From: a virus
Taxonomy: Duplodnaviria; Caudoviricetes
DNA: 64,000 bases
IMG/VR virus record: IMGVR_UViG_3300044541_000019
Coordinates: 130-64,129 of that record
Direction: 5' to 3' (one strand)
Shown here: positions 1 through 64,000 of the stretch, piece after piece
Numbering within the stretch: position 1 is the first letter of the stretch
How the letters are laid out: each line of letters begins with the position of its first letter
Program-made: the position numbers and the translations under genes
The notes under the pieces: model-generated
Seen by the model: the letters and a program-made list of their open reading frames with translations, nothing else
Told to the model about the DNA's origin: nothing
The model's database searches: none

Positions 1-177
1 GGGTGTCTGGCCCGTGGCAGCATCCATGAATTTGGACCGGTCAAACCGGTCATTGAACGGGGCCACAGCGACCGCTACAGCGCGCGCTACGGTGGCACGC
101 TCCTCTGGCCCCAGGTCGACCGAAGCGATAGCATCGGCGAGCGCTCTGAAATGCTGACGGGTAAGACTGTTACTCAT
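1..177 (-). CDS. hypothetical phage protein, 3' end truncated by window edge (MSNSLTRQHFRALADAIAS...FNDRFDRSKFMDAA)
   Basis: Manually translated; ATG at 177 with GAGGAG RBS; open to position 1. Confidence 0.7.
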   Translation of the reverse strand, partial: MSNSLTRQHFRALADAIASVDLGPEERATVARAVAVAVAPFNDRFDRSKFMDAATGQTP

Positions 178-206
178 GGTGCGGGCTCCTCTCGGGAAAC
201 ACGTCT

Positions 207-234
207 ACCCCCTACCGGGATCCCGGTAGGGGGT
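207..234. repeat. perfect 28-bp palindrome ACCCCCTACCGGGATCCCGGTAGGGGGT
   Basis: Read directly; lies in the leader of the 1..177 gene. Confidence 0.9.
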
Positions 235-279
235 CGCGTCGACAGCAGGCAGCGACTACGGCGTCCCTGCTGCCTCGTG

Positions 280-307
280 CCCTGGGCGCGCTTGATAGCG
301 CCCAGGG
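280..307. promoter_or_regulatory. hairpin with 10-bp stem and GCTTGATA loop (copy 1)
   Basis: CCCTGGGCGC-GCTTGATA-GCGCCCAGGG; same loop at 2292 and 2578. Confidence 0.75.
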
Positions 308-313
308 CGGCAC

Positions 314-508
314 CTAGGCCTGATACCTGGCCATGGTGCGGGTAAAACGGGTACGGGCGCGTCGGAACGCTGTCCGCTGAAACGCTGGCCAGTAAGCATC
401 CATGCCGGCATCGTGTAACAGCTGCCAGGCTTGGTGCGGCTTACCAGCCTGCCAGGCCGCTACTGCGCGCCGTAGCACGCGGTAGCGGCCTGAACGAGAC
501 ATGGTCAC
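314..508 (-). CDS. hypothetical protein, 64 aa
   Basis: ORF track; tightly coupled to neighbouring minus-strand genes. Confidence 0.6.
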   Translation of the reverse strand: MTMSRSGRYRVLRRAVAAWQAGKPHQAWQLLHDAGMDAYWPAFQRTAFRRARTRFTRTMARYQA

Positions 509-795
509 TGACTCACCACGGTGAGAGGCCCGTCGGACGGTACCGGTATCAGGTACTCACCTAGGGTGTCTTCAAGGTCACGGCGCAGGATCGCCGCGCG
601 GGTGCGTTGCTCGGGTGTCAGGCCCAGCTGTAACGGTGCGAGGTCAAGGAACCCCAGTACGGCCCGCACCGATCGGTCTAGGCTCTCTGCGTACCTGCGT
701 CGCTGGCGTGCCTGTAGCCGCGTCGTGGTAACCGCAACCCAGGCAACGTAAGCGACAATCACGGCAATGAATAGGTAACCCAGCACGGTCATCAT
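505..795 (-). CDS. membrane-anchored hypothetical protein (start trimmed to MMTVLGYLF)
   Basis: N-terminal hydrophobic helix; 4-bp overlaps with neighbours. Confidence 0.65.
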   Translation of the reverse strand: MMTVLGYLFIAVIVAYVAWVAVTTTRLQARQRRRYAESLDRSVRAVLGFLDLAPLQLGLTPEQRTRAAILRRDLEDTLGEYLIPVPSDGPLTVVSQ

Positions 796-986
796 CGCTG
801 GCACCCGCCAACGCGCATACCGTCCGTGAGTCCGTCGGCATAGCCCAGCTGGTAACCGTCCACATTGGACGATACCCGCTTGATCATGTCGACGTGCCCA
901 GCTGTCCCGATGGCCAGGGCCAGGATGACTGCCAGGCACGCGGTGAAGACTGCCGGGCCGATGTATCCGGCCATTTTCTTGATCAT
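792..986 (-). CDS. small membrane protein, 64 aa
   Basis: GTAGGGAGA RBS; one TM segment; GYADG motif. Confidence 0.65.
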   Translation of the reverse strand: MIKKMAGYIGPAVFTACLAVILALAIGTAGHVDMIKRVSSNVDGYQLGYADGLTDGMRVGGCQR

Positions 987-1063
987 GATTCTCCCTACTA
1001 ACCGTCCAAAGTGGACAGTCGTGCCCTGGGGACCGGACTGTGAGGGTACCCAGGGACCCTATG

Positions 1064-1360
1064 TCATGCGTCGATACTCACCTGCTCTCTGTCCTCGCTC
1101 ACGGTTACCTGCTTGCTCGGCAACCGTGCGGCTACCTGCCACCGTGTCCAGCGTCCGGCGTGGACAGTGGAGCGTCCTACGTGGCGCGTGACGCGGCGTA
1201 CCGCGTGCGGTGTGGCCACGAACAACGCGAGGATGATCGCGACCAATGCCCGGATTAGCCGACGGTGCGGCCTCTCCTCCGGTGGACGTTGGCTGTAGAT
1301 CAGCAGGTAGGTGATGTGAACAACTCCGGCGTTACTCGCCACGATCAGTATTTCAATCAT
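1064..1360 (-). CDS. membrane protein, 98 aa
   Basis: Two hydrophobic stretches; same strand as cluster. Confidence 0.5.
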   Translation of the reverse strand: MIEILIVASNAGVVHITYLLIYSQRPPEERPHRRLIRALVAIILALFVATPHAVRRVTRHVGRSTVHAGRWTRWQVAARLPSKQVTVSEDREQVSIDA

Positions 1361-1479
1361 GGGTTGCGGGTGTCCTCTCCAATCGGTTGTGCCCGTTACT
1401 CATCCGCCGACGCGGCGAGTAGACACGCTCCCGGGTCAGGCCCAGCTATGGGACCCGGGAGCGATCCACAAGCGACGTA

Positions 1480-1869
1480 CTAGGCCGCTAGCGCCGCGCG
1501 CCAGCCTGCCGTCAGACCCTCCGGTGACCATGTGGGATCACCGTCGTCTGCCGCAGACCAATTGGCCATGAACCCGTGATTTCGAGTCCAGTCGCGACGC
1601 TCGCTGTAGCTGTCGTCATCACCAACCGCGCGGTTGAGTCCGGCACCGTACGGCGTGCCAAACTCAGTCACTTTCACGGCGTCGTCGTACCAGCCTTGCC
1701 CCTTGCTCACCTGGGCTAGGACGCAGCTGTAAGGGTCGTCGATGTCGAACGCATCGGGTGACAGGTCGACCTGCGCGCGCCATCCTGGCGCCTCACGGTT
1801 CAACCACTCGACACCCAGGGCAACTGCCTCGGTGCCGTTGGCGGGCTGTACCGCCGTTGTCTCATCCAT
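1480..1869 (-). CDS. hypothetical protein, 129 aa
   Basis: GTAGGGAGA RBS; globular composition (W..QVDL..FDI.D...CVLAQV). Confidence 0.75.
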   Translation of the reverse strand: MDETTAVQPANGTEAVALGVEWLNREAPGWRAQVDLSPDAFDIDDPYSCVLAQVSKGQGWYDDAVKVTEFGTPYGAGLNRAVGDDDSYSERRDWTRNHGFMANWSAADDGDPTWSPEGLTAGWRAALAA

Positions 1870-1953
1870 GAATCTCCCTACTTGTCCGTCCGTCGGACAT
1901 GCGGCAGGCCGCGCCCCAGCGTGCGGAGCGCGGCCTACCTGATGAGCGACGGA

Positions 1954-2226
1954 CTACAGGACGTCGTACCCGTAGTTGTCGTTCGCGTCGTCGTCGTCGT
2001 CGTCGTCGTCGTTGGCCAACTCGATCATCTCGACCAGCTCGACTTCAGCGGCACCTTCGGCCAGCTCATCGGCGACAGTGTCACCCTGGGCGGTCGCGAG
2101 GGTCTCCGCGAATTCGACCACGGACTCGACTGACGGGAAGTTCTCTCCGTCGTAGCCCATGATTTCCGCGACATTCTCGCGGTCGACGTCGGTCAGGTTC
2201 TCAACGTCGGTCCGAGTGTCGTACAT
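1954..2226 (-). CDS. highly acidic small protein (90 aa, about one third D/E, poly-Asp tail); DNA-mimic candidate
   Basis: GTAGGGAGA RBS before ATG 2226; 30 D/E, 2 R, no K by manual count. Confidence 0.75.
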   Translation of the reverse strand: MYDTRTDVENLTDVDRENVAEIMGYDGENFPSVESVVEFAETLATAQGDTVADELAEGAAEVELVEMIELANDDDDDDDDANDNYGYDVL

Positions 2227-2252
2227 GATGTTTCTCCCTACTACCCGGGCCA

Positions 2253-2268
2253 TGTTTCACGTGAAACA
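2253..2268. promoter_or_regulatory. parS: parS site (TGTTTCACGTGAAACA), copy 1
   Basis: Perfect match to the canonical actinobacterial/Bacillus parS consensus; 20-bp palindrome 2251-2270. Confidence 0.9.
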
Positions 2269-2280
2269 TGTAACCCTCGC

Positions 2281-2310
2281 GTCCGGCTGACGCTTGATAG
2301 TCAGCCGGAC
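2281..2310. promoter_or_regulatory. hairpin with GCTTGATA loop (copy 2)
   Basis: GTCCGGCTGAC-GCTTGATA-GTCAGCCGGAC. Confidence 0.75.
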
Positions 2311-2332
2311 CGGTCCACAAGGGACCATGGTG

Positions 2333-2512
2333 TTACTCGGCGTGCGTGCCAGTGATCACATCGGCACCTTCGGCGAGAGACTCGGAGAGCGTCTCGCCCT
2401 CCACATCCGCGATCATCTCCGCGAATTCGAGTACCTCGCTGGGGTCGGTACCGGTCGCAGCTGCGATAGCCTGCTCGTTCTTGACGTCAGCAGCACTCAG
2501 AGGCTCAGACAT
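2333..2512 (-). CDS. acidic 59-aa protein, paralog of 1954..2226 (not in ORF track)
   Basis: Manual translation MSEPLSAADVKNEQAIAAATGTDPSEVLEFAEMIADVEGETLSESLAEGADVITGTHAE; AAGGGAGA RBS. Confidence 0.7.
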   Translation of the reverse strand: MSEPLSAADVKNEQAIAAATGTDPSEVLEFAEMIADVEGETLSESLAEGADVITGTHAE

Positions 2513-2538
2513 GGTGTATCTCCCTTACTGCCGGGCCA

Positions 2539-2554
2539 TGTTTCACGTGAAACA
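2539..2554. promoter_or_regulatory. parS: parS site, copy 2
   Basis: TGTTTCACGTGAAACA; 20-bp palindrome 2537-2556 within a ~40-bp direct repeat of the copy 1 context. Confidence 0.9.
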
Positions 2555-2566
2555 TGTAACCCTCGC

Positions 2567-2596
2567 GTCCGATCGGCGCTTGATAGCCGACCGGAC
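2567..2596. promoter_or_regulatory. hairpin with GCTTGATA loop (copy 3)
   Basis: GTCCGATCGGC-GCTTGATA-GCCGACCGGAC, one mismatch in stem. Confidence 0.7.
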
Positions 2597-2602
2597 CGAC
2601 GG

Positions 2603-3013
2603 CTAAATGCCGTCAGGTATCACGGTTTCCGCAAACGGCGTATCCACAAGGGACATGTCGTCATTGACCTTACGGTCACAGGTGAACACGCCAGCGTCAC
2701 GGCCCATGCCCGTTGTCAAGCTGGTGAGCTCACACGTGGCCTTGAAATGCTCGGCGAACCCCGCGAGTTTCGCGGTCGCATCCATGACGTCGGGGGCCTC
2801 CCCGTACGCCACGGTGCCGTCCCCCGTGAGCAGCCACACACCCACGCCCCAGCGGAACATGTCCGCCGAGACATTGATGCCGTGGTCTTCGTCGAACCCG
2901 TGAACGGGACATGGCACGTCGTAGGCCAGGTGGTAACTCTCGTCCGGCTCGAACGATCGGAAGATCTCCACCAAATTGCCCCCGGCCAACGCTGCGCGAA
3001 TTGCTTGATCCAT
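2603..3013 (-). CDS. hypothetical protein, 136 aa (start trimmed to MDQAIR)
   Basis: GTAGGGAGA RBS before ATG 3013. Confidence 0.7.
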   Translation of the reverse strand: MDQAIRAALAGGNLVEIFRSFEPDESYHLAYDVPCPVHGFDEDHGINVSADMFRWGVGVWLLTGDGTVAYGEAPDVMDATAKLAGFAEHFKATCELTSLTTGMGRDAGVFTCDRKVNDDMSLVDTPFAETVIPDGI

Positions 3014-3075
3014 GCCGTCTCTCCCTACGGTCGCGCGTCGCTCCCTTGTGGAGCGGCACCCGTGGCGTGCCAGCA

Positions 3076-3091
3076 TGTTTCACGTGAAACA
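3076..3091. promoter_or_regulatory. parS: parS site, copy 3
   Basis: TGTTTCACGTGAAACA inside a 30-bp palindrome 3069-3098. Confidence 0.9.
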
Positions 3092-3113
3092 TGCTGGCCA
3101 CCATGGTCAACCG

Positions 3114-3353
3114 TCAGGCAGCTGCCTTGATCCCCCAAGCGGCAGGCCGTAGCGCGATGATCGGGGGGAAGATGCTGCCCGTAGCCTGTTCGGTGATCCG
3201 CGCCAGCGTCGTGTACCGCGCTACCAGCGCGGAATCATGCTTGTCAGCTGACAGGCCGCGCTTGACGTCCTGGTCAATGCGACGCTGCGCGCAGGCCGCA
3301 CGCTCACGGTAGAGCCGCGCGGTCGCGGTGCGTAGATCCTCGTACTCAAACAT
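3114..3353 (-). CDS. hypothetical protein, 79 aa (MFEYEDL...)
   Basis: AAGGGAGA RBS before ATG 3353. Confidence 0.65.
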   Translation of the reverse strand: MFEYEDLRTATARLYRERAACAQRRIDQDVKRGLSADKHDSALVARYTTLARITEQATGSIFPPIIALRPAAWGIKAAA

Positions 3354-3589
3354 GGTCTCTCCCTTGGTTAGGGCAGCTGCCAGGCTGGGCACCTGCTCTC
3401 CGCACGGTGGAGGAGCGCGGGCCGTGATGCTTAGCCTTCGTCGCTCCCCCGCCATGCTTGCGGGGAGAAGTCTCTATGTGTGTCGATCACTATGGAGGGT
3501 TACCGCAGGCTGCGCGGCTCAATGGTGCCAAGTCCCGATCGGTGGCAACGTGCGTCACGCTCCGTTGCCGTACCGGCCGAACAACCACA

Positions 3590-3618
3590 ACACTACCCCA
3601 GGGGGGGGGAGGTGCCAA
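3590..3618 (-). promoter_or_regulatory. sigma70/HrdB-type promoter TTGGCA-17-TAGTGT with C-rich spacer ending TGGGG
   Basis: Read directly; spacer resembles those of other promoters in the window. Confidence 0.6.
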
Positions 3619-3655
3619 ATGATCAGGGAAAAAAGTCTCTGACCTGGGGAAACGT

Positions 3656-3775
3656 TCAGCTGCCCCCGCCGTAGAAGAATGACCATGGGTCCAGCCCAGC
3701 GGCCACCGTGACCAGGCCGACGAGAATCGTTGTGCTGATCATCGCGCGGATAAACATACGGTGCCATTCACTCAT
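3656..3775 (-). CDS. 39-aa membrane peptide (MSEWHRMFIRAMISTTILVGLVTVAAGLDPWSFFYGGGS)
   Basis: Manual translation; GAGGAG RBS. Confidence 0.55.
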   Translation of the reverse strand: MSEWHRMFIRAMISTTILVGLVTVAAGLDPWSFFYGGGS

Positions 3776-3833
3776 GGTGTGCTCCTCGCTCGATGTCGGC
3801 CCCAGCTGGGCCGACACTCACGGCGTGCTGGCA

Positions 3834-3849
3834 TGTTTCACGTGAAACA
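3834..3849. promoter_or_regulatory. parS: parS site, copy 4
   Basis: TGTTTCACGTGAAACA inside a 30-bp palindrome 3827-3856. Confidence 0.9.
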
Positions 3850-3865
3850 TGCCAGCCACCGTGAT

Positions 3866-4090
3866 TCACCAGGTGCCTAGCTCCTCGCTGACGATTGCCA
3901 TTGCCCCTTCAGCTGAGAGCGCGGCGCGCATGGTTAGCAGGTTGACCGCAGTGGAAGCGATCACCTCCAACGGGATACCCGATTGTGCGGCTATCCGTCG
4001 ACCCATGATCTCCATATCCTCGCTGTCACGTAGCCGGTAGATCTCCGCTTGGATGGCGGCTACCTGCCAGGGGGTCAGGTCAAGATCCAT
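3866..4090 (-). CDS. hypothetical protein, 74 aa
   Basis: AAGGGAGA RBS; TAAGAT -10 element at 4134-4139 upstream. Confidence 0.7.
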   Translation of the reverse strand: MDLDLTPWQVAAIQAEIYRLRDSEDMEIMGRRIAAQSGIPLEVIASTAVNLLTMRAALSAEGAMAIVSEELGTW

Positions 4091-4223
4091 GGTGTCTCCC
4101 TTGCTCCCGTGGCCGGGATATCCGGCCGTGTGAATCTTACCACCCCCCCTCCCTGGGGAATAGGGGGGAGGGGGGGAGCGTTGGACTCTGACGGATCATT
4201 CTGTCTAACGAAAGGAACAAATC

Positions 4224-4316
4224 GTGACAACATCTGAATTGGTGGCAATCGTGGCCGGAATCCTGGCCTTAGTCGCCTGGGTGCGCATCCTGGTCTACGC
4301 GGGTAGGCACCGGTGA
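4224..4316 (+). CDS. 30-aa membrane peptide
   Basis: Manual translation from GTG with AAAGGA RBS; hydrophobic; stop overlaps next start. Confidence 0.45.
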   Translation: MTTSELVAIVAGILALVAWVRILVYAGRHR

Positions 4317-4774
4317 GCGCGCGCGTGTACGCCATTCAAGGCCGTAACGGTGGCTGGTTTGTGGAGCAACGCAGACCGGACGAAGGTAGCGGCACCTGGG
4401 GCCATCCCATCGGCCCCGTGGGGCCACGGTGGCTTGCCGTGGAAGTCTCCAACGCGCTGAACGACGCATACGAGGCTGGGAAGGCGGACGGGTCCAGCGA
4501 CACCGTGACCCGTCTGACTCGTGAGCCCAACGCCGTACCGTGGCATGACCGGCCTTCCCCGCCGTGCCCGGATTGCTCGCGTCCTGACCCGCACACGCAC
4601 GTGGCGTATCCGGGTAAGTACGTCACAGAGGACCGTGACCGTATCGCGGGTATCGCGTACGGTGCCGACCCAACCGACCCCAAACCCCCCCCCCCCCCCC
4701 AACGCCCCAGGTCCCCCGTCCCCGTACGGTCGACCTGGGGCGTTTCTGTGTGCCCTGGGGCAGCTGGACCGTAG
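4313..4774 (+). CDS. hypothetical protein, 153 aa, Pro-rich C-terminus running through the poly-C tract
   Basis: ORF track; N-terminal half looks globular; 3' end depends on homopolymer length. Confidence 0.5.
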   Translation: MSARVYAIQGRNGGWFVEQRRPDEGSGTWGHPIGPVGPRWLAVEVSNALNDAYEAGKADGSSDTVTRLTREPNAVPWHDRPSPPCPDCSRPDPHTHVAYPGKYVTEDRDRIAGIAYGADPTDPKPPPPPQRPRSPVPVRSTWGVSVCPGAAGP

Positions 4775-5000
4775 CCGCGTCTGGCCCCAGCTGGACCGGC
4801 ACCGTGCCCCCGGGCACCGTGCCCCAGCTGACCAGGCTGACCCTGGGGGAGGGGGGCCGAGCCTGCCTCAGGACACCATGATCATTGAGTCAAGATCCTT
4901 GATCTTGATAGATAGACCATGATCGAAGCAAGCGCTTGTTTGTGTTGACCTTTGTATCAAGATCAACGATCATGACTCCCCCCTCATCCCCTCATGATCC
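4685..5000. other. low-complexity junction: C16 run, short CAGCTG/GCACCGTGCCCC repeats, GATC-dense AT-richer patch; candidate genome end, pac site or origin
   Basis: Sequence composition; adjacent to terS-like gene. Confidence 0.4.
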
Positions 5001-5267
5001 AATGCCCCAGGGGATCTTGGCCCCAGGGGCACAACCCGGCAAACCGGACAAAGGGGCAGGCAACAGGCGAACCGGAAAAATCCAAGATCCAGTGGGTGCA
5101 TAGCCCCCTTCCTGATCCCTGGATGTCCCTGTTCCCATGGCTCCTCTTCGATGCCTGTATTGGTTAGCCTTGGCTCAGTACACTGGAACAGGTGTCCTGA
5201 TCCCTGCCCCATCCCCGAGTATCGACTGCATGTTGATATGCATCTTCCCTGCGAGTTCACTGTGGAC

Positions 5268-5591
5268 ATGCAGGAGCTTGAAGCAACTGAGTACGGCATC
5301 GGCGAGGAAGAAGTAGCCACCAGCGCCCCCATGGTGCGGGCTCTGCTCGTGCAGCGACTGGAGCAGATCTGGTCGGTGTGCTCCCCGCATGTGACGGGGG
5401 AGGTGAAGGCTGATCCTCGGTTCATTGAGGCCGGTATCCGGGTGTTGGACCGGCTGGCGAAGCTGTATCGCCTGGATTCCCCGCTCACCCCCAGCGGATC
5501 CAATGACATCGATCCCTCTGGGACAGCTTTGGCTGCGGCAGTGGATCAAGTCGCGGAGCTGGAGGCCCGGATGATGACAGACGGCGTCTAA
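5268..5591 (+). CDS. terminase small subunit-like protein
   Basis: RFIEAGIRVLDRLAKLYRLDSP resembles the 'R.AKLLGLDAP' motif of actinophage small terminases; start uncertain (ORF extends to 5151). Confidence 0.55.
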   Translation: MQELEATEYGIGEEEVATSAPMVRALLVQRLEQIWSVCSPHVTGEVKADPRFIEAGIRVLDRLAKLYRLDSPLTPSGSNDIDPSGTALAAAVDQVAELEARMMTDGV

Positions 5592-5890
5592 TCGCCGCAG
5601 GGGATCTCGGTGACCTCCAGCAGCGCACGCATGCGTCGCATGAAGGGCTGGTACCTGTGCAGGCTGCCCAGTTCCTCCGCGAGCTGTTCCAAGGTGACGC
5701 TGGTACCCGCCACCGCTTCGATCGCGGCACCTCTGACGTACTGAATCAGGGCTAGTTCGTCCTTCGGGCGCCACCCCTTCGCGTAACGCTGCCACCACGC
5801 TCTGTTGATGTAGCAAAGGCTGGGACGAAGGCGCCCAGCCAGCAGCTGAAGCAGTTCGGCGGTACGAGTGGCACGAGTGGCAGCTTCCAT
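5588..5890 (-). CDS. hypothetical protein, ~100 aa
   Basis: ORF track, start trimmed to MEAATR. Confidence 0.45.
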   Translation of the reverse strand: MEAATRATRTAELLQLLAGRLRPSLCYINRAWWQRYAKGWRPKDELALIQYVRGAAIEAVAGTSVTLEQLAEELGSLHRYQPFMRRMRALLEVTEIPCGD

Positions 5891-6033
5891 CTTAGGAATT
5901 TTACTAGAATTTTTCACATGCAACAGACAAAGTACCTGAACCACTTTGCCCAAATGAAGTGCCATAGCTGCCATAGCTGCCACTGAAGTTGTCTAAGCAA
6001 CGATTATGGTGTGGAGGGGAGGGAGGGGGTAGC

Positions 6034-6261
6034 ATGGAGGGTATGAGAATCGAGATTCCTGGGGATGTTCCCCAGGAGAAGCACGACCTCTGGTGCGCTG
6101 TCTTCCGCGCCGGCTACTCCGACATGCGACGGACGTCGTTCAGTGCCCCCAAGATCCGCGAGTCCGAAGCCCTGAAAGACCTGGTTCAACTGGTCCGTGA
6201 GACGTGGCCCGATGCCTACGACGCGGGGGCGTCCAAGGCCTGGAGCGAGGAACAGCAGTGA
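6034..6261 (+). CDS. hypothetical protein beginning MEGMRIEIPG (may start at ATG 6043, possibly leaderless)
   Basis: TAGCAT -10 at 6030; first 34 nt identical to the 63692..63997 gene start. Confidence 0.7.
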   Translation: MEGMRIEIPGDVPQEKHDLWCAVFRAGYSDMRRTSFSAPKIRESEALKDLVQLVRETWPDAYDAGASKAWSEEQQ

Positions 6262-6512
6262 GCTACATACCTGACTTCAGCTTGAACCCGGAGGACAACG
6301 TGTTCCGGGTCGCCCGCAAGTGGATGAAGTTGACTCAGCAACAAGTTGCCGACCGGGCCAGGATCTCCAAAGCCGCCATCAGCCAGTACGAGATGGGCCA
6401 GCACTACCCGTCCGAGCCAACGCTGGACCGGCTGTGCATGGTCCTCCGACTCGACTACGACGACTTAGTGAAGGAGTGCAGAACATGGAAGGACACATCC
6501 GCTACGAGGTGA
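6258..6512 (+). CDS. XRE-family helix-turn-helix regulator
   Basis: LTQQQVADRARISKAAISQYEMGQHYPSEPTLDRL. Confidence 0.9.
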   Translation: MSYIPDFSLNPEDNVFRVARKWMKLTQQQVADRARISKAAISQYEMGQHYPSEPTLDRLCMVLRLDYDDLVKECRTWKDTSATR

Positions 6513-6817
6513 TCAAGCTCAACTGGCTGATCTACATCGTGCAAAGAGTCAGCGCGGACGGCGACTACCGGGACACGCTGCACTGGTTCTTCACCCTGAA
6601 CCGGGCCGAGGCCTGCGCCAAGGGACTGGCCTTCCGCACCTGGTGCAATGACGGACCCATCATGGCGTCCTTTGTCGCCTACATCCCACTAAATCAGGCG
6701 GTGGAGGATGCCGGTCCCGAGTACGTGTGGCCGCAAGCAACGTCGCCTGATCGGATCACCGAGAAGTTCCCCATCGTCACCACCACGGAGGAGCAACATG
6801 ACCAACTACCCCACTGA
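6485..6817 (+). CDS. hypothetical protein, ~110 aa
   Basis: ORF track, start trimmed. Confidence 0.55.
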   Translation: MEGHIRYEVIKLNWLIYIVQRVSADGDYRDTLHWFFTLNRAEACAKGLAFRTWCNDGPIMASFVAYIPLNQAVEDAGPEYVWPQATSPDRITEKFPIVTTTEEQHDQLPH

Positions 6818-7172
6818 CCCGGCCGACATCCTGGAGGCTGCAGCAGATCTGTTGGAGTCCAAGGGTTGGAAGCAGGGAGAGTTCATGAACGCCATCGACC
6901 CCGATGATGCGACCAGGTTCTGTGCATTGGGAGCCATCAGGGTAGTGACCGGATACTCCATGGCGGCGAAGGAATACCGTCAGGCCGGGGACTACGCCAC
7001 GTATCGGGAAAGACACCGGCACTCAATGGAGGCGTGCTTGGCGCTCGCCGCCAAGGTTGGCCAGGACGTCCCCACCTGGAATGACAGACCGGGTCGCACC
7101 GCCGATCAGGTCATCGATGTCATGAAGCACGCCGCCAAGGATCTACGCAACAGGGCGGCTCTCCATGAGTGA
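6798..7172 (+). CDS. DUF6197-like protein, paralog 1
   Basis: LE.AADLL...GW.QG...CALGAI...WND..GRT..QVI motif; GGAGGAG RBS. Confidence 0.75.
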   Translation: MTNYPTDPADILEAAADLLESKGWKQGEFMNAIDPDDATRFCALGAIRVVTGYSMAAKEYRQAGDYATYRERHRHSMEACLALAAKVGQDVPTWNDRPGRTADQVIDVMKHAAKDLRNRAALHE

Positions 7173-7500
7173 GGAAGTAGCCGAGGTTCTGGAGAAGGCG
7201 GCCGACCTGATCGAGACTGTGGGTCACTGCAAGGGGAACTTCAGTGAGTCAGATGACCAGGGCAACAAACTAGCCTACTGCGCCCTTGGTGCGATCGCTG
7301 AGGCCGTGGATTCGATGGAGGCAAGCTACTCACTCAGGGAGCGGACCGAGGATGCGTTGGAGCGCTGGCTGTTCGGGAAGCTCTATTTGGGCCAGACAGG
7401 AAGAAGTATCCCCTTCTGGAATGACCATCGGCTCCGCAAACCAGAGCAGGTCGTGGACGCTCTGAAACAGACAGCCAAGGACATCAGGAACACTCACTGA
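7165..7500 (+). CDS. DUF6197-like protein, paralog 2
   Basis: LEKAADLI...CALGAI...WND...EQVVDAL. Confidence 0.75.
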   Translation: MSEEVAEVLEKAADLIETVGHCKGNFSESDDQGNKLAYCALGAIAEAVDSMEASYSLRERTEDALERWLFGKLYLGQTGRSIPFWNDHRLRKPEQVVDALKQTAKDIRNTH

Positions 7501-7515
7501 CATGCCACCGGACGG

Positions 7516-7549
7516 AACCCAGGATTTCCCCAGGGAGTCCTGGGTTTTT
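7516..7549 (+). terminator. intrinsic terminator
   Basis: AACCCAGGA...TCCTGGGTT followed by a T run. Confidence 0.7.
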
Positions 7550-7668
7550 GTCGTACTCAGGGTCGCCCATGATTCATACTTGATTGGCAGAGGGGGGGAG
7601 ATCTCCCTGGTAGACGAAGCCACTCTGACGAACTTGATGAGGAAACTATTGAAAGGTCAACAACTACC

Positions 7669-7965
7669 ATGACAACGATCGCTGAATGGCAAGACGCCCT
7701 GTGGGCCGAACTGGACGAGCTTCCGCCTGAGAAGCAGTTCATCCTCGCCGGGGCTTGGATAGCCAACATCACCCAGAACCTGCTGCCCGAGCTAGGCCTA
7801 CGCCGCCGTGAGAACGTCCTGGAGATGCTGGCCCAGGATGGCTGGAGCATCGCCACCGTGGCCGGGGTACTCGGTATGCGTCGCTCCACCGTCTCCCGTC
7901 TCGTGGATGAGGGCCGCAGTCTGCGCAAGCAGGCACGTGAGGAGTCCGCCCAACGAGCCGCGTGA
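7669..7965 (+). CDS. HTH DNA-binding protein, 98 aa
   Basis: GWSIATVAGVLGMRRSTVSRLV; AAAGG RBS. Confidence 0.8.
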   Translation: MTTIAEWQDALWAELDELPPEKQFILAGAWIANITQNLLPELGLRRRENVLEMLAQDGWSIATVAGVLGMRRSTVSRLVDEGRSLRKQAREESAQRAA

Positions 7966-7984
7966 AGGACTAGAGGGACTGGTG

Positions 7985-8014
7985 TTGCAGATACCCCACC
8001 CCTCCCTATAGAGT
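7985..8014 (+). promoter_or_regulatory. promoter TTGCAG-18-TAGAGT with CCCCACCCCTCCC spacer
   Basis: Read directly; may also drive array 1 and the RAMP locus by read-through. Confidence 0.7.
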
Positions 8015-8086
8015 GTGAGTATCAGCTTGGACCCGGCGGGTGACCACCTAATCCCCGCCGGGTTCAGACTCTCCAAGGAGGGATCA

Positions 8087-8353
8087 ATGACCAATCATCA
8101 GCTCGGGCGCTGCGACAACTGTGGCGGCTACCTGGGCGATCCACCAGAACCATGTATCCACCCGCACAACCCGGGTGGCGCCTTCCGCTACAAGGTGGGC
8201 GAACATGTCACCTACAGCCGGACCGGGAAGCGGGTACGGGTCAAGGCTCGCACGATCGAACCGGCCCTGGGGAAGACGTACCTGATCCAGTACCAGAACG
8301 GGCGCACCGGTGGCTACGTCCCGGAACGCACCCTCAGCAGGGAAAAGTCATGA
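8087..8353 (+). CDS. hypothetical protein with CxxC and an SH3-like C-terminal half
   Basis: AAGGAGG RBS; CDNC motif. Confidence 0.65.
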   Translation: MTNHQLGRCDNCGGYLGDPPEPCIHPHNPGGAFRYKVGEHVTYSRTGKRVRVKARTIEPALGKTYLIQYQNGRTGGYVPERTLSREKS

Positions 8354-8511
8354 AACGGCTCCCACTGAAACGAGCCGACGAGTACGACACCGTCTGTGCC
8401 AGGAAGTGGTACTGCTACCTCCAGAAAGCTGGAGCGACCTCCAGCATCAAGCGGCGTATCCGTCGCCGTGAACGACGTCAAGGGAAAGTGGATCTCCGTG
8501 TCAATGACTAA
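8350..8511 (+). CDS. small basic phage protein (DEYD...IKRRIRRRERR)
   Basis: ATGA coupling; motif typical of a small phage family. Confidence 0.65.
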   Translation: MKRLPLKRADEYDTVCARKWYCYLQKAGATSSIKRRIRRRERRQGKVDLRVND

Positions 8512-8650
8512 CAGGATGCCCTCCTGTGTCGGCAAGACGCACCGCCAGATCTGGCAGCAGTACAAGGATGTGTACCCGGAACTCACCGAGGCCCAGCTAC
8601 GCGAGATCCATCTGCGGTGGGTCCGAGCCTGGACGGCGGCGGGGCTGTGA
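8504..8650 (+). CDS. hypothetical protein, 48 aa
   Basis: Coupled ORF, start trimmed. Confidence 0.5.
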   Translation: MTNRMPSCVGKTHRQIWQQYKDVYPELTEAQLREIHLRWVRAWTAAGL

Positions 8651-8949
8651 GAGATCCACTGTCGGAGATCGCCCGCAAGGCGATGTCCGTTACCGAGAAT
8701 CGGTGCCGGAAGCAGGGTCTGGACTTTGCTGAGGAACTTAACCGACTTGGGCTTCTGGCCACAGAACCTCGAATTCGAGAGATCCAGGTATCTGCATTAA
8801 AGAACATGTTGGCTCGCCTCGAAATGATGTCGGTTGCCGATCTCATGGAAGTACAACGGCGAGGCAACTCGAACCCTGGGACTCCAGCAGACCTGTACGT
8901 CAGTGTCTTGGGCTGGATCCACAACTACATCAACCATCTGACCACGTGA
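8647..8949 (+). CDS. hypothetical protein, 100 aa
   Basis: GTGA coupling with upstream stop. Confidence 0.65.
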   Translation: MRDPLSEIARKAMSVTENRCRKQGLDFAEELNRLGLLATEPRIREIQVSALKNMLARLEMMSVADLMEVQRRGNSNPGTPADLYVSVLGWIHNYINHLTT

Positions 8950-9476
8950 CATGTCCGTTCTCTTCTGTCCCTGTCGTGTCACTCCGACTACTCGGGCCTT
9001 TTCGAGTCACATCCCATCCATCCGACACATCGCGCCGTAGCGCATCAACTCCAAGCGACACCTCGCGCCGAATCATCTCATTTCAAACCGACGTGCCTCG
9101 TCAAAACCGGTCTACTCACGCCCATCCGACACACCTAGTCACTCCGGTTCCTCCCCCCTCCGACATGTCGAATCGCGCCCTTTCCTGTCTCGCCAATTCC
9201 GACTCACCGTCTCACATCGCCTCCATTTCATCCCGACTACCCATGTCGCGTCGCCACCCACTCCGATCCGACTAGCCGCTACTGGCCGTGTCCCTACCAG
9301 TCCGACTACGCACTTCATGTCCACTCCTATCCCCCCTATCCGCTACGACTCGTCTCAACTACCCCATTCAAGCCCGATCCGACAAGTCGACTCGTCTCGA
9401 TCTCATGTCTTCTCATCCCGACGACTCGTTTCAATTCGAACCCTGCCCGACGAGCCCATCCACTCCATCTCACTCC
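8947..9476 (+). ncRNA. pentamer-periodic array 1: 14 complete CGAC-terminated units of 29-43 nt plus a partial unit
   Basis: e.g. atg|tccgt|tctct|tctgt|ccctg|tcgtg|tcact|ccgac; tac|tcggg|ccttt|tcgag|tcaca|tccca|tccat|ccgac; intergenic. RNA status is inferred. Confidence 0.75.
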
Positions 9477-9491
9477 TAAGGAGGTTCCCCG

Positions 9492-10040
9492 GTGACAGCG
9501 TTAGAGATCCGCAAGCGGGACTTCGCCACCGACATGCGCAAGCTCATCGACAAGGAACGTTCAGGCAATGGCAGCTACAACGCCAGCGTTCTCGCTCATG
9601 AGATCGCTACCCGACTCCTCACCGAGGACCGGGAGCTGCTGTACGGCTGGCTCGAAGCGCACGCCGTGCCCACCATCCGTGCCGCGATCGTAGCCATCGA
9701 CGCCGCCACCAGGTCATACGCCCGGAAAGGCAACGTGACGTCCCTGTTCGCTGAAGCCGCGAGACAGGCCGAAGGTGGCAACCAGGAACCGCTGCGTCAG
9801 GGTTTCCTGCAGGCCGTGTACGTCATCAACAGCGACAACGACCGTAAGGCGCTCAAGGATATGACAGCTGCAGATGTCCTGTTCGTAGCAGCATCGTACG
9901 AGGACAGGGCGAAGTCAGCGATGCTTGAAGCAGCATTCCTGAGGGCTGTGGCCAAGAAGATTGGACACGGCCGTGTCGCGGACAAGTTCACTAACATCCA
10001 GTTGGCCGAACTGCATTTGCGACTCAAAGGCACAGACTAA
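9492..10040 (+). CDS. helical hypothetical protein, 182 aa, between arrays 1 and 2
   Basis: TAAGGAGG RBS; clean ORF. Confidence 0.85.
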   Translation: MTALEIRKRDFATDMRKLIDKERSGNGSYNASVLAHEIATRLLTEDRELLYGWLEAHAVPTIRAAIVAIDAATRSYARKGNVTSLFAEAARQAEGGNQEPLRQGFLQAVYVINSDNDRKALKDMTAADVLFVAASYEDRAKSAMLEAAFLRAVAKKIGHGRVADKFTNIQLAELHLRLKGTD

Positions 10041-10466
10041 CGACACCACAATCCGGTTCGGTTCTCCTCTCATCTTTCTGACACATCGAGTCAGGTCATG
10101 TCAGTTCGGATCCGTTCGACTCGTCAGCTCGTTGCTTCTTCTATCCATCCCGCCCGACTCGCCAGTTCCCCTTCTCCCTGCACGGCCCACATCCCATCGA
10201 CAGGACAGTCCTGCTCGGTGCTCTCCCAGTCTGCCCCGAACGACCGATCATCTCCTATTCCGCGCCCGTCCCTCCGACGATTCAATCCACCTCAGCTCGC
10301 AACCGACAGATCACGTCTGTCCCGTTCGACTTCTCATATCGTGCCTGTCCAGCTCGCCCCAATCGACAGATCCCGTCTACCCGAGTCAGCTCGCCCCAGG
10401 CGACATCTCGTGCCTTCTCTGTTCGAGTCCGACTTGCCCCCTCTGAACTGTTCTTCTCTATCCGAC
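10041..10466 (+). ncRNA. pentamer-periodic array 2: 12 units of 23-43 nt
   Basis: e.g. aca|tcgag|tcagg|tcatg|tcagt|tcgga|tccgt|tcgac; directly upstream of the RAMP gene. Confidence 0.75.
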
Positions 10467-10489
10467 CATCCACAAAGGAGTAACAAGAA

Positions 10490-11224
10490 ATGACTGACAC
10501 GCCGAAGCGCGTATTCAGTAGGTATGACAACGAGTCCTACAAGTTCCGCTTCGTTGCGGAGCTGTCCCTATCTACCATCGTTGGTGGCGTCCCCAGTGAC
10601 CCGAAGGTTGCTGAGGGCTGGCTGAAGTCCAAGCTGCAGGAAACCGATGACCGCATCCGCGAAATGGTCGCTGAGATCATGGTGGAGCGTGAGGTGGGCG
10701 TGGAAGAGGCCACTGAGATCGTCAACAGCCTGAAGAACCTCAACGGGTTCAAGCGCACCCCGGCCGGCGTCCTGTTCATTGAGGGACGTCAGGTCAAGGC
10801 CATGATCAAGGAAGCTGCCTCGATCGCGGTGGCGGCCAAAAAGGTCGAGATGACGGGCTGGGGATCCACGCGAAAGTGGCTGTCCAACTTCCTCCCGGAA
10901 CACGTATTCGTGCTGGAGGAGACGATCGAGCTGACCCAGCGCGACGAGGCCGGCAACCTGGTGACAGTGAAGACCCCCACTGGCATCAACCAGCAGTTCG
11001 TGCACACGCACCGAGGCTCCAGCATCCAGTACCAGGAGTTCGTACGTGACGCCGTGGTCACCTTCAACGTCATCTGCGATTGGCCCTTCACCACGAAGGA
11101 CTGGGCCATGATTCTCACCTCTGGGGAGAAGAATGGACTGGGTGCTAGTCGCTCTCAGGGTTATGGCACCTTCGGCGTCACTCGCTGGGATGCCGTTGAC
11201 CTGGAGGGAAAGAAGACCAAGTGA
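10490..11224 (+). CDS. solitary Cas7/RAMP-superfamily protein, 244 aa
   Basis: LFIEGRQVKAMIKEAA (equivalent of IPGSSLKG.LR) and C-terminal Gly-rich loop NGLGASRSQGYGTF; AAAGGAG RBS. Confidence 0.8.
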   Translation: MTDTPKRVFSRYDNESYKFRFVAELSLSTIVGGVPSDPKVAEGWLKSKLQETDDRIREMVAEIMVEREVGVEEATEIVNSLKNLNGFKRTPAGVLFIEGRQVKAMIKEAASIAVAAKKVEMTGWGSTRKWLSNFLPEHVFVLEETIELTQRDEAGNLVTVKTPTGINQQFVHTHRGSSIQYQEFVRDAVVTFNVICDWPFTTKDWAMILTSGEKNGLGASRSQGYGTFGVTRWDAVDLEGKKTK

Positions 11225-11493
11225 CGCAGAGATCGGTACACCGGCGTTGGTCGGTGTACCGGCCTCACTTCTTGAGGCATGACAAGAACTCCATGATCCA
11301 GTACGTCGCGGGGTACATCCTGGCATTGGAAGATGTACTCAAGGACAACGAGATGATCGCCAAGTCTGCGCCCGGCTACACCGTGCCCTGGCAACTGATC
11401 GAAAAGGTGCAGCAGTCCCTAGACGAAGCGAGACGCACCATGGCCATCTTGGTTCACGACAAGGAAGTGGGAGGCTACCCGGATGAGCCCTAA
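11221..11493 (+). CDS. hypothetical protein, ~90 aa
   Basis: Coupled to the RAMP stop codon. Confidence 0.6.
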   Translation: MTQRSVHRRWSVYRPHFLRHDKNSMIQYVAGYILALEDVLKDNEMIAKSAPGYTVPWQLIEKVQQSLDEARRTMAILVHDKEVGGYPDEP

Positions 11494-11845
11494 GCGACTG
11501 TGGTTCTACGGCCGGAAGGACTACAGCCCAACGCACTGGTGGAACCGGATCGGAGTGCCCCATCGGGGAGACGATGAGTACGGCCGCCGCATCATCATCA
11601 TTGGCACGTTCCTGACCGGGTATGCCCTGTTCGCCTACTGGACGTGTCACTGCGAGGACTGCGTGGACCTGAGAACCTACGCTGAGGTTGACCATCGCCA
11701 ACAGGTGGAGGCCGAAGCAGAGGCTGTGACACCGGAGCTGCTAGCAGAGCTGGAGGAGAAGTATGGTGCTGACTTTGCTGATGAGGTACGCGAGCGTCAG
11801 CTTCGTGTGCGACTCATGCAAGAGGAACGCGCACGACGAGTGTAG
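11483..11845 (+). CDS. hypothetical protein with one TM segment and CHCEDC
   Basis: ORF track; GGAGG RBS. Confidence 0.65.
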   Translation: MSPKRLWFYGRKDYSPTHWWNRIGVPHRGDDEYGRRIIIIGTFLTGYALFAYWTCHCEDCVDLRTYAEVDHRQQVEAEAEAVTPELLAELEEKYGADFADEVRERQLRVRLMQEERARRV

Positions 11846-11859
11846 AGGCGGTACCTGGT

Positions 11860-12072
11860 GTGACTGCCTCCACCGAGTTCCCAAGCAATGACCTGAAATG
11901 CGACAACTACCTTGAATGCGGAGAATCGCTACTTTTCCTCACCGAGAGTCGTGCCCGAGTCAGAGGCTGGCACTTCTGGGAAGGACACGTCCTGGGGCCG
12001 CAGTGTGTGGGACGACGTAGTCGACTCCCGGCAGCCCCAGCAGTCCTCCCCGGCCAGCCGTGGCTCTTCTGA
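11860..12072 (+). CDS. small Cys-containing protein (CDNYLEC...CGPQC-like)
   Basis: ORF track. Confidence 0.55.
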   Translation: MTASTEFPSNDLKCDNYLECGESLLFLTESRARVRGWHFWEGHVLGPQCVGRRSRLPAAPAVLPGQPWLF

Positions 12073-12194
12073 ACCACGAGCAGGGTCCACCATTCCATTG
12101 TGGTGGACCCTGCTGTGTGCGGTGATCGGCTGCCTGCAGGTGTTCGTGATCATCGCCGCCCTCGCAGTCATTCTGGGATGACTCATCTTCGATG

Positions 12195-12224
12195 TTGCTA
12201 GATCCCCCTCCCTGGGGTAAGAAT
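12195..12224 (+). promoter_or_regulatory. promoter TTGCTA-17/18-TAAGAAT with CCCCCTCCCTGGGG spacer
   Basis: Read directly; upstream of 12248 with GAGGAGG RBS. Confidence 0.65.
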
Positions 12225-12247
12225 GGAACCACCAGAGGAGGAATCAC

Positions 12248-12574
12248 ATGTCACTGAACGACATCGCCATCCAGACCGCCGCACAGCAACAGTTCGGCCA
12301 GGAAGACCTGGCAGAGCTTGGGGCTGCACTCGCCGGTGAAGGATGGACCCGGGTAGAAGCTCGCTCCCTGATCGCACTCATCCAGCAGGTTGGTACGCAG
12401 ACGGCGCTGAACATGGCCCCGTCGATCCTGGAACAGGTACGAGCCATCAACGCCGCGAGGCTGTCGAACATCTACACGCAGATACGGATGCTGCCCACCA
12501 TGGCTGGCTACGTGTCACGTGACCGGGTCCTGCAGATCGTTCAGGGCACGTACTCCACGCCACCCCGAAACTGA
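12248..12574 (+). CDS. hypothetical protein, 108 aa
   Basis: Strong RBS and promoter. Confidence 0.8.
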   Translation: MSLNDIAIQTAAQQQFGQEDLAELGAALAGEGWTRVEARSLIALIQQVGTQTALNMAPSILEQVRAINAARLSNIYTQIRMLPTMAGYVSRDRVLQIVQGTYSTPPRN

Positions 12575-12585
12575 AACAGGAAACC

Positions 12586-13023
12586 ATGCCTTTCGTAAAA
12601 CAGCTCATCCAGCTCACGGATGATCAAAAGACAGAGATGCTGACCGTACTTCAGGCACTGAAGGAGGTCGTTACCGAAGCAGGCGAGACATGGACGTACG
12701 TTCGCAGGCCGAACGCAACAGGACTCGGCACTGGCTGCGTCTACGTCCACAATGGTGTACCGGACTGCATCGCCGGCCGAGTCCTCCACAAGCTCGGGGT
12801 CAGCACAGAAGACCTGAGCAAGTGGGAGGGCAAGGTGTGCGGCCAGATGTCGTCAGAGCACCTGACAGTCCAGCTCGATCTTCCTCGGATCCCTTTCGAC
12901 GAACCCAGCCTCGGCGTCCTGAACGTCGCCCAGGACTCCTCAGACAGTGGCTACTCCTGGGGTAGCTCCCTGGAGAAGGCTCGCGCCCACGCGCGGGAGT
13001 TCTACGGAGTGGAACTCTCATGA
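12586..13023 (+). CDS. hypothetical protein, tandem paralog A (GCVYVHNGVPDCIAGRVLHKLGVS)
   Basis: Aligns by eye with 13020..13463. Confidence 0.8.
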   Translation: MPFVKQLIQLTDDQKTEMLTVLQALKEVVTEAGETWTYVRRPNATGLGTGCVYVHNGVPDCIAGRVLHKLGVSTEDLSKWEGKVCGQMSSEHLTVQLDLPRIPFDEPSLGVLNVAQDSSDSGYSWGSSLEKARAHAREFYGVELS

Positions 13024-13463
13024 TCCAGACTCAGCTCACCGACGCCCAAGAGACAGAGATGCTGTCTATGCTCCGAGCCTTGAAGCAGGTCGTTGCCGAG
13101 GCTGGCGATGACTACGTGTACACGAAGAAGATCACCGACCTGTCTGATTACCCAGGCTGCGTCTACGTGTACAACGGTGAGCCTGACTGCCTAGGCGGCC
13201 GTGTCCTAGCCAAGCTCGGGGTAAGCACCGAAACACTCCGAAGCTGGGAGGGGAAGATGTGTGAGTCAATGACAAAGGGCGCCACAGCCCACCCCCTACT
13301 GGGTTTCGGCGACAACTACTACCTTGAACCGCTGTCCTTCTTCAGCCCAACCATGGAGATCCTAGCCCGCGCCCAGAGGTTTCAGGACGCTGGAAATGCT
13401 TGGGGCGAGGTTCGGAACTGGACTCTGCAACTGGCAGCCCAACGATACGGAGTAGTCGCATGA
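13020..13463 (+). CDS. hypothetical protein, tandem paralog B (GCVYVYNGEPDCLGGRVLAKLGVS)
   Basis: Aligns by eye with 12586..13023. Confidence 0.8.
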   Translation: MIQTQLTDAQETEMLSMLRALKQVVAEAGDDYVYTKKITDLSDYPGCVYVYNGEPDCLGGRVLAKLGVSTETLRSWEGKMCESMTKGATAHPLLGFGDNYYLEPLSFFSPTMEILARAQRFQDAGNAWGEVRNWTLQLAAQRYGVVA

Positions 13464-13645
13464 ATAAGACCCTCGTAGTTCTCGCTGTCGCTGGGGCGGC
13501 AGCAGCCGGCGGGTACATGTTCCGCAACGAGATCAAGGATGCGGCGCGGAAGGTGCAGCAGGATCTTGAGGTCAAGATCGCCGAATTCAGCCTCCTAGTC
13601 CCCGACAAGACCGACACCGGGTACGTTGAGACAGAGAACTTCTAG
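13460..13645 (+). CDS. small membrane-anchored protein, 61 aa
   Basis: ATGA coupling; N-terminal TM segment. Confidence 0.65.
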   Translation: MNKTLVVLAVAGAAAAGGYMFRNEIKDAARKVQQDLEVKIAEFSLLVPDKTDTGYVETENF

Positions 13646-13655
13646 AGACCCGAAG

Positions 13656-13687
13656 GTCCCAGCGCTCACGGGGGTGCTGGGACTTTT
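13656..13687 (+). terminator. intrinsic terminator preceding array 3
   Basis: GTCCCAGCGC...GTGCTGGGAC-TTTT. Confidence 0.7.
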
Positions 13688-13707
13688 GGCATGTGCTCGG
13701 CGTCAGG

Positions 13708-14091
13708 CCGACACGCGACCGTACACCTCGTACCTACTCTGTCCTCGCCATCTCGACAAACCCACACAGGCCGATCCGGTCCAGCTCTACTCGACTTACC
13801 GAATCAGTTTCCAGCCCCTCCCCATCCCATCCGACATGTCAACCTTGGTCATCTCCCATCGTTTCCGACAGACCCGCCCTGCCCGCACCCTGGTCACTGC
13901 CGACTCGTCCACTCAGTCCCAACTCCGATCCCATCCATACGACAAGGCAGGTCTCCTCCTGTCGTTCCTAATCACCTCCATCGACCAACCGAATCGAATC
14001 CGATCCCTACCGACATGTCGTCTCACTTCCGTGCCGCTCTACCCACGTCCGACTACCCACCTCCGATCCTCTCGGCTCGCTTCCGCCCAAC
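13708..14091 (+). ncRNA. pentamer-periodic array 3: 10 units of 29-42 nt
   Basis: e.g. aaa|cccac|acagg|ccgat|ccggt|ccagc|tctac|tcgac. Confidence 0.75.
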
Positions 14092-14110
14092 TATCCACAA
14101 AGGAGAACCA

Positions 14111-14476
14111 ATGAAGCCCGATCCCTATGAGCACGAACCAGCGGTTGAGGTTGACCCGGTCACATTTGCCGCCTACATGGAGGCGGCATCAAACGTCCTC
14201 GCCTGGCAGAAGGAAGCCGACCGTCTCAAGAGGATGCTCGCGGAGCAGATGGGGGACGCGCACGCTGGCCTCGTGGACGGGCGCAAGCTCATCACCAACC
14301 GACCTGGTGACAGGTGGGCTGAAGCTCGGATGATCAAAGACTACCCGGAGCTGACCTCGCACTACATCAAGCCCGTCTACCAGGACAAGTTCGACTTCTC
14401 CATGTTCCAGGCCGCGCACCCTGACATCGTGGAGAAGTACCGCGTACGCAGCTTCAGGAGCCTGGCCGATGTCTGA
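14111..14476 (+). CDS. protein resembling the C-terminal region of YqaJ-type phage recombinases, without a nuclease domain
   Basis: LKRMLAEQMGDA..GLVDG....T and FD...FQAAHPDIVEKY...SF motifs; AAAGGAG RBS. Confidence 0.55.
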   Translation: MKPDPYEHEPAVEVDPVTFAAYMEAASNVLAWQKEADRLKRMLAEQMGDAHAGLVDGRKLITNRPGDRWAEARMIKDYPELTSHYIKPVYQDKFDFSMFQAAHPDIVEKYRVRSFRSLADV

Positions 14477-14633
14477 CGAGAGCTGGGAGGACTACTACGA
14501 GGAAGGCTGGGGGTATGACGTAGCAGCCATACCGGACCAGGTGATCCTCGGCCTTGCTGACGGCTACGACGACGGTCGTATTGATGCGGTCATCCTGGAG
14601 TACCTGAAGATCAGAGGGAACAGCAATGTCTAG
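14469..14633 (+). CDS. acidic 54-aa protein (not in ORF track)
   Basis: Manual translation MSDESWEDYYEEGWGYD... Confidence 0.55.
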   Translation: MSDESWEDYYEEGWGYDVAAIPDQVILGLADGYDDGRIDAVILEYLKIRGNSNV

Positions 14634-14943
14634 CTGGCAGTATCACCGGGATCTGGTCGAAGCCCACTACCAGCGGTACGTGGAACTCCAGGAGGAGATC
14701 GCGGCCCTCTGGGAGGCAGCACTGAGGGCCACCCGGAACAGGGACAAGCGTGCAGCCTGGGTGATCTTGCTCAAGAAGGAGGAGACCCAACATGGCTTCA
14801 ACTACATGAGGCTGACCAACGAACGCACCCAACTGATCCAACAGATCACCATGCACTCCAGCATGGCAACCATGTTCTGGATGACAGAACCTGACCAGCC
14901 AGCACGGATTCCGACACAGGTAGACCGTACGCTTGAATCATGA
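14626..14943 (+). CDS. coiled-coil hypothetical protein, 105 aa
   Basis: ORF track. Confidence 0.65.
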   Translation: MSSWQYHRDLVEAHYQRYVELQEEIAALWEAALRATRNRDKRAAWVILLKKEETQHGFNYMRLTNERTQLIQQITMHSSMATMFWMTEPDQPARIPTQVDRTLES

Positions 14944-15197
14944 CCATGACAGGTGGGGACATCGCACTGGTGATCGGGGCCGTGACAACGCTGGTGACAG
15001 CAGGCACGGCCTCCTTCCTCGCAATACGCAGCGGCTTCAAGACTGTCCGCGAGGACGTACAAGCTGTGCACAGCATCGTGAACCAGGCAAGCACGGACGC
15101 CAAGGCATACAACCTGTTGCTGTCGAACACGTTGCGTATGCACGGGATCGACGTCCCGGTGGACGCAGCGGTGGTGCCGCCAGAAGAACCCACGTGA
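14940..15197 (+). CDS. single-TM membrane protein, 85 aa
   Basis: N-terminal hydrophobic helix. Confidence 0.65.
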   Translation: MTMTGGDIALVIGAVTTLVTAGTASFLAIRSGFKTVREDVQAVHSIVNQASTDAKAYNLLLSNTLRMHGIDVPVDAAVVPPEEPT

Positions 15198-15209
15198 GAC
15201 CATCCGGGC

Positions 15210-15689
15210 ATGGAGATCACCGTGTACGGGAAGCCGAGCCCACAGGGCAGCAAGAAGTTCATGGGGATCAGCAAGCAGGGCAAGGGAATCCTGATGGAGA
15301 ACTCCCCCAAGCTGATCCCGTGGCGTAACGCAGTCAGTGCCGCCGCACAGGAGGAGCTGGACCGCATCGGGCGGCCAGCTCCTTTTGACTGTGCACTGTC
15401 GGTGATGATGGTGTTCACGTTCCTGCGTCCCTCCAGCGTGAAGAGATCGAAGCGTTCGCATCCATCAGTGTATCCAGATTTGTCCAAAATTGTACGAGCA
15501 ACGGAAGACGCACTCACCGATGCAGGGGTCTGGTGTGATGACGCCCTGGTGGTGGATCTGTTCGCCCGGAAGACCTACCAGAACGAGGACCACTGGGCTC
15601 TTGACCGGGCAGGATGCTTCCTGCGCATTCTGCCGGTGCTACCATTGGGTATGCCCCCAGGGAGGGGGTACTTAGAACTGGAGGCGTAA
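15210..15689 (+). CDS. rusA: RusA-family Holliday junction resolvase
   Basis: KPSPQGSK and PDLSKIVRATEDALTDAGVWCDDALVV. Confidence 0.9.
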   Translation: MEITVYGKPSPQGSKKFMGISKQGKGILMENSPKLIPWRNAVSAAAQEELDRIGRPAPFDCALSVMMVFTFLRPSSVKRSKRSHPSVYPDLSKIVRATEDALTDAGVWCDDALVVDLFARKTYQNEDHWALDRAGCFLRILPVLPLGMPPGRGYLELEA

Positions 15690-15937
15690 TGAACCACGAA
15701 GCTGGCACCTTGCTTGAACTCGACACACGTCGGAGGCTCAGCCTCGGGCGGCTTGCACAGCACGATCGCTACATCGCCACCGTCGAGGAAGACGGCACGA
15801 TCGTGCTGACTCCTGCAGTCGTCATGACCGAAGCCGAAGCACGTCTGCTGGCGGTACCCGCCGTTCAGGAGATGGCCGAGTTCCTGAAGGACCCCAGCAC
15901 TGGGGTGCCCTGGAGAGGAAGGCAGGAGTCACTGTGA
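15689..15937 (+). CDS. AbrB/MazE-like looped-hinge DNA-binding protein
   Basis: LDTRRRLSLGRL...Y...EEDGTIVLTP; GGAGG RBS. Confidence 0.6.
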   Translation: MNHEAGTLLELDTRRRLSLGRLAQHDRYIATVEEDGTIVLTPAVVMTEAEARLLAVPAVQEMAEFLKDPSTGVPWRGRQESL

Positions 15938-16107
15938 TCACAACCCAGGAACGCCTGGATGTAGCAGCGGCCGAGGCGCTGGATCTAGCGACAGAACTGT
16001 GGCCCCTCGATACTGGAGGGGTGATCGTGCTGCTACCAGAACAGTGGACCAGGCTGCGCGACTTCCTGCTTGATGTCCCCGAGTTACTACTAGGAGAGTC
16101 ATCGTGA
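15934..16107 (+). CDS. hypothetical protein, 57 aa (not in ORF track)
   Basis: Manual translation; GTGA coupling at both ends. Confidence 0.5.
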   Translation: MITTQERLDVAAAEALDLATELWPLDTGGVIVLLPEQWTRLRDFLLDVPELLLGESS

Positions 16108-16463
16108 TGGAGACCGTAGCCCCAGCAGTGTTCCTGCTTGGGATCGTCTTCGGATTCCTGCTCTACAAGTTCGAGGAACGTCCAGTACTGGTACGACTCA
16201 AGATCAGCAAGGCGTTCCAGGGAGTCACCCCGAGCCTGGACAACACAGTCGTCCAACCCGACATCGACGCGGACACCGAGGCATTCCTGGCATACATGCA
16301 CGACGACACCCAGGACGATATTAAGCTAAAGCAGTACAAACCGATCAAGGTACGCAACAGGGCGCCGCTGGCCATCACTGCCCGGCCAGCCGTCACCACC
16401 AGGTCCATGCAGCGCATCAGGCACTACATGGACAACCAGCGCGGAACCGACACTCAGTACTGA
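16104..16463 (+). CDS. membrane-anchored protein, 119 aa
   Basis: N-terminal TM segment. Confidence 0.65.
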   Translation: MMETVAPAVFLLGIVFGFLLYKFEERPVLVRLKISKAFQGVTPSLDNTVVQPDIDADTEAFLAYMHDDTQDDIKLKQYKPIKVRNRAPLAITARPAVTTRSMQRIRHYMDNQRGTDTQY

Positions 16464-16480
16464 AAGGCACACAAGAGGGA

Positions 16481-16711
16481 TTGCACATGAAGAATAAGAA
16501 CTTCCGTTCCATCGGCTTCTGCGAGGTCTGCGTCAAGCAGCTCTACGCGGACCGGAGTACGGCCAAGCAGGTGTGTCGCCTGTTCCCCGGGGAGCACAAG
16601 ACTCCCTACCGCTGTCCTGACCAACCACTGTTCTTCCACATTGGAGGACTGTCAAAGCAGGTCATCTCGGGAGAGTACGAGAGGGATGACTTCTACGAGA
16701 GAGCCTCGTAG
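16481..16711 (+). CDS. small Cys/His-rich putative Zn-binding protein
   Basis: CEVCVKQLY..R..AK and YRCP....FHIG. Confidence 0.65.
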   Translation: MHMKNKNFRSIGFCEVCVKQLYADRSTAKQVCRLFPGEHKTPYRCPDQPLFFHIGGLSKQVISGEYERDDFYERAS

Positions 16712-16723
16712 ACTGTAAACCTA

Positions 16724-16797
16724 TGCGGAGTGGGGCAGAGGTCAGCCCACCGGGCTCATAACCCGCGAGGACGCTGGTTCGAATCCAGCCTCCGCTA
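16724..16797 (+). tRNA. tRNA-Met(CAT), initiator-like
   Basis: Cloverleaf; 1:72 mismatch (T-T); three consecutive G-C pairs at the base of the anticodon stem; GGTTCGAATCC T-arm; no encoded CCA. Confidence 0.85.
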
Positions 16798-16879
16798 CTT
16801 GTTTGATCTTCCTGTTCCCCAGGAAGTGGTGGAGACGGTGGATCGACGCTAGGCTACGCAAAACGTCGACCCGCCCCAG

Positions 16880-16921
16880 ACAGAGGCCGTTACCGATTCA
16901 CTCGGTAGCGGCCTCTGTTTT
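16880..16921. terminator. terminator between convergent accessory and late operons
   Basis: ACAGAGGCCGTTACCGA-TTCAC-TCGGTAGCGGCCTCTGT-TTT. Confidence 0.85.
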
Positions 16922-17195
16922 CGTGTGGCGGTAGGTTCTCCCACGTAGGCGTCGGTACCGGGATGTCCAGCCCCCACGTCGCTCGCTCCATCAGGTTCAT
17001 CGCCCGCTTGTGCGCCCACCACTGGTCCCGGGCGGCCACCTGAAACTCCACCTGCAGGACCCCGAGGCCTTCACCCCGGACGTCGGGTGCGGAGTACCAC
17101 CAGTATTCCTCGCACGCCTGCTCCAGTTGCTCACGTACGTGGCGGTGGCCTACCTCCACGGTAGCGGTGAACACGTACCGACGGTGGCATGTCAT
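16890..17195 (-). CDS. hypothetical protein, last gene of the late operon
   Basis: ORF track. Confidence 0.6.
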   Translation of the reverse strand: MTCHRRYVFTATVEVGHRHVREQLEQACEEYWWYSAPDVRGEGLGVLQVEFQVAARDQWWAHKRAMNLMERATWGLDIPVPTPTWENLPPHENRGRYRVNR

Positions 17196-17545
17196 TTCTG
17201 ATCCGATGGCGGTGGCTGTAGCAGCATGGCCAGGGAGGTGAGCTTCTCGTGCAGCGCCTTGTTGTCGTTCATGACATCAGTCAGTCGTCCGTTGGACAGT
17301 TCCTTAACCTGGTCCACGCTCTCAGTTACTTGAGTCATGCTGCGACTGAGTTGGTTAGCTTTGGCCCAACCGAAAGCGCCAGCGATGGTGATAGCGACAG
17401 CAGCGACACCGGTCAGAATGGTGACTACGTCCTTGTCCATTGCGGCAAGGCCAATCACACTCCCAGCCAGGATTAAGGCAAGCCCCAGAATCAGGCACAC
17501 CTGCGCCCCTGTTGGATTCTTCATCTCGTCTGCCGCATAAGACAT
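17192..17545 (-). CDS. holin-like membrane protein (2 TM segments plus coiled coil)
   Basis: Two hydrophobic helices; adjacent to endolysin. Confidence 0.65.
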   Translation of the reverse strand: MSYAADEMKNPTGAQVCLILGLALILAGSVIGLAAMDKDVVTILTGVAAVAITIAGAFGWAKANQLSRSMTQVTESVDQVKELSNGRLTDVMNDNKALHEKLTSLAMLLQPPPSDQK

Positions 17546-17585
17546 GAGTGCGTCACACCCTGAGTGTGCCAGAGAAGTGGATCAG

Positions 17586-18404
17586 TCAGACAGATGGATT
17601 GGCGACTGCTTCGCCAGTTGTACCAACGAGAGTGACAGTGCCGTCGATGCTGTGCTTGTGAGGCACCAGAGTTGTCGGCCCTGGATCACCTTTTGGCCCC
17701 TTGAGGGTAGCAACGTCCGGTCCGAAGCACTGGTTGATTCGATCCACTGGCCACGAACTGAGGTCGCCATACAACACCCCACCGTGGGCGTAGATATCAG
17801 TGAGGGCCGAGCCATTCGGAATGACTCTGCGTACACCACCACCGGACACCCACATGCCACCCAGAGCGTTGTGAATGAATACTGCTGACACGTCAGTTGC
17901 CCCTTTCCATTGGGCGGTCGTTTCTCCGCGCAGCACGGACAGTACCGCCGCGAAAGCCTTGGGGTCGGTGACCACGGCCCGACTGAAGCTGAAGTGGATG
18001 TGCCACAAGTGCGACGAGTCCGAGGTAGCAGGCCGCCCGTATCTCGTGTCCCAGCCCTCAACCTGAGTGTCACTGTCGGCCTGACCGTAGAACTCCCGCA
18101 TGTAGTTCAGGCGAGGATCCTGCTGATCCTTGGCCGAGGCCAGTAGCAGACTGGTGTACTTGGCAATGGTGGCGTAGCGCGCACTCTGGGCGTCCGGGAA
18201 AGTCCAGTCGCAGGCCGCGCACATGTCACTGGGACCCAGCTTGTCTACTGCGTCCACGACGGAGTAGTTGGTAGACAGGTTGCCGGCGCGGGTGTTGTGA
18301 TATCCCGGCTTATTGGCATATGTGCCCCCATTTTGGGAGCCAGGAGACAGCGCGAGTAGCGAGTTGACGAAGTTCGTCATCGCCGGGGTAGTAGCGTACG
18401 CCAT
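17586..18404 (-). CDS. endolysin, Zn-peptidase (M15/LAS-like) type
   Basis: GYHN...ACDW...HLWHIHFS metal-binding pattern; position next to holin. Confidence 0.7.
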   Translation of the reverse strand: MAYATTPAMTNFVNSLLALSPGSQNGGTYANKPGYHNTRAGNLSTNYSVVDAVDKLGPSDMCAACDWTFPDAQSARYATIAKYTSLLLASAKDQQDPRLNYMREFYGQADSDTQVEGWDTRYGRPATSDSSHLWHIHFSFSRAVVTDPKAFAAVLSVLRGETTAQWKGATDVSAVFIHNALGGMWVSGGGVRRVIPNGSALTDIYAHGGVLYGDLSSWPVDRINQCFGPDVATLKGPKGDPGPTTLVPHKHSIDGTVTLVGTTGEAVANPSV

Positions 18405-18418
18405 AAGGGCAGTATGCC

Positions 18419-19105
18419 CTAGGCTGCGTCACCTTGACCCGGTAGACCTGAGCTGTTCTGTCCAGCCTGCCAGTACATCCAGGTGCGCTCAGCCAAGTGC
18501 ACCATCTTCAAGCCTCGCTCACACGCCAGCTTGGATACGCCAGTGATGAATGCCCAGTCCTCGTTACTGAATGGTCCAGTCTCTGAGGCGGGGAACCCCA
18601 CCTCCCGGGCAATGTCTGTGCGCACCAGGACGTTCATCGTAGTGTGATGCGGGGTGCAAGGATTGAAGGGTAACCCGAAATGACCGAGGGGATCGGGGCC
18701 ATGGAACCAGCTGAACACAAACACAGCCTCTGTCTCGACTGCTACACGACGCAGCTTAGCCAGGTGTTCGGGCAACCACTCGTCATCGCTGTCGAGCCAT
18801 GCGATCCACTCTGTGTCCACATTGCGGAGAAGGGTCTGGCGTGTCCAGCCGGCTCCCCGGCGTTCACTATCATTGACGACGGCGATCGCCTCTGGTGGCT
18901 CAGTCTGTGCAACCACGGAGGCCAGTGCTCGTGCCAGGAGGCCCCCACTGAAACGAGCTGGATGCGCAGCCACCGCTACGGTTACCCCGGGCCGTAGCGG
19001 GCGCATGGTCAACCCCTTCTTGATCTTCCAGTTCCTGAAAGCGGCGACGACGTCTTGTAGAGATTCGTCTTCCTCGTAGAAGTCAGTGCTGGGCTCCATG
19101 CTCAT
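18419..19105 (-). CDS. glycosyltransferase family 2
   Basis: GAGWTRQTLL...WIAWLDSDD (DxD motif). Confidence 0.85.
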   Translation of the reverse strand: MSMEPSTDFYEEDESLQDVVAAFRNWKIKKGLTMRPLRPGVTVAVAAHPARFSGGLLARALASVVAQTEPPEAIAVVNDSERRGAGWTRQTLLRNVDTEWIAWLDSDDEWLPEHLAKLRRVAVETEAVFVFSWFHGPDPLGHFGLPFNPCTPHHTTMNVLVRTDIAREVGFPASETGPFSNEDWAFITGVSKLACERGLKMVHLAERTWMYWQAGQNSSGLPGQGDAA

Positions 19106-19754
19106 AGAGATACCACCACTGGAACCAGGGCAGATTCATGTTCCAGCGCAGCTCCGGGTGCTGTCCGAATAGCACCGGAAGGGACAGTTGATCCTGGTGT
19201 GACCAGATCAAGTTCTCGTGCCACCACTGTTCTCCGATCTCGATTACGGTGGGTGTATGACGTCTAACGTTTGCGCCTGTTGCGACGAGGCCAGTCCCCG
19301 CACTGTGGCCTATGGACCGGTAATGGGCTGCCTGCTTGAGGATGGATTCAGCGTGGTAGCGCCATGTGAGTGTGGCGGAGAAATCTGCTTCTGGGTAGAT
19401 ACAGGTTCTGGCTGGGTGGGGCACACAGGACCACTCGTCATCATTGAGAGCTTCGAGACACCGGGCGACATAGTCGTTGATCACTATTTGCATGGACCCG
19501 TCAATCCACATAGTGACATCAGCATCGGGTACGGCCAGGTGCGGGTGACACTTCCAGAACTTGTGGGCGAGCATTGGCGCGGTGATGGTGGGTGACCCAT
19601 TCAATGTCGCGATGCCGTGGTTGACCACCCTGACTTCCCAGCCGGGGGCGTCGCGAGGACGGTCTGAATACAGGATGGCCGGCACCCCGAGATCAGGTAC
19701 CGGCTTCACCCAGTCGTACTCGCCATAGATGGCAGTATATATGGCGAGTTTCAC
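19083..19754 (-). CDS. glycosyltransferase (DUF616/TOD1-MUCI70-like, GT-A fold)
   Basis: IYTAIYGEYD, WIDGS, HP.R.CIY.EA, DQLSLP. Confidence 0.8.
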   Translation of the reverse strand: MKLAIYTAIYGEYDWVKPVPDLGVPAILYSDRPRDAPGWEVRVVNHGIATLNGSPTITAPMLAHKFWKCHPHLAVPDADVTMWIDGSMQIVINDYVARCLEALNDDEWSCVPHPARTCIYPEADFSATLTWRYHAESILKQAAHYRSIGHSAGTGLVATGANVRRHTPTVIEIGEQWWHENLIWSHQDQLSLPVLFGQHPELRWNMNLPWFQWWYLYEHGAQH

Positions 19755-19757
19755 GGT

Positions 19758-19976
19758 CTAGTAGGACCCAGGGTCTAGGCCGTCGACCAGCTTACGAGCG
19801 GCCTCCCGGGCATCTGCCGCGCTAGCGAAGACGCCGTTGAGCTGAGTCTGTGCGGTTCCATCATTCGTGTCCAGCCATAGCGCCCAGCTGCTTGCCGAAC
19901 CGTCAGGATAGATGGCTCGGTACGCGCCCAGGCGGTAATAGTCACCAGATGCACCCTTGACCCAAACATCGGACAT
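19758..19976 (-). CDS. hypothetical protein, 72 aa
   Basis: GAGGAG RBS; in operon. Confidence 0.65.
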   Translation of the reverse strand: MSDVWVKGASGDYYRLGAYRAIYPDGSASSWALWLDTNDGTAQTQLNGVFASAADAREAARKLVDGLDPGSY

Positions 19977-19988
19977 GATTAATCTCCT

Positions 19989-20558
19989 CTACCAAACAGG
20001 CTTGCCAGAAGTGTTACCGGAGTCGTGATCCCAGAACCAGGTACGGACCGGGAGGTGCGAGATGGTCCCACCTAGTTCCAGGACCCGGCAAGTGAAAGTG
20101 TAGTCCTCGCCCCACCGCTGACCGTCCACTGTGGCTGATTCATCAATCTCATGATCAAAACGTGCTTCTAGCGCCAGCTCTGTACGTACCAGAGTTGTGA
20201 TGGTGGTCTGTACTGGATGTTCTGGGTCGAACGGTCTCTGGAATACCCCAGGGAATGGATCAGTTCCACCGATCACCGTGAACCACGAGTACACATAGTC
20301 GGCTCCGGTGTCCATGGCATGAGCCATGAGGAGCTTTAGATGGTCCTCCGCGAAGAAGTCATCGTCATCAAGGAAGGCGACCCAGTCTGTCTTGACCATC
20401 TCCAAGGCGCGTTGCCGCGTGGGTCCGGCCCCCTGTCGACCTACATCCATCGCTACGGCCACCGCCTCGGCGGGCAGTGTCTGCAGGGATACAGAGGCAA
20501 TCGCCCGAGACAGATACAGCTCACGGGGGGGAATGTGCGGTATAGCGACAGTGATCAT
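19989..20558 (-). CDS. glycosyltransferase family 2
   Basis: ITVAIPHIP, GAGPTRQRAL, VAFLDDDD, GEDY. Confidence 0.85.
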   Translation of the reverse strand: MITVAIPHIPPRELYLSRAIASVSLQTLPAEAVAVAMDVGRQGAGPTRQRALEMVKTDWVAFLDDDDFFAEDHLKLLMAHAMDTGADYVYSWFTVIGGTDPFPGVFQRPFDPEHPVQTTITTLVRTELALEARFDHEIDESATVDGQRWGEDYTFTCRVLELGGTISHLPVRTWFWDHDSGNTSGKPVW

Positions 20559-21475
20559 AAAGTTCGTGTGGTTTCTGGAGCACACCAGCCACCATCGGGC
20601 GGCTTCACGTACTCCTTCTCTATCAAGATCGGCATGTGGGTATCCGAAGCAGGAGTCGGCTTATACGACTGAATCGTAGGAAGCAGGTCAGCCCAGTTGA
20701 ACATGGGACGGAACTTGATCTTCCCCCAGCCTTCTCCTTGAGCCACGATCTGTGACTCTGGTTCCTCGCCATAACGCATAGGCAGCATCAGAATGCCAGC
20801 CTGCTCATTGTGAGTGACAGTGTTGACGTACTGCGCCAGCTGTATCACCTCAATGGCCTGACCCGTGCCGGCATCAAAAACCTGATCGCCACCCCAAGCA
20901 GTGGCGAGGACCAGCATCTTGCCCACGTCCTCCGCGCGTACCAGGTCCACTGTCTGTTTCCCGTTGCCCCACATCGGCAGCGGCTTGCCCTGCCAGGCCA
21001 GCGTGGACCAGGTAGGGATCAGCTTCTGAGGGTGCCCTGGTCCGTACTTCTGACCGGGTCCGTAGGCGTTGAAGGCGCGGACGTGGGAGACGGGTACACC
21101 AAAGTTGCGGTGCCAGGCTGTAGCGAGGCGCTGGGAGCATAGCTTGGTGGCCTGGTACACGTTGGCCCAGCTGCTGTCCGGCATGGTGATGCCGACGTAG
21201 CGGGCGTCGTTGTTCCGGCACCACTCCAGGACCCTGATGGTGCCAACGATGTTGGCCTGTACTGCTTCCTCGGCAGTGTCGAACAGCTCAGCTGTGCCGA
21301 GCATCCCAGCCATGTGGATGACGCACTCCGCACCCTTCAGTCCGTCCAGGTCTCCGAGGACATCGTTGCCGTCGTTGCGATCGAAACGCCACGCGGTGTG
21401 TTCCTGCTCCTCCGCGTACGCGATGGTGGCGGCTCCCAGGAAGCCACCACCACCCGTTACAGCGATCTTGGTCAT
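20555..21475 (-). CDS. NAD-dependent nucleotide-sugar epimerase/dehydratase
   Basis: TGGGGFLG Rossmann motif; YQATK; RAFNAYGPGQ. Confidence 0.9.
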   Translation of the reverse strand: MTKIAVTGGGGFLGAATIAYAEEQEHTAWRFDRNDGNDVLGDLDGLKGAECVIHMAGMLGTAELFDTAEEAVQANIVGTIRVLEWCRNNDARYVGITMPDSSWANVYQATKLCSQRLATAWHRNFGVPVSHVRAFNAYGPGQKYGPGHPQKLIPTWSTLAWQGKPLPMWGNGKQTVDLVRAEDVGKMLVLATAWGGDQVFDAGTGQAIEVIQLAQYVNTVTHNEQAGILMLPMRYGEEPESQIVAQGEGWGKIKFRPMFNWADLLPTIQSYKPTPASDTHMPILIEKEYVKPPDGGWCAPETTRTL

Positions 21476-21747
21476 AGATTGAATTCCCCATCCAGGGCGC
21501 CGAGAATGAAGGCGTCCCACTCGGCCTGCGTGTAGGTCAGTACGGTACCGGGATCGTTGCTGTTACGTACATGCCAGAACTCACCGTTGAACGCCACCTC
21601 CACACAGGAGCCCGTGTCGCAGGCCGGCGCTGGGATAGGCGTGATGAGTGTTTCGGTGTCTACTTCCACGCAACTGCCGGCGTCGCAGCTTACGTCCACC
21701 TCGACACAGGACCCGTCGGAACAGTGGGAACTCTTGGTCCATTTCAC
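21472..21747 (-). CDS. DUF397-like protein with triplicated CxxGSCVEV motif
   Basis: WTKSS..C..GSCVEV x3, VRNS.DP...L.Y...EW.AF; start trimmed to GTG 21747. Confidence 0.75.
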   Translation of the reverse strand: MKWTKSSHCSDGSCVEVDVSCDAGSCVEVDTETLITPIPAPACDTGSCVEVAFNGEFWHVRNSNDPGTVLTYTQAEWDAFILGALDGEFNL

Positions 21748-22394
21748 AGCATGAATCCTCTCAGCTCTTCGAGTGCCATATCTGGATCCCAAGCGTAGAC
21801 GCGGTTGATCACGTTGTCGGGCACCACATCAAGGTTCATGTACTCGTCTTCGGCGACGTGCCGCAGTTCGACGTTACCGATCGACTTCTTGCCGCCGAAT
21901 CCCAGCACCATCAAGGTGCCAGTGGGCTGGGTATTGACCTCGATGATCGTCAGCTCATCCCGGTAACGCAGCAGTACCTGAGTCACCTTCCACACATCCC
22001 CGGTCCAGTCGCCGGGGCACATGGTCCGGCTGGCTTCCTCCTGGTTACGTGGCAGGACGTCATCGAAGATGATCACAGACTTAGGGGTCGCGTACTTCTC
22101 AATGTTCAGGAAGTCTCGCAAGGCCTGCTCGAAATGGTGCAGTCCGTCGATGAACCCTAGATCTATATGACCGATCGGCGGGTACGGGTTCAGGAAGTAC
22201 TCATCAGACGGCATCGTGTAGAGCAGCTGGTTGCCGGTGGCCTGAGTGAGTGGCAACGGGTCCACGCCTACGGCTACTTCAGCAGCGTGCGCCAGCTTGA
22301 GGCTGGTTCCGTGTCGGACGCCCACCTCCAGGTACGTTTTCGGCTTCACAATCTCGTGTACTTGGCTCAGGAACTCGTGGAGGTGCATTACCAA
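21744..22394 (-). CDS. class I SAM-dependent methyltransferase (Methyltransf_24-like)
   Basis: YLEVGVRHGTSL, FIDGLHHFE, IIFDDVLP, WTGDVWK. Confidence 0.9.
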   Translation of the reverse strand: MVMHLHEFLSQVHEIVKPKTYLEVGVRHGTSLKLAHAAEVAVGVDPLPLTQATGNQLLYTMPSDEYFLNPYPPIGHIDLGFIDGLHHFEQALRDFLNIEKYATPKSVIIFDDVLPRNQEEASRTMCPGDWTGDVWKVTQVLLRYRDELTIIEVNTQPTGTLMVLGFGGKKSIGNVELRHVAEDEYMNLDVVPDNVINRVYAWDPDMALEELRGFML

Positions 22395-23032
22395 GGCCTG
22401 CTTTCGTAGATGCTGACGAATACTTCTGCGTCGTGAGCGATGATTTCCTGGATCTCGGAAGTCACCTGGCCGTTCGGGTGCAGATGGTCCACGGGATAGC
22501 CCTTGACCATCGTCATTCCGCCGAGCTTACGTGACTCCCAATCGATGTAATCGTCAGTGAAGTACCAGCGCAAATCCTCGTTAGCCCGGAGTCCGAACTG
22601 TCCAGCCACGATGAAGGCGAACCCCTGCATCCTCATATCCAGCGGTACCGGTGACGGTGAGTCCCAGGTGATGTTGTGCCCCCCCGAGCACCCTGCCGCC
22701 GAGCCACGGTAAGACATCATGTCGCTGACTTCCTTGAACCAGCCGTAGGGAACGATGGCGTCATCATTGAGGATCGCTACATCCCAGGTCTCAGCCGTCG
22801 CTTCCTCAGCCAGTCCCTCGGCATAGTTCAGGCCGATGTTCCACCACCGGGAGATGTTGATGCGCCCACTGACTCCGAGGACACGTATCTTCGGGTGATT
22901 CATGTAGATGTGCGGAGACTTGATCGAGGTGTCCACCACGATGACCTGATCTACCTGTTCCTCGATGGCCTCGACACATTGGTATAGGCACTCACGGCCG
23001 TTGCTCGGAATCACGGCGTAGCGCTTGTACAT
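22388..23032 (-). CDS. glycosyltransferase family 2-like
   Basis: AVIPS, NISRWWNIGL, ILNDD, YFTDD. Confidence 0.8.
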   Translation of the reverse strand: MYKRYAVIPSNGRECLYQCVEAIEEQVDQVIVVDTSIKSPHIYMNHPKIRVLGVSGRINISRWWNIGLNYAEGLAEEATAETWDVAILNDDAIVPYGWFKEVSDMMSYRGSAAGCSGGHNITWDSPSPVPLDMRMQGFAFIVAGQFGLRANEDLRWYFTDDYIDWESRKLGGMTMVKGYPVDHLHPNGQVTSEIQEIIAHDAEVFVSIYESRPW

Positions 23033-23189
23033 GACCCTCCACTTCCTTCTCCATCATGTAGTTGAGCGCTGCAGCCAACCCTGCCCGGCGCCGGGCACCA
23101 GGGATGTCGGATTTGTCAGAGAGCCAGCCCTGGTTGAAGGCTTCGATAGTCGCCTCATCGAAGTCCTCGGGGCTGAAGTATTCGGTCAT
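22992..23189 (-). CDS. hypothetical protein, 65 aa
   Basis: ORF track. Confidence 0.55.
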   Translation of the reverse strand: MTEYFSPEDFDEATIEAFNQGWLSDKSDIPGARRRAGLAAALNYMMEKEVEGHVQALRRDSEQRP

Positions 23190-23410
23190 CAGAACGGCGG
23201 CCTTCCGTAGTGTTTACGTCCACAGGTGGAACAGCGAGCCGGGACGGCTGACGTGTCCTCTTCCAGGCCCCACTGGTTCAACCGTCCAGTGGGCTGTACC
23301 GAGTACACAGTGGCGCCACAGTCGACGCAGGAGTCCTCCATAAAGGGACCGTGGATGGTCTCCCGGAACCGGTAGCCATCAGCGAAGGTGTGCCAGTCCC
23401 CAGCGGTCAT
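23189..23410 (-). CDS. Zn-ribbon-like protein (CVDC...CSTC)
   Basis: Start trimmed to MTAGDW. Confidence 0.55.
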   Translation of the reverse strand: MTAGDWHTFADGYRFRETIHGPFMEDSCVDCGATVYSVQPTGRLNQWGLEEDTSAVPARCSTCGRKHYGRPPF

Positions 23411-23550
23411 GGACGCTTCGCCAGCCTGGCACCCAGGAAGAACAACAGGCTCAAGGATCCGAGAACCACGATGAACAGTAGAGCGAGCCCCCACCAGGGC
23501 CACTGGTTCATGGGAGTCTCCACCAACCAGTACCGCATCCACTCACTCAT
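23407..23550 (-). CDS. small membrane protein, 47 aa
   Basis: One TM segment; coupled to GT stop. Confidence 0.55.
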   Translation of the reverse strand: MSEWMRYWLVETPMNQWPWWGLALLFIVVLGSLSLLFFLGARLAKRP

Positions 23551-24638
23551 CCGCGCTCGATCTTCAAGGCCTGTTCCCAGGCCTCGCGCCACCTCCAGGC
23601 GTTGGCCTGGATTGTCTGATCTGCCATGTATTGCCTCCCCATGTCAGCCTGCTCCTTGCGGAGCACGTCATCGGTGAGCAGGAGTTTCAGCTGGGCGTAC
23701 CACTCCTTCGGAGTGGCGGCCAAGAGGCCACATCCTGACTCACGCTGGAGCTTACGGTACTCCTCCCGTGGTGAAGCAACCCAGGGGATTCCTACGGCCA
23801 TATGTTCGATGCCCTTGAGCCTGGACTTGCCCTGGTTGAAGGCTGTCGCATCCAGGGGGATCATGCCCACGCTGTACGTCTCCGCGATCGTCCTGATCCA
23901 GTCATTCAAGGACGTGGCGCCCGTGTACTGGACCTCTTGCTTCAGACGTAGGTTCAGTCCCACCTTGCTCGGCCCCCCCACCACTCGGAATGGGTAGTCC
24001 TCATCGATGAGCTGCTGGACCGCCTTCCCAGCCATCTGCAGGTCGGTGGGGTGAGACACGGTGGTCCCAGCCCACCCGAAGCCGTCCTCGGCTGTCTCCT
24101 GGTAGTCGAGTACGGCTTGGGGGACGTAGTTGTCGATGGCCACACCGCGACCGTGCTTCGCGTACACCTTCTGTAGGGCGGTGGTGCTGGTGGTGACCAG
24201 GGTGGCTCGCTTGCAGCACTCCATCGCCCACTTCCAGGACAGGGGTGTGTTCTTGTTGCTGTGACGATAGGCGTGGTACGCGACATTGCCAGGATGGATG
24301 GACGACATGTCATCGTCCATGTCGATGACAACGGCGACCTTGTTCTGACGGAGAATGTCGATCATCTGAGCCTGGAGTGGGTGCGCCGGCCGCTGCACTA
24401 CCAGAACGTCAGCGTCAGCTGGGACCTGGATAGCTGTGACCCGCTGGGTGCCATCCGGGAGGTCCTCAGTCTTACAAGCGATGCCTGACTCCTTGCTGGG
24501 TGGCATGACCGTCACGTCCAAGCCCTGTTCCAGGAGAGCCTCAGCGGGCCAGATCAACCGGTAATGTCCGCACCCATACAGATCGGCCGGCAGTACATAT
24601 ACCTTCACGCGGTCACGGACCTGCGAAGAAACTGACAC
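23547..24638 (-). CDS. GT-B (family 4-like) glycosyltransferase
   Basis: GCGHYRLIWP, VIDMDDD, FN.GKS.LK.IE.MA.GIP.VASP. Confidence 0.9.
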   Translation of the reverse strand: MSVSSQVRDRVKVYVLPADLYGCGHYRLIWPAEALLEQGLDVTVMPPSKESGIACKTEDLPDGTQRVTAIQVPADADVLVVQRPAHPLQAQMIDILRQNKVAVVIDMDDDMSSIHPGNVAYHAYRHSNKNTPLSWKWAMECCKRATLVTTSTTALQKVYAKHGRGVAIDNYVPQAVLDYQETAEDGFGWAGTTVSHPTDLQMAGKAVQQLIDEDYPFRVVGGPSKVGLNLRLKQEVQYTGATSLNDWIRTIAETYSVGMIPLDATAFNQGKSRLKGIEHMAVGIPWVASPREEYRKLQRESGCGLLAATPKEWYAQLKLLLTDDVLRKEQADMGRQYMADQTIQANAWRWREAWEQALKIERG

Positions 24639-25182
24639 TGATGCTCACGAAAGCATTCGTCCCACCAACAGCCCAGTTGACATTCCCGTCTCCGTTAACG
24701 TCTAGGCGACTCCACACGTTATTTGCGACGGTTGCGAAGATTATGTTCTTCGCTGGTCGATAACCGACCGGCAAGACAAAGATATTGCCAGACGTCCCGT
24801 TCTTGACCAGTCCTTGAATCGTCACCATTCCATCAGCCATCTTGCGATAACGCGCGCCTTGCCAAACCGTCGTATCATAGTCAACCCACCCGTTTATGAA
24901 TGTTGGCGTATGCCAGGGATCGACCTTCGTGACACCGATGATGAAGTTCCCTGATGGAGGTACGGTTAGGCCCATGACCCGGTCGCCCGAGGTCTTTGCA
25001 TCACCAGTCAGGTTCACTGCATTGATAGGCTCGGTGTCACCGTCGTACAGAATGGACACCCCGTCAGCAGCAATACTGCCTGGGCGCAGTGTCCATGTGA
25101 GACCAAGAGACTTGGCTCTATCTACAATGGATTGTGCGCCAATGCCTACAAGGGCGGGAGCCTGATCCGGGTCACTGGTCAT
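24613..25182 (-). CDS. minor tail protein
   Basis: C-terminal NGW...YRK..GMV.IQG.VK.G...IF.LP.GYRP domain. Confidence 0.75.
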   Translation of the reverse strand: MTSDPDQAPALVGIGAQSIVDRAKSLGLTWTLRPGSIAADGVSILYDGDTEPINAVNLTGDAKTSGDRVMGLTVPPSGNFIIGVTKVDPWHTPTFINGWVDYDTTVWQGARYRKMADGMVTIQGLVKNGTSGNIFVLPVGYRPAKNIIFATVANNVWSRLDVNGDGNVNWAVGGTNAFVSISVSFFAGP

Positions 25183-26252
25183 TGGCGGTACGCCTTACGC
25201 AGCAAGTGATTCATGTCGCCACCTTCAGTCAGCGCCATACTCCACGCCAGCTCCAACCACACATCTCCCTGCCACTCGATGACGTTGTACGAGTCATGGC
25301 GAGGATCAGGAGCAGTCGTCAGCGAGACACGTTCGAAGATTGTCTGCCGGTTAACTAGGTTTTGTGCGATCTGCTCAGCCTGGAGTATGTCTGTGATCTG
25401 GAGATCCTGTACCTCCAGGATTTCGAACCCTCTGTTCGCCACAGAATGAGGAGCTGTGGGTGGTACCGAAGCAGTACCTACCACTGGAACTGTCGCATCG
25501 GTGGCTGCGTTAGAGATCACCACGAACGTGTTAGGTGCAGTGAGTAGATCGTCAGTCTCAATGATGTTCGATCGAGTGACCTGGTTGCCGGCATCGTAAT
25601 CAAAGTCAGGGATCTTGGTGGCCGGGTCGAACGATCTGATGAATCGCATGACACCGTTGTTGTCGAACCATGGACTGAAGTAGTCACCAGACACTGACAG
25701 GGCCTCTAGCATGGAGCCTCTACCGGTGCCAATAGCCCAAGAGTTCACGGACGTCAGAGACGATGCCTCCATGACGAAGTCGATCGGCAGTCCGGCCAGG
25801 ATCAGAGCAACAACCACTGGAACCGGGCGGGGCGTAGTTCCGTCTAGGCCACTGATCCCGGTGGGGCTCTGCTGATCGACCAGGAACATCTCATCGTTGA
25901 GTGCTACCTGGCCCAGCTTGCCGCTGGTGTACTTCTGCCTCGTGAAGTCGGTGAACATGTATTTCCCCAACGGGTACGTAGCCCCGTTGGGGAACACCAT
26001 CGACACCGTGATGCGGTCACGGATCGCGTTGATAGCAGCGGTGTCCTCCGCGCCCAGCGACAGAGACAGCTGACGTTTGATGGTCCGCGTCGTGTCATGG
26101 GTCAGTGAGGCGCCACGGAGGGGATGAATCTCTCCCAGGTCTTCGCCCGTGATCCCGTCAGTGCGATGGAACGTGAACGAGGCCTGACGCTGGCCCATCC
26201 AGGGGGCCAGGTCCAGCAGCGGATCAAACGGGAACAGCGTAAGGGTCATCAC
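25179..26252 (-). CDS. minor tail / baseplate hub-like protein
   Basis: Position; YPLGKY and WFDNNG..RF motifs. Confidence 0.7.
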   Translation of the reverse strand: MMTLTLFPFDPLLDLAPWMGQRQASFTFHRTDGITGEDLGEIHPLRGASLTHDTTRTIKRQLSLSLGAEDTAAINAIRDRITVSMVFPNGATYPLGKYMFTDFTRQKYTSGKLGQVALNDEMFLVDQQSPTGISGLDGTTPRPVPVVVALILAGLPIDFVMEASSLTSVNSWAIGTGRGSMLEALSVSGDYFSPWFDNNGVMRFIRSFDPATKIPDFDYDAGNQVTRSNIIETDDLLTAPNTFVVISNAATDATVPVVGTASVPPTAPHSVANRGFEILEVQDLQITDILQAEQIAQNLVNRQTIFERVSLTTAPDPRHDSYNVIEWQGDVWLELAWSMALTEGGDMNHLLRKAYRQ

Positions 26253-29200
26253 GGATCCACGGGGGTGGGCGTATCAGTGACCTCCACGATGGCTACCGGA
26301 GCCATGTATAGGCGCCGGTCACGTTGCACATCCCCGTTAGGTACGGAGACGTTGGCGAACCATCGGTTCCCGTCCTCGTCTCGCAGGCAGATGTAGGGGA
26401 CGTTCACCCAAGCCATGTTGCGCAGGCCGGTGAAGTCCTCCAGCGTTTCTGGGGAGATGGCTGCGGCCTGGACTAGGAGGTTGCGACTGAAGTTGGTGCC
26501 GCCACGCTCCGTGGGACGGAAGGCGGTGACGTAGTCCCGGCCGTACATGGTCTGGAAGGTTTGGCCAGCAGCCTCGGGGAAGTTGAAGCTCTCGTGAACC
26601 TCTCCTTCCCAGCCGAGGCAGTAGGCCAGGTTACTGGCTCCCGACTGCACGGAGTTGGTGGTGAAGATCCAGACGTGATCGTTGGCTCCGACACTGGTGG
26701 CAGTGACGCCGGGAGCTGCGATCGTGCTGGAGATGGTGGCGGACCATGGACCTGCGAACTCCAGGACGTTCACCTTGCGGATCCGGTAGCTGGTCAGGAT
26801 CGCCACTCTGGCTTCGTAGTCGTTGAAGGTGAGGAGACCTTGGTTCGTCGCCTTCATGATCGTCTTCCAGGTGGGGTCCACTGTGTCCATGCGCTGGATC
26901 TCGGTGTACCCCAGGTCGTAGTTAGACACCGTGATGTTGTCGTACGAGATCGTCATGGCGCCAGCACCCGAAACCGATCGAGTGACAACAGTGCCAGCGT
27001 TCGGGTTAGCCACAGTGACTACCTCAAGGAGCCAGTGGTCTGGTTCAGGGTCGCCGTCCAACCAGGCCTTGCCCTTGAAACTGGAACCGAACAACTGCAG
27101 TCTCAGCTTCACTCTGGTGCCAGGAATGTACCGACCAGCGAACACGACGTTGCCTAGTTGCGTGTGCACGCCACCAACCGCACTGGACAGGAACAACTTC
27201 ACTGTTCCATCGGCAGGGAAGTTGACCTCTCCGTACAGGTGATCGCCGGCTCCGTTGTCCCGAAGCCCGATAGAGCCCCAGTGATCCAGGGTGGTAGCCG
27301 CTGTGTCCGACCAGATCTCCGCATAGGCGTTGACATTTCGCGCTGAGAACGAGGCCAGTCGCGTGATGCGGTAAGAGCCGGTGGTGGACAGTAGGACATT
27401 GCCAACGGAACCGTTCACAGAGAAGTCCGTAGCCGATCCACCAGTTGCCGTCCAGGCCTGCCCGCCCGTGGACGTACCCCAGCCACTGGCTACGACCCTG
27501 GAGAACACGTCCGTCATCTGGTTCACGGTGTCGAGGCCCCAGGCCAGCTGGTTGTACGCAATCTGGCTAGGAATGAAGGCAGGGTTGATGCCACAGTTCA
27601 GACCGATGCCAGACACAGCCTGGTTCAGCTGCGTGATACCGAACCCAGACACAGCCGCAGAGTCCTGGCTGAACATGAGTACCGCGTCAGCGCTCATGTC
27701 ATCAGTTGGCTGGAGGATAGTTAGGTCGTCGAACACCATGGACTGCGGCAACGTGTTGGTGTTGCCTGCAGTGATGAATGATGCAATGCGGATTGATCCA
27801 GCACCCGGTAGAGCCCCATCGAACACAGTGAGAAGCCAAGCTGTTGGTTCAGGCGTACCTCCAGTAGTAAGCCAGCCCTTCGCTTGCAAGGTGTTGCCAA
27901 TGATCCTGAACCTAACAGTGACGCTGTTAGGCGGGACTACGCCGGGGATGACTGTGGGACCAACAAGGCCTGTTGCCACCCCGGCAACGTTTTTACCAAT
28001 AGTCAAGGTGATGGTGTTGGCAGTGGTGCGCGTAACCGTTAAACGGTAATGATTGTTTACATCGATATACCTAACATCGTGGAATGACACAAAGCTCTGG
28101 GTTAGTGGTGCTGCTCCCAAGGTGCTGTCGTCAGCGACGCGGTAGTCGATGTTTGCCTGAGGGACGATACCCAGCACGATTGAGTCGGTTGTGACCGTAG
28201 TGGTATGCACGTGCCGTGCGTCGGAACCGGTGGTGGTGAATTCAGATGTCGTGCCAGTAGCAATGGTCCAGACCTGACCGGTATCTGCGGTACCCCAGCC
28301 ATTGGCTGTGACTCTGGAGAACGTGTCTTGTATCGCGGCGTAGTTCGGCTGAGTGCCTTGGTCTGACAGCGTCCCCGGATTCCAGGTCATGTTGATAGTG
28401 GCACCGGCGTTCGGCTGGCCATAGGTTGCGTTGTACAACTGGCCAGGGAAGGTAGCCAGGGAGGAGGTGTTCCCTGGTGTCCCCGAGAGCGCCACGGCAG
28501 CAGCCCCCAGTACTTCCCATCGGTTGGCCTTCAGCTCAGAGGCAGATGACCAAATCCACTGTGGATTGGTACCAGTGCCCATGGTCGGAGCTGTTGGGAA
28601 CCTGAGGGTTACTTCCTTCCAGCCATCGATGATCGGCTGGAGGGCGTCCCACTGAGCGGGGGTGATGCTGACGTTCATCCCTGCCCCGGAGATGCTCGGC
28701 GAGGACAAGGTGAGCGGGACTGTCGTGTCACCGAATCGGCGGGCGTAGAACCGCACCTGAGGATAGGTGGATGAAGTCAGCCCGACATCGTAGATGTCTT
28801 GGGCGGCAGTGAAAGCGCCGTAGACCTGAGCAACAACCTGGGTCCCGTAGGCGTGGACCTCGGTCAGTGGCCCACTAGATGTATGCACGGACAGCTGCGG
28901 CAGGATGGGAGTCTGAATAGCTGTAAATGTCTCTCCCTCTGCCGTGTCGTCCATGGGAAACGGCAAGTTTACTTGCACACCGGGCTGGTTGGGCATCGCG
29001 TACAACTCACGGAGCGCGTTCAAGGAAGAGAAATCAGAGGTGGTTGCGGCCAGGTTGTCGTTGTTGCCGCCCACGTCAGCCGATGACAGAGTCACCGTGT
29101 AATTCCCGGCAGGGATGACGGGGTTTGCCGTGTACGACAGATCCCTGAGGGTTAGTGCGTTGACTCCGAGGAGAGTGTCCTGTCCGAATGAGGCAGAGGA

Positions 29201-30067
29201 GAACGTGGTGCCGAACTGTGCCGCACCTACAGCCAGCCTCTGTTCCTCGCAGTACAAGACTTCTAACCCGGCGTAAAACAAGAAGCAGGATGAATTGCTT
29301 GTTGACCCGGAGTTAACTGTGGTCCCCGTGGTCGCGTTCACGAATAGGCGGGTGGCTACAGTGTCCAGTCGCTTAAGTTGCGAATAGGTCCAGGGCATCC
29401 GCTCTGACACAGAGGTAGGACTGCTGGCCGTCCAAAACTGGTTGATCTCACCGAACTTGATTCTGGAGATCGTGCCCGAGTCACCGAATCTACCGAACAG
29501 GGCGAACGGGTTAGAGGGAACCACGTTGGTAGTAGTGCTCACGTACAGGGCGCTAGCGGAGGACAGTCCATTGCCGAATACGTCTGCGCTACCAGATCCA
29601 CCTAGCAGGAGGTTAACTCCCAAGATCCTTTTGCCAGTTAGCTGTGCTGTGTATTGCTCCAATGCGAAACTCATGATGACGCCAGAGTTGCCGATGTTCG
29701 TTTGCAACGAGATGCCGCTACTGCTGGACTGGGTTGACAGTGCCGCGACAGCGCTTGCGGCACTGATGACGGAGCCACCACTTACCGCCGCCGAGTTACA
29801 AGGAACAACTACTCGCTGTACAGGACCACTGAGCCCCGCCAAGCCGGATGGATAAATCGCGGCTAGGTAAGTCTGACCTCGGTCAGTGTTAGGTGGCATG
29901 TCCTTAACGTAGAACCGAGCGTCCTGCAAGGTACGACTAGCGGTAGTCGTGAAGCTGTGTCCTAGCTCAACGGCGTTAACGGCAGGAGAGAAGACGGTGG
30001 TCTCTGGCCGAATCGGCACCCACTCCTGACCCAGGATGTAGGGAATGTGAGGGTTGTAAACTCCCAT
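26249..30067 (-). CDS. large minor tail protein (1272 aa) with duplicated carbohydrate-binding-like modules
   Basis: Follows tape measure; repeated D.FSRV.A.GWGT..GQ.W modules. Confidence 0.75.
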   Translation of the reverse strand: MGVYNPHIPYILGQEWVPIRPETTVFSPAVNAVELGHSFTTTASRTLQDARFYVKDMPPNTDRGQTYLAAIYPSGLAGLSGPVQRVVVPCNSAAVSGGSVISAASAVAALSTQSSSSGISLQTNIGNSGVIMSFALEQYTAQLTGKRILGVNLLLGGSGSADVFGNGLSSASALYVSTTTNVVPSNPFALFGRFGDSGTISRIKFGEINQFWTASSPTSVSERMPWTYSQLKRLDTVATRLFVNATTGTTVNSGSTSNSSCFLFYAGLEVLYCEEQRLAVGAAQFGTTFSSASFGQDTLLGVNALTLRDLSYTANPVIPAGNYTVTLSSADVGGNNDNLAATTSDFSSLNALRELYAMPNQPGVQVNLPFPMDDTAEGETFTAIQTPILPQLSVHTSSGPLTEVHAYGTQVVAQVYGAFTAAQDIYDVGLTSSTYPQVRFYARRFGDTTVPLTLSSPSISGAGMNVSITPAQWDALQPIIDGWKEVTLRFPTAPTMGTGTNPQWIWSSASELKANRWEVLGAAAVALSGTPGNTSSLATFPGQLYNATYGQPNAGATINMTWNPGTLSDQGTQPNYAAIQDTFSRVTANGWGTADTGQVWTIATGTTSEFTTTGSDARHVHTTTVTTDSIVLGIVPQANIDYRVADDSTLGAAPLTQSFVSFHDVRYIDVNNHYRLTVTRTTANTITLTIGKNVAGVATGLVGPTVIPGVVPPNSVTVRFRIIGNTLQAKGWLTTGGTPEPTAWLLTVFDGALPGAGSIRIASFITAGNTNTLPQSMVFDDLTILQPTDDMSADAVLMFSQDSAAVSGFGITQLNQAVSGIGLNCGINPAFIPSQIAYNQLAWGLDTVNQMTDVFSRVVASGWGTSTGGQAWTATGGSATDFSVNGSVGNVLLSTTGSYRITRLASFSARNVNAYAEIWSDTAATTLDHWGSIGLRDNGAGDHLYGEVNFPADGTVKLFLSSAVGGVHTQLGNVVFAGRYIPGTRVKLRLQLFGSSFKGKAWLDGDPEPDHWLLEVVTVANPNAGTVVTRSVSGAGAMTISYDNITVSNYDLGYTEIQRMDTVDPTWKTIMKATNQGLLTFNDYEARVAILTSYRIRKVNVLEFAGPWSATISSTIAAPGVTATSVGANDHVWIFTTNSVQSGASNLAYCLGWEGEVHESFNFPEAAGQTFQTMYGRDYVTAFRPTERGGTNFSRNLLVQAAAISPETLEDFTGLRNMAWVNVPYICLRDEDGNRWFANVSVPNGDVQRDRRLYMAPVAIVEVTDTPTPVDP

Positions 30068-30069
30068 CG

Positions 30070-32151
30070 TTACAGGGTCCTAACTGCGAGTCGGGTGTTC
30101 CGTGAAGCAATCTGACTGTTAATCCCTGCTCCCACTGCCATACCGGTGGATGATGCTTCGTCTTGCGTCGGCAACGCACCACGGAAGTTCACCTGTAGTG
30201 CATTGGCTCCGAATAGGATATGCGTAGTGTTCTGGTTCACGCCGATACCACCGAGCCCGGAAGTGAAGTCGCCCAACAAAGCCTGGATGTCTCTGGCACC
30301 ACTCCGAATACCCTCTCCGAAGCCCTCCATGACTGCCCTACCTGCTGGCTCCAGAATCTTGCGGTCCTTCTCTTCTGGTCCCTTCCAATCGGGTAGCCAG
30401 CCGGTGATGTTGTTCAACAGGTTGCGTAGGGGCTGGATTCTTTCGTTGATGCCATTCATGAGGCCGTTGATCAGGTTCCGGCCTGCCTGAAGCAGGAGTC
30501 CACCAAGTTCCCCGATGGCTTTGACGATTCTGCCTGGGATGGCGTTGACTTCGGTGGTGAGGTTGTTGACCCATCTGGCGAAGTCAGCCAGAGTTCGCAG
30601 GAACCATTGCGTGACAGCCTCCCAGAACCCGGCCAAGGCCTTCACGATGCCCTCACCGATGACACTGAAGAAGTCGCCGAGGAACTTGACGCCTTCTTCG
30701 ATCTTCAGTCCGAGCCACACGATGCCATCGATGGTGTTAGGGATCGCGGTGTTGGCGAACCAGTCCACAAAGGCCTGGACCGAGGCCATCAGGAACAAGA
30801 TGGCTTCCGCCGCGAGAGCCAGTACGTAGAACGAGAGGATGGCCAGACCGATCAGCTCGTTCATGGACCGGAGGCCTGCCTCCGATGCCAGGAACGCGGT
30901 CAACATCCCCAGGATGGTGGTCAGGTTGGTGATCAGAGCATCACCACCAGCCTTGTTCAAGGTGTCCAGGAACTGGACGATGAACCCGAAGGCTGCTGCG
31001 ATGAGCGGTCCCAGCTCCTTCAACGTGGTGAACATGTCGCTCAACCAGGTCTGGAACTCTTTGGAGTTGGCGATCTCGATGAGGTTGTCACCGAGCTTGC
31101 TGAGACCCGAGTTGAGCAGATCTCCCAGTCCCATCAGGAGGGGCAGGGAAGCGTCCCCGAGCTTGATCAGACCTACGAGGAAGTTGCCGAAGGCGGGGCC
31201 GAAGTCCCGGATCCACTTCTCTGTGGTGGGGATGACTCGGGCGATGAAGTTGTGGAACTCGGGACCGGAGAACGCGGCCAGAATGGCGCTGGTGGCCTTA
31301 CCGAGGTCGGTGGCGATCTGTCCCACGTTGCGTCGCAACAGTGGGGAGATGTTGTTGATGACGTCGGTGACCGATTTGCCCAGAGCCTTGAAGAAGTTCT
31401 GCTGCGCTACCGCTTGCAGGTCTTTGAACAGACCCTTGAGTGGGAGCAGGCTCCTGACGAAGGTCTGAGCGGCCGGCTGCAGATCTACCAGAGCCTTCTT
31501 CAGCTCGGTGGCGTTGGTGGCTGCGAACGCTCCCTGGATCGCACCGCCTACACCCTTGAAGGCGAGGAACAGGACACCCGCCTGGATACCGATGGCAGCA
31601 ATCAGCGCCGGGATCGTAGTCAGGGTGGCGGCGAGTGCGTTGACGGCCTGTAGCGCGGCTCCCACGAGGCCGACGATGGCGCCGATGACGGGCACCATGG
31701 CAACGATCAGTGGGGACTTACCAGAGATGTTGAACCCAGAGCCGATGGCGTCCTGGATCGCCTGACCGATCTTGGCGAAGACTCCACTATCGCTGACGAC
31801 GCTACTGAACGCTTGCTCTACTTCCCGGGCAATACCAGTGGCAGTCTGCTTGATGAACCTGCCGTCCTTGCCACGGACGTTGTATCTCAGATTGGGCTTG
31901 AGATCGATGACTTCTTTCTCGACTGCGTCACCGATCGACTTGCCGATGGACCTGCCGTGCTTGCCTACCTCTTTCTCGACACCCTTACCGATGTGGTCGC
32001 CAATGTGGGCGCCCATCTTGTCGGCGTCTTTCTCGGTGTCCTTGCCCGCTTTGTCCAGACCACTACGGACGTCGTCATCCATCTTGGATGTCCGGGCGTG
32101 AATGTCGACCCAGGCGTCACCCAGGCTTCCTTCACCAAGAGCAGCGGTCAC
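30070..32151 (-). CDS. tape measure protein, 693 aa
   Basis: LGDAWVDI N-terminus; Ala/Gly/Leu helical repeats; DWKGP.EKD..IL..AG C-terminus. Confidence 0.9.
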   Translation of the reverse strand: MTAALGEGSLGDAWVDIHARTSKMDDDVRSGLDKAGKDTEKDADKMGAHIGDHIGKGVEKEVGKHGRSIGKSIGDAVEKEVIDLKPNLRYNVRGKDGRFIKQTATGIAREVEQAFSSVVSDSGVFAKIGQAIQDAIGSGFNISGKSPLIVAMVPVIGAIVGLVGAALQAVNALAATLTTIPALIAAIGIQAGVLFLAFKGVGGAIQGAFAATNATELKKALVDLQPAAQTFVRSLLPLKGLFKDLQAVAQQNFFKALGKSVTDVINNISPLLRRNVGQIATDLGKATSAILAAFSGPEFHNFIARVIPTTEKWIRDFGPAFGNFLVGLIKLGDASLPLLMGLGDLLNSGLSKLGDNLIEIANSKEFQTWLSDMFTTLKELGPLIAAAFGFIVQFLDTLNKAGGDALITNLTTILGMLTAFLASEAGLRSMNELIGLAILSFYVLALAAEAILFLMASVQAFVDWFANTAIPNTIDGIVWLGLKIEEGVKFLGDFFSVIGEGIVKALAGFWEAVTQWFLRTLADFARWVNNLTTEVNAIPGRIVKAIGELGGLLLQAGRNLINGLMNGINERIQPLRNLLNNITGWLPDWKGPEEKDRKILEPAGRAVMEGFGEGIRSGARDIQALLGDFTSGLGGIGVNQNTTHILFGANALQVNFRGALPTQDEASSTGMAVGAGINSQIASRNTRLAVRTL

Positions 32152-32190
32152 AGCCTCATGGTACGGACCAAAGCGGGCAAGATGGTACTA

Positions 32191-32796
32191 CTACTCCCCA
32201 GCCATGGCCAAGAAGGCATCTCCCGATATTTCAAGTTCTTCTGGTTTAGGTCCCCAGCCCTCTGGAGCCATCTCCAGCTTCATCAGAAACATGGTGCGTT
32301 TGCTGTCCTCGATAGCGCGCACCATGAGAAGAAACAGAGCATCCAGCCATGCTGCTAGGGGCGCGGTGGAGGCGTCTACCTTCTCCGCCATATCCCCGCC
32401 GAGAGCGTCCCAGCTATGTCGAGCGACCGTTATAAGACGTAATGCCACCCACCAGGGGCGCCCGGAGACCTGGCTGACAATCTCCAATCCGAGTCCCTGG
32501 GAGTCCTCCAGCGCAAGATTCCCGTGGTGCAGAAGGCCCTCCACATACTGCCTGTCTTCCTCGCCCAGCATCCCCGGGAACACGTCATCGGCAATGAAGG
32601 TGTCGGACATCAGAACGTGGAGCCAATCAGCCGCACACATGGCCGGGATGGTGAGGTCTTCACCAGCTACCTCCACGATCACGGGCCACTGTTTCAGTGA
32701 CCAGACCGGATCAGTGACCAGTGAAGGTAGCTGGATCTGCCCTGCCGAGGCGGGTGAATCAGGTAGTTCAGGACTTGCTGCGCGGTGGCCGACCAC
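32191..32796 (-). CDS. tail assembly chaperone, downstream part (start uncertain)
   Basis: Position before tape measure; overlaps upstream chaperone. Confidence 0.6.
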   Translation of the reverse strand: MVGHRAASPELPDSPASAGQIQLPSLVTDPVWSLKQWPVIVEVAGEDLTIPAMCAADWLHVLMSDTFIADDVFPGMLGEEDRQYVEGLLHHGNLALEDSQGLGLEIVSQVSGRPWWVALRLITVARHSWDALGGDMAEKVDASTAPLAAWLDALFLLMVRAIEDSKRTMFLMKLEMAPEGWGPKPEELEISGDAFLAMAGE

Positions 32797-33109
32797 GGCG
32801 CACCACCGGCTTCTTTACCTCGGTCTCGCCAAACGCGGTAAGGAAGGCGAGGAAGTCCTTCAGCTCAAGCTCACCCTTACGCACCAGGCCCAGTACGTAG
32901 GCCTTGTCTTCAGCTTGCACGATGGCTGACTCGAAGGCGTCCAGAATCCAGGCCCCGGCCTGTACCTTCGCCGCTGGTTCGACGTCATCCTTGGCTAGGA
33001 GTTGAGCGTCTCGGCTCATCAGGAGAAGTTGAGCGTCCTTTAGTTGCTTGACGACAATGGTTCGGCCTTTAACGTCGACGAGACGAGTTTCGGTTCCTGG
33101 ATCGGTCAT
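32768..33109 (-). CDS. tail assembly chaperone
   Basis: Position and size. Confidence 0.6.
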   Translation of the reverse strand: MTDPGTETRLVDVKGRTIVVKQLKDAQLLLMSRDAQLLAKDDVEPAAKVQAGAWILDAFESAIVQAEDKAYVLGLVRKGELELKDFLAFLTAFGETEVKKPVVRRGRPPRSKS

Positions 33110-33110
33110 G

Positions 33111-33557
33111 TCAGGAATCGTAGATCACGACTTTCATGTTGTGGCGGGCCGCTGCCAGTGCCAGCGGCCGGCGCAGGTAGCCCTTGCCCTTCTGGCCGGG
33201 GTGATTGACTCGTCTGAACCAGACAGTCCTGCCCACCTTGCGCCAATAGAACTTTAGGTACCTTCTGGGTGGATGAGGGAAGATATGGTGGCGTTTCGCC
33301 CCACCCTCTACCGAGGCAGCGTAGGGGTATTTGCGGCCAGAGATACCCACCCGGCCGACGACTTCGTAGGGACCGTACTGAATCCTGTCTTCCAAGCCTC
33401 TGATGAGGTGACCGGTGGTGTATGGACCAGTGGCCAGGATTCGCTCAGCCCCACCATGGACCTCGCGCACGACTTTCGTGATCAGACGACGTCCTGCTTC
33501 AATTGATTGGACTTGTATTTGGAACCGATCGATGCGAACGGTGTAACCAGCGGCCAT
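33111..33557 (-). CDS. HK97 gp10-like neck/tail completion protein
   Basis: YAASVEGG...H.I.P....L.F.W....V....VNHPG.KG..YLRRPL. Confidence 0.75.
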   Translation of the reverse strand: MAAGYTVRIDRFQIQVQSIEAGRRLITKVVREVHGGAERILATGPYTTGHLIRGLEDRIQYGPYEVVGRVGISGRKYPYAASVEGGAKRHHIFPHPPRRYLKFYWRKVGRTVWFRRVNHPGQKGKGYLRRPLALAAARHNMKVVIYDS

Positions 33558-33685
33558 TTGTCCACCAGCCTTGCGTAGTCGTTGGCGATGAGGTGAGCCC
33601 AGCGCTCATCGAGTACTACACAGATGGTGTCACCTTCCGCGAACACCTCGAAAGATTTCAGGATGACGAGGTTCGCGACCCACAT
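33482..33685 (-). CDS. small hypothetical protein
   Basis: Coupled to upstream stop, but overlaps the downstream gene by 76 bp. Confidence 0.35.
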   Translation of the reverse strand: MWVANLVILKSFEVFAEGDTICVVLDERWAHLIANDYARLVDKWPLVTPFASIGSKYKSNQLKQDVV

Positions 33686-34239
33686 CAGCAGACGCAATCC
33701 AGGTTCGGGAACTGCACTGTGATGGTGAAGTAGCGCTCCGTGCAGCCCCCATTGGGGGTGACCTGAGTCTGTCGATTGATGACCACCGACATGCCCGCGT
33801 ACATACCCGTGGAGCTGGTGACGAAGTTACGGAAGCAGCACGCCACCTGACGTAGCGCCTGTGCGTCGTGCAAGTTTTGGACCGCTGCAGCAGTCCACTC
33901 AGCATCAGTGGGCGGTTCGCCGTCCTCGCTGCCAACAGGAGAGCATCTGATGATGCCCAGCTTAAAATCCTGTGCCCAGAAGCCAGGAGGGCAGTTGCCT
34001 CGGACCTGACGAATGATGTCCTGGTCCGGGAAGCTGTTGTCGGAGACCCAGGTGTCACCGAGGGAGATGTAGGCCAGACCCTCGCAGCAGTAGTCGGTCC
34101 ACTGCCCCATGTCGTAGGTGATCTCAGGGCCGATGCGTGGAGCGCAGTGCCGTGGAGGCCCCACCATGGCGCTGGTGACGGTGCAGAGACAGCTCAGTGC
34201 TGCTGCGTGCAATGCGGCCACTGGGTCAAGAAGGGCCAT
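33685..34239 (-). CDS. head-tail connector / tail terminator-like protein
   Basis: Position; Cys-rich actinophage type (CCEGLAY, GIIRC, GGC). Confidence 0.65.
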   Translation of the reverse strand: MALLDPVAALHAAALSCLCTVTSAMVGPPRHCAPRIGPEITYDMGQWTDYCCEGLAYISLGDTWVSDNSFPDQDIIRQVRGNCPPGFWAQDFKLGIIRCSPVGSEDGEPPTDAEWTAAAVQNLHDAQALRQVACCFRNFVTSSTGMYAGMSVVINRQTQVTPNGGCTERYFTITVQFPNLDCVC

Positions 34240-35099
34240 CAGAACGTCCAGGTAGTCTCACGGATCGTCGGCAGGTCCGGGGAAGAGATCTGCATACGAG
34301 ACGGCAGCCGGCCAGGGTTAAAACGTTGAATCAACGAATCGACCGTGGTCAGGCCAGTTAAACCGTTCTGCAAGAGCTGGTCCACATCCGCAAGACTGAT
34401 CGACACTCCCTGCCGAGCAATGCTCGTCACCCTCTGCGGCAGACGACAGACTGCTCCCGTGCAGTTCTTGATCCATTCGCAGGCCAACTCCCCCGCTGCC
34501 CTCTGAAGTACGGCAGGGACAGCTATCCCCCATAGGTACGTCACCTCCCACGCAGTTTTGTTACCGGGCGCAAGAGCACCAGTGACGGGATAGTCGTAGT
34601 CGTTGTCGCGGGGCCAGCACCCGTTCGTAGCGTTGAGGCCGGGACCTTGACGGACCAGCCATTGCCAGTCATCGACTCGATACGTCGCCGGGTCAACCAC
34701 CGTGCCGTCACCGTAGCGAACTTCAACGATCCCGGAGACTGGGGGCGTGAGCCAGATCTGGCACTGGGGGATACATCGCCGGCATCCTGGCCCGGTGCCG
34801 CACCAGCAGTTTCGCCAGACTCCATCGAGGATGTAGGGGAACCAGGTCCCCTCAGACCAGTAATAGCCGGACCCCCAACCAAGGTTGTCCGCGCAGTCCT
34901 TGCCACATGGCCGAACGGTCCGGCGGCAAGCACCGAACCGGCGGCCGGTAGCCGCCCAAACGGATAACGCACCGTACTCGGCAGCAGCGGTTTGTGTGGC
35001 AATGTCTGTCGTGCTCCAGATGTCGCAGCAGCTGGTGTCAACGAACCAGTTGCAGGGCAGGCCGGGAGTCGAGCTGGTGAACACTGTCATGCCAGTCAA
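34239..35099 (-). CDS. head-to-tail adaptor
   Basis: AAGELACE...CRLPQRV.SI.RQGVS...GLTGL..VD. Confidence 0.75.
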   Translation of the reverse strand: MTGMTVFTSSTPGLPCNWFVDTSCCDIWSTTDIATQTAAAEYGALSVWAATGRRFGACRRTVRPCGKDCADNLGWGSGYYWSEGTWFPYILDGVWRNCWCGTGPGCRRCIPQCQIWLTPPVSGIVEVRYGDGTVVDPATYRVDDWQWLVRQGPGLNATNGCWPRDNDYDYPVTGALAPGNKTAWEVTYLWGIAVPAVLQRAAGELACEWIKNCTGAVCRLPQRVTSIARQGVSISLADVDQLLQNGLTGLTTVDSLIQRFNPGRLPSRMQISSPDLPTIRETTWTF

Positions 35100-35145
35100 C
35101 TCGACTCCCCTTCCTACTTAACGCAACCCATCTTGCACGCTCAGA

Positions 35146-35865
35146 CTAGCTGGGGATCAAGCTGGCGAGCGTGGTGCAGCCACATGCGGAGGTAGGTGGT
35201 GCCAGCCTGGACAGGAACATCCGGTGATGCTGGGTACTCAGGATCGGTGTCAGTAGCGGGATCGGCGTGTTCAGGTTGGCGACCGCATCGGACAGGTCGA
35301 CGTTGTACGGCCCGGTGCCCCAGAGCGAGTTGGAGCGGGTACGTGCGTTGACCGTGAAGCTGGCCGCACCGTTCTCGTAGGTGAGGTCACCAACCGTGCC
35401 CTCGATGACCCACGGGAACAGGACGTAGCCGTAGTCCACGCCACCAGTACACGGGGCGCCACCAGTGAGGCCGGTGACTCGGGTCCAGCCCTCCAGGGCG
35501 AAGGACGCCTGAGTCGCGGTGTTCTCCTGGGTGCTCCAACCGGTGGCCCGGGGGGAGGCGGCGTTGTCCAGTACCAGGGGCTCGGCCGTCATGATGTTGA
35601 CGAGTTCCGGGTCCACGTTGCACAAGGTGATGACCAGGTTGATCCACTTCAGGATGGGTGGGTTGGTCTCCTTGACGCAGAAGACACCATCACCGTTCTT
35701 GACGAAGAACTCCTGACGCGCCTCGTACTCCTTCGTCATGGCGATGGAGATGATGCCGTCAGAGACCACAGTGGAACAGCCGGTGACGGGCTGGCCACAG
35801 TTGACATCGATCTTGGTCGCCCGGATCCGAGGAATCTTGAACGGGGTATAGCAAACAGAGGTCAT
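35146..35865 (-). CDS. major tail protein
   Basis: Position; RAT..D..CG.P...SDG and GPYNV motifs. Confidence 0.75.
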   Translation of the reverse strand: MTSVCYTPFKIPRIRATKIDVNCGQPVTGCSTVVSDGIISIAMTKEYEARQEFFVKNGDGVFCVKETNPPILKWINLVITLCNVDPELVNIMTAEPLVLDNAASPRATGWSTQENTATQASFALEGWTRVTGLTGGAPCTGGVDYGYVLFPWVIEGTVGDLTYENGAASFTVNARTRSNSLWGTGPYNVDLSDAVANLNTPIPLLTPILSTQHHRMFLSRLAPPTSACGCTTLASLIPS

Positions 35866-36077
35866 TTCTTACTCCGCTTCTTCGGCTCTATAGGCGACGA
35901 AGACTCGAATTCCAGCTCCAGATACCGGCGGTACCGGGCGTCCAGGTAGTCAGGAATGACCAGAGCTATCGGCCCGTGGTCCATCGTGGTACCTACGTGG
36001 TACTGAGAATCGGCCAAGTCGATGAGCGCCCGAACCATGTTCGGAAGCTCATCGGCTGTTGGCGTCAAGGTGATCAT
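35862..36077 (-). CDS. small hypothetical virion-module protein
   Basis: ATGA coupling; start trimmed. Confidence 0.55.
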   Translation of the reverse strand: MITLTPTADELPNMVRALIDLADSQYHVGTTMDHGPIALVIPDYLDARYRRYLELEFESSSPIEPKKRSKK

Positions 36078-36913
36078 GCGGTGGTGCAATCCCTCGTCAC
36101 GGCGACGGAGAACTTGCCACACTCGATGCCCATGGCGTGGACCTGCTCAGCCACCAGCGTCAGCACGTTCGTTGACGTGTTGAAGCCGCCATCGAGCGGT
36201 GGTACGAAGATCTCCGGGTCTTGCCAGATGACTGTGCGGCCGGTGGCGTACATGTACTCCACGGTGGTGCTGACAGCTTCACCGTTGGGGCCGGTACCGT
36301 CATATCCATGACCGAAGACGATCTTGGTACCGGTCGGGGTCTTCCATCCGCGCCCATCGGGGACCAACAGACGCTTCGCGGCCAAGAACGGCATCATGTA
36401 CGGACGGGCGTGGATGATGCCACCGAAGATGTTGGCGTCCGCCAAGCCTTGCTCCAGCAACGCGACAGCAACCAACGGACACGAGGCTGCAGTCAGTGGC
36501 GTAGCACCACGGAGTAGTCCCGTGAGTCCTGGTAGCCCCGGAGCGTTGCCACCTTGCCAGAAGGCCCGTTCCACACCCTCCTGCATGAACAGTTGGGCAC
36601 GGGTCAGGACCCGCTGGCGTGCTTCGTCGTAGTCGATGCCCACAATGGAGCACTGGTACGAGGTGAGTACGGCGAACGGGAAGCCGGACACTGGCGCCGG
36701 TAGCGTCTGGAACGTCTTCGAACCAGAAACCGCTGGGCAGTTCATGCCCCACAGGTACACATCCCCGCAAGCATCGGGGATGTATTGGACGCCGCCACCA
36801 ACAGCGTTGGGGTTGGGGAACGGCAGCGGTCCAACGGCAGCATCGAACAGCCCCGGGGGGCGTACCGGTGGCGGTGGGGGATCCGCGTAATACAGGGCGT
36901 TGAATACAGCCAC
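36074..36913 (-). CDS. capsid-associated protein (decoration/minor capsid)
   Basis: Directly after major capsid; GGIIHARP...TPTGT.IVFG.GY. Confidence 0.65.
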   Translation of the reverse strand: MAVFNALYYADPPPPPVRPPGLFDAAVGPLPFPNPNAVGGGVQYIPDACGDVYLWGMNCPAVSGSKTFQTLPAPVSGFPFAVLTSYQCSIVGIDYDEARQRVLTRAQLFMQEGVERAFWQGGNAPGLPGLTGLLRGATPLTAASCPLVAVALLEQGLADANIFGGIIHARPYMMPFLAAKRLLVPDGRGWKTPTGTKIVFGHGYDGTGPNGEAVSTTVEYMYATGRTVIWQDPEIFVPPLDGGFNTSTNVLTLVAEQVHAMGIECGKFSVAVTRDCTTA

Positions 36914-36943
36914 GGCTACTCCTTCCAGTAGGGCTGAAGTGAT

Positions 36944-36971
36944 TCAGGGGGCCAGTTGCCTGGCCCCCTGA
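36944..36971 (-). terminator. hairpin after major capsid gene (attenuator or stabiliser)
   Basis: TCAGGGGGCCA-GTTGCC-TGGCCCCCTGA; no clear U tract. Confidence 0.5.
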
Positions 36972-36977
36972 GCCCTA

Positions 36978-38687
36978 CTAGCAGGTGACCTGGACCTGTG
37001 CGGCGGTGTTACCGTTCGGGCAGATGTTGACGGTGTAAACCCGACTCAGCGGGCACATTCGCACCATCTTCCAACCGGTCTCCGTGAACAGGTGAGTTAC
37101 CTGGTTCGTGGCTAGCTTGGTGGAGTCGTAGACGCTGTTCAGGGTGATGACGTCGTTGACGGCGCGCACCCACGTACCCGCTGGGTAGATCAGGAACTGC
37201 AGCGACACTGGCAGCTCCGTCAGTGGGAACGCGGAACCAGCGGAGCCCGACACCGAACCACCCGAGAAGGCGTCCTGCCAGTCGTACACGTACTGGGCGC
37301 GGATACCGCGTGCAGCCATGGCCGCACTGATCTCCGAGTCGGCCAGCGTGATTGTCTTGCTGTAGTCCCCGCCGTTACGACGGACCCAGTCAGCACGCAT
37401 CTGGGCAAGAGTCCAGAACGGCAGCACTACTTCTAGGGTTGCCGAACGCTGGAGGCGCAGACGGTACTTGATGTCGACTGCTGCCATCTCCAGTGCCGAG
37501 AGCACCTGAGCCACAACCGAGACACCGGAGGTCCATGGCTGGAAACCGGTCAGGGTAACGGCCACCGAGTCAGCAACCATCGCTGCGATCTGCTCACGGT
37601 TCACCTGGTGCGCGGACGCCGCCATGGCGCCACGGGCGAAGGTGGCCGTGAACTCCGGGTAGCCCCGGATGGAGAGGATGTTGCCGGTGAGGCAGATACC
37701 AGTGACACCAAGCCGGTCATCCACGAACGGCGGGCACGGGATTTCCAGGCAGGTCTTCGTGGTGCCGGCGGCAACCTGCGCCTCAGTGAGGTTGAAGAAG
37801 CCAGTGCCGGCGCCGAAGATGTAGCTGAAGTCGATGCCCTGGTTGTGGCGGATACCGCCACGGCGGGCCTGAACTTCAGGCGCATCCAGCAGACCGTCCG
37901 TGGTGATCTGGAGACAGATGTCGTAGTCGGTTTCCGACGGTGCACACCAGCCAGCGGCAGCAACCAGGGAGTCACGTCCTGGGTCGGTGGCTGCGAGTTC
38001 CTTGCGACGTAGCTCGGACGATGCGATCAGCGATCCACCTGGGAGGCGCTTCTCGTTGGCGACTGCCATGATCTTGGCGTAGTCGTTGTCGTCCATGTTG
38101 ACGCAGTACTCGTCCGGGTAGTCACGGACCATCTTCGCGACCGGGTAGTGGATCGGACCAGTACCGACTGGACCGGAAGCGCCACCGTGGCCAGCACTCC
38201 GGGCGATGAACGCCTTCGCCACATCGAGCATGGAGTCGAACTTGTGACCGGCTTCGTAGTCCGGTACACCAGCGGCAGCGATCAGGGTTGCGTATCCCTG
38301 CCGGTTGGCTGGGATAACCGTGGTGCCGTCCTTGTTGATGATGTCGGCGACAGTCACCTTGATGACCTTGTCGTCCTCGTTGATGGTCGCGGTGGCCGTG
38401 GCGGACGCGGTCACCGGCTCTGGCTCTACGACTGGCTCCGGGTCTGGGTCAGGCTCGTTGAGCGCTGCGAAACGGTCAGCGCGCTCGGTACGTCCCTGAA
38501 TCTCGGCAGCCACGTCGTACTTGTAGAACTGCTTCAGGGCGGCCAGCTCATCCAGCTGGTCATCCGTGATGGAGGTCGCGTCGACCGTGCTCATCATGGA
38601 GGTGTATTCAGTCTCTGCCTCTACCCGCTTCGCCTCCAGGGCGGTGAGCGTGAAGACAGTCAGGTCTTCGGGGATTTCAAAAAGCAT
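36978..38687 (-). CDS. major capsid protein (569 aa, with N-terminal scaffold-like segment)
   Basis: LVAAAGWCAPSET.YD, RGGI, K.C.EIPCP, GYPE. Confidence 0.85.
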   Translation of the reverse strand: MLFEIPEDLTVFTLTALEAKRVEAETEYTSMMSTVDATSITDDQLDELAALKQFYKYDVAAEIQGRTERADRFAALNEPDPDPEPVVEPEPVTASATATATINEDDKVIKVTVADIINKDGTTVIPANRQGYATLIAAAGVPDYEAGHKFDSMLDVAKAFIARSAGHGGASGPVGTGPIHYPVAKMVRDYPDEYCVNMDDNDYAKIMAVANEKRLPGGSLIASSELRRKELAATDPGRDSLVAAAGWCAPSETDYDICLQITTDGLLDAPEVQARRGGIRHNQGIDFSYIFGAGTGFFNLTEAQVAAGTTKTCLEIPCPPFVDDRLGVTGICLTGNILSIRGYPEFTATFARGAMAASAHQVNREQIAAMVADSVAVTLTGFQPWTSGVSVVAQVLSALEMAAVDIKYRLRLQRSATLEVVLPFWTLAQMRADWVRRNGGDYSKTITLADSEISAAMAARGIRAQYVYDWQDAFSGGSVSGSAGSAFPLTELPVSLQFLIYPAGTWVRAVNDVITLNSVYDSTKLATNQVTHLFTETGWKMVRMCPLSRVYTVNICPNGNTAAQVQVTC

Positions 38688-38765
38688 TGTGGGCCTCTCA
38701 ACGGAAGAGTTGTCTCCCGGTGCAGGCCCACAGCTACAGCCACCGATCTAAGGGGATGGTAACAC

Positions 38766-38921
38766 CTACACCCTGGAATACGTCGTTCCTAGCGGACCCA
38801 GGGTCTGCTCTACTCGGGCGGCGTGTTCCCCAACCACCACCTTCTTCTGTCCGTCTGGGTACTTCACCTCAAACTGAGGCTCGGGCACTACTTCCGTCTG
38901 GCCGTTGCATCCGCATCCCAT
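38766..38921 (-). CDS. small MGCGC-type protein, 51 aa
   Basis: ATG overlapping upstream stop (TAATG). Confidence 0.65.
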   Translation of the reverse strand: MGCGCNGQTEVVPEPQFEVKYPDGQKKVVVGEHAARVEQTLGPLGTTYSRV

Positions 38922-41900
38922 TACTGACCCGCCTTCTTCCTCGCTTCTAGTGTCTTCTCCTTGAGCCATGCCTTGACGGCTGGATCCTGAACCGCTAGAT
39001 CCATAATCCGCCACATGGTGGTAGCAGCGTCAGTACCCTCGTGCAAATCATGAGTGCTCAGTGCGTCAGCAGCTGAACTACCGCGCACGAACTCGGGATC
39101 ACCGGCGGCGATCTGTCTCAAGATGTCCTGCTTTTTCTGGATAACTGATGGCTCACCGGAGCGGAAGTGGGTGTTGCCCACGACCCGAGCGAGCGGCGCA
39201 TGTGCTTCTCCCTTCTTCTTCGCTGGTACCGAAATCCTGGCCGTGGGGATAGCGGCCAGATCCTCGAATGCCTTTCGGAGCGTGGCGGGGATGTCAGGAG
39301 GTAGGTCTAGCTTCACTGGCGGCGCGTCGATGGCATCCAGGGCTTTCTGGATACGATCGGCGATGGCAGAGTCGACAGCCTCCGTCTTCATCTTCTTCAG
39401 GCGCTGAACGAACTCACCCAGTTCGAACCTGTGGTTGCCCATCTCATCACCCATGCGGGCGATCTCATTGACGAAAGAGTTAGGCTCCCGGTCATCCGCG
39501 TAGAGGTCAGCCCACAGTTTGCCGAGTTCGCTGTCCAGGTGGATGTTCCCCTGATCCGAGCCACCGTTAGGTAGATGGATCGGCTGGTCAGCATTGGGGC
39601 GATCTCTCTTTACGATGCTGCCACTCGGGGCAATGGAACTACCGACATCTTTGACTGCAGGGCCGGCAGCCTTGGGTGCAGCCTTCTTCGCTGCTGCCTC
39701 CACCTTCTTCGCCGGTGCGGGTGCGTTGGCGTTGGCTAGCGCCCGTCCCTTGTCGGTGAGTTTGACGCCGTCACTGTTCTCCGTGACCAGGCCCTTCTTG
39801 ATCAGGGCGTCCAGTCGACGGTTAGCGGCATCGTTCTTGCCAGGCTTGATGACGGAGTTGTATGGGAGTTCCGCCATAGCCTGGAGGTCGGTCATCTGCG
39901 CCTTCGTCACAGACGGCTCAGCAGTAGCCTTCGCTGCCACCTCCCGCTTCACATCCACCTTCGCGGCCACACTGGGGGCAGCGGCCTTAGCTGCCTTCTT
40001 GACCGGTGCAGCCTGTGCCTCGTTCTGCTGGTCCATGATGGCCTTGATGCGGTCACCACGTGCCACGCTGGTACGTCTGATACCGCGTTCACTCTCAATG
40101 TCAACCAGGTCGCCGAGGGTCATGTCCTGAAGTTCAGCCTCGGTGTACTTCCGACTACCAGTGGGGGCGCTGGGAGCTGACAGCTTCCGTACCGACTTCT
40201 TAGCGACCTTGGCCTTGACCGAGTCCAACGTGTCATCTGCCTTGTCTCGTGCCTCGCGAGCCATTTCAAGGTCTTTGTCGATCTCATCTGCCTGGACGGT
40301 CTCAGGGTCAACCCTGTTGGCCTTCCCTTCTAGTGCAGTGACCGCATCCTGTGCGGCACGTACCTCCAGTTGGGCATCACGGAGTTGCTTGGATTCAGGT
40401 GTCTCACCGGAGGTGACACGAGGTACAGCCTTCTTCGCTGGAGCGGGCGTCGGTGCCGCCTTAGCTGCCCGTGCCAGAGTCTGCTTCACCGGAGGTGGTG
40501 AGACCTCCGGTGCCGCCGCTGCAGCTGCCTTCTTGGCCACCTTCTTGACCGGTGGGGCAGCCTTCACTTCCTGTGCCACTTCAGCCTTGACTGCCGGCGT
40601 TGCCTTCTTCGCTGGGGTACGTCTGGTGGCCTTCAGCTTGTCGGCTAGTGCTTGCCAACGGTCCACTTGGGCACGAAGATCCTCGCGCTCCTTCATGATC
40701 TCGGCAAGCTGCGTTTCTGCGATCTGTCTTTCTTCTGGAGTATTAGCTTCCGTGAGTCGACGCTTGGCTCCATCCACGGACAGCGTCTGCATCGCAATCC
40801 GTACGCCTGGACCACCAGCGCTGTTGTTCCAGGAGTCTAGGTAGCGGCCGATGGCAGCCGGTGAGGCGTTCTTGGGCATTGCACCAATGGATTCACCATC
40901 CAGTGCTCTCTGGATGTGGTCAAGCATGGCGGCATCGCTGGGTCCGCTAGACGATCCCGAGTTCCAGTCGCCGGGGGGCAGGATGGACTGCACGTCGATC
41001 TTCGCTGGTGGAGGCTTCGGTGCAGCTTTCTTCGCCAACCTGGTTGGTGGGACTCCTTCTGGCAGCGTCCCGGCCTTGTCACGACGGATCATCTCCCGAG
41101 CCAGCTCGGTCATGACTTCATCGCGGGTGGTGGCGCCCTGAGGGAGCTTGATCCCGAGATCCTTGGCTGACTGCTTCAGATCCTCAGCGCTGAGCTTGGC
41201 CAGTTCCGGGGAGGTGACACGGATGACATCCTGCTTGCTTACCAGCTCTGGCGAGGAAGCAGAGCCACCTTCCATGGTGCCGAGCACACTCCTGGCCCAC
41301 TCACTCCGGGCCAGTTCGTCGGTGATGTGCCTACCGAGTAGCTCCTTGTTGGCCTGCGTCTGGTTGGGCTCGTTGATGCCTCTGCGGTAACCCTCCAGGT
41401 TGGCGTCCGCGCGGGAGATGGACTCGCGTAGACGTGTCTTCGCCTTGTCCGTGTCCCCGTTGATGAGGTGCCCTCTGACCGCGTCGTAGTCGGCCTTGGA
41501 CTCGGTTCCACTCTTGGGCTTCTTGAGGCCTGCGTCAGACAGGATCCGGTCGATGTCGTGGCCGGACTTCTTGACCCGCACCTTCTCCTGGTGCACGCGC
41601 TCGGCAACATCCAGGAGATGCTTGCGGTCAGCCTCTGGCATGTCTGCTAGAAGCTGATCGCGGTACTCGGGCTTGACTCTAGACAGGATCTGAGCAGCTA
41701 CCCGGTCCTCCACGCTGATGCCAGAAGGACTGGAGGTTGCCTCTACTTCAGCACGGACCTCCTTAGCCATCTTTTCGATGGCTTGTGCATTCTGGCTCCC
41801 GCCCAGATCCTTGGCGATCTGGTCATAGGGATCAGCGGTGGGTCCGGCCTTCATCTCAGCCAGGACTTCTTTGGCACGCTGCTGAAGTCGAGCACGTTCG

Positions 41901-44900
41901 GCGGTATCTACGCCACGGATCTTTGGAGCCTCGGGTGCAGTGGGAGCTTCGGGGGCTGCAGCCTTGACTGCCTTCTTCCGTGGCGCAGGCGTGGACAGGT
42001 GGTCCGCCAGACGGTTCAGATACCCCTTCCATTCGTCGCTGCCACTGCTGTTGTCGGCCACGTCGCGCAGGCGCGCTGCTGCCTTCGGGCGAGACAGCTT
42101 CTTGGACGCCACGCCACCAGCGATGAGGTGTAGTCCGGTCTCTTCTACCGGGTTCAGGCTGGCCGGTGGTGCGCCAATGGCCTCATCCCACTGTGCCTTG
42201 ACGCCGTTAGCTGCGTCGTCCCACGTCTTCTGTTCGGCCGCCTTCTTCTCATCGAGACCACTGGCGAGACGCGCGGCATCGGTGTTGGCCGGCGTCGGTG
42301 CAGTCTCGCCTCGGTTGGCAGCCAGCTTCTTAGCGTTGGCTCGATCCTGAGCACGCTCTTCAGGCGTGACCCTGGTACCAGCGGTAGCACGTGTCGCCTT
42401 CGCTGGTGCGGCCGATGGGAAACCACCGCCTTGTTCACGCCAAGCACGCTGGGCCGCATTCTCCCGGGAGGAACGCTTGATCAGGTCCCCGCCCGCGCGC
42501 CGTGGCAGTTTGCCTGGCTCTCGTACTCGCCAGTCACCGGTCTTACCTACTGGCGAGATCAGTTCTTCCCAGACACCGTTGTTTAGGAAGACGTCTCCTG
42601 CGCGAAGATTCTCTGGATCGACTGGTGTGCGGTCACCGCGCGCGCTTTCGAGCCGCGCCCAGGGAGCATCACCGGTAGGAGTGAAGCCGGACGGCTTGGG
42701 TCCTACCAGGTCGGTACGACCCTGGTCTTCATTGATGACAGCCTTCGCTGCTGCCTTCTTCAGGACCGTCGGGACCTCAGGCGTCTCGGCAACCTTGGTC
42801 AGCGCCTTAGCAGCAGGGGTCTTCGGTGCGGCCTTCTTCGCTGCAGGCTTACCCAGTGCCTTGTTGATCGCCTGAGTGACCGCATCGTCGTGACTCAGGC
42901 CGGTGGCGCGGAGGCGGTTGTACTCCTTCTTCTCTGGGTCGGCGAGCTGTCCGTACTCCTCCTTCTGGGCAGCGGACAGCGGAGTCTTCTGCTCCCTGGG
43001 CGCAGCAGCCTTTACGGCTGCCTTCGCCACCTTCTTCACCGGCGGCGCTTCAGGTGCTGCCCCCGGTACAGCCTCCTTCTTGCGCTGTACCGAAGGTGTG
43101 GCCTTCCAGTGTGCTGCCAGCTCCTTAGCCAGGGCGGCCTTCAGCTTGAGCTTCTTGTCCTCGCCACGAGTGTCGATGCCCCACTTCTCGGCTACCGCTC
43201 GCATGTCCCCAACAGATAGTCCATTGAGGCCAGTGAGGATGTTCTTGTCCGTGCGGCCGGCAAGTGCCGCCTCGGCAGCATCCACATTGGGCGGTGCCTT
43301 GGGGGCTGCCTTCTTCAGTGGTACCCGTTTGGCTGGCTTCGAGGTGTCAGCCTCGATCGTGTCAGCGACCCTGCGCAGGTAGAGAGCCTCAGGAGTGGTG
43401 TCACCACCAGCGTGATCCCGCAGTCGGGTAGCGGCCTTAGCTCTGGTGGTGCGACCGTTGCGGAGTAGGTCAGCAGTCTCATCCAGGAGGATGTTGCCGG
43501 CGGTATCGTTCTTCCTCATGCTCGGAGGTTCGTTGCCGATCGCGTCAGCCCACCGGGTGCGCTGTTCCGCGTTGAGCTTGTTGTCCTCGGCGTCCTTTGT
43601 GGCCTGATCAGCCATGGCCTTGGCGCGAGTCTGAGGTGTCCCATCCTTGCGAGGCGGCGCAACCTTCGCCATGGGGCCAGGACGGGCAGCCTCGGCTGCT
43701 GTCTTCTTCGCCCCCGGTACCTTGTCCGAGCCACCAGGAGGACGGATCTGCGCCTTCCGGGCGGCAGCTCCCGCCTTTGCCTGCAACTCGTTCTGGACGT
43801 CAGCCTTCGCCTGACGCTGCTTCGGTTCCCCCAGGTTGAAGTGGGAGCGGATCAGGTCAGCGAGCTTCTCCTGCTTACTGATGTCGTCGGCCAGGGTGGA
43901 GTCACCACGACCGACCTCAGTGTCCTGGAGCTTCTTGTTGGTGGCAATGTCCGCTTCGATCTCGCGGAGCATGTCGGCGGGCTGCTGCTTACCGGACGTG
44001 ATGCCGGTGTAGGCGCTGTTCCATTCCCGGCGGCGCGGACCGCTGGACGGAGATTCCAGGTTCGCCGCGCTCGCCGCGTTTCGGAAGCTGACGGCAGGTT
44101 CCCCGGTGACAACGGAGGTGGCGCCGTTGGGCGGCTCCACGGCAGTCGGTGGTGCTGGCGTCGGAGCCGCTGGAGTAGGGACCGCTGGAGCGTTGGCTTC
44201 TGGTACGTTCGCAGCCTGGGGCGTTGGTACTGGCGCACTCGGCGCAGCGGGGGCAGCCGGTGTTCCTGCTGGCGCTGGTGTTGGTGCTGCTGGTGCTGGC
44301 GTAGGTCCCGCCGCTGGCTGAGCCGGTGTAGCGGCGGGACGTCCCAGAACTGCAGCACGTCGGGCGGCTCGGACCTGCTCAGGAGTCTGACCCTCTGGCG
44401 GCGTCCCAGCTGCCTCGCCCGGAAGGGCGCCAAGGGGCTGGCTACCCATCTCCCGCTTGGTGGCAGCGTCTTCCAGAGCCTTGACCGCTGCTTCACGGTT
44501 GCCGGGGACGCCAGCGCCCTGATGTCCTACGCCCGTAGTCTCTGGCGTAGCTCCAGGAGTCTTGGGAGTGGCCACCGCCCACATGTAGTAGCCACCGCGA
44601 CCATCAGGCTTGACCTTGGTGATGGTCAGCTCTTGGTCCCGGTCAAAGAACATGCCCCGGTCGGTGCCACTCCGGGCAGGGACAGCCATTCTGGTGCCCT
44701 TGGGGGTGGCAATGGACATGGTGACCAGTCCCTGCCCACCGCCCAGGGGGGTGCCGATGTTGGCCGCACCGTAGCCACGGTCGGCGACAACATTGCCGGT
44801 CATTTCCTCCAGTTCGGGCAAACGCTCAGGAGTCAGACCGAAAGCGTCAGGACCCACAGTTCTGGACACAATGATGTCGTCGGGGATGGGCTGCATTTCA

Positions 44901-45229
44901 GCGTCCATCATGTCGACGAACTTCTTCGTGGATGGTTCGTCTACATGACCATCACGGAGGTCTTCGTTGGCGTTGTCGTAGTCAGCCTGGAGGCGGGCAA
45001 ATCCTTTGCCACCACCGAACCGGCCAGGCTTCTTGTTACCGAGGTTGAAGTTGTATTGCGCTGCCTGCTGGTCAGACTGGAACGTGCGCGGCCGGAATGC
45101 GGACGTAATCTTCAGGACAGCATCTAGTACAGCAGGGGACATTTTCCACTTTGAGCGGAAACGTCCATGACTGTCACGCGGGTGCATAAGCTCCTGCGCG
45201 GTGCCCCAGCTATCGCCAATCCCGGCCAT
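38921..45229 (-). CDS. 2102-aa putative virion/ejection protein: N-terminal HPRD..GRF motif, degenerate ADP-ribosyltransferase fold, long Ala/Pro/Lys-rich AKKAA repeats
   Basis: Uninterrupted ORF between protease and capsid genes; IIVSRTV...GYGAANI...RGMFFDRDQELTITKV. Confidence 0.8.
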   Translation of the reverse strand: MAGIGDSWGTAQELMHPRDSHGRFRSKWKMSPAVLDAVLKITSAFRPRTFQSDQQAAQYNFNLGNKKPGRFGGGKGFARLQADYDNANEDLRDGHVDEPSTKKFVDMMDAEMQPIPDDIIVSRTVGPDAFGLTPERLPELEEMTGNVVADRGYGAANIGTPLGGGQGLVTMSIATPKGTRMAVPARSGTDRGMFFDRDQELTITKVKPDGRGGYYMWAVATPKTPGATPETTGVGHQGAGVPGNREAAVKALEDAATKREMGSQPLGALPGEAAGTPPEGQTPEQVRAARRAAVLGRPAATPAQPAAGPTPAPAAPTPAPAGTPAAPAAPSAPVPTPQAANVPEANAPAVPTPAAPTPAPPTAVEPPNGATSVVTGEPAVSFRNAASAANLESPSSGPRRREWNSAYTGITSGKQQPADMLREIEADIATNKKLQDTEVGRGDSTLADDISKQEKLADLIRSHFNLGEPKQRQAKADVQNELQAKAGAAARKAQIRPPGGSDKVPGAKKTAAEAARPGPMAKVAPPRKDGTPQTRAKAMADQATKDAEDNKLNAEQRTRWADAIGNEPPSMRKNDTAGNILLDETADLLRNGRTTRAKAATRLRDHAGGDTTPEALYLRRVADTIEADTSKPAKRVPLKKAAPKAPPNVDAAEAALAGRTDKNILTGLNGLSVGDMRAVAEKWGIDTRGEDKKLKLKAALAKELAAHWKATPSVQRKKEAVPGAAPEAPPVKKVAKAAVKAAAPREQKTPLSAAQKEEYGQLADPEKKEYNRLRATGLSHDDAVTQAINKALGKPAAKKAAPKTPAAKALTKVAETPEVPTVLKKAAAKAVINEDQGRTDLVGPKPSGFTPTGDAPWARLESARGDRTPVDPENLRAGDVFLNNGVWEELISPVGKTGDWRVREPGKLPRRAGGDLIKRSSRENAAQRAWREQGGGFPSAAPAKATRATAGTRVTPEERAQDRANAKKLAANRGETAPTPANTDAARLASGLDEKKAAEQKTWDDAANGVKAQWDEAIGAPPASLNPVEETGLHLIAGGVASKKLSRPKAAARLRDVADNSSGSDEWKGYLNRLADHLSTPAPRKKAVKAAAPEAPTAPEAPKIRGVDTAERARLQQRAKEVLAEMKAGPTADPYDQIAKDLGGSQNAQAIEKMAKEVRAEVEATSSPSGISVEDRVAAQILSRVKPEYRDQLLADMPEADRKHLLDVAERVHQEKVRVKKSGHDIDRILSDAGLKKPKSGTESKADYDAVRGHLINGDTDKAKTRLRESISRADANLEGYRRGINEPNQTQANKELLGRHITDELARSEWARSVLGTMEGGSASSPELVSKQDVIRVTSPELAKLSAEDLKQSAKDLGIKLPQGATTRDEVMTELAREMIRRDKAGTLPEGVPPTRLAKKAAPKPPPAKIDVQSILPPGDWNSGSSSGPSDAAMLDHIQRALDGESIGAMPKNASPAAIGRYLDSWNNSAGGPGVRIAMQTLSVDGAKRRLTEANTPEERQIAETQLAEIMKEREDLRAQVDRWQALADKLKATRRTPAKKATPAVKAEVAQEVKAAPPVKKVAKKAAAAAAPEVSPPPVKQTLARAAKAAPTPAPAKKAVPRVTSGETPESKQLRDAQLEVRAAQDAVTALEGKANRVDPETVQADEIDKDLEMAREARDKADDTLDSVKAKVAKKSVRKLSAPSAPTGSRKYTEAELQDMTLGDLVDIESERGIRRTSVARGDRIKAIMDQQNEAQAAPVKKAAKAAAPSVAAKVDVKREVAAKATAEPSVTKAQMTDLQAMAELPYNSVIKPGKNDAANRRLDALIKKGLVTENSDGVKLTDKGRALANANAPAPAKKVEAAAKKAAPKAAGPAVKDVGSSIAPSGSIVKRDRPNADQPIHLPNGGSDQGNIHLDSELGKLWADLYADDREPNSFVNEIARMGDEMGNHRFELGEFVQRLKKMKTEAVDSAIADRIQKALDAIDAPPVKLDLPPDIPATLRKAFEDLAAIPTARISVPAKKKGEAHAPLARVVGNTHFRSGEPSVIQKKQDILRQIAAGDPEFVRGSSAADALSTHDLHEGTDAATTMWRIMDLAVQDPAVKAWLKEKTLEARKKAGQ

Positions 45230-45234
45230 GTTGC

Positions 45235-45567
45235 CTATCCAGTCGTCGGAGGTAGAGTCGCTGGCACGGGTGCCGCTGCCGGCTGGAGGGGTTCAGCTGG
45301 CGCCGCCCCAGGGGGGGTCGGGGCTTTGGTCCCCGCCGTTGCAGCCTCGGCTCCCCCGGACTGCTTCACGATCGAGAATCGAGCGTTCATTTGCATAGCC
45401 AACAAGGACTGGTCCTCGCTCGCTCCCTCAGCTACTGGACCAGCGGCCGGGTCTACTGGCGCCGCTGGAGCCGCAGCAGCGTCGGGTGCGGCACCGGGAG
45501 CGGGCGCAACAGCCGGGGCTACTGCTGGTACGGGTGCCACGGGTGGCTGCGCTACCGGGTTAGTCAT
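45235..45567 (-). CDS. Ala/Pro-rich small protein
   Basis: AGGAG RBS; in operon. Confidence 0.6.
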   Translation of the reverse strand: MTNPVAQPPVAPVPAVAPAVAPAPGAAPDAAAAPAAPVDPAAGPVAEGASEDQSLLAMQMNARFSIVKQSGGAEAATAGTKAPTPPGAAPAEPLQPAAAPVPATLPPTTG

Positions 45568-47866
45568 CAGAGTCCTCCTGGAGTTGAGCCAGGCGCTCGG
45601 CCCGATCTTCCTGGGCCTGCATCTCCCTGAGCTTGGCTAGGACTCCGTACGCCAGTGCGTCCATGTCCACCAGGGGAGTGTCTGGCTGGATGCCAAAGTT
45701 CGGAAGTTCGTAACCGGCCGGAACAATGTCGTCGTCCGGGTACACCACCCCTGCGGCAACAAGACTGAACTGCTCTTCACCGTCCATGGCGTAGACCGGG
45801 AAAGCAGGAACATTGACCGCGAGGGCAGCGGTAAGTTCCAGGTGTCCGTCCACTCCGCGCCAGTCGCCTGAAATCGGAGAGCGACGTAGCTTCGCCACCT
45901 TCTTTTTGGTCGCCTCAGGTACAACAGCACCTGCCACCCAGATCCCGTAGTCGTCCTCGCCTGCTCGGACAACAGCCACCTCGTCGCCGGTGTCGTCGTA
46001 GTGGATCGCGGCAGCGGCGTAGCCGAGACGTACATCCGCGTGCCGGGTGTCCTGGACAATCTTCCCCACCTTCACCGTGTCACCTTCAGCGGTCACCACG
46101 GAGCCTAGATGGAAGGGGGCATACTCCTTGAACGACTTCGGGGCCAGGACGCACGCACGATTGGAGACATCACGATGGCACTCGTTCCACGCCGCGAGGT
46201 GACCGTAGACCTGCCCGGCTGCAGTGATGGTGAGCGGCGTTTTCTCGTTCAACTGTGGATCAGTGAACCAAGCAGTCGGGGGGGCGAGGGGGAACATCGT
46301 TTCCTCACTATCGCTGCTAAAGGTGAGGCTGTGGTCACTGCTGTCTGCGCTGACTGCTACACCAAACTTCTTCAAGGCTGCCTGGATCTTTCCCTTGATG
46401 ACCGCTAACTGTTCTGGGGTGTACTCGCCTTCATTCTTCGGCACATTGATGTACGCCCAAGCAGCCTTGGCGTGCTCCACAGTGTCGATCGGGTAGCGCT
46501 TCTTGTTGTCCCTGTAGCCGGGGTCCGCGTACTTCACGTCCCCATACGGCTCCTCTTTAGCCATGGCAAACTGCTGCCCTTCATTCTCTGGACGGTCCCA
46601 CGGTGCACGCAGGCTCGAATCGTTGTACTCAGCGGCCATCACCTTGTAGATGTCCGTGATGACGTTTCGGATCTTGTTCTTGTCCGCTTCGGACACAGAA
46701 GGTAGACCGCCGTGGGCGCCAGAGATGAGAGCTGCAGCGGCGTAGATGGCGTGGAACACCATCGTCAGCTCGCCATTGATGACGTCGCCTAGCGGCATCC
46801 GGTACGAGGTGGTCTGCGTTTCCGGGAGAGTGGGATCCCGCCAGAGGAACGCTCGGTGGAGCTTAGCGACGTCAGCACCCTCGGGTGTGGTGTTAGCCCA
46901 GGCTGCGATCCTTTTGACCGCGTCGTCATTATCAAAGGGGATATCACGAGGTGCCAGGGCGAGCCCTTCCCAGCCGGCCGGGTTGATCGCGTAAACGACA
47001 CCCTCCGTACCCAGATCCGCACTGTGCCCGCACCCGCAGTCGCCACTGTTACTGATGGCTTCGGGGTCTCCGACGGTGATGGACATATCTTCATCGGCGT
47101 CATCCCAATCGTCGTGGCCCATGGATTTGAGCTGCATCCCGTCAAAGGCTGCAGTGGACACGAGTGTCACACCACCGACGACGTACTGCGAGGTGTACTC
47201 CCCGCCGTTGGCCGGGTTGACGGAGACAACGACCTTGCCACCGGGGTCCACGCTGGCGCCCACCATGCCCTGGTCCACCATGTACTGGGCAACCTTGGCC
47301 TCGGGCACCATGGCCTCATCGAGCCAGTCGCCCCAGCCCCACAGATACTCCTCACCCTTGTGGTCAGGGCCAGCTGTCAGCCCCATGATGCGGCCAACCG
47401 TCACCGCGCCCTCGTGGCCGGGAGCGTCCGCCTTCCGCCACTTCAACGGCAGCGGCAATGTCCGATGAGAGAAGGCCCCCGGTTCGAACACCCTCATGCG
47501 TCGGGGCTCCGCAGTAGGAACACCGATCGGGGCGAGTGGTCCCATCCATAGGCGCGAACCTAGGGTCTCCTGTTTGGCTAAAAGCCCAGAAGCGGCCGTG
47601 AGACTGAAGTCGTCGTCTGGTTCGGCGTACACGGAGTGCTTGTGCAGTTCGGCGGAACCATGTCCGGGGGGACCACCAGTGGCCTTGGTGTGGAGGATGT
47701 TGCATAGCCCCTCCGGGTTCTTGGGGAAGTACTTCGTCAGGGCGCGGACGCAGCGCTTGAAGTCGCCGGGGATGTTCCAGCGGATCTTGAGCGCACCCTT
47801 CCCTGCCAACCAGTAGCGCTGAAGTGCGGCCGGCATACCGCGAGCCGGGTTCGGATCCACCATCAC
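45560..47866 (-). CDS. capsid maturation protease, multi-domain (768 aa)
   Basis: LPLPL.W....GH.GAV.VGRI, G.S.D, GVTLVS..AF; inserted KRYPIDT.EH.KAAW.YIN domain; C-terminal YGH.A.W...H...LRRSP.SGDWR. Confidence 0.8.
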   Translation of the reverse strand: MMVDPNPARGMPAALQRYWLAGKGALKIRWNIPGDFKRCVRALTKYFPKNPEGLCNILHTKATGGPPGHGSAELHKHSVYAEPDDDFSLTAASGLLAKQETLGSRLWMGPLAPIGVPTAEPRRMRVFEPGAFSHRTLPLPLKWRKADAPGHEGAVTVGRIMGLTAGPDHKGEEYLWGWGDWLDEAMVPEAKVAQYMVDQGMVGASVDPGGKVVVSVNPANGGEYTSQYVVGGVTLVSTAAFDGMQLKSMGHDDWDDADEDMSITVGDPEAISNSGDCGCGHSADLGTEGVVYAINPAGWEGLALAPRDIPFDNDDAVKRIAAWANTTPEGADVAKLHRAFLWRDPTLPETQTTSYRMPLGDVINGELTMVFHAIYAAAALISGAHGGLPSVSEADKNKIRNVITDIYKVMAAEYNDSSLRAPWDRPENEGQQFAMAKEEPYGDVKYADPGYRDNKKRYPIDTVEHAKAAWAYINVPKNEGEYTPEQLAVIKGKIQAALKKFGVAVSADSSDHSLTFSSDSEETMFPLAPPTAWFTDPQLNEKTPLTITAAGQVYGHLAAWNECHRDVSNRACVLAPKSFKEYAPFHLGSVVTAEGDTVKVGKIVQDTRHADVRLGYAAAAIHYDDTGDEVAVVRAGEDDYGIWVAGAVVPEATKKKVAKLRRSPISGDWRGVDGHLELTAALAVNVPAFPVYAMDGEEQFSLVAAGVVYPDDDIVPAGYELPNFGIQPDTPLVDMDALAYGVLAKLREMQAQEDRAERLAQLQEDSDD

Positions 47867-48585
47867 CGGCCTCCTTCATCAACGATCACTAGGTCGCACC
47901 TACAGTTGATCACTTCTTCCGCTGGCCCCATAGGGTCGCCGGGGAACAGCATCGGCCACCCGCCCACGTTGAAGGGCTGATACAGCGGCAGGGTGACGTT
48001 GTCTATGGCTCGGTGGCTGGCCCGGACTCTGTCGTCGTGCTCCGTTCGCCAACGCTTTTGTAGTACTCGGCCAGTGACGCGAGACTGCTCCAAGCCTGCC
48101 GCAGCAGTTCCTGCTCCATAGGCTCGGGTGACCTCGGTAATAGCGATGACTCGGGCGCGATTAGCCCACCGCTCAGATCCAGTTGTCGCAAGAGCGTCAT
48201 CAACCCTCGCCGCAATGGCAGATACGGACTCTCCACTGTTGACTCCGTCGTTTATCTCCGCGAAGACAAGGTTGTAGACCTCGTCCGGGATACGGACCAG
48301 AAAGTTCTGCGTCTGTGCGAGTTGTGCGACGACGAACGCATGACGCGACACCGGCGGTACGTCCGTCGCCTCACTCCACGCTCCCATTGCTATCTGACCC
48401 ATGACGGTCAGGATCGTGTCGTACTGCCACTGGTCCTGAGCTTGGTAGATGCCACTAGGGTCGGGCATCCCTTTCCAGGATCGAAAGGGAGCCATAACCT
48501 TGTCTCGGGCAGCATTGATGAAGCGGTCCAGTGCGGCCTTGACTACACCGAACAGCTTGTTCTCGTCGCCACTACGATTCGCCAT
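47863..48585 (-). CDS. MuF-like minor capsid / head morphogenesis protein
   Basis: RARVIAITE; KRW....DDRVR.SH; FPGDP.GP.EEVINCRC. Confidence 0.9.
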   Translation of the reverse strand: MANRSGDENKLFGVVKAALDRFINAARDKVMAPFRSWKGMPDPSGIYQAQDQWQYDTILTVMGQIAMGAWSEATDVPPVSRHAFVVAQLAQTQNFLVRIPDEVYNLVFAEINDGVNSGESVSAIAARVDDALATTGSERWANRARVIAITEVTRAYGAGTAAAGLEQSRVTGRVLQKRWRTEHDDRVRASHRAIDNVTLPLYQPFNVGGWPMLFPGDPMGPAEEVINCRCDLVIVDEGGR

Positions 48586-50509
48586 TGAGGAAACCTTGCC
48601 GAGAGAGCATCTCCCAGAGCAGTCCAGCTTCGTGTGGACGCTCAGCTTCCAGCAATGTCGAGCAGTAGCGGTGAAGCGTCACCGCAAGCTCAGGATCTTG
48701 AAGTTGCGGCATCTCCAGGAACTCCGCGAGCGCAGGCATCTGGTCCCAGGCTCCGGTGAGTAGCTTGGAAGCACCGCCAGGGTGAACCTTCACTCTGGTA
48801 TGCAACGAATAGGCGGGGGTGTCCTGCATTGTCCGGTGATGATTCCCGACAAGTCGTTTACCTGCGACTTCTAACGCTCGGAGTACCGCCATATTGGCGA
48901 CAGCGAAGACGGCTTGCGTTCCCGCAACGGCGGTGGTCGCGGAAGCAGTTATCCCAGGTGGCTGACTGGAGTTGGGCGCAGTGGGGCCACCAGGTGTCGA
49001 AATCGCTGAGGAGTCCTGAGGCATAGGTGCTGGCCCGGTGGGCTGGATGCCGGTAGGAGGAGCAGGAGGCGGGGGAGGACCCGCCCCCTGCTGACCGGGT
49101 GCAACGGGGGTAACGACAGTGTTCGGGGGAAGAATGTCGTCTGTGTACCCGGCGATCTTGCGCACCGCTGGGATCTGGAACAGCGTGGGGTCGCGCTCCA
49201 TCAGCGTACGAGTGAACTTCTTCAGATCCTCGTCAACACTCGGCTTGTCCGTCAAGGCGAAGTCACCAGCGAGGATGACTGCTTCGTCGGAGATGATCCC
49301 CTTTTCGTTCAGATTGAGGGCATCCTTCAGCCGCTCCGGGCGCACCGTCAGTGGGGCAGTATCGAACCAGAAGACGAACCGGTCTGGGTCTTCCTTGATC
49401 GTCTTCAGTGCTGGTTCAAGGTAGGCACTCGTCAGCGCATCACAGATGCGCGTCATGAGAGGCTCAATGTGGATCTTGATGTTCGCTTCTTCGACGTGCC
49501 AAGCGGACCAGTGGTTAGCATCGCCCGTGCCGGTAAGGATCTCGGGTGCTATGTCCATAGCCAGAGCGAACCGGCGGATAGCTTCCGCACGCAGATCGAG
49601 AGCCTGTTTGCTGAGTTCCGAGCCGAAGGTAACCATCTCGATCTTGCCGAGAGCGTCCATCGGCACCTCAACGAACATGGGTACTACACCAGCCGCTGTT
49701 CCTTCGCCCTTGAGCGAACGGCTGCCTGCTTTCATCATCGCCTGGGTGAGACCTTCGGCCCCAGGGACAGTGACGTCATTGCTGTCGTCGGGGAAGCTGG
49801 CTTCCTTGGGGATCGGGACCATGCCGGCTGAGATGAGCCGGGAATCGATCTGGGCGAAGACGTAGCGGGTTAGTCGTTCAATCTCCCACAACATGGGCAT
49901 GGCTGCCCGGGTAGGAGAGTCGGCCCAGAGACTACGTCGGGGATGAGGTGTCCAGACCCGGATGACGATGTCCTTGTCCAGGTCAAGGGACTCTTTAGTT
50001 CCGTCGGGATAGAGCTGTTGAACGTTGCCGTTCCACCGTTTGAGTTCAGAACAACTGACGATGTACCACTCGTCAGCCTCATTGTCCCGAACCGCACCTC
50101 GACCAACGATGTAGCAGTCCCCGGCGATGGTGAGGTTGATCCCCAGCATTCGAAGAGCTTCCGACTGAGCCGCTGGAGAACCGAACATGTTCTCTGCAAT
50201 AGCAGCGACCTTCGGCTTCTTGGTCTCCTGCTGTACCCGTCCATTCTTGTCCACCTCCGCTACGTAGATGCGCACCCTGGAGCAGGCTGACCCGATCCAG
50301 TTAGCCGCGAAACGCAGCTCGCCGATGATGTCGTACAGACGCCAGACTTCTTGTTGCCAGGAGTCGTCTCCGAAGCGATAAGTCCGCCATCCCTGCCCGT
50401 CAACGTTCCTGATGCGGGCGGCGCTGGCGATCAGCGACTTCATTTCCGACTTGTGAGCTTCCGGTTCCGGTTGGGCATCTAGGGCCTTGGGCCGGCGGAA
50501 TGCTGCCAT
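48572..50509 (-). CDS. portal protein
   Basis: WQQEVW..YD.IGELRFA, W.PHP...ADSP, NHWSAW, FWFDT. Confidence 0.85.
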   Translation of the reverse strand: MAAFRRPKALDAQPEPEAHKSEMKSLIASAARIRNVDGQGWRTYRFGDDSWQQEVWRLYDIIGELRFAANWIGSACSRVRIYVAEVDKNGRVQQETKKPKVAAIAENMFGSPAAQSEALRMLGINLTIAGDCYIVGRGAVRDNEADEWYIVSCSELKRWNGNVQQLYPDGTKESLDLDKDIVIRVWTPHPRRSLWADSPTRAAMPMLWEIERLTRYVFAQIDSRLISAGMVPIPKEASFPDDSNDVTVPGAEGLTQAMMKAGSRSLKGEGTAAGVVPMFVEVPMDALGKIEMVTFGSELSKQALDLRAEAIRRFALAMDIAPEILTGTGDANHWSAWHVEEANIKIHIEPLMTRICDALTSAYLEPALKTIKEDPDRFVFWFDTAPLTVRPERLKDALNLNEKGIISDEAVILAGDFALTDKPSVDEDLKKFTRTLMERDPTLFQIPAVRKIAGYTDDILPPNTVVTPVAPGQQGAGPPPPPAPPTGIQPTGPAPMPQDSSAISTPGGPTAPNSSQPPGITASATTAVAGTQAVFAVANMAVLRALEVAGKRLVGNHHRTMQDTPAYSLHTRVKVHPGGASKLLTGAWDQMPALAEFLEMPQLQDPELAVTLHRYCSTLLEAERPHEAGLLWEMLSRQGFLNGES

Positions 50510-50512
50510 GGA

Positions 50513-50803
50513 CTACTCCCTGTCTGCCATACGGAGTGCGATGGCCGCCGCCATGGACCCGGCGGGGATTGACAGAGCGGCAAGTACCCACTGATTGTGC
50601 CAGAAAACGGACACAGGCATCAAAACTGAGAACCACATGGACATACACCAGGGAGCGCAGTGAATGAGTCGAGTAGCCATGTGGGTGGGGCCGAATCGTT
50701 TAACGACTGCCTTCCTGAACCACGTGGTGATCTCATCCTCCGCGATCAGACGCGCGAGGCGGGCCGCTGCGAGGGCAGCGACAACCATGGTCAGGACCAG
50801 CAC
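50513..50803 (-). CDS. DUF1360-like membrane protein
   Basis: RL.RLI..D.IT...R and L.HC.PWC.S.W. Confidence 0.7.
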   Translation of the reverse strand: MLVLTMVVAALAAARLARLIAEDEITTWFRKAVVKRFGPTHMATRLIHCAPWCMSMWFSVLMPVSVFWHNQWVLAALSIPAGSMAAAIALRMADRE

Positions 50804-50896
50804 GCTTACTACTCTAATGGGATCAAGAGCACAAGGGGTAGATGGCTGATCAGATGGTTCATTATGGACAGAGCACTAGGGAGGGGTAGGGTGGCA

Positions 50897-51259
50897 GAGA
50901 CAACGCAGCACGTATCACATCGACGTACCTGCTCTTCTCTCGTCAGTTCTTCACCGACAACTCATGACGACTCGTTCCCTCTCGACTGCACAGCTCTTGC
51001 CTTATCCACGCTCCACCGACAGGCCTCAACGCGCCTACTCCGCTCACCATCACGTCCGACGAGCCCATTCATCCCCTGCCACGTCCGACTAATCACCTCG
51101 AATCTGAGCACATCGATCCCTACCCGACGAATCGCGTCGATCCCTCACGCACCCGACGTCCCACGTCAAGTCACTTCATGTCCGACTACGCTGCTTAGCC
51201 CATGTCATGTCACATCACCACCGACTCTCCATCCCTCCTCCGCTCCGCTCTTGTCCGAC
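50897..51259 (+). ncRNA. pentamer-periodic array 4: 11 units of 23-40 nt, antisense to the late operon
   Basis: e.g. gtc|ccacg|tcaag|tcact|tcatg|t|ccgac; upstream AGGGAGGGG-TAGGGT -10-like element at 50887. Confidence 0.75.
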
Positions 51260-52696
51260 TCACCAATGCGGTTGAAGCTGGGACAGATCGTAGAAGTCCT
51301 GAGAAAGTGACCACTCGTGCTGGGAGGGCTGCGCAACCCGCATCACGCGCCGCTCTCCCCGCATGAGGTGCAAGGCGCCATGTACCAGGGCGTCCATCCG
51401 GTCCGGTGATTCCCTTGTGGATTCAGGATCGAAGATCACCATTTCGGATTCGAGTTCCTCGAACTCGCCCACCATGTGCAGTCGTTTCTGTTCACAGCGC
51501 ATGGCTACTGGTTCAGCTCTTGTACGTTTGCCATGTTTCGCGTGCACCGGATACATAGAAGGAGAGCTATGTTCGGGGAAGAGTCCCAGGCTTATGGATT
51601 CCTTGAAGGCATCCTGGAGTACTTCCGCGAGGTACCTTTTGCCGAGGTTCTCTTCATAGACAAGGGTGTCGGCATCCCATTTGGCCATTGCTCGCCAAGC
51701 TGCCAGGGCTGCTGTTCGACCACTCTGTTCCACCGAGGCATCTTCAAGTACGTAGAGATCGTTGTTCACTGTACGAGCGACGACGACGATCCCGAACAGG
51801 TCGTCTTCTCCAGTCAGGTTCGGGTCAACCCCAACCACCGTGGCGACAATGTCATCGGGTACCTCGGTAACCCGACCGTTGACTATGTCCATCCGTTTGA
51901 ATAGGCCGCCGCCACCCAGCTCCAGTAGCTTCCCGTACAACTCCTGCTGTCCGAGCGCGGAGTCTGCGTACCTGTTCTTCAGCTCCCGCAACACGTGCTG
52001 AGACAGGTTGGTGGAGTTGTCGAACGTGGACCCCCCCATGATGTGGATGGTGCCATCGTCCCGCTTCACCCACTCTTGCAGCAGTTTGATGGGCTTCGGG
52101 GTGGTGGTGGCGAAGCAGCGAGGATGGTCGCCCACCAGGTCGGTACGCAAGGAAGGCAGGATCCCCTCATACCAGCTTTCATACGACTTAGGCCATTTAC
52201 AGATCTCGTCTACCCAGGCGCCGGCCGCGTTGTAACCGCGACCGACATCCTCGTCGTCTGCACCCTCCGCATAGATCCGGGACCCATCTGGGAACAGCAC
52301 CATGGGTCGCGGGGACTGCTTGTACCTGAAGTCGACGCCACGTCTGGTAAGGACGCGCAGGAGTCCTGCTGGTCCTTCCATGCAAATGGTGCGAGTGTCA
52401 GCAAGCGTCTCGCCAATGAGGAGCCATTCCGTGGGCTGACCGTTTCGGTCAAATGGGTGCTGGAGCACTTTCTCCACGAGCCACTCTGCCCCTGCTCTGC
52501 TCTTTCCCCAGCCTCGGCCAGCCAGTGCCAGTGCAACCAGCCAGTCTCCTGGTGGGGGCACCTGCTCTGGACGGGCGGTCCACCACCATTCCCCTCGGTT
52601 GATCTCCTCCAGCAGGTGTACCGGGAGTGAGGCGAGCCAGCTGTCCCGCTCATGTACGGGGAGCTTGGCTACCCGTTGTGCGAGAGATAGACCCAT
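51260..52696 (-). CDS. terL: terminase large subunit
   Basis: Walker A AGRGWGKS; Walker B WVDE; TTTPK; nuclease VGVDP; SPDRMDALV. Confidence 0.95.
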   Translation of the reverse strand: MGLSLAQRVAKLPVHERDSWLASLPVHLLEEINRGEWWWTARPEQVPPPGDWLVALALAGRGWGKSRAGAEWLVEKVLQHPFDRNGQPTEWLLIGETLADTRTICMEGPAGLLRVLTRRGVDFRYKQSPRPMVLFPDGSRIYAEGADDEDVGRGYNAAGAWVDEICKWPKSYESWYEGILPSLRTDLVGDHPRCFATTTPKPIKLLQEWVKRDDGTIHIMGGSTFDNSTNLSQHVLRELKNRYADSALGQQELYGKLLELGGGGLFKRMDIVNGRVTEVPDDIVATVVGVDPNLTGEDDLFGIVVVARTVNNDLYVLEDASVEQSGRTAALAAWRAMAKWDADTLVYEENLGKRYLAEVLQDAFKESISLGLFPEHSSPSMYPVHAKHGKRTRAEPVAMRCEQKRLHMVGEFEELESEMVIFDPESTRESPDRMDALVHGALHLMRGERRVMRVAQPSQHEWSLSQDFYDLSQLQPHW

Positions 52697-52739
52697 GTGC
52701 CCACTTTAGACATGTTCGCTGTCAGTGAACATATTCAGG

Positions 52740-52769
52740 TTGCAACCCCCAGGGGAGGGGGGCTATGGT
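52740..52769 (+). promoter_or_regulatory. promoter TTGCAA-18-TATGGT, divergent from terL, with CCCCAGGGGAGGGG spacer
   Basis: Read directly. Confidence 0.7.
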
Positions 52770-52909
52770 TGGGCCAGTGACAGGATCCCGCAAGGGTGGA
52801 GTCATTCCACTGTGTCCCAGCCCATCGAGCAATCGATGTCGATGGCCCAAGTAAGGGAATGGTGTTCCCTTACTATCCTGTCACCCAAACTTTGGAGGGA
52901 AACAGCCGA

Positions 52910-53071
52910 ATGTGTATGAGTCCGCACGAGATGAGCACCACCCGCCTGGAAGAGGATCTCGCCCGAATGCGTGAACTCGCCCTACAGGATCCAGAAGAGG
53001 ACTGGTGGACGTGGCGCGTTGAACAGTTTGAACTGATCCTCAAGGAACGAGCCGAGGCTGGTACGTACTAA
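52910..53071 (+). CDS. small hypothetical protein
   Basis: GGAGGG RBS; start trimmed. Confidence 0.5.
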   Translation: MCMSPHEMSTTRLEEDLARMRELALQDPEEDWWTWRVEQFELILKERAEAGTY

Positions 53072-53085
53072 ACAACTTGATAGAA

Positions 53086-53158
53086 GGACCCGTAGCTCAG
53101 CTGGAAGAGCAGTGGCCTCTTAAGCCAACGGTCGTAGGTTCAAGTCCTACTGGGTCCA
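53086..53158 (+). tRNA. tRNA-Lys(CTT)
   Basis: Cloverleaf; anticodon loop CT-CTT-AA; GGTTCAAGTCC T-arm; no encoded CCA. Confidence 0.85.
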
Positions 53159-53159
53159 C

Positions 53160-53229
53160 GGGTCCGTAGCTTAACTGGCAGAGTCCGGCATTCTCGCCGG
53201 GGATGTGGGTTCGAATCCCACGGGGTCCA
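53160..53229 (+). tRNA. atypical tRNA-like gene with 6-nt anticodon loop (ATTCTC); identity unresolved
   Basis: TAGCTTAACTGGCAGAGT D-arm; CCGGC/GCCGG stem; GTGGG-TTCGAAT-CCCAC T-arm; weak acceptor stem. Confidence 0.55.
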
Positions 53230-53230
53230 C

Positions 53231-53267
53231 GATGGGCGGGGAAGCCCACTATCCTTCCCCGCCCATC
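53231..53267 (+). other. 14-bp perfect hairpin between tRNAs and next gene
   Basis: GATGGGCGGGGAAG-9 nt-CTTCCCCGCCCATC; no U tract. Confidence 0.65.
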
Positions 53268-53296
53268 ACCTACAGCCTTCAACTTAAGGAATCACT

Positions 53297-54031
53297 GTGA
53301 CCGAGCTACATCAGGTTCTCGCCATCGAGAAGGGCACCAAGACTCGTGCCTACCGGGCGCTGACCGACGCGCACCACCTGCTTCAGAGCACCAGCAAGCT
53401 GTCCGGCGTCTCGCGTACCTACCGAGCGAAGGACGAAGACGGCGACCGCCTGCCATCGGAGAGCACTCGTCTGCAGGTACGCACCGAGGACGTCCTGTCT
53501 TCTGTCCGGGCAGGGCTGACGGAGCTGTTTGACGTCACCCTGACCAAGGACGTTGCCAACCAGGAAGCGGTAGGTGACATCTACGTTGACGGGCAGGCCA
53601 TCGCCCACGGCGTACCGGTGTCCTACCTCCTGTTCCTGGAGAAGCAGCTCGTTGATCTGACCACGTTCATTGACAAGCTCCCGGTCCTCGATCCGGGCGA
53701 GGAATGGGCGTACGACTTCACTGCCGACGCCTACACCACGTCCGTTGAGACCACCAGGACGAAGAAGGTTCCCCGCAACCACGTCAAGGCTGCTGCCACC
53801 GACAAGCACCAGGCGCAGGTGGACGTGTACTTCGAGGACGTAGTCGTGGGCTACTGGACGACTACCAAGTTGTCTGGTGCGATAGCCCAGAAGGACGTCA
53901 ACGGACTGAAGGCACGGGTCGTGGAACTCTCCAACGCTGTGAAGACTGCCCGCGAGGCAGCCAACAGCTTCACCGTCACCAAGCAGGAGATCGGGACGAA
54001 GCTGTTCAACTTCCTGCTCGGCGACCAGTAG
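53297..54031 (+). CDS. conserved coiled-coil protein of unknown function (L.Q..AIEKG...SG.SRTY...DE.G..LP.E type), followed by tRNA-like RNAs
   Basis: TAAGGA RBS; strongly biased codon usage; recognisable family motif. Confidence 0.85.
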   Translation: MTELHQVLAIEKGTKTRAYRALTDAHHLLQSTSKLSGVSRTYRAKDEDGDRLPSESTRLQVRTEDVLSSVRAGLTELFDVTLTKDVANQEAVGDIYVDGQAIAHGVPVSYLLFLEKQLVDLTTFIDKLPVLDPGEEWAYDFTADAYTTSVETTRTKKVPRNHVKAAATDKHQAQVDVYFEDVVVGYWTTTKLSGAIAQKDVNGLKARVVELSNAVKTAREAANSFTVTKQEIGTKLFNFLLGDQ

Positions 54032-54038
54032 CACTACC

Positions 54039-54118
54039 GGGTCGGGGCACGCTGCGCACCAAGAAGCAGCGAGGGAAGCGCCGGACGCGGGCAGCAGGTT
54101 CGAATCCTGCCCGACCCA
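54039..54118 (+). ncRNA. tRNA-like RNA with canonical acceptor stem and T-arm but non-canonical D/anticodon region
   Basis: GGGTCGG/CCGACCC-A; GCAGG-TTCGAAT-CCTGC. Confidence 0.6.
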
Positions 54119-54220
54119 CTGCCCTTCGGGGCTGGCACAAGTTCACATTCAAGTTAACCAACAGGCCCTGCCCTGACACGGCAGGAGAGATCAAACTGAA
54201 TACCGGATAGGGTCCGGTTC

Positions 54221-54357
54221 AAGCTATGCCTCAATCTCAAAACTAAATCATCATCGCACCGTCTCAACCGGTTCCGATCTATGCCATCAGTCGCGGGTTC
54301 GATCCCCGCCTGGCCCTCCAACATGGGCCGGTAGCTCAGTGGTAGAGCGGATAGCTT
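54221..54357 (+). ncRNA. circularly permuted tRNA-like element: T-arm + 3' acceptor + TCCA precede 5' acceptor + D-arm
   Basis: GCGGG-TTCGATC-CCCGC-CTGGCCC-TCCA (54293-54320), ACAT, then GGGCCGG-TAGCTCAGTGGTAGAGC (54325-54348). Confidence 0.6.
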
Positions 54358-54406
54358 GAACTCTAAGACGGAACCTTAAACGCCGTCGGTGCTGCTGGTG
54401 AAGCTA

Positions 54407-54477
54407 TGTCATGTTGCCCAATGGCAGGGCAACGGCCTATGGAGCCGTGGATCTGGGTTCGATTCCCAGCCTGACAA
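54407..54477 (+). tRNA. tRNA-like gene with ATG anticodon (His-type) and one acceptor-stem mismatch
   Basis: TGCCC/GGGCA D-stem; ACGGC-CTATGGA-GCCGT; CTGGG-TTCGATT-CCCAG. Confidence 0.6.
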
Positions 54478-54494
54478 AATCCTTAATCCTTATA

Positions 54495-54525
54495 GGGGCC
54501 GGTCGTCGGATATGCGACCGGCCCC
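54495..54525 (+). terminator. GC-rich hairpin closing the RNA cluster
   Basis: GGGGCCGGTCG...CGACCGGCCCC. Confidence 0.55.
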
Positions 54526-54545
54526 GCCTAAAACTGGAGGAGTAC

Positions 54546-54743
54546 GTGAAGACAGCAAATGCGGCCAAGGATCTCTGGTGCGAGTACCTGATCCTGCAAG
54601 GAAACATGCTCGCGAAGTGCGGCGTCCTGGCAGTGGGTTCAATCTCCGTACTGTCAGACGAGTACGGCGGCATCAGGCTCAGCCCACGATGCCGGGAGCA
54701 CCTCAACGAGTATCGGAGGCAGCGTGGAAACGTACACTCTTAA
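54546..54743 (+). CDS. small hypothetical protein, 65 aa
   Basis: GGAGGAG RBS before GTG 54546. Confidence 0.6.
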   Translation: MKTANAAKDLWCEYLILQGNMLAKCGVLAVGSISVLSDEYGGIRLSPRCREHLNEYRRQRGNVHS

Positions 54744-54996
54744 CACCGGACTCCTGCTGTACACCCATGATCGGGAGCACTGTTACGGACCGCCGTGCGT
54801 AGTCCACAGTCCGAGTGATCATCACATGCGTGACTGGCGTCAGCACTGGCGTGACGATCGCGGCATCATGGAGCGGCTCTGTGTACACGGCGTGGGTCAC
54901 CCTGATCCCGACGATCTCAAGGTAAGAATTGGATCGTGGGCTGAGGGCGTGCACGGCTGTGATGGCTGCTGCTTCAAACCGGACCACGTAGCGTAA
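54724..54996 (+). CDS. His/Cys-rich conserved phage protein (C.VH.PS.HHM...ER.C.HGVGHPDPD)
   Basis: ORF track; motif. Confidence 0.7.
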   Translation: METYTLNTGLLLYTHDREHCYGPPCVVHSPSDHHMRDWRQHWRDDRGIMERLCVHGVGHPDPDDLKVRIGSWAEGVHGCDGCCFKPDHVA

Positions 54997-55041
54997 GGCT
55001 TCCCCCACAGATCGGACGTCAAAGGCTGTGACGTCCTGATC

Positions 55042-55087
55042 CGCTCCCCCCGAACCAGGTCGTATCTGGGTCGGGGGGAGCGTTTTT
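55042..55087 (+). terminator. intrinsic terminator
   Basis: CGCTCCCCCCGA...TCGGGGGGAGCG-TTTTT. Confidence 0.8.
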
Positions 55088-55135
55088 GTCGTACCCCCTC
55101 GCTACTGTGCTTCTGTACGGAGGGAGGGGGAGTCT

Positions 55136-55567
55136 ATGATCCACAGTATGCCCACTGTTGATCAGCACGTCAGCCATGGCCGCAACCTGATACACACTGG
55201 AGGCCTGGCCATCCTGCGGTACCGACTGGGTCTGACCAGGTCAGCGATGGCAGAGATGCTCCACATGTCACCGATCACCTACAACAAGTGCGAAGACCCA
55301 GACATGGCCGGCAGGGTCTGGTCCAGCACCGCCGAGCGGCTCGGAAGGTTCTGCTGGCTTGCCGAGAATCACCTTGAACGTCTGCACCAGGAAGGCATCG
55401 AGGTATCCCAGCTGAGCCCGCTGCACGTCCTCGCCACCCAGTACGGCCTGCCCCAGGAACTCATCCTCAGCTGGTATCGCAGCGGGGAGCTGCCGGCCCT
55501 GGACCTCGGTGTGCTGGGTCTGTGGCTGCACAAGGAAGACGAACACCTGTTACTGGAGGCGGTATGA
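55136..55567 (+). CDS. XRE-like HTH DNA-binding protein with a second, possibly excisionase-like, HTH
   Basis: LRYRLGLTRSAMAEMLHMSPITYNKCE. Confidence 0.7.
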   Translation: MIHSMPTVDQHVSHGRNLIHTGGLAILRYRLGLTRSAMAEMLHMSPITYNKCEDPDMAGRVWSSTAERLGRFCWLAENHLERLHQEGIEVSQLSPLHVLATQYGLPQELILSWYRSGELPALDLGVLGLWLHKEDEHLLLEAV

Positions 55568-55770
55568 GGCCAACCGCCCTGAAGATCTCTTCACCGTGGT
55601 CTGGCGACGAGAACGATCCGATCCCGCACACGTACCGAGCCTGGTACGTGCTCTACCGCAGTACCCGCCAGATCCGTCACTGGTTCGGGCTGCACGACTC
55701 GGAACTGACCCGCATTGAAGACGCCAGTTGGCTGTACTGCACCTGGTGCGGGAAGCGAGGCGACGAGTGA
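55564..55770 (+). CDS. hypothetical protein, 68 aa, C-terminal CxxC
   Basis: ATGA coupling. Confidence 0.6.
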   Translation: MRPTALKISSPWSGDENDPIPHTYRAWYVLYRSTRQIRHWFGLHDSELTRIEDASWLYCTWCGKRGDE

Positions 55771-56612
55771 AGAAGCGCACCTGTCTCGTCTGTCAGAAGC
55801 CTCTCGCCGAGGTGCTGGTGGAGAACGTCCACCCGGCCTGCATTCTGTTCGATGACACACCGAGCGAGGACGCCTTAGCTCTCAGGTTGAAACGTCAACT
55901 CATCGAGATCATCAAGTGGGCTGACCGTAACAGCGCGCGGACACTGCAGAAGACGATCGGTCCGAGCGAGATTGGAGATCCCTGTGATCGTCGTATCGGT
56001 TACCGTATCGCCGAAGTCCCCGAGGTCAATGATCGGTTCGATCCGTGGGCGGCGGTGGTCGGCACATCCATACACTCGTGGCTTGACGACGCCATCAAGG
56101 CATGGGTGGTGGCGCATTCTTCAACTGCCTGGGTCTCGGAAACACCAGTGGTTCTCGATGGCTTCATACCGGGGACTTCTGATCTATTCAACATGGTCGA
56201 GTCCTGCGTCATCGACCATAAGGGAGCCGGCCCCTCGGTAATGAAGAAGGTGTTGAAGGACGGACCGTCGGCCGGGTACGTGGTCCAAGTACAGCTGTAT
56301 GGCTATGGGTACGAACAGCTGGGTCATGAGGTGAAGAAGGTGGCCCTGGCCTTCTATCCTCGCGCTGGCTGGTTGAAGGACATGTACGTGTGGACGGCCG
56401 ACTACGACCGAAGCGTGGCGCTTGGCGCCTTGGACCGTCTATCACGGATCGCAACAGAGGTAGTGAAACTGGAGGTATTGAAGGAGGGTCATGGACACAG
56501 ATGGGAGCAGATCGAGGCTGAGCCATCGGACCACTGTGGCTTCTGTCCTTGGTACGTGCCAGACAGGAACATGGAAGTAGGAGCCAATGAATACGGATGC
56601 CCAGGACGCTAA
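55767..56612 (+). CDS. Cas4-like / RecB-family PD-(D/E)xK exonuclease
   Basis: PSEIGDPCDRR, GTSIH, GTSD, IDHK, QVQLYG, CGFCPW...GCPG. Confidence 0.9.
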   Translation: MKKRTCLVCQKPLAEVLVENVHPACILFDDTPSEDALALRLKRQLIEIIKWADRNSARTLQKTIGPSEIGDPCDRRIGYRIAEVPEVNDRFDPWAAVVGTSIHSWLDDAIKAWVVAHSSTAWVSETPVVLDGFIPGTSDLFNMVESCVIDHKGAGPSVMKKVLKDGPSAGYVVQVQLYGYGYEQLGHEVKKVALAFYPRAGWLKDMYVWTADYDRSVALGALDRLSRIATEVVKLEVLKEGHGHRWEQIEAEPSDHCGFCPWYVPDRNMEVGANEYGCPGR

Positions 56613-56838
56613 TGACCGGGCTCGCCACCACCGCCTCTGGAACTTCAGTGGCACTCCCGTATCAGACGACGAGCTGGAGGCACGATTCACTGCACTACGT
56701 GATGACTTCCAGTATCTGAAGATCAGCTTCAACGAGGTAATTGAGCGAGTAGCAACACTCAATCAGAAACTGCAAAAACTGCGTGACGAATATCAGGCTC
56801 ACGTCTACTACCACGACCCCGATGAACCAGGAGAATGA
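56587..56838 (+). CDS. coiled-coil hypothetical protein
   Basis: ORF track. Confidence 0.6.
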   Translation: MNTDAQDANDRARHHRLWNFSGTPVSDDELEARFTALRDDFQYLKISFNEVIERVATLNQKLQKLRDEYQAHVYYHDPDEPGE

Positions 56839-57503
56839 CCATGGGACTCTTTGATGACGAAGCAGGAGGCGGGCGCCTCAACCCGGCCGACTGCATCGAG
56901 CACCGCTGTGCACGTCCGGGCGAACTCACTTGCGATTGCGTAGGACACCTTCTGCTGGTGTGGGCTGTCGACTACATCGAGCACAGCCCCACCAAGTACA
57001 GCAAGCCTGACAAGCAATCAGACGTAGTTGTCGTGGACGTAGTTGACTTGGATCAGCCCGACGAGGACGGCTACCAAGGGTTGATTGTGCGTAACGCTTG
57101 GTGGCGCAATGCTCGACTGATCGGTTTCATGAAGCCACGCATCGGCCGCCCCCGCCCGGTCATCGCGTGGATGGGTATGGGCATCGCCACCATGGGTAAG
57201 CCCCCGTACGAACTGCGGATGGCGGACAAGGATCCGTTCTCGGTGGAGCGAGCCACGGCGTGGTTCGCCGCGCACCCTGACTTTCGACCCACCGCGCGGC
57301 AAGGTAGAAACCCCGACGCGGAACGGATTCAATCTCAGCCTCCAGTGCAGCGAGAGTTGTCCCAACTGGAGAAGCTCGCAGCCTCCCGGGTCGCCGGCAG
57401 CAACGAACACCAGCAGAGCCTGCGTGATGCCGTTAGTCGACCAGTTAGTCAGCTGCCTCCAGCACGTCCGGTAGCGACTCAGGAACCAGAGCCGCCCTTC
57501 TAG
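56835..57503 (+). CDS. putative ssDNA-binding protein
   Basis: Beta-rich N-terminus; flexible C-terminus ending EPPF; lies between exonuclease and primase. Confidence 0.6.
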   Translation: MTMGLFDDEAGGGRLNPADCIEHRCARPGELTCDCVGHLLLVWAVDYIEHSPTKYSKPDKQSDVVVVDVVDLDQPDEDGYQGLIVRNAWWRNARLIGFMKPRIGRPRPVIAWMGMGIATMGKPPYELRMADKDPFSVERATAWFAAHPDFRPTARQGRNPDAERIQSQPPVQRELSQLEKLAASRVAGSNEHQQSLRDAVSRPVSQLPPARPVATQEPEPPF

Positions 57504-57520
57504 AGGACGTTGTAGGTGCG

Positions 57521-57559
57521 AAAGAAGCCGGAGCCCCCTACAGGCTCCGGCTTCTTTTT
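57521..57559 (+). terminator. intrinsic terminator
   Basis: AAAGAAGCCGGAGCC...GGCTCCGGCTTCTTTTT. Confidence 0.8.
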
Positions 57560-57700
57560 GACCACCACCGAGGAGTCGTGCTCTGGCCTACCGTACCGGC
57601 CTGGTCGGTGGCATGATCAGTGACCACGAGACTTCCTGAAAAGATCAGGGGACCCCGAGAAGTTCCACCACCCCAGGGTCCCCTATGAAAGGCGATCGAT

Positions 57701-60172
57701 GTGACGATATCAGAAGTCGCTTCCAAGTGGCAGTCCGCTGGCGTCTCTGTCGTCCCGATCCTCGCGAAGAACAAGCCTGCAGTCAGGTGGCGTGAGTATC
57801 AGTCACGTGTCCCAAACCTGGGTGAGGTCAGCGAATGGTGGGGTAACGGACATCCCTACGGAATTGCCATCATTTGTGGTGCAGTCTCTGGAAATCTGGA
57901 GATGACTGAGGTTGAGGGACGTGCCCTCAATGCTGATGCTTTGACTGATATAGCAAATGCTGCAGACTCGCTCGGGTGTGGCGATGCCTGGGACAAGGTC
58001 AGTACGGGATACACACAGTCCTCACCCAGCGGTGGCCTCCACATGGCGTACCGGATCAGTGATCAGGACGTACCGGGCAATACGAAGATTGCACACAATG
58101 AATCCGGCGAAGTGTTGGCAGAGACCCGAGGGGAGGGGGGATACTTTGTTTCGGCGCCCTCGCCTGGCAGTTGCCACCCTTCTGGCGAAGGTTGGCTCCT
58201 AGCCTCGGGGGAATACGGAACGCTCCCATCGATCACCTGGGAGCAACGGTGCCTCATTCATGAAGCGATTCGCACAGCGCTCGACGTGTCGTTACCCATC
58301 ATCTCATTCACGCCTCAACCCCAACTCCACGACTCTGCTACTCTCCCGGAAGTAGCCCCTCTCCGCGCAGCCTCCCCAGGTTCGTTAGCGACGCGAGGGG
58401 CTACTTCTTCCGTCAGCCCCGGCGATGATTGGGCCAGCCAGACCGACTGGAGCGACATCCTTGAACCCGCCGGCTGGACTCTGCTGCAACGCCAACGTGA
58501 CGGCGAGCGCATGTGGGTGCGTCCGGGCAAGAACGCCCGGGACGGTCACAGTGCCAGCACGGACTTCGAGGGCAAGCCTGGTCTGTACGTGTGGAGTACG
58601 TCAGCCGGCCTCGACACAGAGGTGCCGCTGACGAAGCTCTATGTCCACGCCCACTATGCCTTCAATGGGGACCTGAGCGCGTGCGCCCGGGATCTGGTAC
58701 GACGCGGGTACGGCTCGGTGGCTCAGCCTGACCTGACTCTCGGGGAACTTGAGATGGCTCACTCCCAGGAGGAGGTCAAGCCGGCCGAGGATCTTCACTT
58801 CAGCTTCGATGACATCGGCAACGCGATGCGGCTCTGGCACAAGGTGGGGGCCAACTTCAGGTATGTGTACGACGAGAAGGAGATGTACCGGTGGGGTGGG
58901 AAGGCCTGGGACCGGGAGCAGACCTTCGCTCTGATGCGCGAGTGGTCGACCATCACAGAGGAAATGGACAAGCAGGCTCGCGAGCAGGACAACGAGGCGC
59001 TGAAGAAATGGGCCAAGCTCTCGCGCAACCAGGCTCGGATCAACGCAGCTCTCGCGATCTTTCGGTCCATGGCCGGCGCCACCATCAACTCTACGGAGAT
59101 GGATCTGGCGCCGGACCGGGTGAACCTGCCGAACGGTACGTACAACCTGAAGACGAACACGTTGGAGCCGCACGACCGCGAACAGCTGATGACGCGGACC
59201 ATGCGAGCCAGTTACGACCCCAAGGCGACATGTCCCAAGTTCGACCGGTTCATGGAACAGGTCATACCTGATCCAGATGTGCGTGGGTATGTGCAACGGG
59301 CCGCTGCCTACTCCATGCTGGGTAAGGCTGACCACCGTGCCTTCTTCTTGATCTACGGTCCCAGCGGCACCGGGAAGTCCCAGTTCCTGTCCACAATGGA
59401 GTACGTCTTCGGCGGGTACGCCACTACGGCGGCCGAGGGAACCTTCCGAGTCAAGGAAGGTGGTGGCCCGAACAACGACCTGCATGGCTTGCGGCGTAAG
59501 CGTTTCGTGTCCACCTCCGAGACAGCCGAGAACGCCACCTTCAACGAGAACCTCCTAAAACGCCTCACCGGCCGGGACCAGGTTGTGTCCCGTGAGATGT
59601 ACCAGTCCAACGTGACCTGGACGCCTGAGTGCGCCCTGTGGCTCGCCACGAACCACCCGCCACGGTTCAACAGCGACGACGATGCGATCTGGAAGCGAGC
59701 CAAGCTGGTCCCGTTCGTGACCCGCTTCGGCACCGACGTACCCGAGATCCCTGACTTCGCCCGGGACCACCTGTACGCCGAGGCGGACGGCATCTTCAAC
59801 TGGCTACTGCAGGGCTTGGTCGACTTCCAGGCCAACGGCCTGAACGAGCCTGCCGGCGTCATGGAGGCAGCGGAGAAGCACCGCCAGCAGTCCGACTCGG
59901 TGGTCCGGTTCCTGGAGGATCAGATCGCGGACGGGAAGCTGGAGGAGGCCGAGGGTGCCTCGATCCGCACGTCGGAGCTGTTCGCCATGTATGAGGAATG
60001 GGGCAAGTCCTCCGGGGAGCGTGGACTAGGGCCACGCCGGTTCCTCAACCGACTGGAGTCCACCGGCCGGGCTCGGTACACCCAGACCAGCGCCCACAGT
60101 GTCTGGCGGGGGTTGCATCGATCGGGAGTCCTGGGTCCGTGGTCGACATATGTGGACAAGACCCTGCAATAG
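57701..60172 (+). CDS. bifunctional primase-polymerase fused to D5/P4-type SF3 helicase
   Basis: N-terminal prim-pol (VPI...K.P...W..YQ; S.SGGLH; ETRGEGGY.V.APS); Walker A YGPSGTGKS; SE/LKRLTGRD. Confidence 0.95.
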   Translation: MTISEVASKWQSAGVSVVPILAKNKPAVRWREYQSRVPNLGEVSEWWGNGHPYGIAIICGAVSGNLEMTEVEGRALNADALTDIANAADSLGCGDAWDKVSTGYTQSSPSGGLHMAYRISDQDVPGNTKIAHNESGEVLAETRGEGGYFVSAPSPGSCHPSGEGWLLASGEYGTLPSITWEQRCLIHEAIRTALDVSLPIISFTPQPQLHDSATLPEVAPLRAASPGSLATRGATSSVSPGDDWASQTDWSDILEPAGWTLLQRQRDGERMWVRPGKNARDGHSASTDFEGKPGLYVWSTSAGLDTEVPLTKLYVHAHYAFNGDLSACARDLVRRGYGSVAQPDLTLGELEMAHSQEEVKPAEDLHFSFDDIGNAMRLWHKVGANFRYVYDEKEMYRWGGKAWDREQTFALMREWSTITEEMDKQAREQDNEALKKWAKLSRNQARINAALAIFRSMAGATINSTEMDLAPDRVNLPNGTYNLKTNTLEPHDREQLMTRTMRASYDPKATCPKFDRFMEQVIPDPDVRGYVQRAAAYSMLGKADHRAFFLIYGPSGTGKSQFLSTMEYVFGGYATTAAEGTFRVKEGGGPNNDLHGLRRKRFVSTSETAENATFNENLLKRLTGRDQVVSREMYQSNVTWTPECALWLATNHPPRFNSDDDAIWKRAKLVPFVTRFGTDVPEIPDFARDHLYAEADGIFNWLLQGLVDFQANGLNEPAGVMEAAEKHRQQSDSVVRFLEDQIADGKLEEAEGASIRTSELFAMYEEWGKSSGERGLGPRRFLNRLESTGRARYTQTSAHSVWRGLHRSGVLGPWSTYVDKTLQ

Positions 60173-60190
60173 CCGTGGATCACCGGGGAG

Positions 60191-60220
60191 TTGGCATTCC
60201 CAGCCCCCCCGTAGTACTGT
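60191..60220 (+). promoter_or_regulatory. promoter TTGGCA-18-TACTGT for the ParB-like pair
   Basis: Read directly; C-rich spacer. Confidence 0.6.
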
Positions 60221-60279
60221 TCGTGGAGTGAGAGAAACCTAAGTACCTCACCTTCCACGAAGTAGGAGATTCATGAGCG

Positions 60280-61107
60280 ATGCATAAACCACTCATGGTC
60301 CCCATTGAATCGATCATTACAGAGCGCTCCCTGGAACACGGGGATGACCTGACAGACCTGACGAATAACATCTTCTCGGGGAAACTCAAGCGTCCCATTC
60401 TTGTCGACGAGAACATGAAACTCCTCGACGGATTACGGCGGCTCACAGCCCTGAAAAGCCTGGGTGCCGAAAAGGTTCAAATAGCTCTGTCGACTTCACT
60501 GGAGGACACCTGCGAAGAAATAGCCAAGACAGTCAAGCACGGAGTCCTGGCTTCGCCTCCTAGTCCACATAGGACTTGGGCACTTTTCCAGGACACCAAG
60601 GAACAGCAGAAAGATCGTGGTATCCGAATGCGCAAGCGTCGCGTCGGCATACCACGTGGCACAGTCCTAGAACCAGTACCCCGGACTCGCACCATGATGA
60701 ACGAGGCGCTGGGACTTGGGCCAGGAGAGTCTTACCTGGCCTCGGTCACCTACCTGTATAGCCACTTCCTGAACAACACTGACCCCGGTCTAGCACTAGG
60801 CCTGGCCGACATCCGGGCTCGCCTGGAGCACCACCAGTTGTCTGTCTATGAGGCACGGGGCGCAGTGGACAGGCTCAGGTCAAGTGGACTGACAGGAGAC
60901 ATTGTCAGTGTTGCTGCTCAGCGCGATGCTCTTGCTACCGCACTGTCACAGCTGTCTGGAATGAATAAGGGAGTGACCCGAATCGGGGAACTGAACCCTG
61001 AAATCAACCAGGCTGAACTACTCGCCTACATCAAGAGTTTCGAACAAGGAAAGCGTGCCCTACACGCCTTCATCAACACCCTCAAGAAAAGGATCAGTAA
61101 GGAATGA
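60280..61107 (+). CDS. ParB/Srx N-terminal domain protein
   Basis: L..SI...L.RPILVD....LLDGLRRLTAL (GxRRxxA box). Confidence 0.8.
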   Translation: MHKPLMVPIESIITERSLEHGDDLTDLTNNIFSGKLKRPILVDENMKLLDGLRRLTALKSLGAEKVQIALSTSLEDTCEEIAKTVKHGVLASPPSPHRTWALFQDTKEQQKDRGIRMRKRRVGIPRGTVLEPVPRTRTMMNEALGLGPGESYLASVTYLYSHFLNNTDPGLALGLADIRARLEHHQLSVYEARGAVDRLRSSGLTGDIVSVAAQRDALATALSQLSGMNKGVTRIGELNPEINQAELLAYIKSFEQGKRALHAFINTLKKRISKE

Positions 61108-61919
61108 GTAAAGCCACCGAGGTGTTCGAAGACCTCGATCTTCCAGTGAATGAGCTGGAAATCGACCGTCGCGTTCAGCGAACGGGCATCAATCTGGCGA
61201 AGGTTGCCAGGATGGTCAAGAACTACAACCCCGCTGCGGTCGGCACGATCACTGTGTCAGTGCGCAAGGACCGCTCCAAGATCATCATAGATGGTCAGCA
61301 CCGCTGGGAAGCCACCCGCCGGGTAACGGACAACGCGGGCACCATCAATGCCCACGTGTTCCACGGCCTGACCCTGGCCGAGGAAGCACAGATGTTCCTC
61401 GACTTGAACGACACCACGCAGCCTCCGGTGATCGACAAGTTCAAGGTCAGCCTGAACACGGACGGCCCTGAAGGTGACACAGCCCGCGATATCCAGGAGA
61501 TCCTGGGGAACTACGGCTGGACCATCAGCAACATCCCCGCCAACGGCAACGTCAACTGCGTCAAGGTCGTAGAGCGCGTGTACGCCCTGTCCCAGAAGAT
61601 CGAAGCCGACCCGAGCCTCATCCAGGTCACCATCCTGGTTGTCACCCGGGCCTGGGGCAACGACCGGTTCGGCGCACAGGGTCCTGTCTTCGAAGGCATC
61701 GCCCGGATGTTCGCCGAGTACGGCAGCCGGCTCGATCTGGACCGCCTGATCGACGTCATGAAGTCCTTCGCCGGACCTCGTGCGCTGATCGCTGAGGCCA
61801 CCGGCCTCGCGGCCATCCGTAAGGGCAAGGTGTCCATGGGCGTCGCAGAGATGCTGGTGGAGGCCTACAACAAGGGCCGCCGCTCGCGTCAGCTGGAGGC
61901 CTGGAGGGCTCGGCGGTAA
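61104..61919 (+). CDS. second ParB-like protein (DGQHR / DUF6551 type)
   Basis: IDRRVQR...G.ITVS.R....IIDGQHRWEA...EEAQMF..LN. Confidence 0.8.
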   Translation: MSKATEVFEDLDLPVNELEIDRRVQRTGINLAKVARMVKNYNPAAVGTITVSVRKDRSKIIIDGQHRWEATRRVTDNAGTINAHVFHGLTLAEEAQMFLDLNDTTQPPVIDKFKVSLNTDGPEGDTARDIQEILGNYGWTISNIPANGNVNCVKVVERVYALSQKIEADPSLIQVTILVVTRAWGNDRFGAQGPVFEGIARMFAEYGSRLDLDRLIDVMKSFAGPRALIAEATGLAAIRKGKVSMGVAEMLVEAYNKGRRSRQLEAWRARR

Positions 61920-62176
61920 TGAGCCAGGAACGCCTCACCGACGATGAGATCGTGGCCATGACTCAGCAGTACGACCAGACGCGCCAGGGTGAGTACGTGA
62001 CCCACCTGGCCTACGCTGAGATCAACCGGCAGGGCGCGGCAGGTAGGCAGTGGGGCAAGTGCGCCAACTGCGGCAACCCGTACCCGTGGGACAAGGAAGG
62101 ATCTGGAGACACAGTCTGCGGTCCTGAATGCTTCCAGGCGTACGTGGCCTACCTGAATGACCCAGAGTTCCGGTAG
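61919..62176 (+). CDS. hypothetical protein with CANC...CGPEC Zn-finger-like motif
   Basis: TAATG coupling. Confidence 0.65.
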   Translation: MSQERLTDDEIVAMTQQYDQTRQGEYVTHLAYAEINRQGAAGRQWGKCANCGNPYPWDKEGSGDTVCGPECFQAYVAYLNDPEFR

Positions 62177-62181
62177 CAACG

Positions 62182-62217
62182 AAGAAGCCCCCCACCTGTG
62201 AAGGTGGGGGGCTTCTT
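62182..62217. terminator. bidirectional terminator
   Basis: AAGAAGCCCCCCACCT-GTGA-AGGTGGGGGGCTTCTT between convergent genes. Confidence 0.85.
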
Positions 62218-62249
62218 GCTGGGGCCACCCCTGTGGACCAGGGGTCAGG

Positions 62250-62900
62250 TTACGCGGTCGCCGGTTCGGTGTCACGTAAGGCCTTCAGCTCCTTCAGCAC
62301 GCCGTACACGTAGCTCGGCGTCGCATCAACCTTGGCTGCGATCTGCGCCGGCTTCCACTCGGGGAACCGGTTGTAGATCTCTGCGATCTGCTGCTTCTTA
62401 CTGACTACCTCGGCCTTGACCCGGATAGGTGCATCGGGGTCACGCGGCTTGTACGTGGTGACCTTGTCGCCATCCAGATGGGCCAGGAGTTGGCGCACCT
62501 TCACGTTCAGGTCCAGCAGCGAGATCGAGGCGTACAACATGAAGCCGTCGATACCGATGGGCAGCAGGTAGGAGGTCTGGATGTCCTTCGCGTAGGTGAA
62601 GAACGCCTCCTGCTGGTGCCAGTAGCTCAACCAGGCGTTGATACCAGAAATGATGATCATTCCCAGCGGTCGGAGTAGCCGGAAGGTCCAGTGCGAATCC
62701 TCGCGGAGTGGGATACGTGATCCCAGCTCCAGCGCGAACAGCAGCAGGATCGGTGACATGACGTTGATGGCGATGGCTTGTGGGGTGCGCTCGGCGTGGA
62801 GGAAGTTGCCCCACACGCTGACGCCGCTGGCAGCCACAATGGCCGCCCGGCAGGCCCAGCGAAGCCCGTTCAGGTTGGAAATCTTCTTTTGGATGTCCAT
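62250..62900 (-). CDS. DUF2637/SpdA-like multi-TM membrane protein with C-terminal HTH
   Basis: Four TM segments (WGN..HA, AW.SY.H, LLPIGIDG); KPAQIAAKVDATPSYVYGVL HTH. Confidence 0.7.
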   Translation of the reverse strand: MDIQKKISNLNGLRWACRAAIVAASGVSVWGNFLHAERTPQAIAINVMSPILLLFALELGSRIPLREDSHWTFRLLRPLGMIIISGINAWLSYWHQQEAFFTYAKDIQTSYLLPIGIDGFMLYASISLLDLNVKVRQLLAHLDGDKVTTYKPRDPDAPIRVKAEVVSKKQQIAEIYNRFPEWKPAQIAAKVDATPSYVYGVLKELKALRDTEPATA

Positions 62901-62959
62901 GACAAAACTCCCTCTCGGGTAGGTGAAAACTGAGGTTACCGACGAATGCCGGTAACCCC

Positions 62960-62989
62960 ATCCTACCCTCAGGGAGGGGTGGGGTGCAA
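62960..62989 (-). promoter_or_regulatory. promoter TTGCAC-18-TAGGAT with CCCACCCCTCCCTGAGGG spacer
   Basis: Read directly; upstream of 62250..62900. Confidence 0.7.
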
Positions 62990-63007
62990 GGGTTGAAGAT
63001 CAAGTAG

Positions 63008-63115
63008 TTAGTAGGGCTTGACGCCAATACCTACAAATGCCCCGATGATCCAGCACACGATACAGAACGCGAACATGACCGCGACCACGATCCCAACTAC
63101 CTGGAGGGCTCTCAC
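63008..63115 (-). CDS. 35-aa membrane peptide (not in ORF track)
   Basis: Manual translation from GTG, overlapping upstream stop. Confidence 0.5.
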   Translation of the reverse strand: MRALQVVGIVVAVMFAFCIVCWIIGAFVGIGVKPY

Positions 63116-63306
63116 ACGGATTCCCAGCCTTCAACCGTCTCCCGCTCGTTCACAGTCAGCTCCGCTCCCCAACCCGAGAAACAGAAGTCCGGCTCCTTTC
63201 CCGTGATCTCGATGTACGCCCGCCGCACAGCCTCACGCATCGGGGCATCAGCACCGTCCTGGGGCAGTGAATAGGTCTCCCCGATCTTGCACGACCAGAT
63301 CTTCAT
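63112..63306 (-). CDS. small conserved phage protein (W.CKIG...LP.GAD.PMR.AV..AY...TG....F.FSGW)
   Basis: AAGGAG RBS. Confidence 0.7.
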   Translation of the reverse strand: MKIWSCKIGETYSLPQDGADAPMREAVRRAYIEITGKEPDFCFSGWGAELTVNERETVEGWESV

Positions 63307-63314
63307 GGATCTCC

Positions 63315-63521
63315 TTAGTCAGCACGTCCGGGCGGGCCAGCGCCACCCAGGTTGAATCTCGGCTTCGCGATCTGCTGCAGGATGCTCTCCAGCTCGCCGT
63401 CCAGGAACTGCAGGTCGCGGAGCGCGGATAGAGGCACGTCGCTCAGGTCAGGCAGCTTCGTCTGTAGGTGCGATGGTTCGTCCTCGGAAGTAGCTGGCGC
63501 AGGTGTCAGTGGCTCGGACAC
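63315..63521 (-). CDS. peptide resembling FxSxx-COOH (FxsA) RiPP precursor leaders, but ending GGAGPPGRAD
   Basis: LPDLSDVPLSALRDL...LESILQQI leader-like pattern. Confidence 0.55.
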   Translation of the reverse strand: MSEPLTPAPATSEDEPSHLQTKLPDLSDVPLSALRDLQFLDGELESILQQIAKPRFNLGGAGPPGRAD

Positions 63522-63699
63522 GAAGGTAACCCTCTCGTTCTAGTTGTATGGGGCAGACGCAGCCGGGCTCGCCTACCTCCTGCTGGCGGTACCAGCACCA
63601 GGTGTTGAACTCGTTGGGCTTGCGATGCCATCGCCACACAGCCTTCTCCTCTCCTGTGTTGGGGCGGTAGGGCTTGGTGGATTTGTACCTTCTAGGCAT
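63448..63699 (-). CDS. hypothetical Cys-containing protein
   Basis: ORF track. Confidence 0.45.
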   Translation of the reverse strand: MPRRYKSTKPYRPNTGEEKAVWRWHRKPNEFNTWCWYRQQEVGEPGCVCPIQLEREGYLRVRATDTCASYFRGRTIAPTDEAA

Positions 63700-63997
63700 T
63701 GAGGAGAGATCCCTCCCGAGCCTCAGTGATTGAGGTCCTCCGGTTCCACGGTTGTGCTCGCAGAGCCAGGACTGCTTGTTCCTCGCTGAGAAGGAGTGGC
63801 AGCGCAGCGGAGATGACCCGGATGGCGCGGACCGACGGGCGGTAGTGCCCCGACTCGATCATCCCCAGCGCTCCAGTACTCATGCCGGATATCTCGCCCA
63901 ACTGCTTCTGGGTCAGGCCGGCTTGGACGCGGAAGTTGCGTAGCGCCTCACCTTCGGGACTTCTGCCCCCAGGAATCTCGATTCTCATACCCTCCAT
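63692..63997 (-). CDS. XRE-family HTH regulator beginning MEGMRIEIPG
   Basis: LRNFRVQAGLTQKQLGEISGMSTGALGMIESGHYRPS. Confidence 0.9.
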   Translation of the reverse strand: MEGMRIEIPGGRSPEGEALRNFRVQAGLTQKQLGEISGMSTGALGMIESGHYRPSVRAIRVISAALPLLLSEEQAVLALRAQPWNRRTSITEAREGSLLNA

Positions 63998-64000
63998 GCT

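Follow-up and report, generated by a model that had tools for sequence, protein, structure and literature searches.

According to the account given in PMC2731898, phage phi29 carries five parS sites, and the host protein Spo0J has been implicated in the transfer of the phi29 genome to the prespore. On bacterial chromosomes, the 16-mer TGTTTCACGTGAAACA is the perfect parS of both M. tuberculosis and B. subtilis (PMC2346475). A single parS in C. glutamicum loads ParB over +/-16 kb and also loads SMC, and is enough for SMC-dependent folding of the chromosome (PMC7083940). Dedrick et al. 2016, a paper cited in PMC12704722, describes actinobacteriophage parABS systems in its title as diverse and specific. 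As far as our literature searches reached, experimental work on host-type parS in phages is confined to phi29 and Nf, and the searches returned no paper on host-type parS in actinophages. The parS of the actinobacteriophage parABS systems reportedly differ from those of their hosts.

The phage studied here, referred to as G000, is a 64,129-bp IMG/VR record rated complete, of which bases 130-64129 were analysed (64,000 bases, hereafter the window). Exactly four perfect copies of TGTTTCACGTGAAACA are present in the window, starting at positions 2253, 2539, 3076 and 3834, which recovers the four sites listed in an earlier note on this DNA. The chance expectation is a mean of 0.01 copies, as estimated from 100 shuffles, none of which reached four. 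That the window holds no other copy, as the same note had stated, was also the outcome when up to two mismatches were allowed in the 64,000 bases, and there was no fifth copy in the whole 64,129-bp record. All four sites match the 16-bp palindrome TGTTNCACGTGAAACA of chromosomal-type parS at 16 of 16 positions, and their initial identification as chromosomal parS is borne out by identity to the perfect parS quoted in PMC2346475.

Each of the sites is intergenic and located between minus-strand genes, in the spacers of a leftward operon of about 12 small genes (1-4090, minus strand) that yielded no Pfam or PHROG match. Site 1 (2253-2268) is contained in a 20-bp perfect palindrome at 2251-2270, 26 nt upstream of the start of the gene at 1954-2226 (minus strand), and site 2 (2539-2554) in a 20-bp perfect palindrome at 2537-2556, also 26 nt upstream of the start of a minus-strand gene (2333-2512). 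Sites 3 (3076-3091) and 4 (3834-3849) are central in 30-bp perfect palindromes at 3069-3098 and 3827-3856, with the outer arms GCCAGC/GCTGGC and GCTGGC/GCCAGC, respectively, such that the outer arms of site 4 are compensatory relative to those of site 3. The sites are upstream of the next start codon by 26, 26, 62 and 58 nt from site 1 to site 4, and the distances from the previous stop codon to the site are 64, 48, 22 and 16 nt. Both the placement in gene leaders and the extension to palindromes of 20-30 bp had been described correctly in the earlier note. Sites 1 and 2 are within a duplicated cassette of about 100 nt (81% identical) and sites 3 and 4 within a duplicated 76-nt cassette (75% identical), and the four sites therefore do not represent independent events.

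The genes downstream of sites 1 and 2 (1954-2226 and 2333-2512) are very acidic paralogues, one of which ends in a run of Asp, and they were duplicated along with their hairpin-parS-RBS cassette. Within the same operon, a segment of about 300 nt (3354-3655) contains no convincing ORF or Rfam match, and a run of 9 G is found at 3601-3609. The segment that separates the divergent genes starting at 4090 and 4224 contains a C-rich/G-rich hairpin (4141-4180), and a run of about 16 C at about 4685-4700 is inside the ORF 4325-4774. The parS-bearing block of small genes adjoins Cro/CI-type HTH genes. Capture of the block from a host was considered and ruled out since its genes lack homologues in hosts and cassette duplication within the phage gave rise to the sites.

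G000 is a tailed phage with genes for the large terminase, portal, major tail protein and head-tail adaptor, and it also encodes a D5_N primase-helicase, RusA, an actinobacterial holin-X, a DUF397 protein and two Cro/CI-type HTH genes. The relatives of the portal protein are almost all from actinophages (877 records), the best of them from Actinoplanes phage phiAsp2 (33% identity), while the DUF397 domain is nearest to those of Umezawaea, Actinomadura and Spirillospora. Together, the portal relatives and the DUF397 domain point weakly to a filamentous actinomycete as the host. No parS was found in the first 50 kb of phiAsp2, the closest cultured relative. Four genomes of filamentous actinomycetes, 6-11 Mb in size, each contain only 4-6 copies of the 14-mer core GTTTCACGTGAAAC, which are invariably grouped next to parB in a stretch of about 0.7-4 kb. 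The phage cluster, with four sites in 1.6 kb, matches those of these genomes in copy number and density and so has the dimensions of a host centromere.

We compared the parS block with two related contigs, referred to as G001 (64,011 bp) and G002 (63,230 bp). G001 contains four sites in the equivalent block, three of them perfect and one reading GGTTTCACGTGAAACC, all just upstream of start codons, and G002 contains two sites, one in a leader and one in the portal gene. Only two of 14 tested genes of the block had a detectable homologue in G001 and only one in G002, so that almost all neighbouring genes have been replaced and yet the sites are retained; the sites outlast their neighbours. The 14-bp core is identical in 10 of 10 sites from the three phages and the 16-mer is perfect in nine. 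No other palindrome or 11-mer is repeated as often as parS in G000 and G001. The portal gene site of G002 (43675-43690) reads GTTGTTTCACGTGAAACA, where the portal genes of both G000 and G001 have ATCATCTCCGACGAAGCA. This perfect parS was made by about 8 base changes relative to the two sister phages, three of which alter the protein (II>VV, D>R and A>T), and it is coding and has no palindromic extension. The new site points to selection acting on the DNA site as such, regardless of its position, and speaks against any role tied solely to leaders or hairpins. Several host-consensus sites are thus found on a phage genome, and they appear to be kept by selection, judging from the conservation in G001 and G002 and from the new portal site. 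Searches for more relatives were less productive: megablast and blastn of positions 1-6000 gave no match among deposited phages, and the search for relatives with the parS block by way of the ParB-like protein described below returned only fragments ending at the repeat or distant phages that have no parS.

The earlier note had listed two phage ParB-like proteins, and both exist, although neither is canonical. One is a 275-aa ParB/Noc-like protein (60280-61107, plus strand) whose N-terminal ParB/sulfiredoxin fold is followed by a middle domain of helices and, at the C-terminus, by a helical hairpin; the other is a 271-aa protein with a DGQHR motif (61104-61919, plus strand) that matches DUF6551, DndB and the PHROG 'ParB-like partition protein'. 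No direct relationship between the two was detected with hhalign. There was no match to Pfam ParB_N or HTH_ParB on G000, for HTH_ParB not even at E 1, and neither an integrase nor a ParA was found among about 115 ORFs scanned. For the 275-aa protein, five of seven homologues were pre-annotated as PF02195, and a profile of the homologues matches the N-domains of Noc and ParB at E 4e-8. Its AlphaFold model (pLDDT 79) gave Z values of about 10 to the N-domains of ParB, Noc and sulfiredoxin, with about 70 residues aligned at an rmsd of about 2.1 Å (VIA Z 9.2-10.5), and it also aligns over 146-171 residues to Noc, pNOB8 ParB and KorB. The CTP-binding GERR box (GERRxRA) reads DGLRR in this protein, and throughout the family the box is an invariant DGLRRLxA, which retains both arginines but lacks the glutamate. 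No canonical ParB or ParA was thus found on the phage, which encodes two divergent proteins of the ParB superfamily, neither of them a canonical parS-binding ParB. Nor does it have a parABS cassette, in which parA and parB adjoin an element-specific parS: no ParA was found, the sites are of host type, and the genes for the ParB-like proteins are about 6-8 kb away from them on the circular map proposed below.

With two such proteins on the phage, the binder of the sites could be the phage's own. According to this explanation the 275-aa protein is the relevant binder and forms a private clamp or partition complex, possibly occupying the host centromere too. The fold and profile matches above are in its favour, as is an hhalign probability of 95% over residues 2-179 against the ParBs of four actinomycete genomes, in which a T.EQ...R..R.R stretch of the phage protein is aligned to the ParB HTH. 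Furthermore, the gene is common to all three parS-bearing phages, and G000 has no repeated palindrome other than parS. However, the alignment shows no conservation of the ParB recognition-helix residues (xxTNxxRLL), HTH_ParB gave no match, and the protein differs by about 50% among the three phages whereas the site is invariant and identical to that of the host. parS is absent from a complete 55-kb phage that encodes a 27%-identical homologue, and phi29, with the same site, is reported to rely on host Spo0J. The phage protein is the main rival to host ParB as the binder, and we regard it as an unlikely one. A tblastn search with the ParB-like protein gave no match among deposited phages.

A more elaborate version, which we consider distinctly unlikely, is that the DGLRR protein would load at the parS sites of host ParB, such that a private clamp forms on the phage DNA, the host centromere is occupied or poisoned, and the palindromes serve as a switch. 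The protein has the DGLRR box and neither the catalytic glutamate nor a ParA-binding peptide, and its clamp would possibly be non-hydrolysing. As a switch, the long palindromes could respond to supercoiling or transcription and so conceal or uncover parS.

Recruitment of host ParB is the best reading of the sites, given their identity to parS, their conservation despite gene turnover and the finding of no canonical ParB or ParA on the phage. The four palindromes are probably chromosomal-type parS that act in cis as loading sites for the ParB of the host. The earlier note had proposed that the phage recruits host ParB, and the proposal stands as the best reading, with phi29 as a precedent (PMC2731898), but with the ParB/Noc-like protein of the phage added as a possible binder. 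Once the phage DNA is inside the cell, dimers of host ParB would bind to the four parS, turn into closed CTP clamps and spread by sliding onto the adjacent phage DNA. This would produce a centromere-like ParB complex on the phage genome, open to host ParA, SMC or both, the action of which would serve its positioning, segregation or carriage, in the manner of phi29. With growing numbers of phage copies, more and more host ParB would also be bound by their sites. The benefit to the phage may be positioning or segregation, the loading of SMC, titration or silencing. Host ParB binding and everything downstream of it is what we infer from five observations: the parS identity, the non-random occurrence, the conservation under turnover, the new site in a relative and the search that found no canonical ParB or ParA.

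The sites in the leaders are surrounded by further potential for secondary structure. Site 1 is separated from the previous stop codon by a hairpin with the conserved loop TATCAAGC (2281-2310, minus strand), of which another copy (2567-2596) precedes site 2, and the same layout of hairpin and parS is seen in G001 at its site 60262. Site 3 has its second hairpin at 3037-3057 (minus strand), between the site and the next RBS, and the counterpart at site 4 (3795-3815) differs in the sequence of the stem. The four parS spacers fold as tandem hairpins far better than shuffled sequences (z -4.4 to -7.5). The palindrome reaches 2-7 bp past the 16-mer in nine of the ten sites of the three phages, with different arms (GCCAGCA, GCTGGCA, GGGCCA and GTT), and our reading is that parS sites have been placed at the tips of pre-existing intergenic hairpins.

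The long, strongly folding hairpins with compensatory outer arms suggest an added or alternative role as structure. In the alternative form, the palindromes would act chiefly as RNA hairpins, in termination, processing or stability, or as DNA cruciforms, and the parS identity would be secondary. While the varied arms are in line with this, as is the second hairpin that accompanies each site and varies in stem sequence from copy to copy, a stem would be expected to covary, and a structural role cannot account for the invariant core. The portal site of G002, coding and not extended, does not fit either, nor does the occurrence of the same 16-mer in unrelated phages, often inside genes. A scan of positions 1-6600 for sigma-70 promoters and terminators found nothing at the parS sites, including no T-tract terminator, and an Rfam search of the same segment gave matches at chance level only, with no family at the sites. 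We consider it highly improbable that the palindromes act chiefly as structure, although the hairpins may have a structural role alongside ParB binding.

Another explanation accepts that host ParB binds but holds that the selected effect is regulation, such that clamps spreading from the leader sites would damp or time the leftward operon. All four sites of G000 and all four of G001 are placed just before start codons, and repression by ParB of promoters adjacent to parS is described for Pseudomonas aeruginosa in PMC5521831. However, no promoter-like element overlaps any of the sites, G002 has only one leader site, the other being in the portal gene, and cultured relatives carry their sites inside structural genes. 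Regulation as the selected effect is thus very unlikely, and loading of host ParB as such is the reading that we retain.

The parS block appears to be flanked by inverted repeats of 1.2-1.4 kb. A repeat of about 1.4 kb is located at 4658-6064 in G000, and both ends of the contig are inverted copies of its two edges (63967-64000, and the 30 bases that open the record and precede the window), which implies a second, inverted copy beyond the parS block. Likewise, both ends of G001 and G002 are, as in G000, exact or near-exact inverted copies of internal sequence, the pairs being 1-121/57155-57275 and 58258-58326/63943-64011 in G001 and 1-96/57161-57256 and 58403-58513/63120-63230 in G002. On the circular map that these pairs suggest, the repeats flank a parS block of 4.6-5.6 kb; the true genome would be about 65.5 kb in size if the map holds, and the block could flip by recombination. 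An inversion of the block between G000 and G001 was considered and dropped, since the repeat is collapsed in the short-read assemblies and such contigs cannot fix the orientation.

The outer edge of the repeat (6034-6064 and 63967-63997) includes the start codons of two outward-reading genes, both of which therefore begin with M(EG)MRIEIPG. One of these (63692-63988) is a Cro/CI-type HTH gene, and the other (6034-6261) is followed by a gene of this type at 6300-6512. An AT-rich and GATC-rich imperfect palindrome inside the repeat (4887-4978) contains TTGACC-17-GATCAT (4945-4973), the sole match to a sigma-70-like promoter in the left 6.6 kb, and is a candidate control region or origin that would be present twice in the genome.

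Host-type parS occur in many other phage genomes. The perfect 16-mer is present in more than 119 IMG/VR stretches, and when 30 nt around site 1 were used as the query, 441 records of deposited phages matched, among them 64 from Microbacterium, 34 from Arthrobacter and 25 from Gordonia phages. Arthrobacter phage Ranunculus (PQ362686.1) has three parS, at 9785, 10900 and 11995, Arthrobacter phage VroomVroom (OQ938592.1) has six, and Microbacterium phage Ariadne (NC_073374.1) has one, at 44080. All of these are perfect or core-perfect, and most of the sites checked are inside genes. The Arthrobacter and Microbacterium hosts do not sporulate, and entrapment in spores can therefore not be the general reason for carrying such sites. 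These cultured phages with growable hosts make it testable what a lytic-looking phage gains from host ParB, ParA or SMC, with the co-encoded ParB-like protein of G000 as a natural candidate modulator. The principle is already known from phi29 and Nf, and the idea is less novel than the earlier note assumed. What G000 and its relatives add is evidence from actinophage sequences for selection, in the persistence of the sites through gene turnover and in the new portal site.

Compared with the chromosomal parS clusters of actinomycetes (C. glutamicum, PMC7083940; Mycobacterium, PMC2346475), the phage sites have the same 16 bp, a mostly intergenic location and a similar copy number and density, but they are located on a virus and do not adjoin parAB or oriC. 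The actinobacteriophages with parABS cassettes (Dedrick et al. 2016), as they are presented in the citing papers PMC8612146 and PMC12704722, resemble G000 in having centromere-like repeats and no integrase; they encode their own ParA and ParB, whereas in G000 no ParA and no canonical ParB were found and the site is that of the host. The closest likeness is to phi29 and Nf, for which PMC2731898 summarises the work of Meijer et al. 2005. In that summary they too have several host-type parS, they lack canonical partition genes, of which none was found in G000, and host ParB (Spo0J) is their reported partner. The cultured relatives with such sites infect non-sporulating hosts. G000 differs from phi29 and Nf, as these are summarised there, in that its probable host belongs to the phylum Actinomycetota and in that its sites are clustered in 1.6 kb whereas theirs are spread along the genome. 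It differs further in that its sites are placed at the tips of long intergenic hairpins and in that it encodes two divergent proteins of the ParB superfamily.

What the first reader, a model, noticed from the sequence alone, without database searches (positions are those of the whole stretch)
8947..11224. Solitary Cas7/RAMP gene with pentamer-coded non-coding arrays: candidate new phage RNA-guided system
Seen: a 244-aa protein with RAMP/Cas7 hallmarks (FIEGRQVKAMIKEAA, G-loop GLGASRSQGYGTF). It is preceded by two intergenic arrays, with two more at 13708 and 50897. Each unit is NNN + (YC-NNN)n + (C/N)CGAC. The C at pentamer position 2 is nearly invariant (a few exceptions such as ttcta, cttgg, ttagc) and the other positions vary, so units are not copies of one another. 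No Cas5/6/8/10, Cas1/2 or conventional CRISPR repeats were recognised. Known: Cas7 subunits polymerise along crRNA with a fixed step (6 nt, one base flipped out). Inference: each protomer grips a YC anchor in a 5-nt step and displays NNN for gapped pairing with a DNA or RNA target, giving about 47 guides of 12-24 variable nt. This resembles my recollection of recently reported phage VIPR systems (RAMP protein plus GGY/NN 5-nt periodic RNAs), but the code here (YC/NNN with a CCGAC delimiter) differs. Alternative: decoy or anti-CRISPR RNAs.
Basis: partly seen in the sequence, partly recalled or inferred. Interest (0 to 1): 0.96.

Follow-up and report, generated by a model that had tools for sequence, protein, structure and literature searches.

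The report
Actinophage VIPR system, C-anchored guides
A complete 64-kb phage of actinobacteria carries a VIPR-type RNA-guided system, a kind first described in 2026: a lone Cas7-like protein, a conserved helper gene and 47 short guide units in five-base steps, whose fixed letters are pyrimidine-C instead of the published G-G-pyrimidine.

Summary
Four non-coding arrays hold 47 units of five-base steps. C is at 92% of one position, a pyrimidine at 84% of the position before it, and the other three are near uniform. The 244-aa protein folds as a Cas7/Csm3-type RAMP. Its family profile aligns with the Vipr family of phage SUSP1 (hhalign 92.8%, E 4e-7).

The trio of 182-aa gene, array and RAMP recurs in relatives. 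48 of 51 IMG/VR loci show arrays, almost always on the RAMP strand.

This is a VIPR system, a kind published in 2026 preprints, not a new class. This scan has met VIPR systems before on other DNA.

In an all-against-all search, only "two bases after the C pair, one target base skipped" beat controls (15 perfect hits against 1-2). One relative's guide spells the PKVAEGWLK codons of rival RAMP genes, this window's included. Another spells a rival terminase Walker A motif. The code is therefore N-Y-C/NN, with each unit opened by GAC.

Two things stay open. The RNA strand is about 85% the gene strand; the opposite strand would read GRN/NN, close to the published NNNGG variant. No target was found for this phage's own guides.

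The parts
8950..9451 (+). Guide array 1: 15 units. It starts right after the stop codon of the upstream gene and ends about 40 nt before the 182-aa gene.
   Evidence: Unit parse.
9492..10040 (+). Conserved 182-aa accessory gene in the vap-like position. Mostly helical with one small beta-hairpin; function unknown.
   Evidence: A homolog lies directly upstream of the RAMP in 36 of 51 loci. AF2 pLDDT 88. No informative fold match. No Pfam, NCBIfam or PADLOC hit. Not similar to SUSP1 vap1.
10045..10466 (+). Guide array 2: 11 units between the accessory gene and the ribosome-binding site of the RAMP gene.
10490..11224 (+). vipr-like gene: a 244-aa single-domain RAMP with G-loop GLGASRSQGYG.
   Evidence: AF2 pLDDT 79. 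Foldseek top hits are type VII Cas7 and Csm3, E 7e-8 to 1e-4. hhalign to the Vipr profile gives 92.8%, E 4e-7. Weak PADLOC Csm4 hit over the G-loop, E 0.012.
10603..10626 (-). Site inside the window's own RAMP gene (KVAEGWLK codons) that matches 16 of 16 guide letters of a unit in another phage's array (L024).
13713..14053 (+). Guide array 3: 10 units, about 2.5 kb downstream of the RAMP gene. A partial unit and a ribosome-binding site follow, up to 14100.
50864..50892 (+). Promoter-like ATGGAC-N17-TAGGGT, 33 nt upstream of array 4.
   Evidence: TAGGGT, mostly within GGTAGGGT, is kept in 5 of 6 related phages and a TTGGAC-type first hexamer in 3 of them, while the arrays differ.
50925..51259 (+). 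Guide array 4: 11 units, antisense to its neighbours. These are the terminase large subunit gene (51260-52696, -) and a small gene (50513-50803, -) that precedes the portal gene.

Best explanation
This is a VIPR-type RNA-guided system of an actinobacterial phage.

Proposed mechanism:
- The arrays are transcribed on the gene strand. Arrays 1-3 ride on the early operon; array 4 has its own promoter.
- The transcript yields short guides of the form 5'-GAC-NN-(NYC-NN)n-NYC.
- One copy of the 244-aa Vipr-like RAMP binds each five-base step. It holds the N-Y-C letters and presents the two letters after the C.
- The filament reads double-stranded DNA two bases at a time with one target base skipped. 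The skipped base falls on the codon wobble position.
- Bound genes of rival phages are silenced.

Shown here:
- the RAMP fold and the profile-level homology to Vipr;
- the family-wide link of RAMP, 182-aa gene and co-oriented arrays;
- much faster turnover of arrays than of genes;
- a two-letter, one-skip signal in the relatives' guides.

Inferred:
- which strand is the RNA;
- processing at GAC;
- filament assembly;
- DNA rather than RNA as the target;
- silencing as the outcome;
- any role of the 182-aa protein.
For: Protein:
- Fold search gives Cas7/Csm3 as top hits.
- The family profile (A3) against the profile of SUSP1 Vipr homologs (A2) gives 92.8%, E 4e-7 over 159 columns, with the G-loops aligned.
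- SUSP1's own vrRNAs lie on the vipr strand.

Arrays and the gene:
- In 51 IMG/VR loci, YC runs within 2.5 kb of the RAMP hold 2186 pentamers on its strand and 188 on the other.
- 48 of 51 loci show arrays.
- 36 of 51 loci have the 182-aa homolog just upstream.
- Prophage copies lie in Nocardiopsis, Streptomyces, Actinomadura and other actinobacteria.

Turnover:
- The nearest relative (98% aa RAMP, genes 95% nt) shares no identical unit with the window's arrays 1 and 2.

Target rule:
- N1N2 plus one skipped base gives 15 perfect hits against 1-2 in controls. Six other two-letter rules are at control level.
- The L024 guide matches 16 of 16 letters on PKVAEGWLK codons in 12 rival RAMP genes. 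Its own gene has 2 mismatches.
- The L058 guide matches 18 of 18 letters on the Walker A codons of a rival terminase large subunit.
- Without the L024 guide, perfect hits in the class 'antisense, third letter on wobble' number 7 against 2.4 in controls.

Strand:
- 63 arrays are co-oriented with both neighbouring genes; 5 are antisense to both.
- A conserved promoter-like site precedes array 4.
Against: - No target was found for any of this phage's own 47 guides, in 1.4 Mb of related phage DNA, in IMG/VR exact scans or in 401 actinobacterial genomes.
- The target-rule signal rests mainly on two guides from relatives. The 12 hits of the first are homologous genes, not independent events.
- Guides of 5-8 steps carry only 10-16 informative letters. 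Five-step guides hit 1.4 Mb about 40 times by chance.
- The G-contacting residues of SUSP1 Vipr (D177, W178, R138) are not kept. That fits a changed anchor but gives no positive evidence for C recognition.
- There are no transcription or binding data.
- The opposite strand would read GRN/NN, closer to the published GGY/NN.
Confidence: 0.8

Rival explanations
1. Same system, but the guide RNA comes from the opposite strand. It would read 5'-(GRN-NN)n-GTC, or GGN-NN in distant relatives. That is the canonical GGY/NN code with a relaxed third letter, matching the 'NNNGG' variant named in the first VIPR preprint.
For: - NN|NYC|NN is the exact reverse complement of NN|GRN|NN, so the paired positions found fit both strands.
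- Distant loci use CCNNN, the reverse complement of NNNGG (paper 10.64898/2026.04.26.720920, section 20).
- Array 4 lies in the sense direction of the terL-portal block on that strand.
Against: - 63 arrays sit co-oriented between genes on the YC strand; only 5 are antisense to both neighbours.
- Arrays run from a stop codon to the next ribosome-binding site, which leaves no room for antisense promoters.
- A conserved + strand promoter-like site precedes array 4.
- SUSP1 vrRNAs lie on the vipr strand.
- The G-contact residues are not conserved.
- C-ending anchors (GAC/NN, CAC/NN) are already reported (10.64898/2026.10.21.760802).
Confidence: 0.13
2. The arrays are decoy or sponge RNAs that soak up a rival's Vipr or a host CRISPR complex, rather than guides for the phage's own RAMP.
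For: The October 2026 preprint (10.64898/2026.10.15.759431) describes stand-alone vrRNAs that redirect a rival's VIPR. Array 4 stands far from the RAMP gene.
Against: - The arrays are tied to their own RAMP gene in 48 of 51 loci.
- The anchor letters shift from TC to CC across more distant relatives of the RAMP.
- Guides in relatives spell rival genes.
Confidence: 0.03
3. The arrays act as DNA, for example as protein-binding iterons or recombination sites spaced by CCGAC, or they encode Ser/Pro-rich peptides.
For: CCGAC recurs every 29-43 bp. Long ORFs run through the arrays (8946-9275, 9961-10446, 13626-14114, 50660-51310).
Against: - A five-base rhythm that resets at each unit does not fit a triplet reading frame.
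- Unit spacings follow 5n-1 or 5n-2, not the DNA helical repeat.
- Units share no sequence beyond the anchors.
- The arrays change almost completely between phages whose genes are 95% identical.
Confidence: 0.02

Closest known systems
VIPR systems (Vipr + vap + vrRNA); best studied is type II of Escherichia phage SUSP1 (bioRxiv 10.64898/2026.04.26.720920 and .720927)
   Same: - Phage-borne solitary single-domain RAMP with a G-loop, related at profile level.
- A small accessory gene next to it.
- Guide genes on the same strand, in five-base steps of three held and two displayed letters.
- Target read two letters at a time with one skipped, the skip falling on the wobble position.
- Guides aimed at rival phage genes, including rival vipr genes.
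   Different: - The anchor is N-Y-C (or C-C) instead of G-G-Y.
- Guides have 5-8 steps instead of 9-16.
- There is no structured 3' tail; units abut and each opens with GAC.
- 47 guides sit in four arrays, one of them 40 kb away with its own promoter.
- The accessory protein is unrelated to vap1.
- The RAMP is about 50 residues longer.
- The G-contact residues D177, W178 and R138 are replaced by A, S and Q.
Published VIPR variants: 'staggered' tail-less arrays and NNNGG/YNNNG/NNNNG repeats (same preprint, fig. S17-S18, Methods), and non-canonical GAC/NN, CAC/NN, WGT/NN, TGH/NN arrays (bioRxiv 10.64898/2026.10.21.760802)
   Same: - Abutting guides in which one ends where the next begins.
- Anchors other than GGY, some ending in C.
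- NNNGG is the reverse complement of the CCNNN seen in distant relatives of this locus.
   Different: - The accessible text names no N-Y-C/NN unit, no GAC-opened short guides and no actinophage clade.
- I could not see the figures or tables, so I cannot tell whether this clade is one of the seven published types.
CRISPR type III/VII Cas7 (Csm3, Cas7 of type VII)
   Same: Best structural matches of the 244-aa protein: RRM core, G-loop and thumb.
   Different: - No CRISPR repeats. No Cas5, Cas6 or Cas10 partner was recognised, though the window's other ORFs were not screened for cas genes here.
- Five-base rather than six-base step.
- No Pfam RAMP hit.

Membership tests
VIPR | Solitary single-domain RAMP (RRM core, G-loop, thumb) outside a CRISPR locus | tested here: met
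   Foldseek top hits are Cas7/Csm3. No CRISPR-like repeats in the window. No Pfam RAMP hit. The window's other ORFs were not screened for cas genes.
VIPR | Sequence relationship to Vipr proteins | tested here: met
   hhalign of family profile A3 against a profile of 35 SUSP1-Vipr homologs gives probability 92.8%, E 4e-7, over 159 columns. The single-sequence comparison was not significant.
VIPR | Five-base tandem guide units next to the gene, with fixed and hypervariable positions | tested here: met
VIPR | GGY as the fixed trinucleotide (canonical types) | tested here: not met
   The gene strand reads N-Y-C and the opposite strand G-R-N. Non-GGY variants are accepted in the literature, so this does not exclude membership.
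VIPR | Target read as NN plus one skipped base | tested here: met
   15 perfect hits against 1-2 in controls for this rule only. The skipped base falls on the wobble position. This rests on guides of relatives, not of this window.
VIPR | Structured invariant 3' tail on each vrRNA (type II) | tested here: not met
   Units abut, separated only by (C)GAC. No structure beyond shuffled controls. This resembles the published 'staggered' arrays.
VIPR | Accessory vap gene | tested here: inconclusive
   A conserved 182-aa gene is present in 36 of 51 loci. It is not similar to SUSP1 vap1 and has no informative fold match.
VIPR | RNA transcribed, processed and bound by the protein; DNA binding and silencing | not testable with these tools
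   No expression or binding data.
CRISPR-Cas class 1 | Repeat-spacer array with adaptation and multi-subunit effector genes | tested here: not met
   No repeats. Only one RAMP gene was recognised. The genome is a complete 64-kb phage.

The most novel reading that the evidence does not exclude
The guide RNA is the pyrimidine-rich gene strand. A large actinophage clade of Vipr proteins (more than 760 homologs) would then hold N-Y-C or C-C rather than G-G-Y, which means a switch of base specificity in the RAMP pocket with D177/W178/R138 replaced. In that case the G-rich reading of such arrays ('NNNGG') in the first VIPR paper would be the wrong strand. The consistent antisense orientation of the matched guides could further mean that these short guides act on mRNA or prefer the coding strand.
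Probability: 0.4. Interest if true: 0.65.

Novelty: new variant of a known kind. Interest (0 to 1): 0.5.

Why it matters
VIPR is a months-old class of RNA-guided DNA recognition, and only GGY/NN systems have been studied at the bench. This locus matters in four ways.

- **Plastic code.** It belongs to a large actinophage clade in which the same protein scaffold seems to use a pyrimidine-C anchor and very short, tail-less guides. If so, the held letters of the code are more flexible than the solved structures suggest.
- **Strand question.** It raises a concrete, testable question about which strand the published 'NNNGG' variants come from.
- **Predicted conflict.** Within the family, one phage's guide is aimed at the vipr gene of twelve others, this phage included. 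Another is aimed at a rival terminase Walker A motif.
- **Test system.** It points to a deposited phage, Mae-JY09, in which these points could be tested.

It is not a new class of system.

Tried and rejected
- **Fourier scan.** A 200-nt period-5 scan showed nothing, because the phase resets at each unit.
- **Database hits for the RAMP.** Pfam, PHROGs and NCBIfam gave nothing. A profile search of PDB sequences gave nothing useful. No VIPR chain appeared among the PDB hits.
- **Phage collection.** Megablast of the locus found no match. tblastn found only Mae-JY09.
- **182-aa protein.** Foldseek and VIA-align gave only generic helical matches with Z at most 5. A PDB profile search gave nothing.
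- **Target rules rejected.** All three variable letters with skips 0-4 failed: contiguous pairing showed only a weak excess and skip 2 gave only self-hits. N2N3, N1N3 and target periods 2 and 4 were at control level.
- **Targets of the window's own guides.** Not found anywhere searched: the local 1.4-Mb set was at control level, three exact 24-mer scans of IMG/VR gave 0 hits, and one guide pattern gave 1 hit against 3 control hits in 401 actinomycete genomes.
- **Composite guides.** Neighbouring units do not match neighbouring target segments.
- **Folding energy as a strand test.** Neither strand differs from shuffles, with z of 0.37 and 0.10.
- **Rfam.** No family is found in the arrays, so no hammerhead spacers.

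Full report
**What is there.**
The window is almost the whole of a 64,129-bp IMG/VR virus record rated 100% complete.

Four non-coding stretches lie at 8950-9451, 10045-10466, 13713-14053 and 50925-51259. Split after every CGAC, they give 47 units.
- Unit lengths fall mostly in two series, 29/34/39 and 33/38/43.
- 36 units parse as NNN(YCNNN)n YC(C)GAC.
- Over 215 pentamers, the fifth position is C in 92% and the fourth is a pyrimidine in 84% (T 55%, C 29%). The other three are close to uniform.
- Units are not copies of one another.
- No Rfam family matches the arrays.

**The protein.**
ORF 10490-11224 has no Pfam, PHROG or NCBIfam match.
- A model built on 54 homologs (pLDDT 79) finds type VII Cas7 and Csm3 as best matches, with E from 7e-8 to 1e-4.
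- PADLOC gives a weak Csm4 hit over the G-loop.
- The family is large: 763 proteins at E of 0.001 or better, nearly all from metagenomes.

**Relation to VIPR.**
VIPR systems were published in 2026 (10.64898/2026.04.26.720920 and .720927). They consist of a lone RAMP (Vipr), an accessory vap gene and vrRNAs built of GGY/NN pentamers. These read DNA two letters at a time with one base skipped.

I fetched phiSUSP1 (KT454805). Its vipr gene is at 28474-29061 on the minus strand, with H17, R138, D177, W178 and R179 as in the paper. Its GGYNN vrRNAs lie on the same strand as vipr.

A profile of this window's family against a profile of 35 SUSP1-Vipr homologs gives probability 92.8% and E 4e-7 over 159 columns, with the G-loops aligned. 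The guanine-contact residues D177, W178 and R138 align to A, S and Q.

**Family-wide anatomy.**
- In 51 IMG/VR loci, runs of at least five YC pentamers within 2.5 kb of the RAMP hold 2186 pentamers on its strand and 188 on the other.
- 48 loci show arrays, 46 of them on the RAMP strand and mostly just upstream.
- More distant relatives use CCNNN, still with CCGAC between units.
- A homolog of the 182-aa gene (9492-10040) sits directly upstream in 36 of 51 loci. It is helical and has no informative fold match.
- Prophage copies lie in Nocardiopsis, Streptomyces, Streptosporangium, Actinomadura and other actinobacteria. The host is therefore probably an actinomycete.
- The nearest relative (RAMP 98% aa, genes 95% nt) shares no identical unit with the window's arrays 1 and 2. 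Arrays turn over far faster than genes.

**The code.**
I parsed 417 distinct guides from the window, 62 loci and five whole related genomes. I searched them against 1.43 Mb of the same DNA with the arrays masked.
- Rules that use all three variable letters stayed near control level. Contiguous pairing showed only a weak excess, and skip 2 found only the guides themselves.
- Taking only the two letters after the C, with one target base skipped, guides of seven or more steps gave 15 perfect hits. Shuffled-order controls gave 1-2.
- Six other two-letter rules were at control level.

Twelve of the 15 hits come from one guide in locus L024. It spells the first two letters of the PKVAEGWLK codons in the RAMP genes of 12 other phages, including this window at 10603-10626. 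L024's own gene reads QNVAEGWLR and has two mismatches.

A nine-step guide of L058 matches 18 of 18 letters on the RGPHGLGK (Walker A) codons of the terminase large subunit of L013.

With the L024 guide left out, perfect hits in the class 'antisense to the gene, third letter on wobble' number 7 against 2.4 in controls. All other classes are at or below control.

The unit is therefore N-Y-C/NN, the same three-held, two-shown layout as GGY/NN. The C of GAC lies five bases before the next unit's first anchor C, so GAC reads as that unit's opening anchor.

**Strand.**
NN|NYC|NN is the reverse complement of NN|GRN|NN, so target searches cannot tell the strand. Four lines favour the gene strand.
- 63 arrays are co-oriented with both neighbouring genes and only 5 are antisense to both.
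- Arrays run from a stop codon to the next ribosome-binding site.
- Array 4 is antisense to terL and to the small gene before portal. It is preceded by ATGGAC-N17-TAGGGT at 50864-50892, whose TAGGGT hexamer is conserved in five of six related phages whose arrays differ.
- SUSP1's vrRNAs lie on the vipr strand.

I put the gene strand at about 85%.

The other reading, GRN/NN or GGN/NN, would equal the 'NNNGG' variant listed in the first preprint's Methods. A second preprint reports C-ending anchors such as GAC/NN and CAC/NN.

**Open points.**
- No target was found for this phage's own guides.
- With 10-16 informative letters per guide, specificity is unexplained.
- The figures and tables of the preprints are not held. 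I cannot say whether this clade is already one of the seven types.

**Verdict.**
This is a real VIPR-type system. It is a new variant of a known kind, not a new class. This scan has noted VIPR systems on other DNA before, including non-GGY anchors.

Noticed in passing
window 10603-10626 (-): The window's own RAMP gene is a perfect 16-of-16 match to a guide in another phage's array (L024, unit at 9943). This phage's system is therefore itself a predicted target of a rival.
   Followed up: yes
L001 (PP395641.1, record about 38460-38870): Microcystis phage Mae-JY09 is a deposited phage. It carries a 31%-identical RAMP homolog directly after a 180-aa gene, then a CC/CCGAC pentamer array ending in a strong hairpin. 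The stretch read is 72.7% G+C, which is odd for a Microcystis phage.
   Followed up: partly
window 50513-50803 (-): A 96-aa ORF, hydrophobic in parts and possibly a membrane protein, lies between array 4 and the portal gene. A conserved TACTCTAATGG block just upstream (reverse strand TAGAGT) looks like its leftward promoter, divergent from the array promoter.
   Followed up: partly
window 1433-1510, 16724-16798, 53086-53230, 54407-54477: Five tRNA-like genes: Thr, Met, Lys, one odd with a two-base anticodon call, and His. Two are adjacent at 53086-53230.
   Followed up: no
L047 3-269 and 2110-2429: This is the one locus whose arrays lie only on the strand opposite the RAMP gene and flank it. 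The downstream array is co-oriented with the neighbouring minus-strand genes.
   Followed up: partly
L052 10529-12500; L010, L012, L054: Some relatives carry very large arrays, up to about 2 kb and 270 pentamers.
   Followed up: no
window 13655-13690 (+): A hairpin followed by ACTTTTGG lies just upstream of array 3, after a stop codon. If it terminates transcription, array 3 would need read-through or a promoter that I did not find.
   Followed up: no

What the first reader, a model, noticed from the sequence alone, without database searches (positions are those of the whole stretch)
8951..51259. Array unit lengths are quantised to a 5-nt register
Seen, measuring CGAC to CGAC. Array 1: 38,38,33,33,38,34,39,34,35,34,43,34,39,29. 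Array 2: 38,38,38,43,43,34,29,23,37,37,29,33. Array 3: 38,38,40,34,35,39,42,29,39,38. Array 4: 23,34,28,34,40,29,39,29,29,39,34. 40 of 47 lengths are 3 or 4 modulo 5 (3+5n, or +1, often from one extra base just before CCGAC). Random low-complexity DNA or coding sequence (period 3) would not give this. Inference: length is set by the integer number of protomers per guide, and CCGAC-NNN is a processing site or 5' handle.
Basis: partly seen in the sequence, partly recalled or inferred. Interest (0 to 1): 0.85.

Follow-up and report, generated by a model that had tools for sequence, protein, structure and literature searches.

The report
Guide-RNA arrays of a phage VIPR system
The four odd C-rich stretches are most likely head-to-tail arrays of about 50 short guide RNAs for a Cas7-like protein encoded beside them. 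This is a VIPR system, a CRISPR-related phage weapon first described in 2026, and the 5-base steps in unit length reflect one protein copy per five bases.

Summary
The window is a complete 64-kb soil phage. Four non-coding, G-poor tracts, all C-rich on the + strand, are built of pentamers NNYCN (C at position 4 in 87%). An xGAC motif (mostly CGAC, often CCGAC) resets the phase every 23-43 nt. Of 41 CGAC-to-CGAC intervals, 32 are 3 or 4 mod 5 (0 of 5000 simulations reach this). The same rule holds in 1,089 units from 58 unrelated viral contigs, with peaks at 23/28/33/38/43.

Directly after array 2 lies a 244-aa protein with the RAMP glycine loop (GhGxxxxxGhG) and a predicted Cas7/Csm3 fold. Homologues sit beside such arrays in 41 of 120 loci found by DNA pattern alone. 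Near-identical phages differ by whole units.

This matches VIPR systems (2026 preprints): one Vipr protomer per 5-nt repeat, with variable dinucleotides as the guide. L = 5n+3 is then n guide dinucleotides framed by n+1 fixed trinucleotides.

It departs from the published type II: NYC/GAC instead of GGY, 4-9 repeats per guide, and no 3' tail. It possibly belongs to the published 'staggered' class. The transcribed strand, the processing site and the targets are not shown. The scan has met this array type before on other DNA. Verdict: new variant of a known kind.

The parts
8947..9478 (+). Array 1: about 14 units (xGAC + NNYCN pentamers). It fills the gap from the stop codon of the upstream gene (TGAC overlaps TGA) to the ribosome-binding site of the 182-aa gene.
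   Evidence: G 16%, C 42%; lag-5 z = 5.7
9492..10040 (+). 182-aa all-helical protein, candidate accessory (vap-like) gene.
   Evidence: No Pfam, PHROG or PDB fold match. Its C-terminal half is homologous to the gene directly upstream of the RAMP gene in Microcystis phage Mae-JY09 (hhalign 96%, E 1.5e-9). It lies upstream of the RAMP gene in 11 loci, and the Mae-JY09-type relative does so in 9 more.
10041..10475 (+). Array 2: about 13 units. CGAC starts on the base after the TAA stop, and the array ends at the ribosome-binding site of the RAMP gene.
   Evidence: lag-5 z = 5.3
10490..11224 (+). 244-aa Cas7-like RAMP protein, candidate Vipr.
   Evidence: An invariant GLGASRSQGYG loop (GhGxxxxxGhG) in 40 homologues. 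The AlphaFold model has pLDDT 77. Foldseek top hits are type VII Cas7, Csm3 and Cmr4 (E 7e-8, prob 1.0, TM 0.43-0.52). There is a weak Csm4 hit in PADLOC. The match to SUSP1 Vipr is a non-significant hhalign (E 0.16) aligned over the C-terminal G-loop.
13660..13690 (+). Hairpin followed by a T-run, terminator-like, just upstream of array 3.
   Evidence: Read from the sequence; not listed by the consensus scan.
13709..14095 (+). Array 3: about 10 units, ending at the ribosome-binding site of a 121-aa RecE-like gene (14111-14476).
   Evidence: lag-5 z = 4.2
50864..50892 (+). Promoter-like element for array 4: ATGGAC (TTGGAC in relatives), 17 nt, TAGGGT.
   Evidence: AGGGGTAGGGTG is invariant in 7 relatives while the flanks diverge. 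GAC lies 7-9 nt after the -10 hexamer in 6 of 7. The consensus scan does not list it.
50898..51259 (+). Array 4: about 12 units, 40 kb from the RAMP gene. It lies between terL and the portal module, antisense to the late operon, and its last CGAC overlaps the terL stop codon.
   Evidence: lag-5 z = 5.0. Syntenic arrays are found in relatives with terL at 83% identity or more. Whole-unit differences are seen between phages with terL 99-100% identical.
51260..52696 (-). Terminase large subunit (context).
   Evidence: PHROG 2, E 4e-28
48572..50509 (-). Portal protein (context).
   Evidence: 33% identity to the Actinoplanes phage phiAsp2 portal

Best explanation
The four tracts are multi-guide RNA arrays of a VIPR-type system. 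The 244-aa Cas7-like RAMP encoded after array 2 is the Vipr-like protein. By analogy with published VIPR, one protomer binds each pentamer of the RNA, holds the fixed bases (here N-Y-C, with G-A-C at the first repeat of each unit) and displays the variable bases for gapped pairing with double-stranded target DNA, so as to silence rival elements or host genes. Units lie head to tail without spacers or tails. Framed as fixed trinucleotide plus NN, a unit is GAC-NN, then (NYC-NN) n-1 times, then NYC. That is n guide dinucleotides between n+1 fixed trinucleotides, so the length is 5n+3. Length 5n+4 adds one extra C before GAC. This is why lengths step by 5 with remainder 3 or 4. Shown here: the lattice, the quantisation, the RAMP fold, the co-occurrence, and the turnover of whole units. 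Inferred: that the arrays are RNA, that the C-rich strand is the RNA (about 65%), that units are cut apart at or next to C|GAC (about 40%), and that they silence DNA.
For: The lattice is NNYCN, with C at position 4 in 87%, Y at position 3 in 83%, and positions 1, 2 and 5 free. The phase is set at CGAC and runs 3' from it, with information content 1.6 falling to 1.2 bits at +8 to +28, and the same holds at 133 sites in relatives. Quantisation was tested. The RAMP evidence is the G-loop motif and the Cas7/Csm3 fold. A DNA-pattern-only scan of IMG/VR found lattice tracts with at least 5 CGAC in 109 of 120 loci. A RAMP homologue is present in 41 of them, 0-440 nt from an array, and the C-rich strand is co-oriented with the gene in 37 of 41. 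In the reference phage SUSP1 the repeats are on the vipr sense strand. The cultured Microcystis phage Mae-JY09 has the same two-gene module followed by a CCGAC-phased array. Coding flanks align at 65-75% identity while the arrays do not align at all, yet they keep the lattice. Whole units are gained, lost or replaced between phages with terL 99-100% identical, and about half of the units differ at roughly 90% flank identity. On the published side, VIPR has one protomer per 5-nt repeat, non-GGY repeat variants and 'staggered' arrays, and GAC/NN and CAC/NN variants next to Vipr-like folds.
Against: There are no RNA data, so transcription, strand and ends are unproven. Sequence similarity to SUSP1 Vipr is not significant (hhalign E 0.16), so the link is by fold and motif only. 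The fixed bases are not GGY, units hold only 4-9 repeats against the published 9-16, and no structured 3' tail exists. No target was found under any skip rule in 1.55 Mb of related phage DNA. With 8-16 specified bases each guide has low specificity. Array 4 is antisense to its neighbours if the C strand is the RNA.
Confidence: 0.85

Rival explanations
1. The same VIPR-type system, but the guide RNA is the G-rich strand (pentamer N-G-R-N-N, each unit ending in GTC(G) at its 3' end). Arrays 1-3 would then be transcribed antisense to the early operon, and array 4 in sense with the late operon.
For: Canonical vrRNAs are G-based (GGY). The preprint lists NNNGG and NNNNG variants. In high-GC relatives the lattice is NNCCN, which reads GG on the other strand. 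The lattice is in phase with the element at its 3' side on that strand, like a 3' tail. Array 4 directly follows the terL stop codon on that strand.
Against: The C-rich strand is the sense strand of the adjacent RAMP gene in 37 of 41 loci, as in SUSP1. Arrays 1 and 2 fill the whole gap between co-directional genes, from stop codon to ribosome-binding site, leaving no room for antisense promoters. A conserved promoter-like element faces into array 4 on the C strand, with xGAC at the expected start. The best-conserved base would sit at repeat position 1 with no pyrimidine at position 3, whereas on the C strand the conserved C (98% pyrimidine in the window) sits where Vipr has its pyrimidine pocket.
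Confidence: 0.3
2. The tracts are extreme Rho-utilisation leaders or Rho sponges: untranslated, C-rich, G-poor RNA with a YC dinucleotide every 5 nt to load or titrate the host termination factor.
For: Rho's primary site has a 5'-YC pocket. Each subunit engages 5 nt with 4-5 nt linkers (PMC12360218). Rut sites are C>G, YC-rich and unstructured. The arrays are 400-540 nt of untranslated RNA of just this make-up.
Against: Rut sites have no strict period or consensus. Nothing in Rho biology explains xGAC punctuation, 5n+3 lengths, whole-unit turnover or linkage to a RAMP gene. The pattern is absent from true arrays in 120 cellular hits.
Confidence: 0.05
3. The tracts act as DNA: iteron-like origin, partition, packaging or operator arrays bound by a DNA-binding protein.
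For: Short motifs recur at 29-43 bp. Array 4 abuts terL. Some units start with the palindrome CGACATGTCG.
Against: Strong strand asymmetry (G 16-20%, C 36-42%) and a 5-nt (half-turn) lattice do not fit one-face DNA binding. The sequence between motifs is free and turns over by whole units. The CGAC..GTCG pairing is no more frequent than in lattice-preserving shuffles.
Confidence: 0.03
4. A CRISPR array or a type III toxin-antitoxin (ToxI-like) RNA repeat array.
For: Unit size of 29-43 nt, position upstream of small genes, and a Cas7-like gene nearby.
Against: There is no repeat longer than 4-5 nt and no repeat/spacer alternation. Tandem Repeats Finder sees no array. No cas1, cas2 or other cas genes and no ToxN-like hit were found.
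Confidence: 0.02

Closest known systems
VIPR systems (Vipr + vap + vrRNA). The best studied is type II of Escherichia phage SUSP1 (bioRxiv 10.64898/2026.04.26.720920 and 10.64898/2026.04.26.720927).
   Same: Phage-encoded. A small stand-alone Cas7-like RAMP with a G-loop. Long non-coding tracts flanking the gene, with strict 5-nt periodicity in which fixed positions alternate with hypervariable ones. A two-gene module. Repeats on the gene's sense strand.
   Different: The fixed bases are N-Y-C with a G-A-C starter instead of GGY. Units hold 4-9 repeats instead of 9-16. There is no 40-60 nt pseudoknot tail and no promoter per guide. About 50 units lie in four arrays, one of them 40 kb away in the late operon. 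The protein is 244 aa against 195 aa, with no significant sequence similarity.
'Staggered' vrRNA arrays (fig. S18 legend of 10.64898/2026.04.26.720920) and non-canonical repeats (NNNGG, YNNNG, NNNNG; and GAC/NN, CAC/NN in 10.64898/2026.10.21.760802).
   Same: Guides abut, so that the end of one marks the start of the next with a 1-nt overlap. That matches the 5n+3 class, where the first C of CGAC is also the last lattice C of the previous unit. GAC is a known alternative fixed trinucleotide. Pure NGACN arrays were also hit here (L062, L081, L130).
   Different: Only the legends are readable here, so identity with that class cannot be checked. A mixed grammar (one GAC repeat followed by NYC repeats) and the 5n+3/5n+4 law are not stated in the texts I could read.
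Class 1 CRISPR-Cas crRNP backbones (Cas7/Csm3/Cmr4 on crRNA)
   Same: RAMP fold and G-loop. One protomer per fixed number of RNA bases. Complex length is set by guide length. A short conserved handle sets the register.
   Different: The register is 5 nt, not 6. There are no repeats and spacers, no adaptation genes and no Cas5, Cas6 or large subunit, and the system is phage-borne.
Rho utilisation (rut) sites
   Same: C-rich, G-poor, YC-rich untranslated RNA.
   Different: Rut sites lack a strict period, punctuation, unit turnover and a linked RAMP gene.

Membership tests
VIPR system | A small stand-alone RAMP (RRM core, glycine-rich loop, thumb) encoded at the locus | tested here: met
   G-loop GhGxxxxxGhG is invariant. 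Cas7/Csm3 fold, Foldseek E 7e-8, prob 1.0. Sequence similarity to SUSP1 Vipr is not significant.
VIPR system | Tandem pentanucleotide repeats with fixed positions alternating with hypervariable ones in flanking non-coding DNA | tested here: met
VIPR system | Fixed trinucleotide GGY (canonical consensus) | tested here: not met
   The C strand reads N-Y-C/G-A-C and the other strand reads G-R-N. Non-GGY variants are in print, so this bars the canonical type, not the family.
VIPR system | 9-16 repeats followed by a conserved structured 3' tail (type II) | tested here: not met
   Units hold 4-9 repeats. Only xGAC is conserved between units. Rfam finds nothing in the arrays.
VIPR system | Accessory vap gene next to vipr | tested here: inconclusive
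   A conserved gene of about 180 aa lies upstream, but its fold has no match and no DNA-binding domain is seen.
VIPR system | Mostly viral or proviral location | tested here: met
   The window is a complete phage genome. Arrays were found in 109 of 120 IMG/VR hits against 0 true arrays in 120 cellular hits.
VIPR system | vrRNAs are expressed and bound by Vipr | not testable with these tools
VIPR system | Guides match natural DNA targets by the 1-nt-skip rule | tested here: inconclusive
   No excess over reversed or shuffled guides in 1.55 Mb of related phage DNA. The database is far too small to decide.
CRISPR array | Near-identical direct repeats of 23 nt or more alternating with spacers; cas1/cas2 nearby | tested here: not met
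Rho utilisation site | C>G, YC-rich, unstructured, untranslated RNA that loads Rho | tested here: inconclusive
   The composition fits. Function is not testable here, and the other features are unexplained by Rho.
Type III toxin-antitoxin (ToxIN-like) | Near-identical ~36-nt RNA repeats before a ToxN-type endoribonuclease gene | tested here: not met
   Units share only xGAC and the lattice. No ToxN-like hit.

The most novel reading that the evidence does not exclude
This widespread, tail-less, cytosine-phased VIPR branch uses a different code from the published one. Only two bases per pentamer (YC) are held by the protein, and three (positions 5, 1 and 2, all equally variable) are read. Very short guides (4-9 repeats) are cut from arrays of up to 124 units at C|GAC. 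The array would then work as a repeat-free, CRISPR-array-like guide library that turns over unit by unit.
Probability: 0.2. Interest if true: 0.75.

Novelty: new variant of a known kind. Interest (0 to 1): 0.45.

Why it matters
VIPR is a months-old discovery, and its diversity is barely charted. This phage and at least 58 other viral contigs show a compact grammar for packing many guides with no repeats, tails or ribozymes. The simple length law, 5n+3, says where one guide ends and the next begins. That gives an automatic way to parse such arrays, count guides and extract their variable bases for target prediction. The rapid swapping of whole units between near-identical phages points to an arms race like that of CRISPR spacers, but on the virus side. 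A cultured host-phage pair (Microcystis phage Mae-JY09) carries the same module, so strand, processing and targets can be tested directly.

Tried and rejected
1. CGAC..GTC(G) hairpins at the start of each unit are no more frequent than in lattice-preserving shuffles (p > 0.2 in four genomes), so this was rejected.
2. Rho super-rut or sponge was my first working idea. It dropped to a minor rival once the RAMP linkage and unit turnover were seen.
3. Tandem Repeats Finder and a 100-nt Fourier scan miss the arrays, because the phase resets every unit. Lag-5 autocorrelation finds them.
4. Megablast of 8000-15000 against GenBank phages gave no match.
5. Public sequencing runs: no RNA holder was listed, only soil metagenome DNA.
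6. Target search used NNN or NN read-outs with skips of 0-3 against 1.55 Mb of related phage DNA. It gave no excess over reversed or shuffled guides. The perfect hits at period 5 were homologous arrays. Reading the guides as codon strings showed no recognisable motif.
7. The pattern scan of cellular genomes gave 120 hits but no true array with a RAMP gene. Four array-like tracts have other residues and are probably coding repeats. The host therefore remains unknown.
8. Fold search of the 182-aa protein gave no match.
9. Weak lag-5 signals at 55.2 kb and 16.4 kb are coding sequence, not arrays.
11. Promoter and terminator consensus scans list nothing useful in the array regions.


Full report
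What the window is. The window is all but the first 129 bases of a 64,129-bp single-contig virus record. It has a 2,102-aa tape-measure-sized ORF and a portal 33% identical to that of Actinoplanes phage phiAsp2. It also has a large terminase, a Prim-Pol/D5 primase-helicase, RusA and five tRNAs. It comes from soil metagenomes. No close relative exists among GenBank phages.

Checking the observation. A strict parse gives 41 intervals of 20-50 nt, of which 32 are 3 or 4 mod 5 (p = 8e-7). First-order Markov simulations of the same tracts give about 6 intervals with flat residues. None of 5000 reaches the observed count. This is reasonable, apart from one doubtful unit at the end of array 3.

The cause of the quantisation. 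Written in blocks of five from each CGAC, almost every block is NNYCN. Position 4 is C in 87% (A 0%, G 1%), position 3 is T or C in 83%, and positions 1, 2 and 5 are free. Lag-5 autocorrelation has z = 4.2-5.7 in each array. A genome-wide scan finds this signal only in the four tracts, always with C on the + strand. Anchored on CGAC, the lattice is sharp on the 3' side (C at +8, +13, +18, +23, +28). On the 5' side it is blurred between two registers. So CGAC resets the phase, and each unit ends in a 3- or 4-base partial block. A tempting CGAC..GTCG hairpin turned out to be a by-product of lattice composition.

Relatives. Proteins flanking the arrays led to related IMG/VR contigs. Three of them were fetched whole. 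Each has arrays at the same places, all on the same strand. BLAST aligns the coding flanks at 65-75% identity but none of the arrays. Primary sequence is therefore free, while lattice and punctuation are kept. Remainder 3 or 4 recurs there: 17 of 23, 14 of 24 (plus 8 at remainder 0) and 18 of 31.

I then searched IMG/VR with a pattern of three consecutive units, CGAC followed by five lattice Cs, with free gaps. Of these, 109 contain lattice tracts with at least 5 CGAC. They span GC 0.42-0.73, and one array is 4.3 kb long with 124 CGAC sites. In 58 loci that pass a strict filter, 1,089 units give mod 5 = 3: 534, 4: 222, 0: 162, 2: 133, 1: 38, with peaks at 23, 28, 33, 38, 43 and 48. The same pattern in cellular genomes also hit the limit, but none of those 120 loci holds a true array. 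That serves as a negative control.

What it is. I first leaned towards Rho, because its primary site binds 5'-YC and each subunit engages five bases. A look-up of earlier notes of this scan pointed to VIPR systems, and I read the preprints. VIPR consists of a small phage-encoded RAMP (Vipr) and guide RNAs made of pentamers. A fixed trinucleotide (GGY) alternates with a variable NN. One protomer binds each repeat, and the NNs pair with double-stranded DNA while skipping every third base. I then tested this reading on the window.

The 244-aa gene that starts 15 nt after array 2 has 763 or more homologues, all unnamed. Their alignment shows an invariant C-terminal GLGASRSQGYG, which is the RAMP glycine loop GhGxxxxxGhG. 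The predicted structure (pLDDT 77) matches Cas7 of type VII, Csm3 and Cmr4 (Foldseek E 7e-8, prob 1.0, TM 0.43-0.52). A profile of this family finds a homologue in 41 of the 120 loci that were fetched by DNA pattern alone. It lies 0-440 nt from an array, and the C-rich strand is the gene's sense strand in 37 of 41.

In the reference phage SUSP1, fetched here, the GGT/NN repeats are likewise on the vipr sense strand. The only cultured phage with a homologue, Microcystis phage Mae-JY09 (31% identity), has a CCGAC-phased C-lattice array directly after the gene. The gene just upstream there is homologous to the window's 182-aa gene (hhalign 96%, E 1.5e-9). A two-gene module is thus conserved across very distant phages. 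Direct sequence similarity to SUSP1 Vipr is not significant (E 0.16), although the aligned stretch is the G-loop region.

Units behave as cassettes. Phages whose terL is 99-100% identical to the window's differ in array 4 by presence or absence of whole CGAC-delimited units. Shared units are nearly identical. In a relative with about 90% identity in the flanks, roughly half of the units of arrays 1-3 are shared and the rest replaced. This is the behaviour expected of independent guides under diversifying selection.

Why 5n+3 and 5n+4. I re-frame the pentamer as a fixed trinucleotide (positions 2-4) plus NN (positions 5 and 1). A unit then reads GAC-NN, then NYC-NN repeated, then a closing NYC. 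That is n variable dinucleotides framed by n+1 fixed trinucleotides, so the length is 5n+3. In this class the first C of CGAC is at once the last lattice C of the preceding unit. In the published structure two neighbouring protomers hold each fixed trinucleotide. A guide with n NNs therefore needs n+1 of them. This step is my inference.

Strand and ends. Four observations favour the C-rich strand as the RNA. First, it is co-oriented with the RAMP gene. Second, arrays 1 and 2 fill the whole space from a stop codon to the next ribosome-binding site in a co-directional operon. Third, a promoter-like element (TTGGAC/ATGGAC, 17 nt, TAGGGT) lies on that strand before array 4. It is invariant in seven relatives, and GAC sits 7-9 nt after the -10 hexamer in six of them. 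The primary transcript would then begin with the same xGAC that heads every internal unit. Fourth, the conserved C (98% pyrimidine in the window) falls at the repeat position where Vipr has a purine-excluding pocket.

Other points favour the G-rich strand. Canonical guides are G-based, NNNGG and NNNNG variants are in print, and array 4 directly follows terL on that strand. I put the C strand at about 65%. Either way the variable positions are the same DNA bases, so target prediction does not depend on the strand.

What was not achieved. No RNA data exist for this phage. The host is unknown.

Comparison and novelty. The locus meets the family-level features of VIPR: a stand-alone RAMP, a 5-nt fixed/variable lattice, phage origin and a two-gene module. 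It fails the features of the studied type II: GGY, 9-16 repeats and a pseudoknot tail. It may be the preprint's 'staggered' class, whose details are only in a figure I cannot read. Earlier notes of this scan describe similar cytosine-phased arrays on other DNA, so the scan has met this before. I file it as a new variant of a known kind. This report adds four things: the explicit grammar and length law over more than 1,000 units, the unit-level turnover, a remote promoter-driven array inside the late operon, and a cultured phage in which to test it.

Noticed in passing
G000 bases 1-23 (just left of the window): The genome's left end reads GGGTTAGGGGTCGGTTGGGTCGG, a telomere-like G-rich start whose complement contains CCGAC twice, 9 nt apart. 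No terminal direct or inverted repeat of 8-200 nt was found.
   Followed up: partly
window 1433-1510 (-), 16724-16798, 53086-53159, 53160-53230, 54407-54477 (+): Five tRNA genes (Thr, Met, Lys, one with an odd anticodon loop, His). Two are adjacent at 53.1 kb.
   Followed up: no
window 10463-10489 and 14085-14110: The last bases of arrays 2 and 3 share the block ATCCACAAAGGAG, which runs into the ribosome-binding site. If units are cut at GAC, the downstream mRNAs would start with a short common leader.
   Followed up: no
L062 (revcomp 1626-2375), L081, L130 (IMG/VR contigs, GC about 0.51): Pure tandem pentamers NGACN (for example CGACA TGACA GGACA) in blocks separated by a conserved ~50-nt element. 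They look like the GAC/NN non-canonical VIPR arrays mentioned in bioRxiv 10.64898/2026.10.21.760802. My RAMP profile finds no homologue in those loci.
   Followed up: partly
L124 3826-8175 (IMGVR_UViG_3300049434_000014, 153 kb): A 4.3-kb array with 124 CGAC sites, the largest seen. My RAMP profile found no homologue in L124, nor in L105 of the same contig.
   Followed up: partly
L077 and L113 (IMG/VR), L002: In some loci arrays flank the RAMP gene in opposite orientations: the upstream array is divergent and the downstream array co-directional. This bears on the open strand question.
   Followed up: partly
window 6708-7172 and 7165-7500: Two tandem DUF6197 genes in the early operon upstream of the VIPR-like module.
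   Followed up: no
window 61104-61919: DUF6551/DndB-like protein (DNA-sulfur-modification-associated family) in the right arm.
   Followed up: no

Follow-up and report, generated by a model that had tools for sequence, protein, structure and literature searches.

VIPR, a relative of CRISPR, was first described in 2026 (10.64898/2026.04.26.720920). As set out in that preprint, it consists of a lone phage-borne RAMP protein (Vipr), an accessory gene (vap) and guide RNAs made of 5-nt repeats; Vipr holds a fixed GGY; the variable bases recognise double-stranded DNA in a gapped manner, by which competing mobile elements are silenced (10.64898/2026.04.26.720920). The VIPR preprints describe canonical Vipr as reading G1 and G2 by conserved contacts, with a structured invariant tail located 3' of the repeat tract. 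Type II VIPR was described for Escherichia phage SUSP1 and a Pseudomonas fulva prophage (PDB 36pp; 10.64898/2026.04.26.720920, 10.64898/2026.04.26.720927). Variant repeats (NNNGG, YNNNG, and NNNNG) and staggered arrays with a 1-nt overlap were presented in the first preprint (10.64898/2026.04.26.720920, fig. S18), in which the staggered arrays were not confirmed by RNA sequencing, and a further preprint lists non-canonical repeats that include GAC/NN, CAC/NN and others (10.64898/2026.10.21.760802). Solo vrRNAs of satellites and vipr-null phages act in trans and hijack or redirect Vipr (10.64898/2026.10.15.759431). So far, characterisation of VIPR has been confined to phages of enterobacteria and Pseudomonas and their GGY/NN guides. 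For reference we confirmed the phiSUSP1 locus (KT454805.2), in which runs of YNNGG flank the genes at 28031-29061 on the coding strand and the 195-aa protein is the one in PDB 36pp.

The DNA analysed here, called the window below, is a stretch of 64,000 nt that covers nearly the entire 64,129-bp record of a virus with 60% G+C, a 64-kb phage of actinobacterial type. It contains four C-rich arrays built in 5-nt steps, one of which (array 4) lies among the late genes. Array 4 is probably an additional vrRNA array of a VIPR system carried by this phage, together with Vipr, a 182-aa partner protein and three local arrays.

Location and Repeat Grammar of Array 4

The structural genes are mostly on the - strand, and a block of + strand genes occupies ∼6-16.5 kb. 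The features discussed are listed in Table 1. The initial annotation had placed array 4 in the gap between terL and the DUF1360 gene, both on the - strand; Pfam matches and, for the DUF1360 gene, a PHROG match confirm the two genes. Its final CGAC abuts the terL stop codon, and the same junction is found in relatives. The distance from the RAMP gene, put earlier at about 40 kb, was measured at 39.7 kb. Rfam at gathering thresholds returned four tRNAs and nothing else, and a blastn search of the terL region against a phage collection gave zero matches.

Table 1. Coordinates of the features in the window that are discussed in the text.
Feature	Position	Strand	Description
Paralogous promoter-like element	5998-6035	+	ATTATGG...AGGGAGGGGGTAGCAT; heads the operon of vap, vipr and arrays 1-3
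Array 1	about 8985-9451	+	array 4 grammar
Candidate accessory (vap-like) gene	9492-10040	+	182 aa, all-helical, AF2 pLDDT 86
Array 2	10117-10466	+	array 4 grammar; ends 24 nt before the vipr start
vipr candidate	10490-11224	+	lone 244-aa Cas7-fold RAMP; invariant G-loop GLGASRSQGYG
Array 3	about 13754-14053	+	array 4 grammar
Portal	48572-50509	-	
DUF1360 gene	50513-50803	-	PF07098 2e-6, phrog_781 1e-16
Weaker second promoter-like block	50817-50844	+	ATGGGA-N16-TAGATG; by-eye reading
Promoter-like element	50864-50892	+	ATGGAC-N17-GGGGTAGGGT; conserved in 7/7 carriers
Leader	50893-50920	+	between the -10-like hexamer and the first CGAC
Array 4	50921-51259	+	12 CGAC delimiters, 11 intervals; candidate staggered vrRNA (guide) array
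terL	51260-52696	-	Terminase_6N 6e-22, Terminase_6C 2e-9

The intervals of array 4 measure 34, 13, 15, 34, 40, 29, 39, 29, 29, 39, and 34 nt. Eight of the 11 are exact 5n+4 units of the form CGAC+(NNNYC)5-7, with lengths of 29, 34, or 39 nt. The irregular ones are one interval with a 1-nt insertion and the two short ones (13 and 15 nt), which look like one decayed unit. The 11 units that the initial annotation had counted, with the grammar and strand of arrays 1-3, correspond to these 11 intervals, eight of them clean. Within the clean units, 98% of pentamers have C at position 5 and 83% have Y at position 4, and positions 1-3 are nearly uniform. The region contains 146 C vs. 53 G. The units of array 4 are not copies of those in arrays 1-3.

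Arrays were detected by a delimiter-anchored grammar scan in place of a Fourier scan. The period-5 Fourier signal of single bases, taken in 150-nt windows, missed the arrays because the phase is shifted at every 4-nt delimiter, and Tandem Repeats Finder reported neither tandem nor direct repeats at the four arrays. Run over both strands of the whole window, the grammar scan found exactly four arrays, at 8985-9383, 10117-10466, 13716-14053 and 50921-51259; each is on the + strand, and the - strand has none. First-order Markov simulations of the array 4 region (n = 20,000) gave on average 0.011 clean units and at most 2, vs. 8 observed. Array 4 is a real, non-random feature.

A Candidate vipr Locus With Three Local Arrays

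The AF2 model of the vipr candidate (pLDDT 78) had type VII Cas7 and Csm3 as its best Foldseek matches (E down to 1e-7, probability 1.0), and VIA gave Z values of 11.1-9.3 over 141-179 residues for Csm3, type IV Cas7, Cmr4, and gRAMP. There are 763 homologues in metagenomes, and their GxGxSRSQGxG loop is invariant and located near the C-terminus. Neither the vipr candidate nor the vap-like gene belongs to a family in Pfam, PHROGs or PADLOC, and a Pfam search of the genes neighbouring vipr found zero cas families. Comparison of alignment A1 with SUSP1 Vipr by hhalign gave E 0.18 and a probability of 0.3% over 65 columns, with the region around the G-loop as the only part that aligned. Searches by phmmer and hmmsearch against PDB sequences gave no Vipr match, and the fold libraries returned no 36pp. 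Since sequence homology to characterised Vipr is not significant, membership in VIPR rests on fold and context.

The 182-aa gene is the candidate vap of the system: it is conserved directly upstream of the array and vipr in 11 loci, and its protein has no PDB fold match. The vap-like gene, vipr, and arrays 1-3 all lie in one + strand operon headed by the paralogous promoter-like element, and the gaps that hold the three arrays are too short for promoters of their own. Array 3 is preceded by a + strand terminator-like hairpin at ∼13655-13690.

We examined 14 distant vipr homologue loci (30-56% identity) as well as whole related phages. The 14 loci include Microcystis phage Mae-JY09 and prophages or contigs of Nocardiopsis, Streptomyces, Streptosporangium, Actinomadura, and Streptacidiphilus. 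A CGAC-delimited, C-phased array was found beside vipr in 14/14 loci, in each case with the strand that encodes vipr as the C-rich one, never its complement. Most of these arrays sit between the stop of a vap-like gene and the ribosome-binding site of vipr, with gaps of ∼25-80 nt. Among the relatives, G005 (vipr 75% identical) has four + strand arrays, one of them at the array 4 position, and G001 (vipr 56%) has a single 18-unit array before vipr. The complete phage G002, which is without vipr, has zero arrays. We regard the arrays and Vipr as one system because they co-occur in 14/14 loci, because G005 and G001 have arrays, and because the vipr-less G002 has none.

Array 4 as an Insertion With Unit Turnover

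The initial annotation had proposed that related phages be compared for presence or absence of the insert. We ran this comparison on terL relatives taken from IMG/VR. In the seven relatives with terL identity of at least 83% (L001-L006 and L027, referred to as carriers), the array follows right after the terL stop, antisense to terL. Relatives with terL identity of 75% or less are without the array, and in these terL is followed by the DUF1360 gene in ∼10 nt (10 nt in L010). By this distribution, array 4 is an insertion confined to the sub-lineage with terL identity of at least 83%.

The flanks of array 4 are 94-96% identical in nucleotide sequence to those in L001 and L005. Between them the array body cannot be aligned, with a break in the alignment from 50951 or 50983 to 51253. 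Some units are common among relatives and others are unique, with whole 29/34/39-nt units gained or lost. The array units in L027 and L006 are more irregular. Such unit turnover between conserved flanks is what one expects of a guide array.

It had been argued that an array keeping one polarity against the local direction of transcription points to selection on the RNA. We found this argument weak because the seven relatives inherit one ancestral insertion of promoter plus array and with it their shared polarity; the match with the vipr strand is a 1-in-2 event. Polarity also adds little because, under either hypothesis on the guide strand, one set of arrays is antisense to its neighbours.

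On its own strand, the DUF1360 gene is preceded by a -10-like TAGAGT (50816-50811), with 7 nt before the GTG start (50803), and ACTCTAA before this gene is kept in relatives. We infer that TAGAGT and the GTG form a leaderless-type arrangement. The TAGAGT-7 nt-GTG order suggests that the late genes downstream of the insert have gained a start of their own.

A Conserved Promoter-Like Element Upstream of Array 4

The element upstream of array 4 can be divided into a -35-like ATGGAC (50864-50869), a 17-nt G-rich spacer, and a -10-like TAGGGT within GGGGTAGGGT. The hexamer follows directly after AGGGAGGGG, and its position at 50887-50892, as first reported, was confirmed by the sequence. In alignment A2, the block TTGGAC...GGGGTAGGGTG is kept in 7/7 carriers while adjacent bases diverge. 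The weaker second block has AGAGCAC...GGGG in common with the main element and is conserved in relatives.

The initial annotation had also noted the same G-rich motif plus -10 at other promoters, and we found it again inside and outside the window. At 6026 (+), GGGGTAGCAT is preceded by ATTATGG...AGGGAGGGG, and an ATG lies 7 nt after the -10. At 3599 (-), GGGGTAGTGT has TTGGCA 16 nt upstream and heads a block of - strand genes. In G002, GGGGTAGGGT followed by an ATG after 7 nt is present in both terminal inverted repeats, pointing inward. In G001 it is found at 17620, with an ATG after 6 nt, and the promoter class is found also at 52720. Leaderless starts are common in Actinobacteria. Judged from these instances, GGGGTAGGGT with 6-7 nt and a leaderless start appears to be a recurring promoter class of this phage group, and it should be useful for annotating this group of soil phages.

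A scan for E. coli-type promoters and terminators called nothing at array 4; the sigma-70 consensus used is of the E. coli type. With up to two mismatches, GGGGTAGGGT is not enriched in the window (53 matches vs. 67 expected). The promoter call rests on the recurrence of the motif in position and context and not on its counts. Transcription of the + strand of array 4 is predicted as likely, with a start near 50899-50900, from the fact that the element is a conserved and exact instance of the promoter class seen in front of leaderless operons. Array 4 and the vipr block are probably regulated together.

Which Strand Is the Guide

Pentamer information was calculated from 228 distinct units from 22 sources. 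Positions 1 and 2 carry ∼0, position 3 a weak C, position 4 a medium Y, and position 5 a strong C. The repeat is NNNYC on the + strand (C 92-98%, Y 83-86%) and GRNNN on the - strand. By prediction, the C-rich RNA has half the structure of its complement and of the neighbouring coding RNA (-0.16 vs. -0.31 kcal/mol per nt), and array RNA has no excess of structure on either strand (z = +0.7 for +, -0.3 for -).

The C-rich strand is quite likely the functional guide, and the G-rich strand rather unlikely to be. The initial annotation had taken the C-rich + strand RNA as the functional molecule. The orientation shared with vipr in every locus, the lack of room for separate promoters within the vap-vipr operon, the co-oriented SUSP1 arrays, the conserved promoter-like element before array 4 and the low predicted structure keep this the likely reading; the claim has to be qualified in that the G-rich reading of the - strand resembles the published NNNGG type.

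The alternative that fares best, although we judge it unlikely, is a VIPR array whose guide is the G-rich - strand, (GRNNN)n followed by GTCG, carried within the late transcript of terL, the DUF1360 gene and portal; the reading of arrays 1-3 would in that case run antisense to the vap-vipr operon. On the G-rich strand each unit has the form (GRNNN)n-GTCG, with a gradient of strong G, medium R, weak, N, N, which mirrors the strong-strong-weak-N-N of canonical GGY/NN, and the high-GC prophage arrays of the family read GGNNN, like the published NNNGG type. Because of this gradient and the GGNNN reading, Vipr might bind the - strand RNA, which for array 4 would be part of the late terL transcript. 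G1 and G2 are also the bases that canonical Vipr reads by conserved contacts, the short fixed mark would stand 3' of the repeat tract like the canonical tail, and array 4 would need no promoter of its own. However, such a guide would be antisense to vipr in 14/14 loci, wedged between vap and vipr, where its transcription would require antisense promoters within coding genes and its RNA would base-pair with the mRNA of the operon. The phiSUSP1 arrays are co-oriented with vipr. A G-strand guide also leaves unexplained the conserved early-type promoter directed into the C-rich strand of array 4 in 7/7 carriers, and the predicted folding of G-rich RNA matches that of ordinary mRNA in strength.

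Targets and Decoding

Array guides gave no self-targets in the window, where self matches did not exceed those of shuffled guides. No signal above shuffled guides was found in related loci (∼0.65 Mb; 1.3 Mb for both strands) or in whole relatives, with six decoding rules tried (NNN+0/1/2, NNNN+0/1, and NN+1). Exact IMG/VR scans with a 7-pentamer guide of array 4, read as NNN with 0 or 1 skipped base, gave 0 and 0 matches. For a 9-pentamer prophage guide read by NN+1 rules, two IMG/VR scans gave one match each. Both lie in contigs of 32-34% GC and were rejected as chance-level.

A codon-usage likelihood test of the read positions gave no codon-phase model that beat independent sites. Judged by information content, three read bases per pentamer would be more plausible than two. 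Three are favoured because under an NN rule 5-7 pentamers would read 10-14 bases, too few at the short end for a host of ∼10 Mb.

Other Explanations of Array 4

Array 4 could also be a decoy or offensive solo array, which would supply guides for the Vipr of rival co-infecting phages or redirect Vipr complexes and would add no targets to the phage's own defence. Solo vrRNAs that hijack or redirect Vipr have been described, and array 4 is physically and transcriptionally apart from the vipr operon and was acquired in one sub-lineage only. We consider this role very unlikely, since the genome has its own vipr and three arrays of identical grammar, the units of array 4 are indistinguishable from those of arrays 1-3, and its guides match neither vipr nor the arrays of relatives beyond homologous units.

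A slightly less credible reading still is that array 4 is a VIPR array copy that has lost its function and is decaying in an intergenic gap that tolerates it. The three irregular intervals out of 11 (13, 15, and 40 nt), the irregular units of L027 and L006 and the target searches that found none would fit decay. Against it stand the C at position 5 in 98% of the clean units, a promoter element kept while adjacent bases diverge, units that are exchanged rather than eroded between genomes with 94-96% identical flanks, and retention of the array in seven relatives diverged to a terL identity of 83%.

The least credible reading is a DNA-level element (packaging signal, iterons, or binding sites phased by half helical turns) or a coding or low-complexity stretch, which the contact with terL, a 216-codon + strand open frame spanning the array (50660-51310) and Pro/Thr-rich coding linkers that mimic the grammar (as in L017, where an array-like match upstream of terL was rejected as such a linker within a 423-aa ORF) might suggest, but which is hardly tenable because no reading frame accommodates a period of 5 nt that is reset by 4 nt, because gains and losses of 29/34/39-nt units shift any frame, because every frame is interrupted by stops in both L006 and L027, as is each frame of the terL strand in all relatives, and because the grammar tracks vipr and not terL, flanking vipr in every homologue locus, lacking in the vipr-less G002 and missing from relatives with the same terL-portal module.

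Proposed Function of Array 4

The repeat grammar, the protein-array link, the insertion, the turnover of units, and the conserved promoter class are the observed part of the explanation of array 4; from them we infer its transcription, processing, binding by Vipr, strand used and targets. The C-rich + strand would be transcribed from its own early-type promoter with a start at ∼50899, and the transcript would run antisense to the late terL-DUF1360-portal genes. The precursor would be cut or delimited at the (C)GAC marks to give guides of 5-7 pentamers. Vipr made from the locus 40 kb away would coat these guides with one protomer per NNNYC pentamer, holding the fixed YC and exposing the variable bases. 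The Vipr-guide complexes would then attach to competing mobile elements at matching DNA, which would be silenced as has been shown for canonical VIPR. Action of the arrays in trans, which the initial annotation had assumed, is known behaviour of VIPR guide RNAs (10.64898/2026.10.15.759431).

The VIPR clade represented here appears to be non-canonical and pyrimidine-anchored. More tentatively, a large actinobacterial and cyanobacterial Vipr clade (at least 763 homologues) may have switched its anchor from purine to pyrimidine, with C-rich NNNYC guides that offer each protomer two fixed bases and at most three bases for reading, run for 5-7 steps and are joined end to end with (C)GAC; in one sub-lineage a promoter-array cassette would have been copied antisense into the late block, providing an independently timed second source of guides. 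If the pyrimidine-anchor reading is true, GGY is not a requirement of the VIPR code, and protomers can vary in how many bases they read. The window offers a compact and complete example of a divergent clade, with a vap-like gene, an array, vipr, more arrays, and a remote self-promoted array. It lets two questions be tested, namely pyrimidine-anchored guides with their bases per protomer, and the spread of arrays as promoter-array cassettes.

Comparison With Known Systems

The system shares with those of SUSP1 and P. fulva a phage-borne Cas7-like RAMP that stands alone and has a G-loop, a small (here candidate) partner gene and several arrays around the protein gene, as well as non-CRISPR 5-nt arrays with fixed and hypervariable positions and no self-targets. 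It differs from them in several respects. The repeat on the vipr sense strand is NNNYC instead of YNNGG, with two fixed positions vs. three, and the guides have 5-7 pentamers vs. 9-16. Motifs other than GGY/NN are tolerated in the family, as the published variants (NNNGG, NNNNG, GAC/NN, CAC/NN) show. There is no structured 3' tail, and a 3-4-nt (C)GAC stands between units. The protein has 244 aa vs. 195 aa in SUSP1, and its G-loop differs at the positions that read G1 and G2. The partner gene is without a recognisable fold.

As in the staggered vrRNA arrays, to the extent that these are described, the guides are back to back with a one-base overlap at their ends, and the fixed positions are fewer than in GGY. 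A unit length of 5n+4 or 5n+3 nt fits the staggered overlap because the C of CGAC may at the same time close the last pentamer. The lack of a structured 3' tail, with units that follow directly on each other, is also compatible with a staggered design. Like solo or orphan vrRNAs, array 4 is a guide locus remote from vipr that must act in trans. Unlike these, it is found in a genome that itself encodes vipr, so that it is remote but not orphan in the published sense. Solo vrRNAs occur as one or two left by vipr-vap deletion, whereas array 4 has 11 intervals and its own predicted promoter and lies antisense between late genes.

Class 1 CRISPR offers a more distant likeness, in that a Cas7-fold protein is expected to coat the guide at a fixed step, units are gained and lost like cassettes, and a leader and promoter lie at one end of the array. 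In contrast to class 1 CRISPR, there is no repeat of 20 nt or longer and there are no other cas genes near vipr. The "spacers" cannot be captured fragments because they are themselves coded in 5-nt steps. A CRISPR array was ruled out by the absence of a long repeat, the 4-nt delimiter and the 5-nt periodic intervals.

Array 4 is mostly explained by the known VIPR system and does not call for a new kind of system. Compared with the published variants by their text descriptions, what is new here is the NNNYC grammar with (C)GAC and short guides, the antisense promoter-array cassette in the late genes, and its lineage-specific acquisition.

Promoter-like elements and other features

In G002, a complete related phage that lacks vipr, GGGGTAGGGT is followed after 7 nt by ATG, and this arrangement is present in both terminal inverted repeats, directed inward. 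These copies define a putative promoter class of the phage group, of which further members were located in the window and in the related phage G001 (see table). Upstream of array 4, the main promoter-like block (50864-50892, plus strand) is preceded at a distance of 45 nt by a second block, which is also kept in relatives; the two may constitute a tandem promoter. The leaderless arrangement of the DUF1360 gene is likewise kept in array-bearing relatives, and the late genes downstream of the array-4 insert may possess a promoter of their own.

Upstream of array 3, the hairpin and T run on the plus strand are followed by TTTTGGCA, a sequence similar to the promoter class in its -35 part; a -10 to match it was not seen upstream of this array.

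Elsewhere in the window, three of the four plus-strand tRNA genes lie close together a short distance upstream of terL; the region around them is otherwise read from the minus strand. In the leftward early region, a 16-C run with a nearby GGGGGGAG tandem was observed (4685-4700 and 4163-4178).

Coordinates of features in the window and in related phages
Feature	Position	Strand	Remarks
phrog_572 paralogues	12586-13023 and 13020-13463	+	two adjoining genes, function unknown, flanked by vipr and array 3
Terminator-like hairpin, then T run	13655-13690	+	directly upstream of array 3
Leaderless arrangement, DUF1360 gene	50801-50816	-	-10-like TAGAGT, 7 nt, GTG start
Second promoter-like block	50817-50844	+	weaker; ATGGGA-N16-TAGATG; AGAGCAC...GGGG common to main block
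tRNA genes (n=4)	16724-16797, 53086-53158, 53160-53229, 54407-54477	+	
GGGGTAGGGT element, G002	L058:104-130; L060 (record G002 position 55354)	+; -	
Further promoter-class members	window 6026, 3599; G001 17620, 52720	+, -; +, +	
Mae-JY09 locus	L034:6668-7168 = PP395641.1 38461-38961		

Array grammar across sources

Unit lengths (228 units from 22 sources: the window, related loci L001-L047, and phages G001 and G005) are of the form 5n+4 or 5n+3; the delimiter is therefore CGAC or GAC, the C being shared. In prophage arrays, TACCC or TTCCC frequently occurs as the first pentamer, a hint that the 5' handle may be longer. One candidate that passed the grammar filter (L017:3133-3309, in a related locus) was rejected as a Pro/Thr-rich coding linker within a 423-aa ORF, the kind of false positive that automated array scans must exclude.

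Comparison with Mae-JY09 and SUSP1

The isolated cyanophage Microcystis phage Mae-JY09, annotated with hypothetical proteins only, carries a vipr homologue (31% identity), then a C-phased array of 10 CGAC units that is followed by a terminal hairpin, and offers a cultivable system for experimental work. In the structural model of the window's Vipr candidate (10490-11224), three low-confidence helices (residues 38-82) are inserted after the first strand. These predicted helices may correspond to the alpha-bundle that, in Vipr from Escherichia phage SUSP1, cradles the skipped target base.
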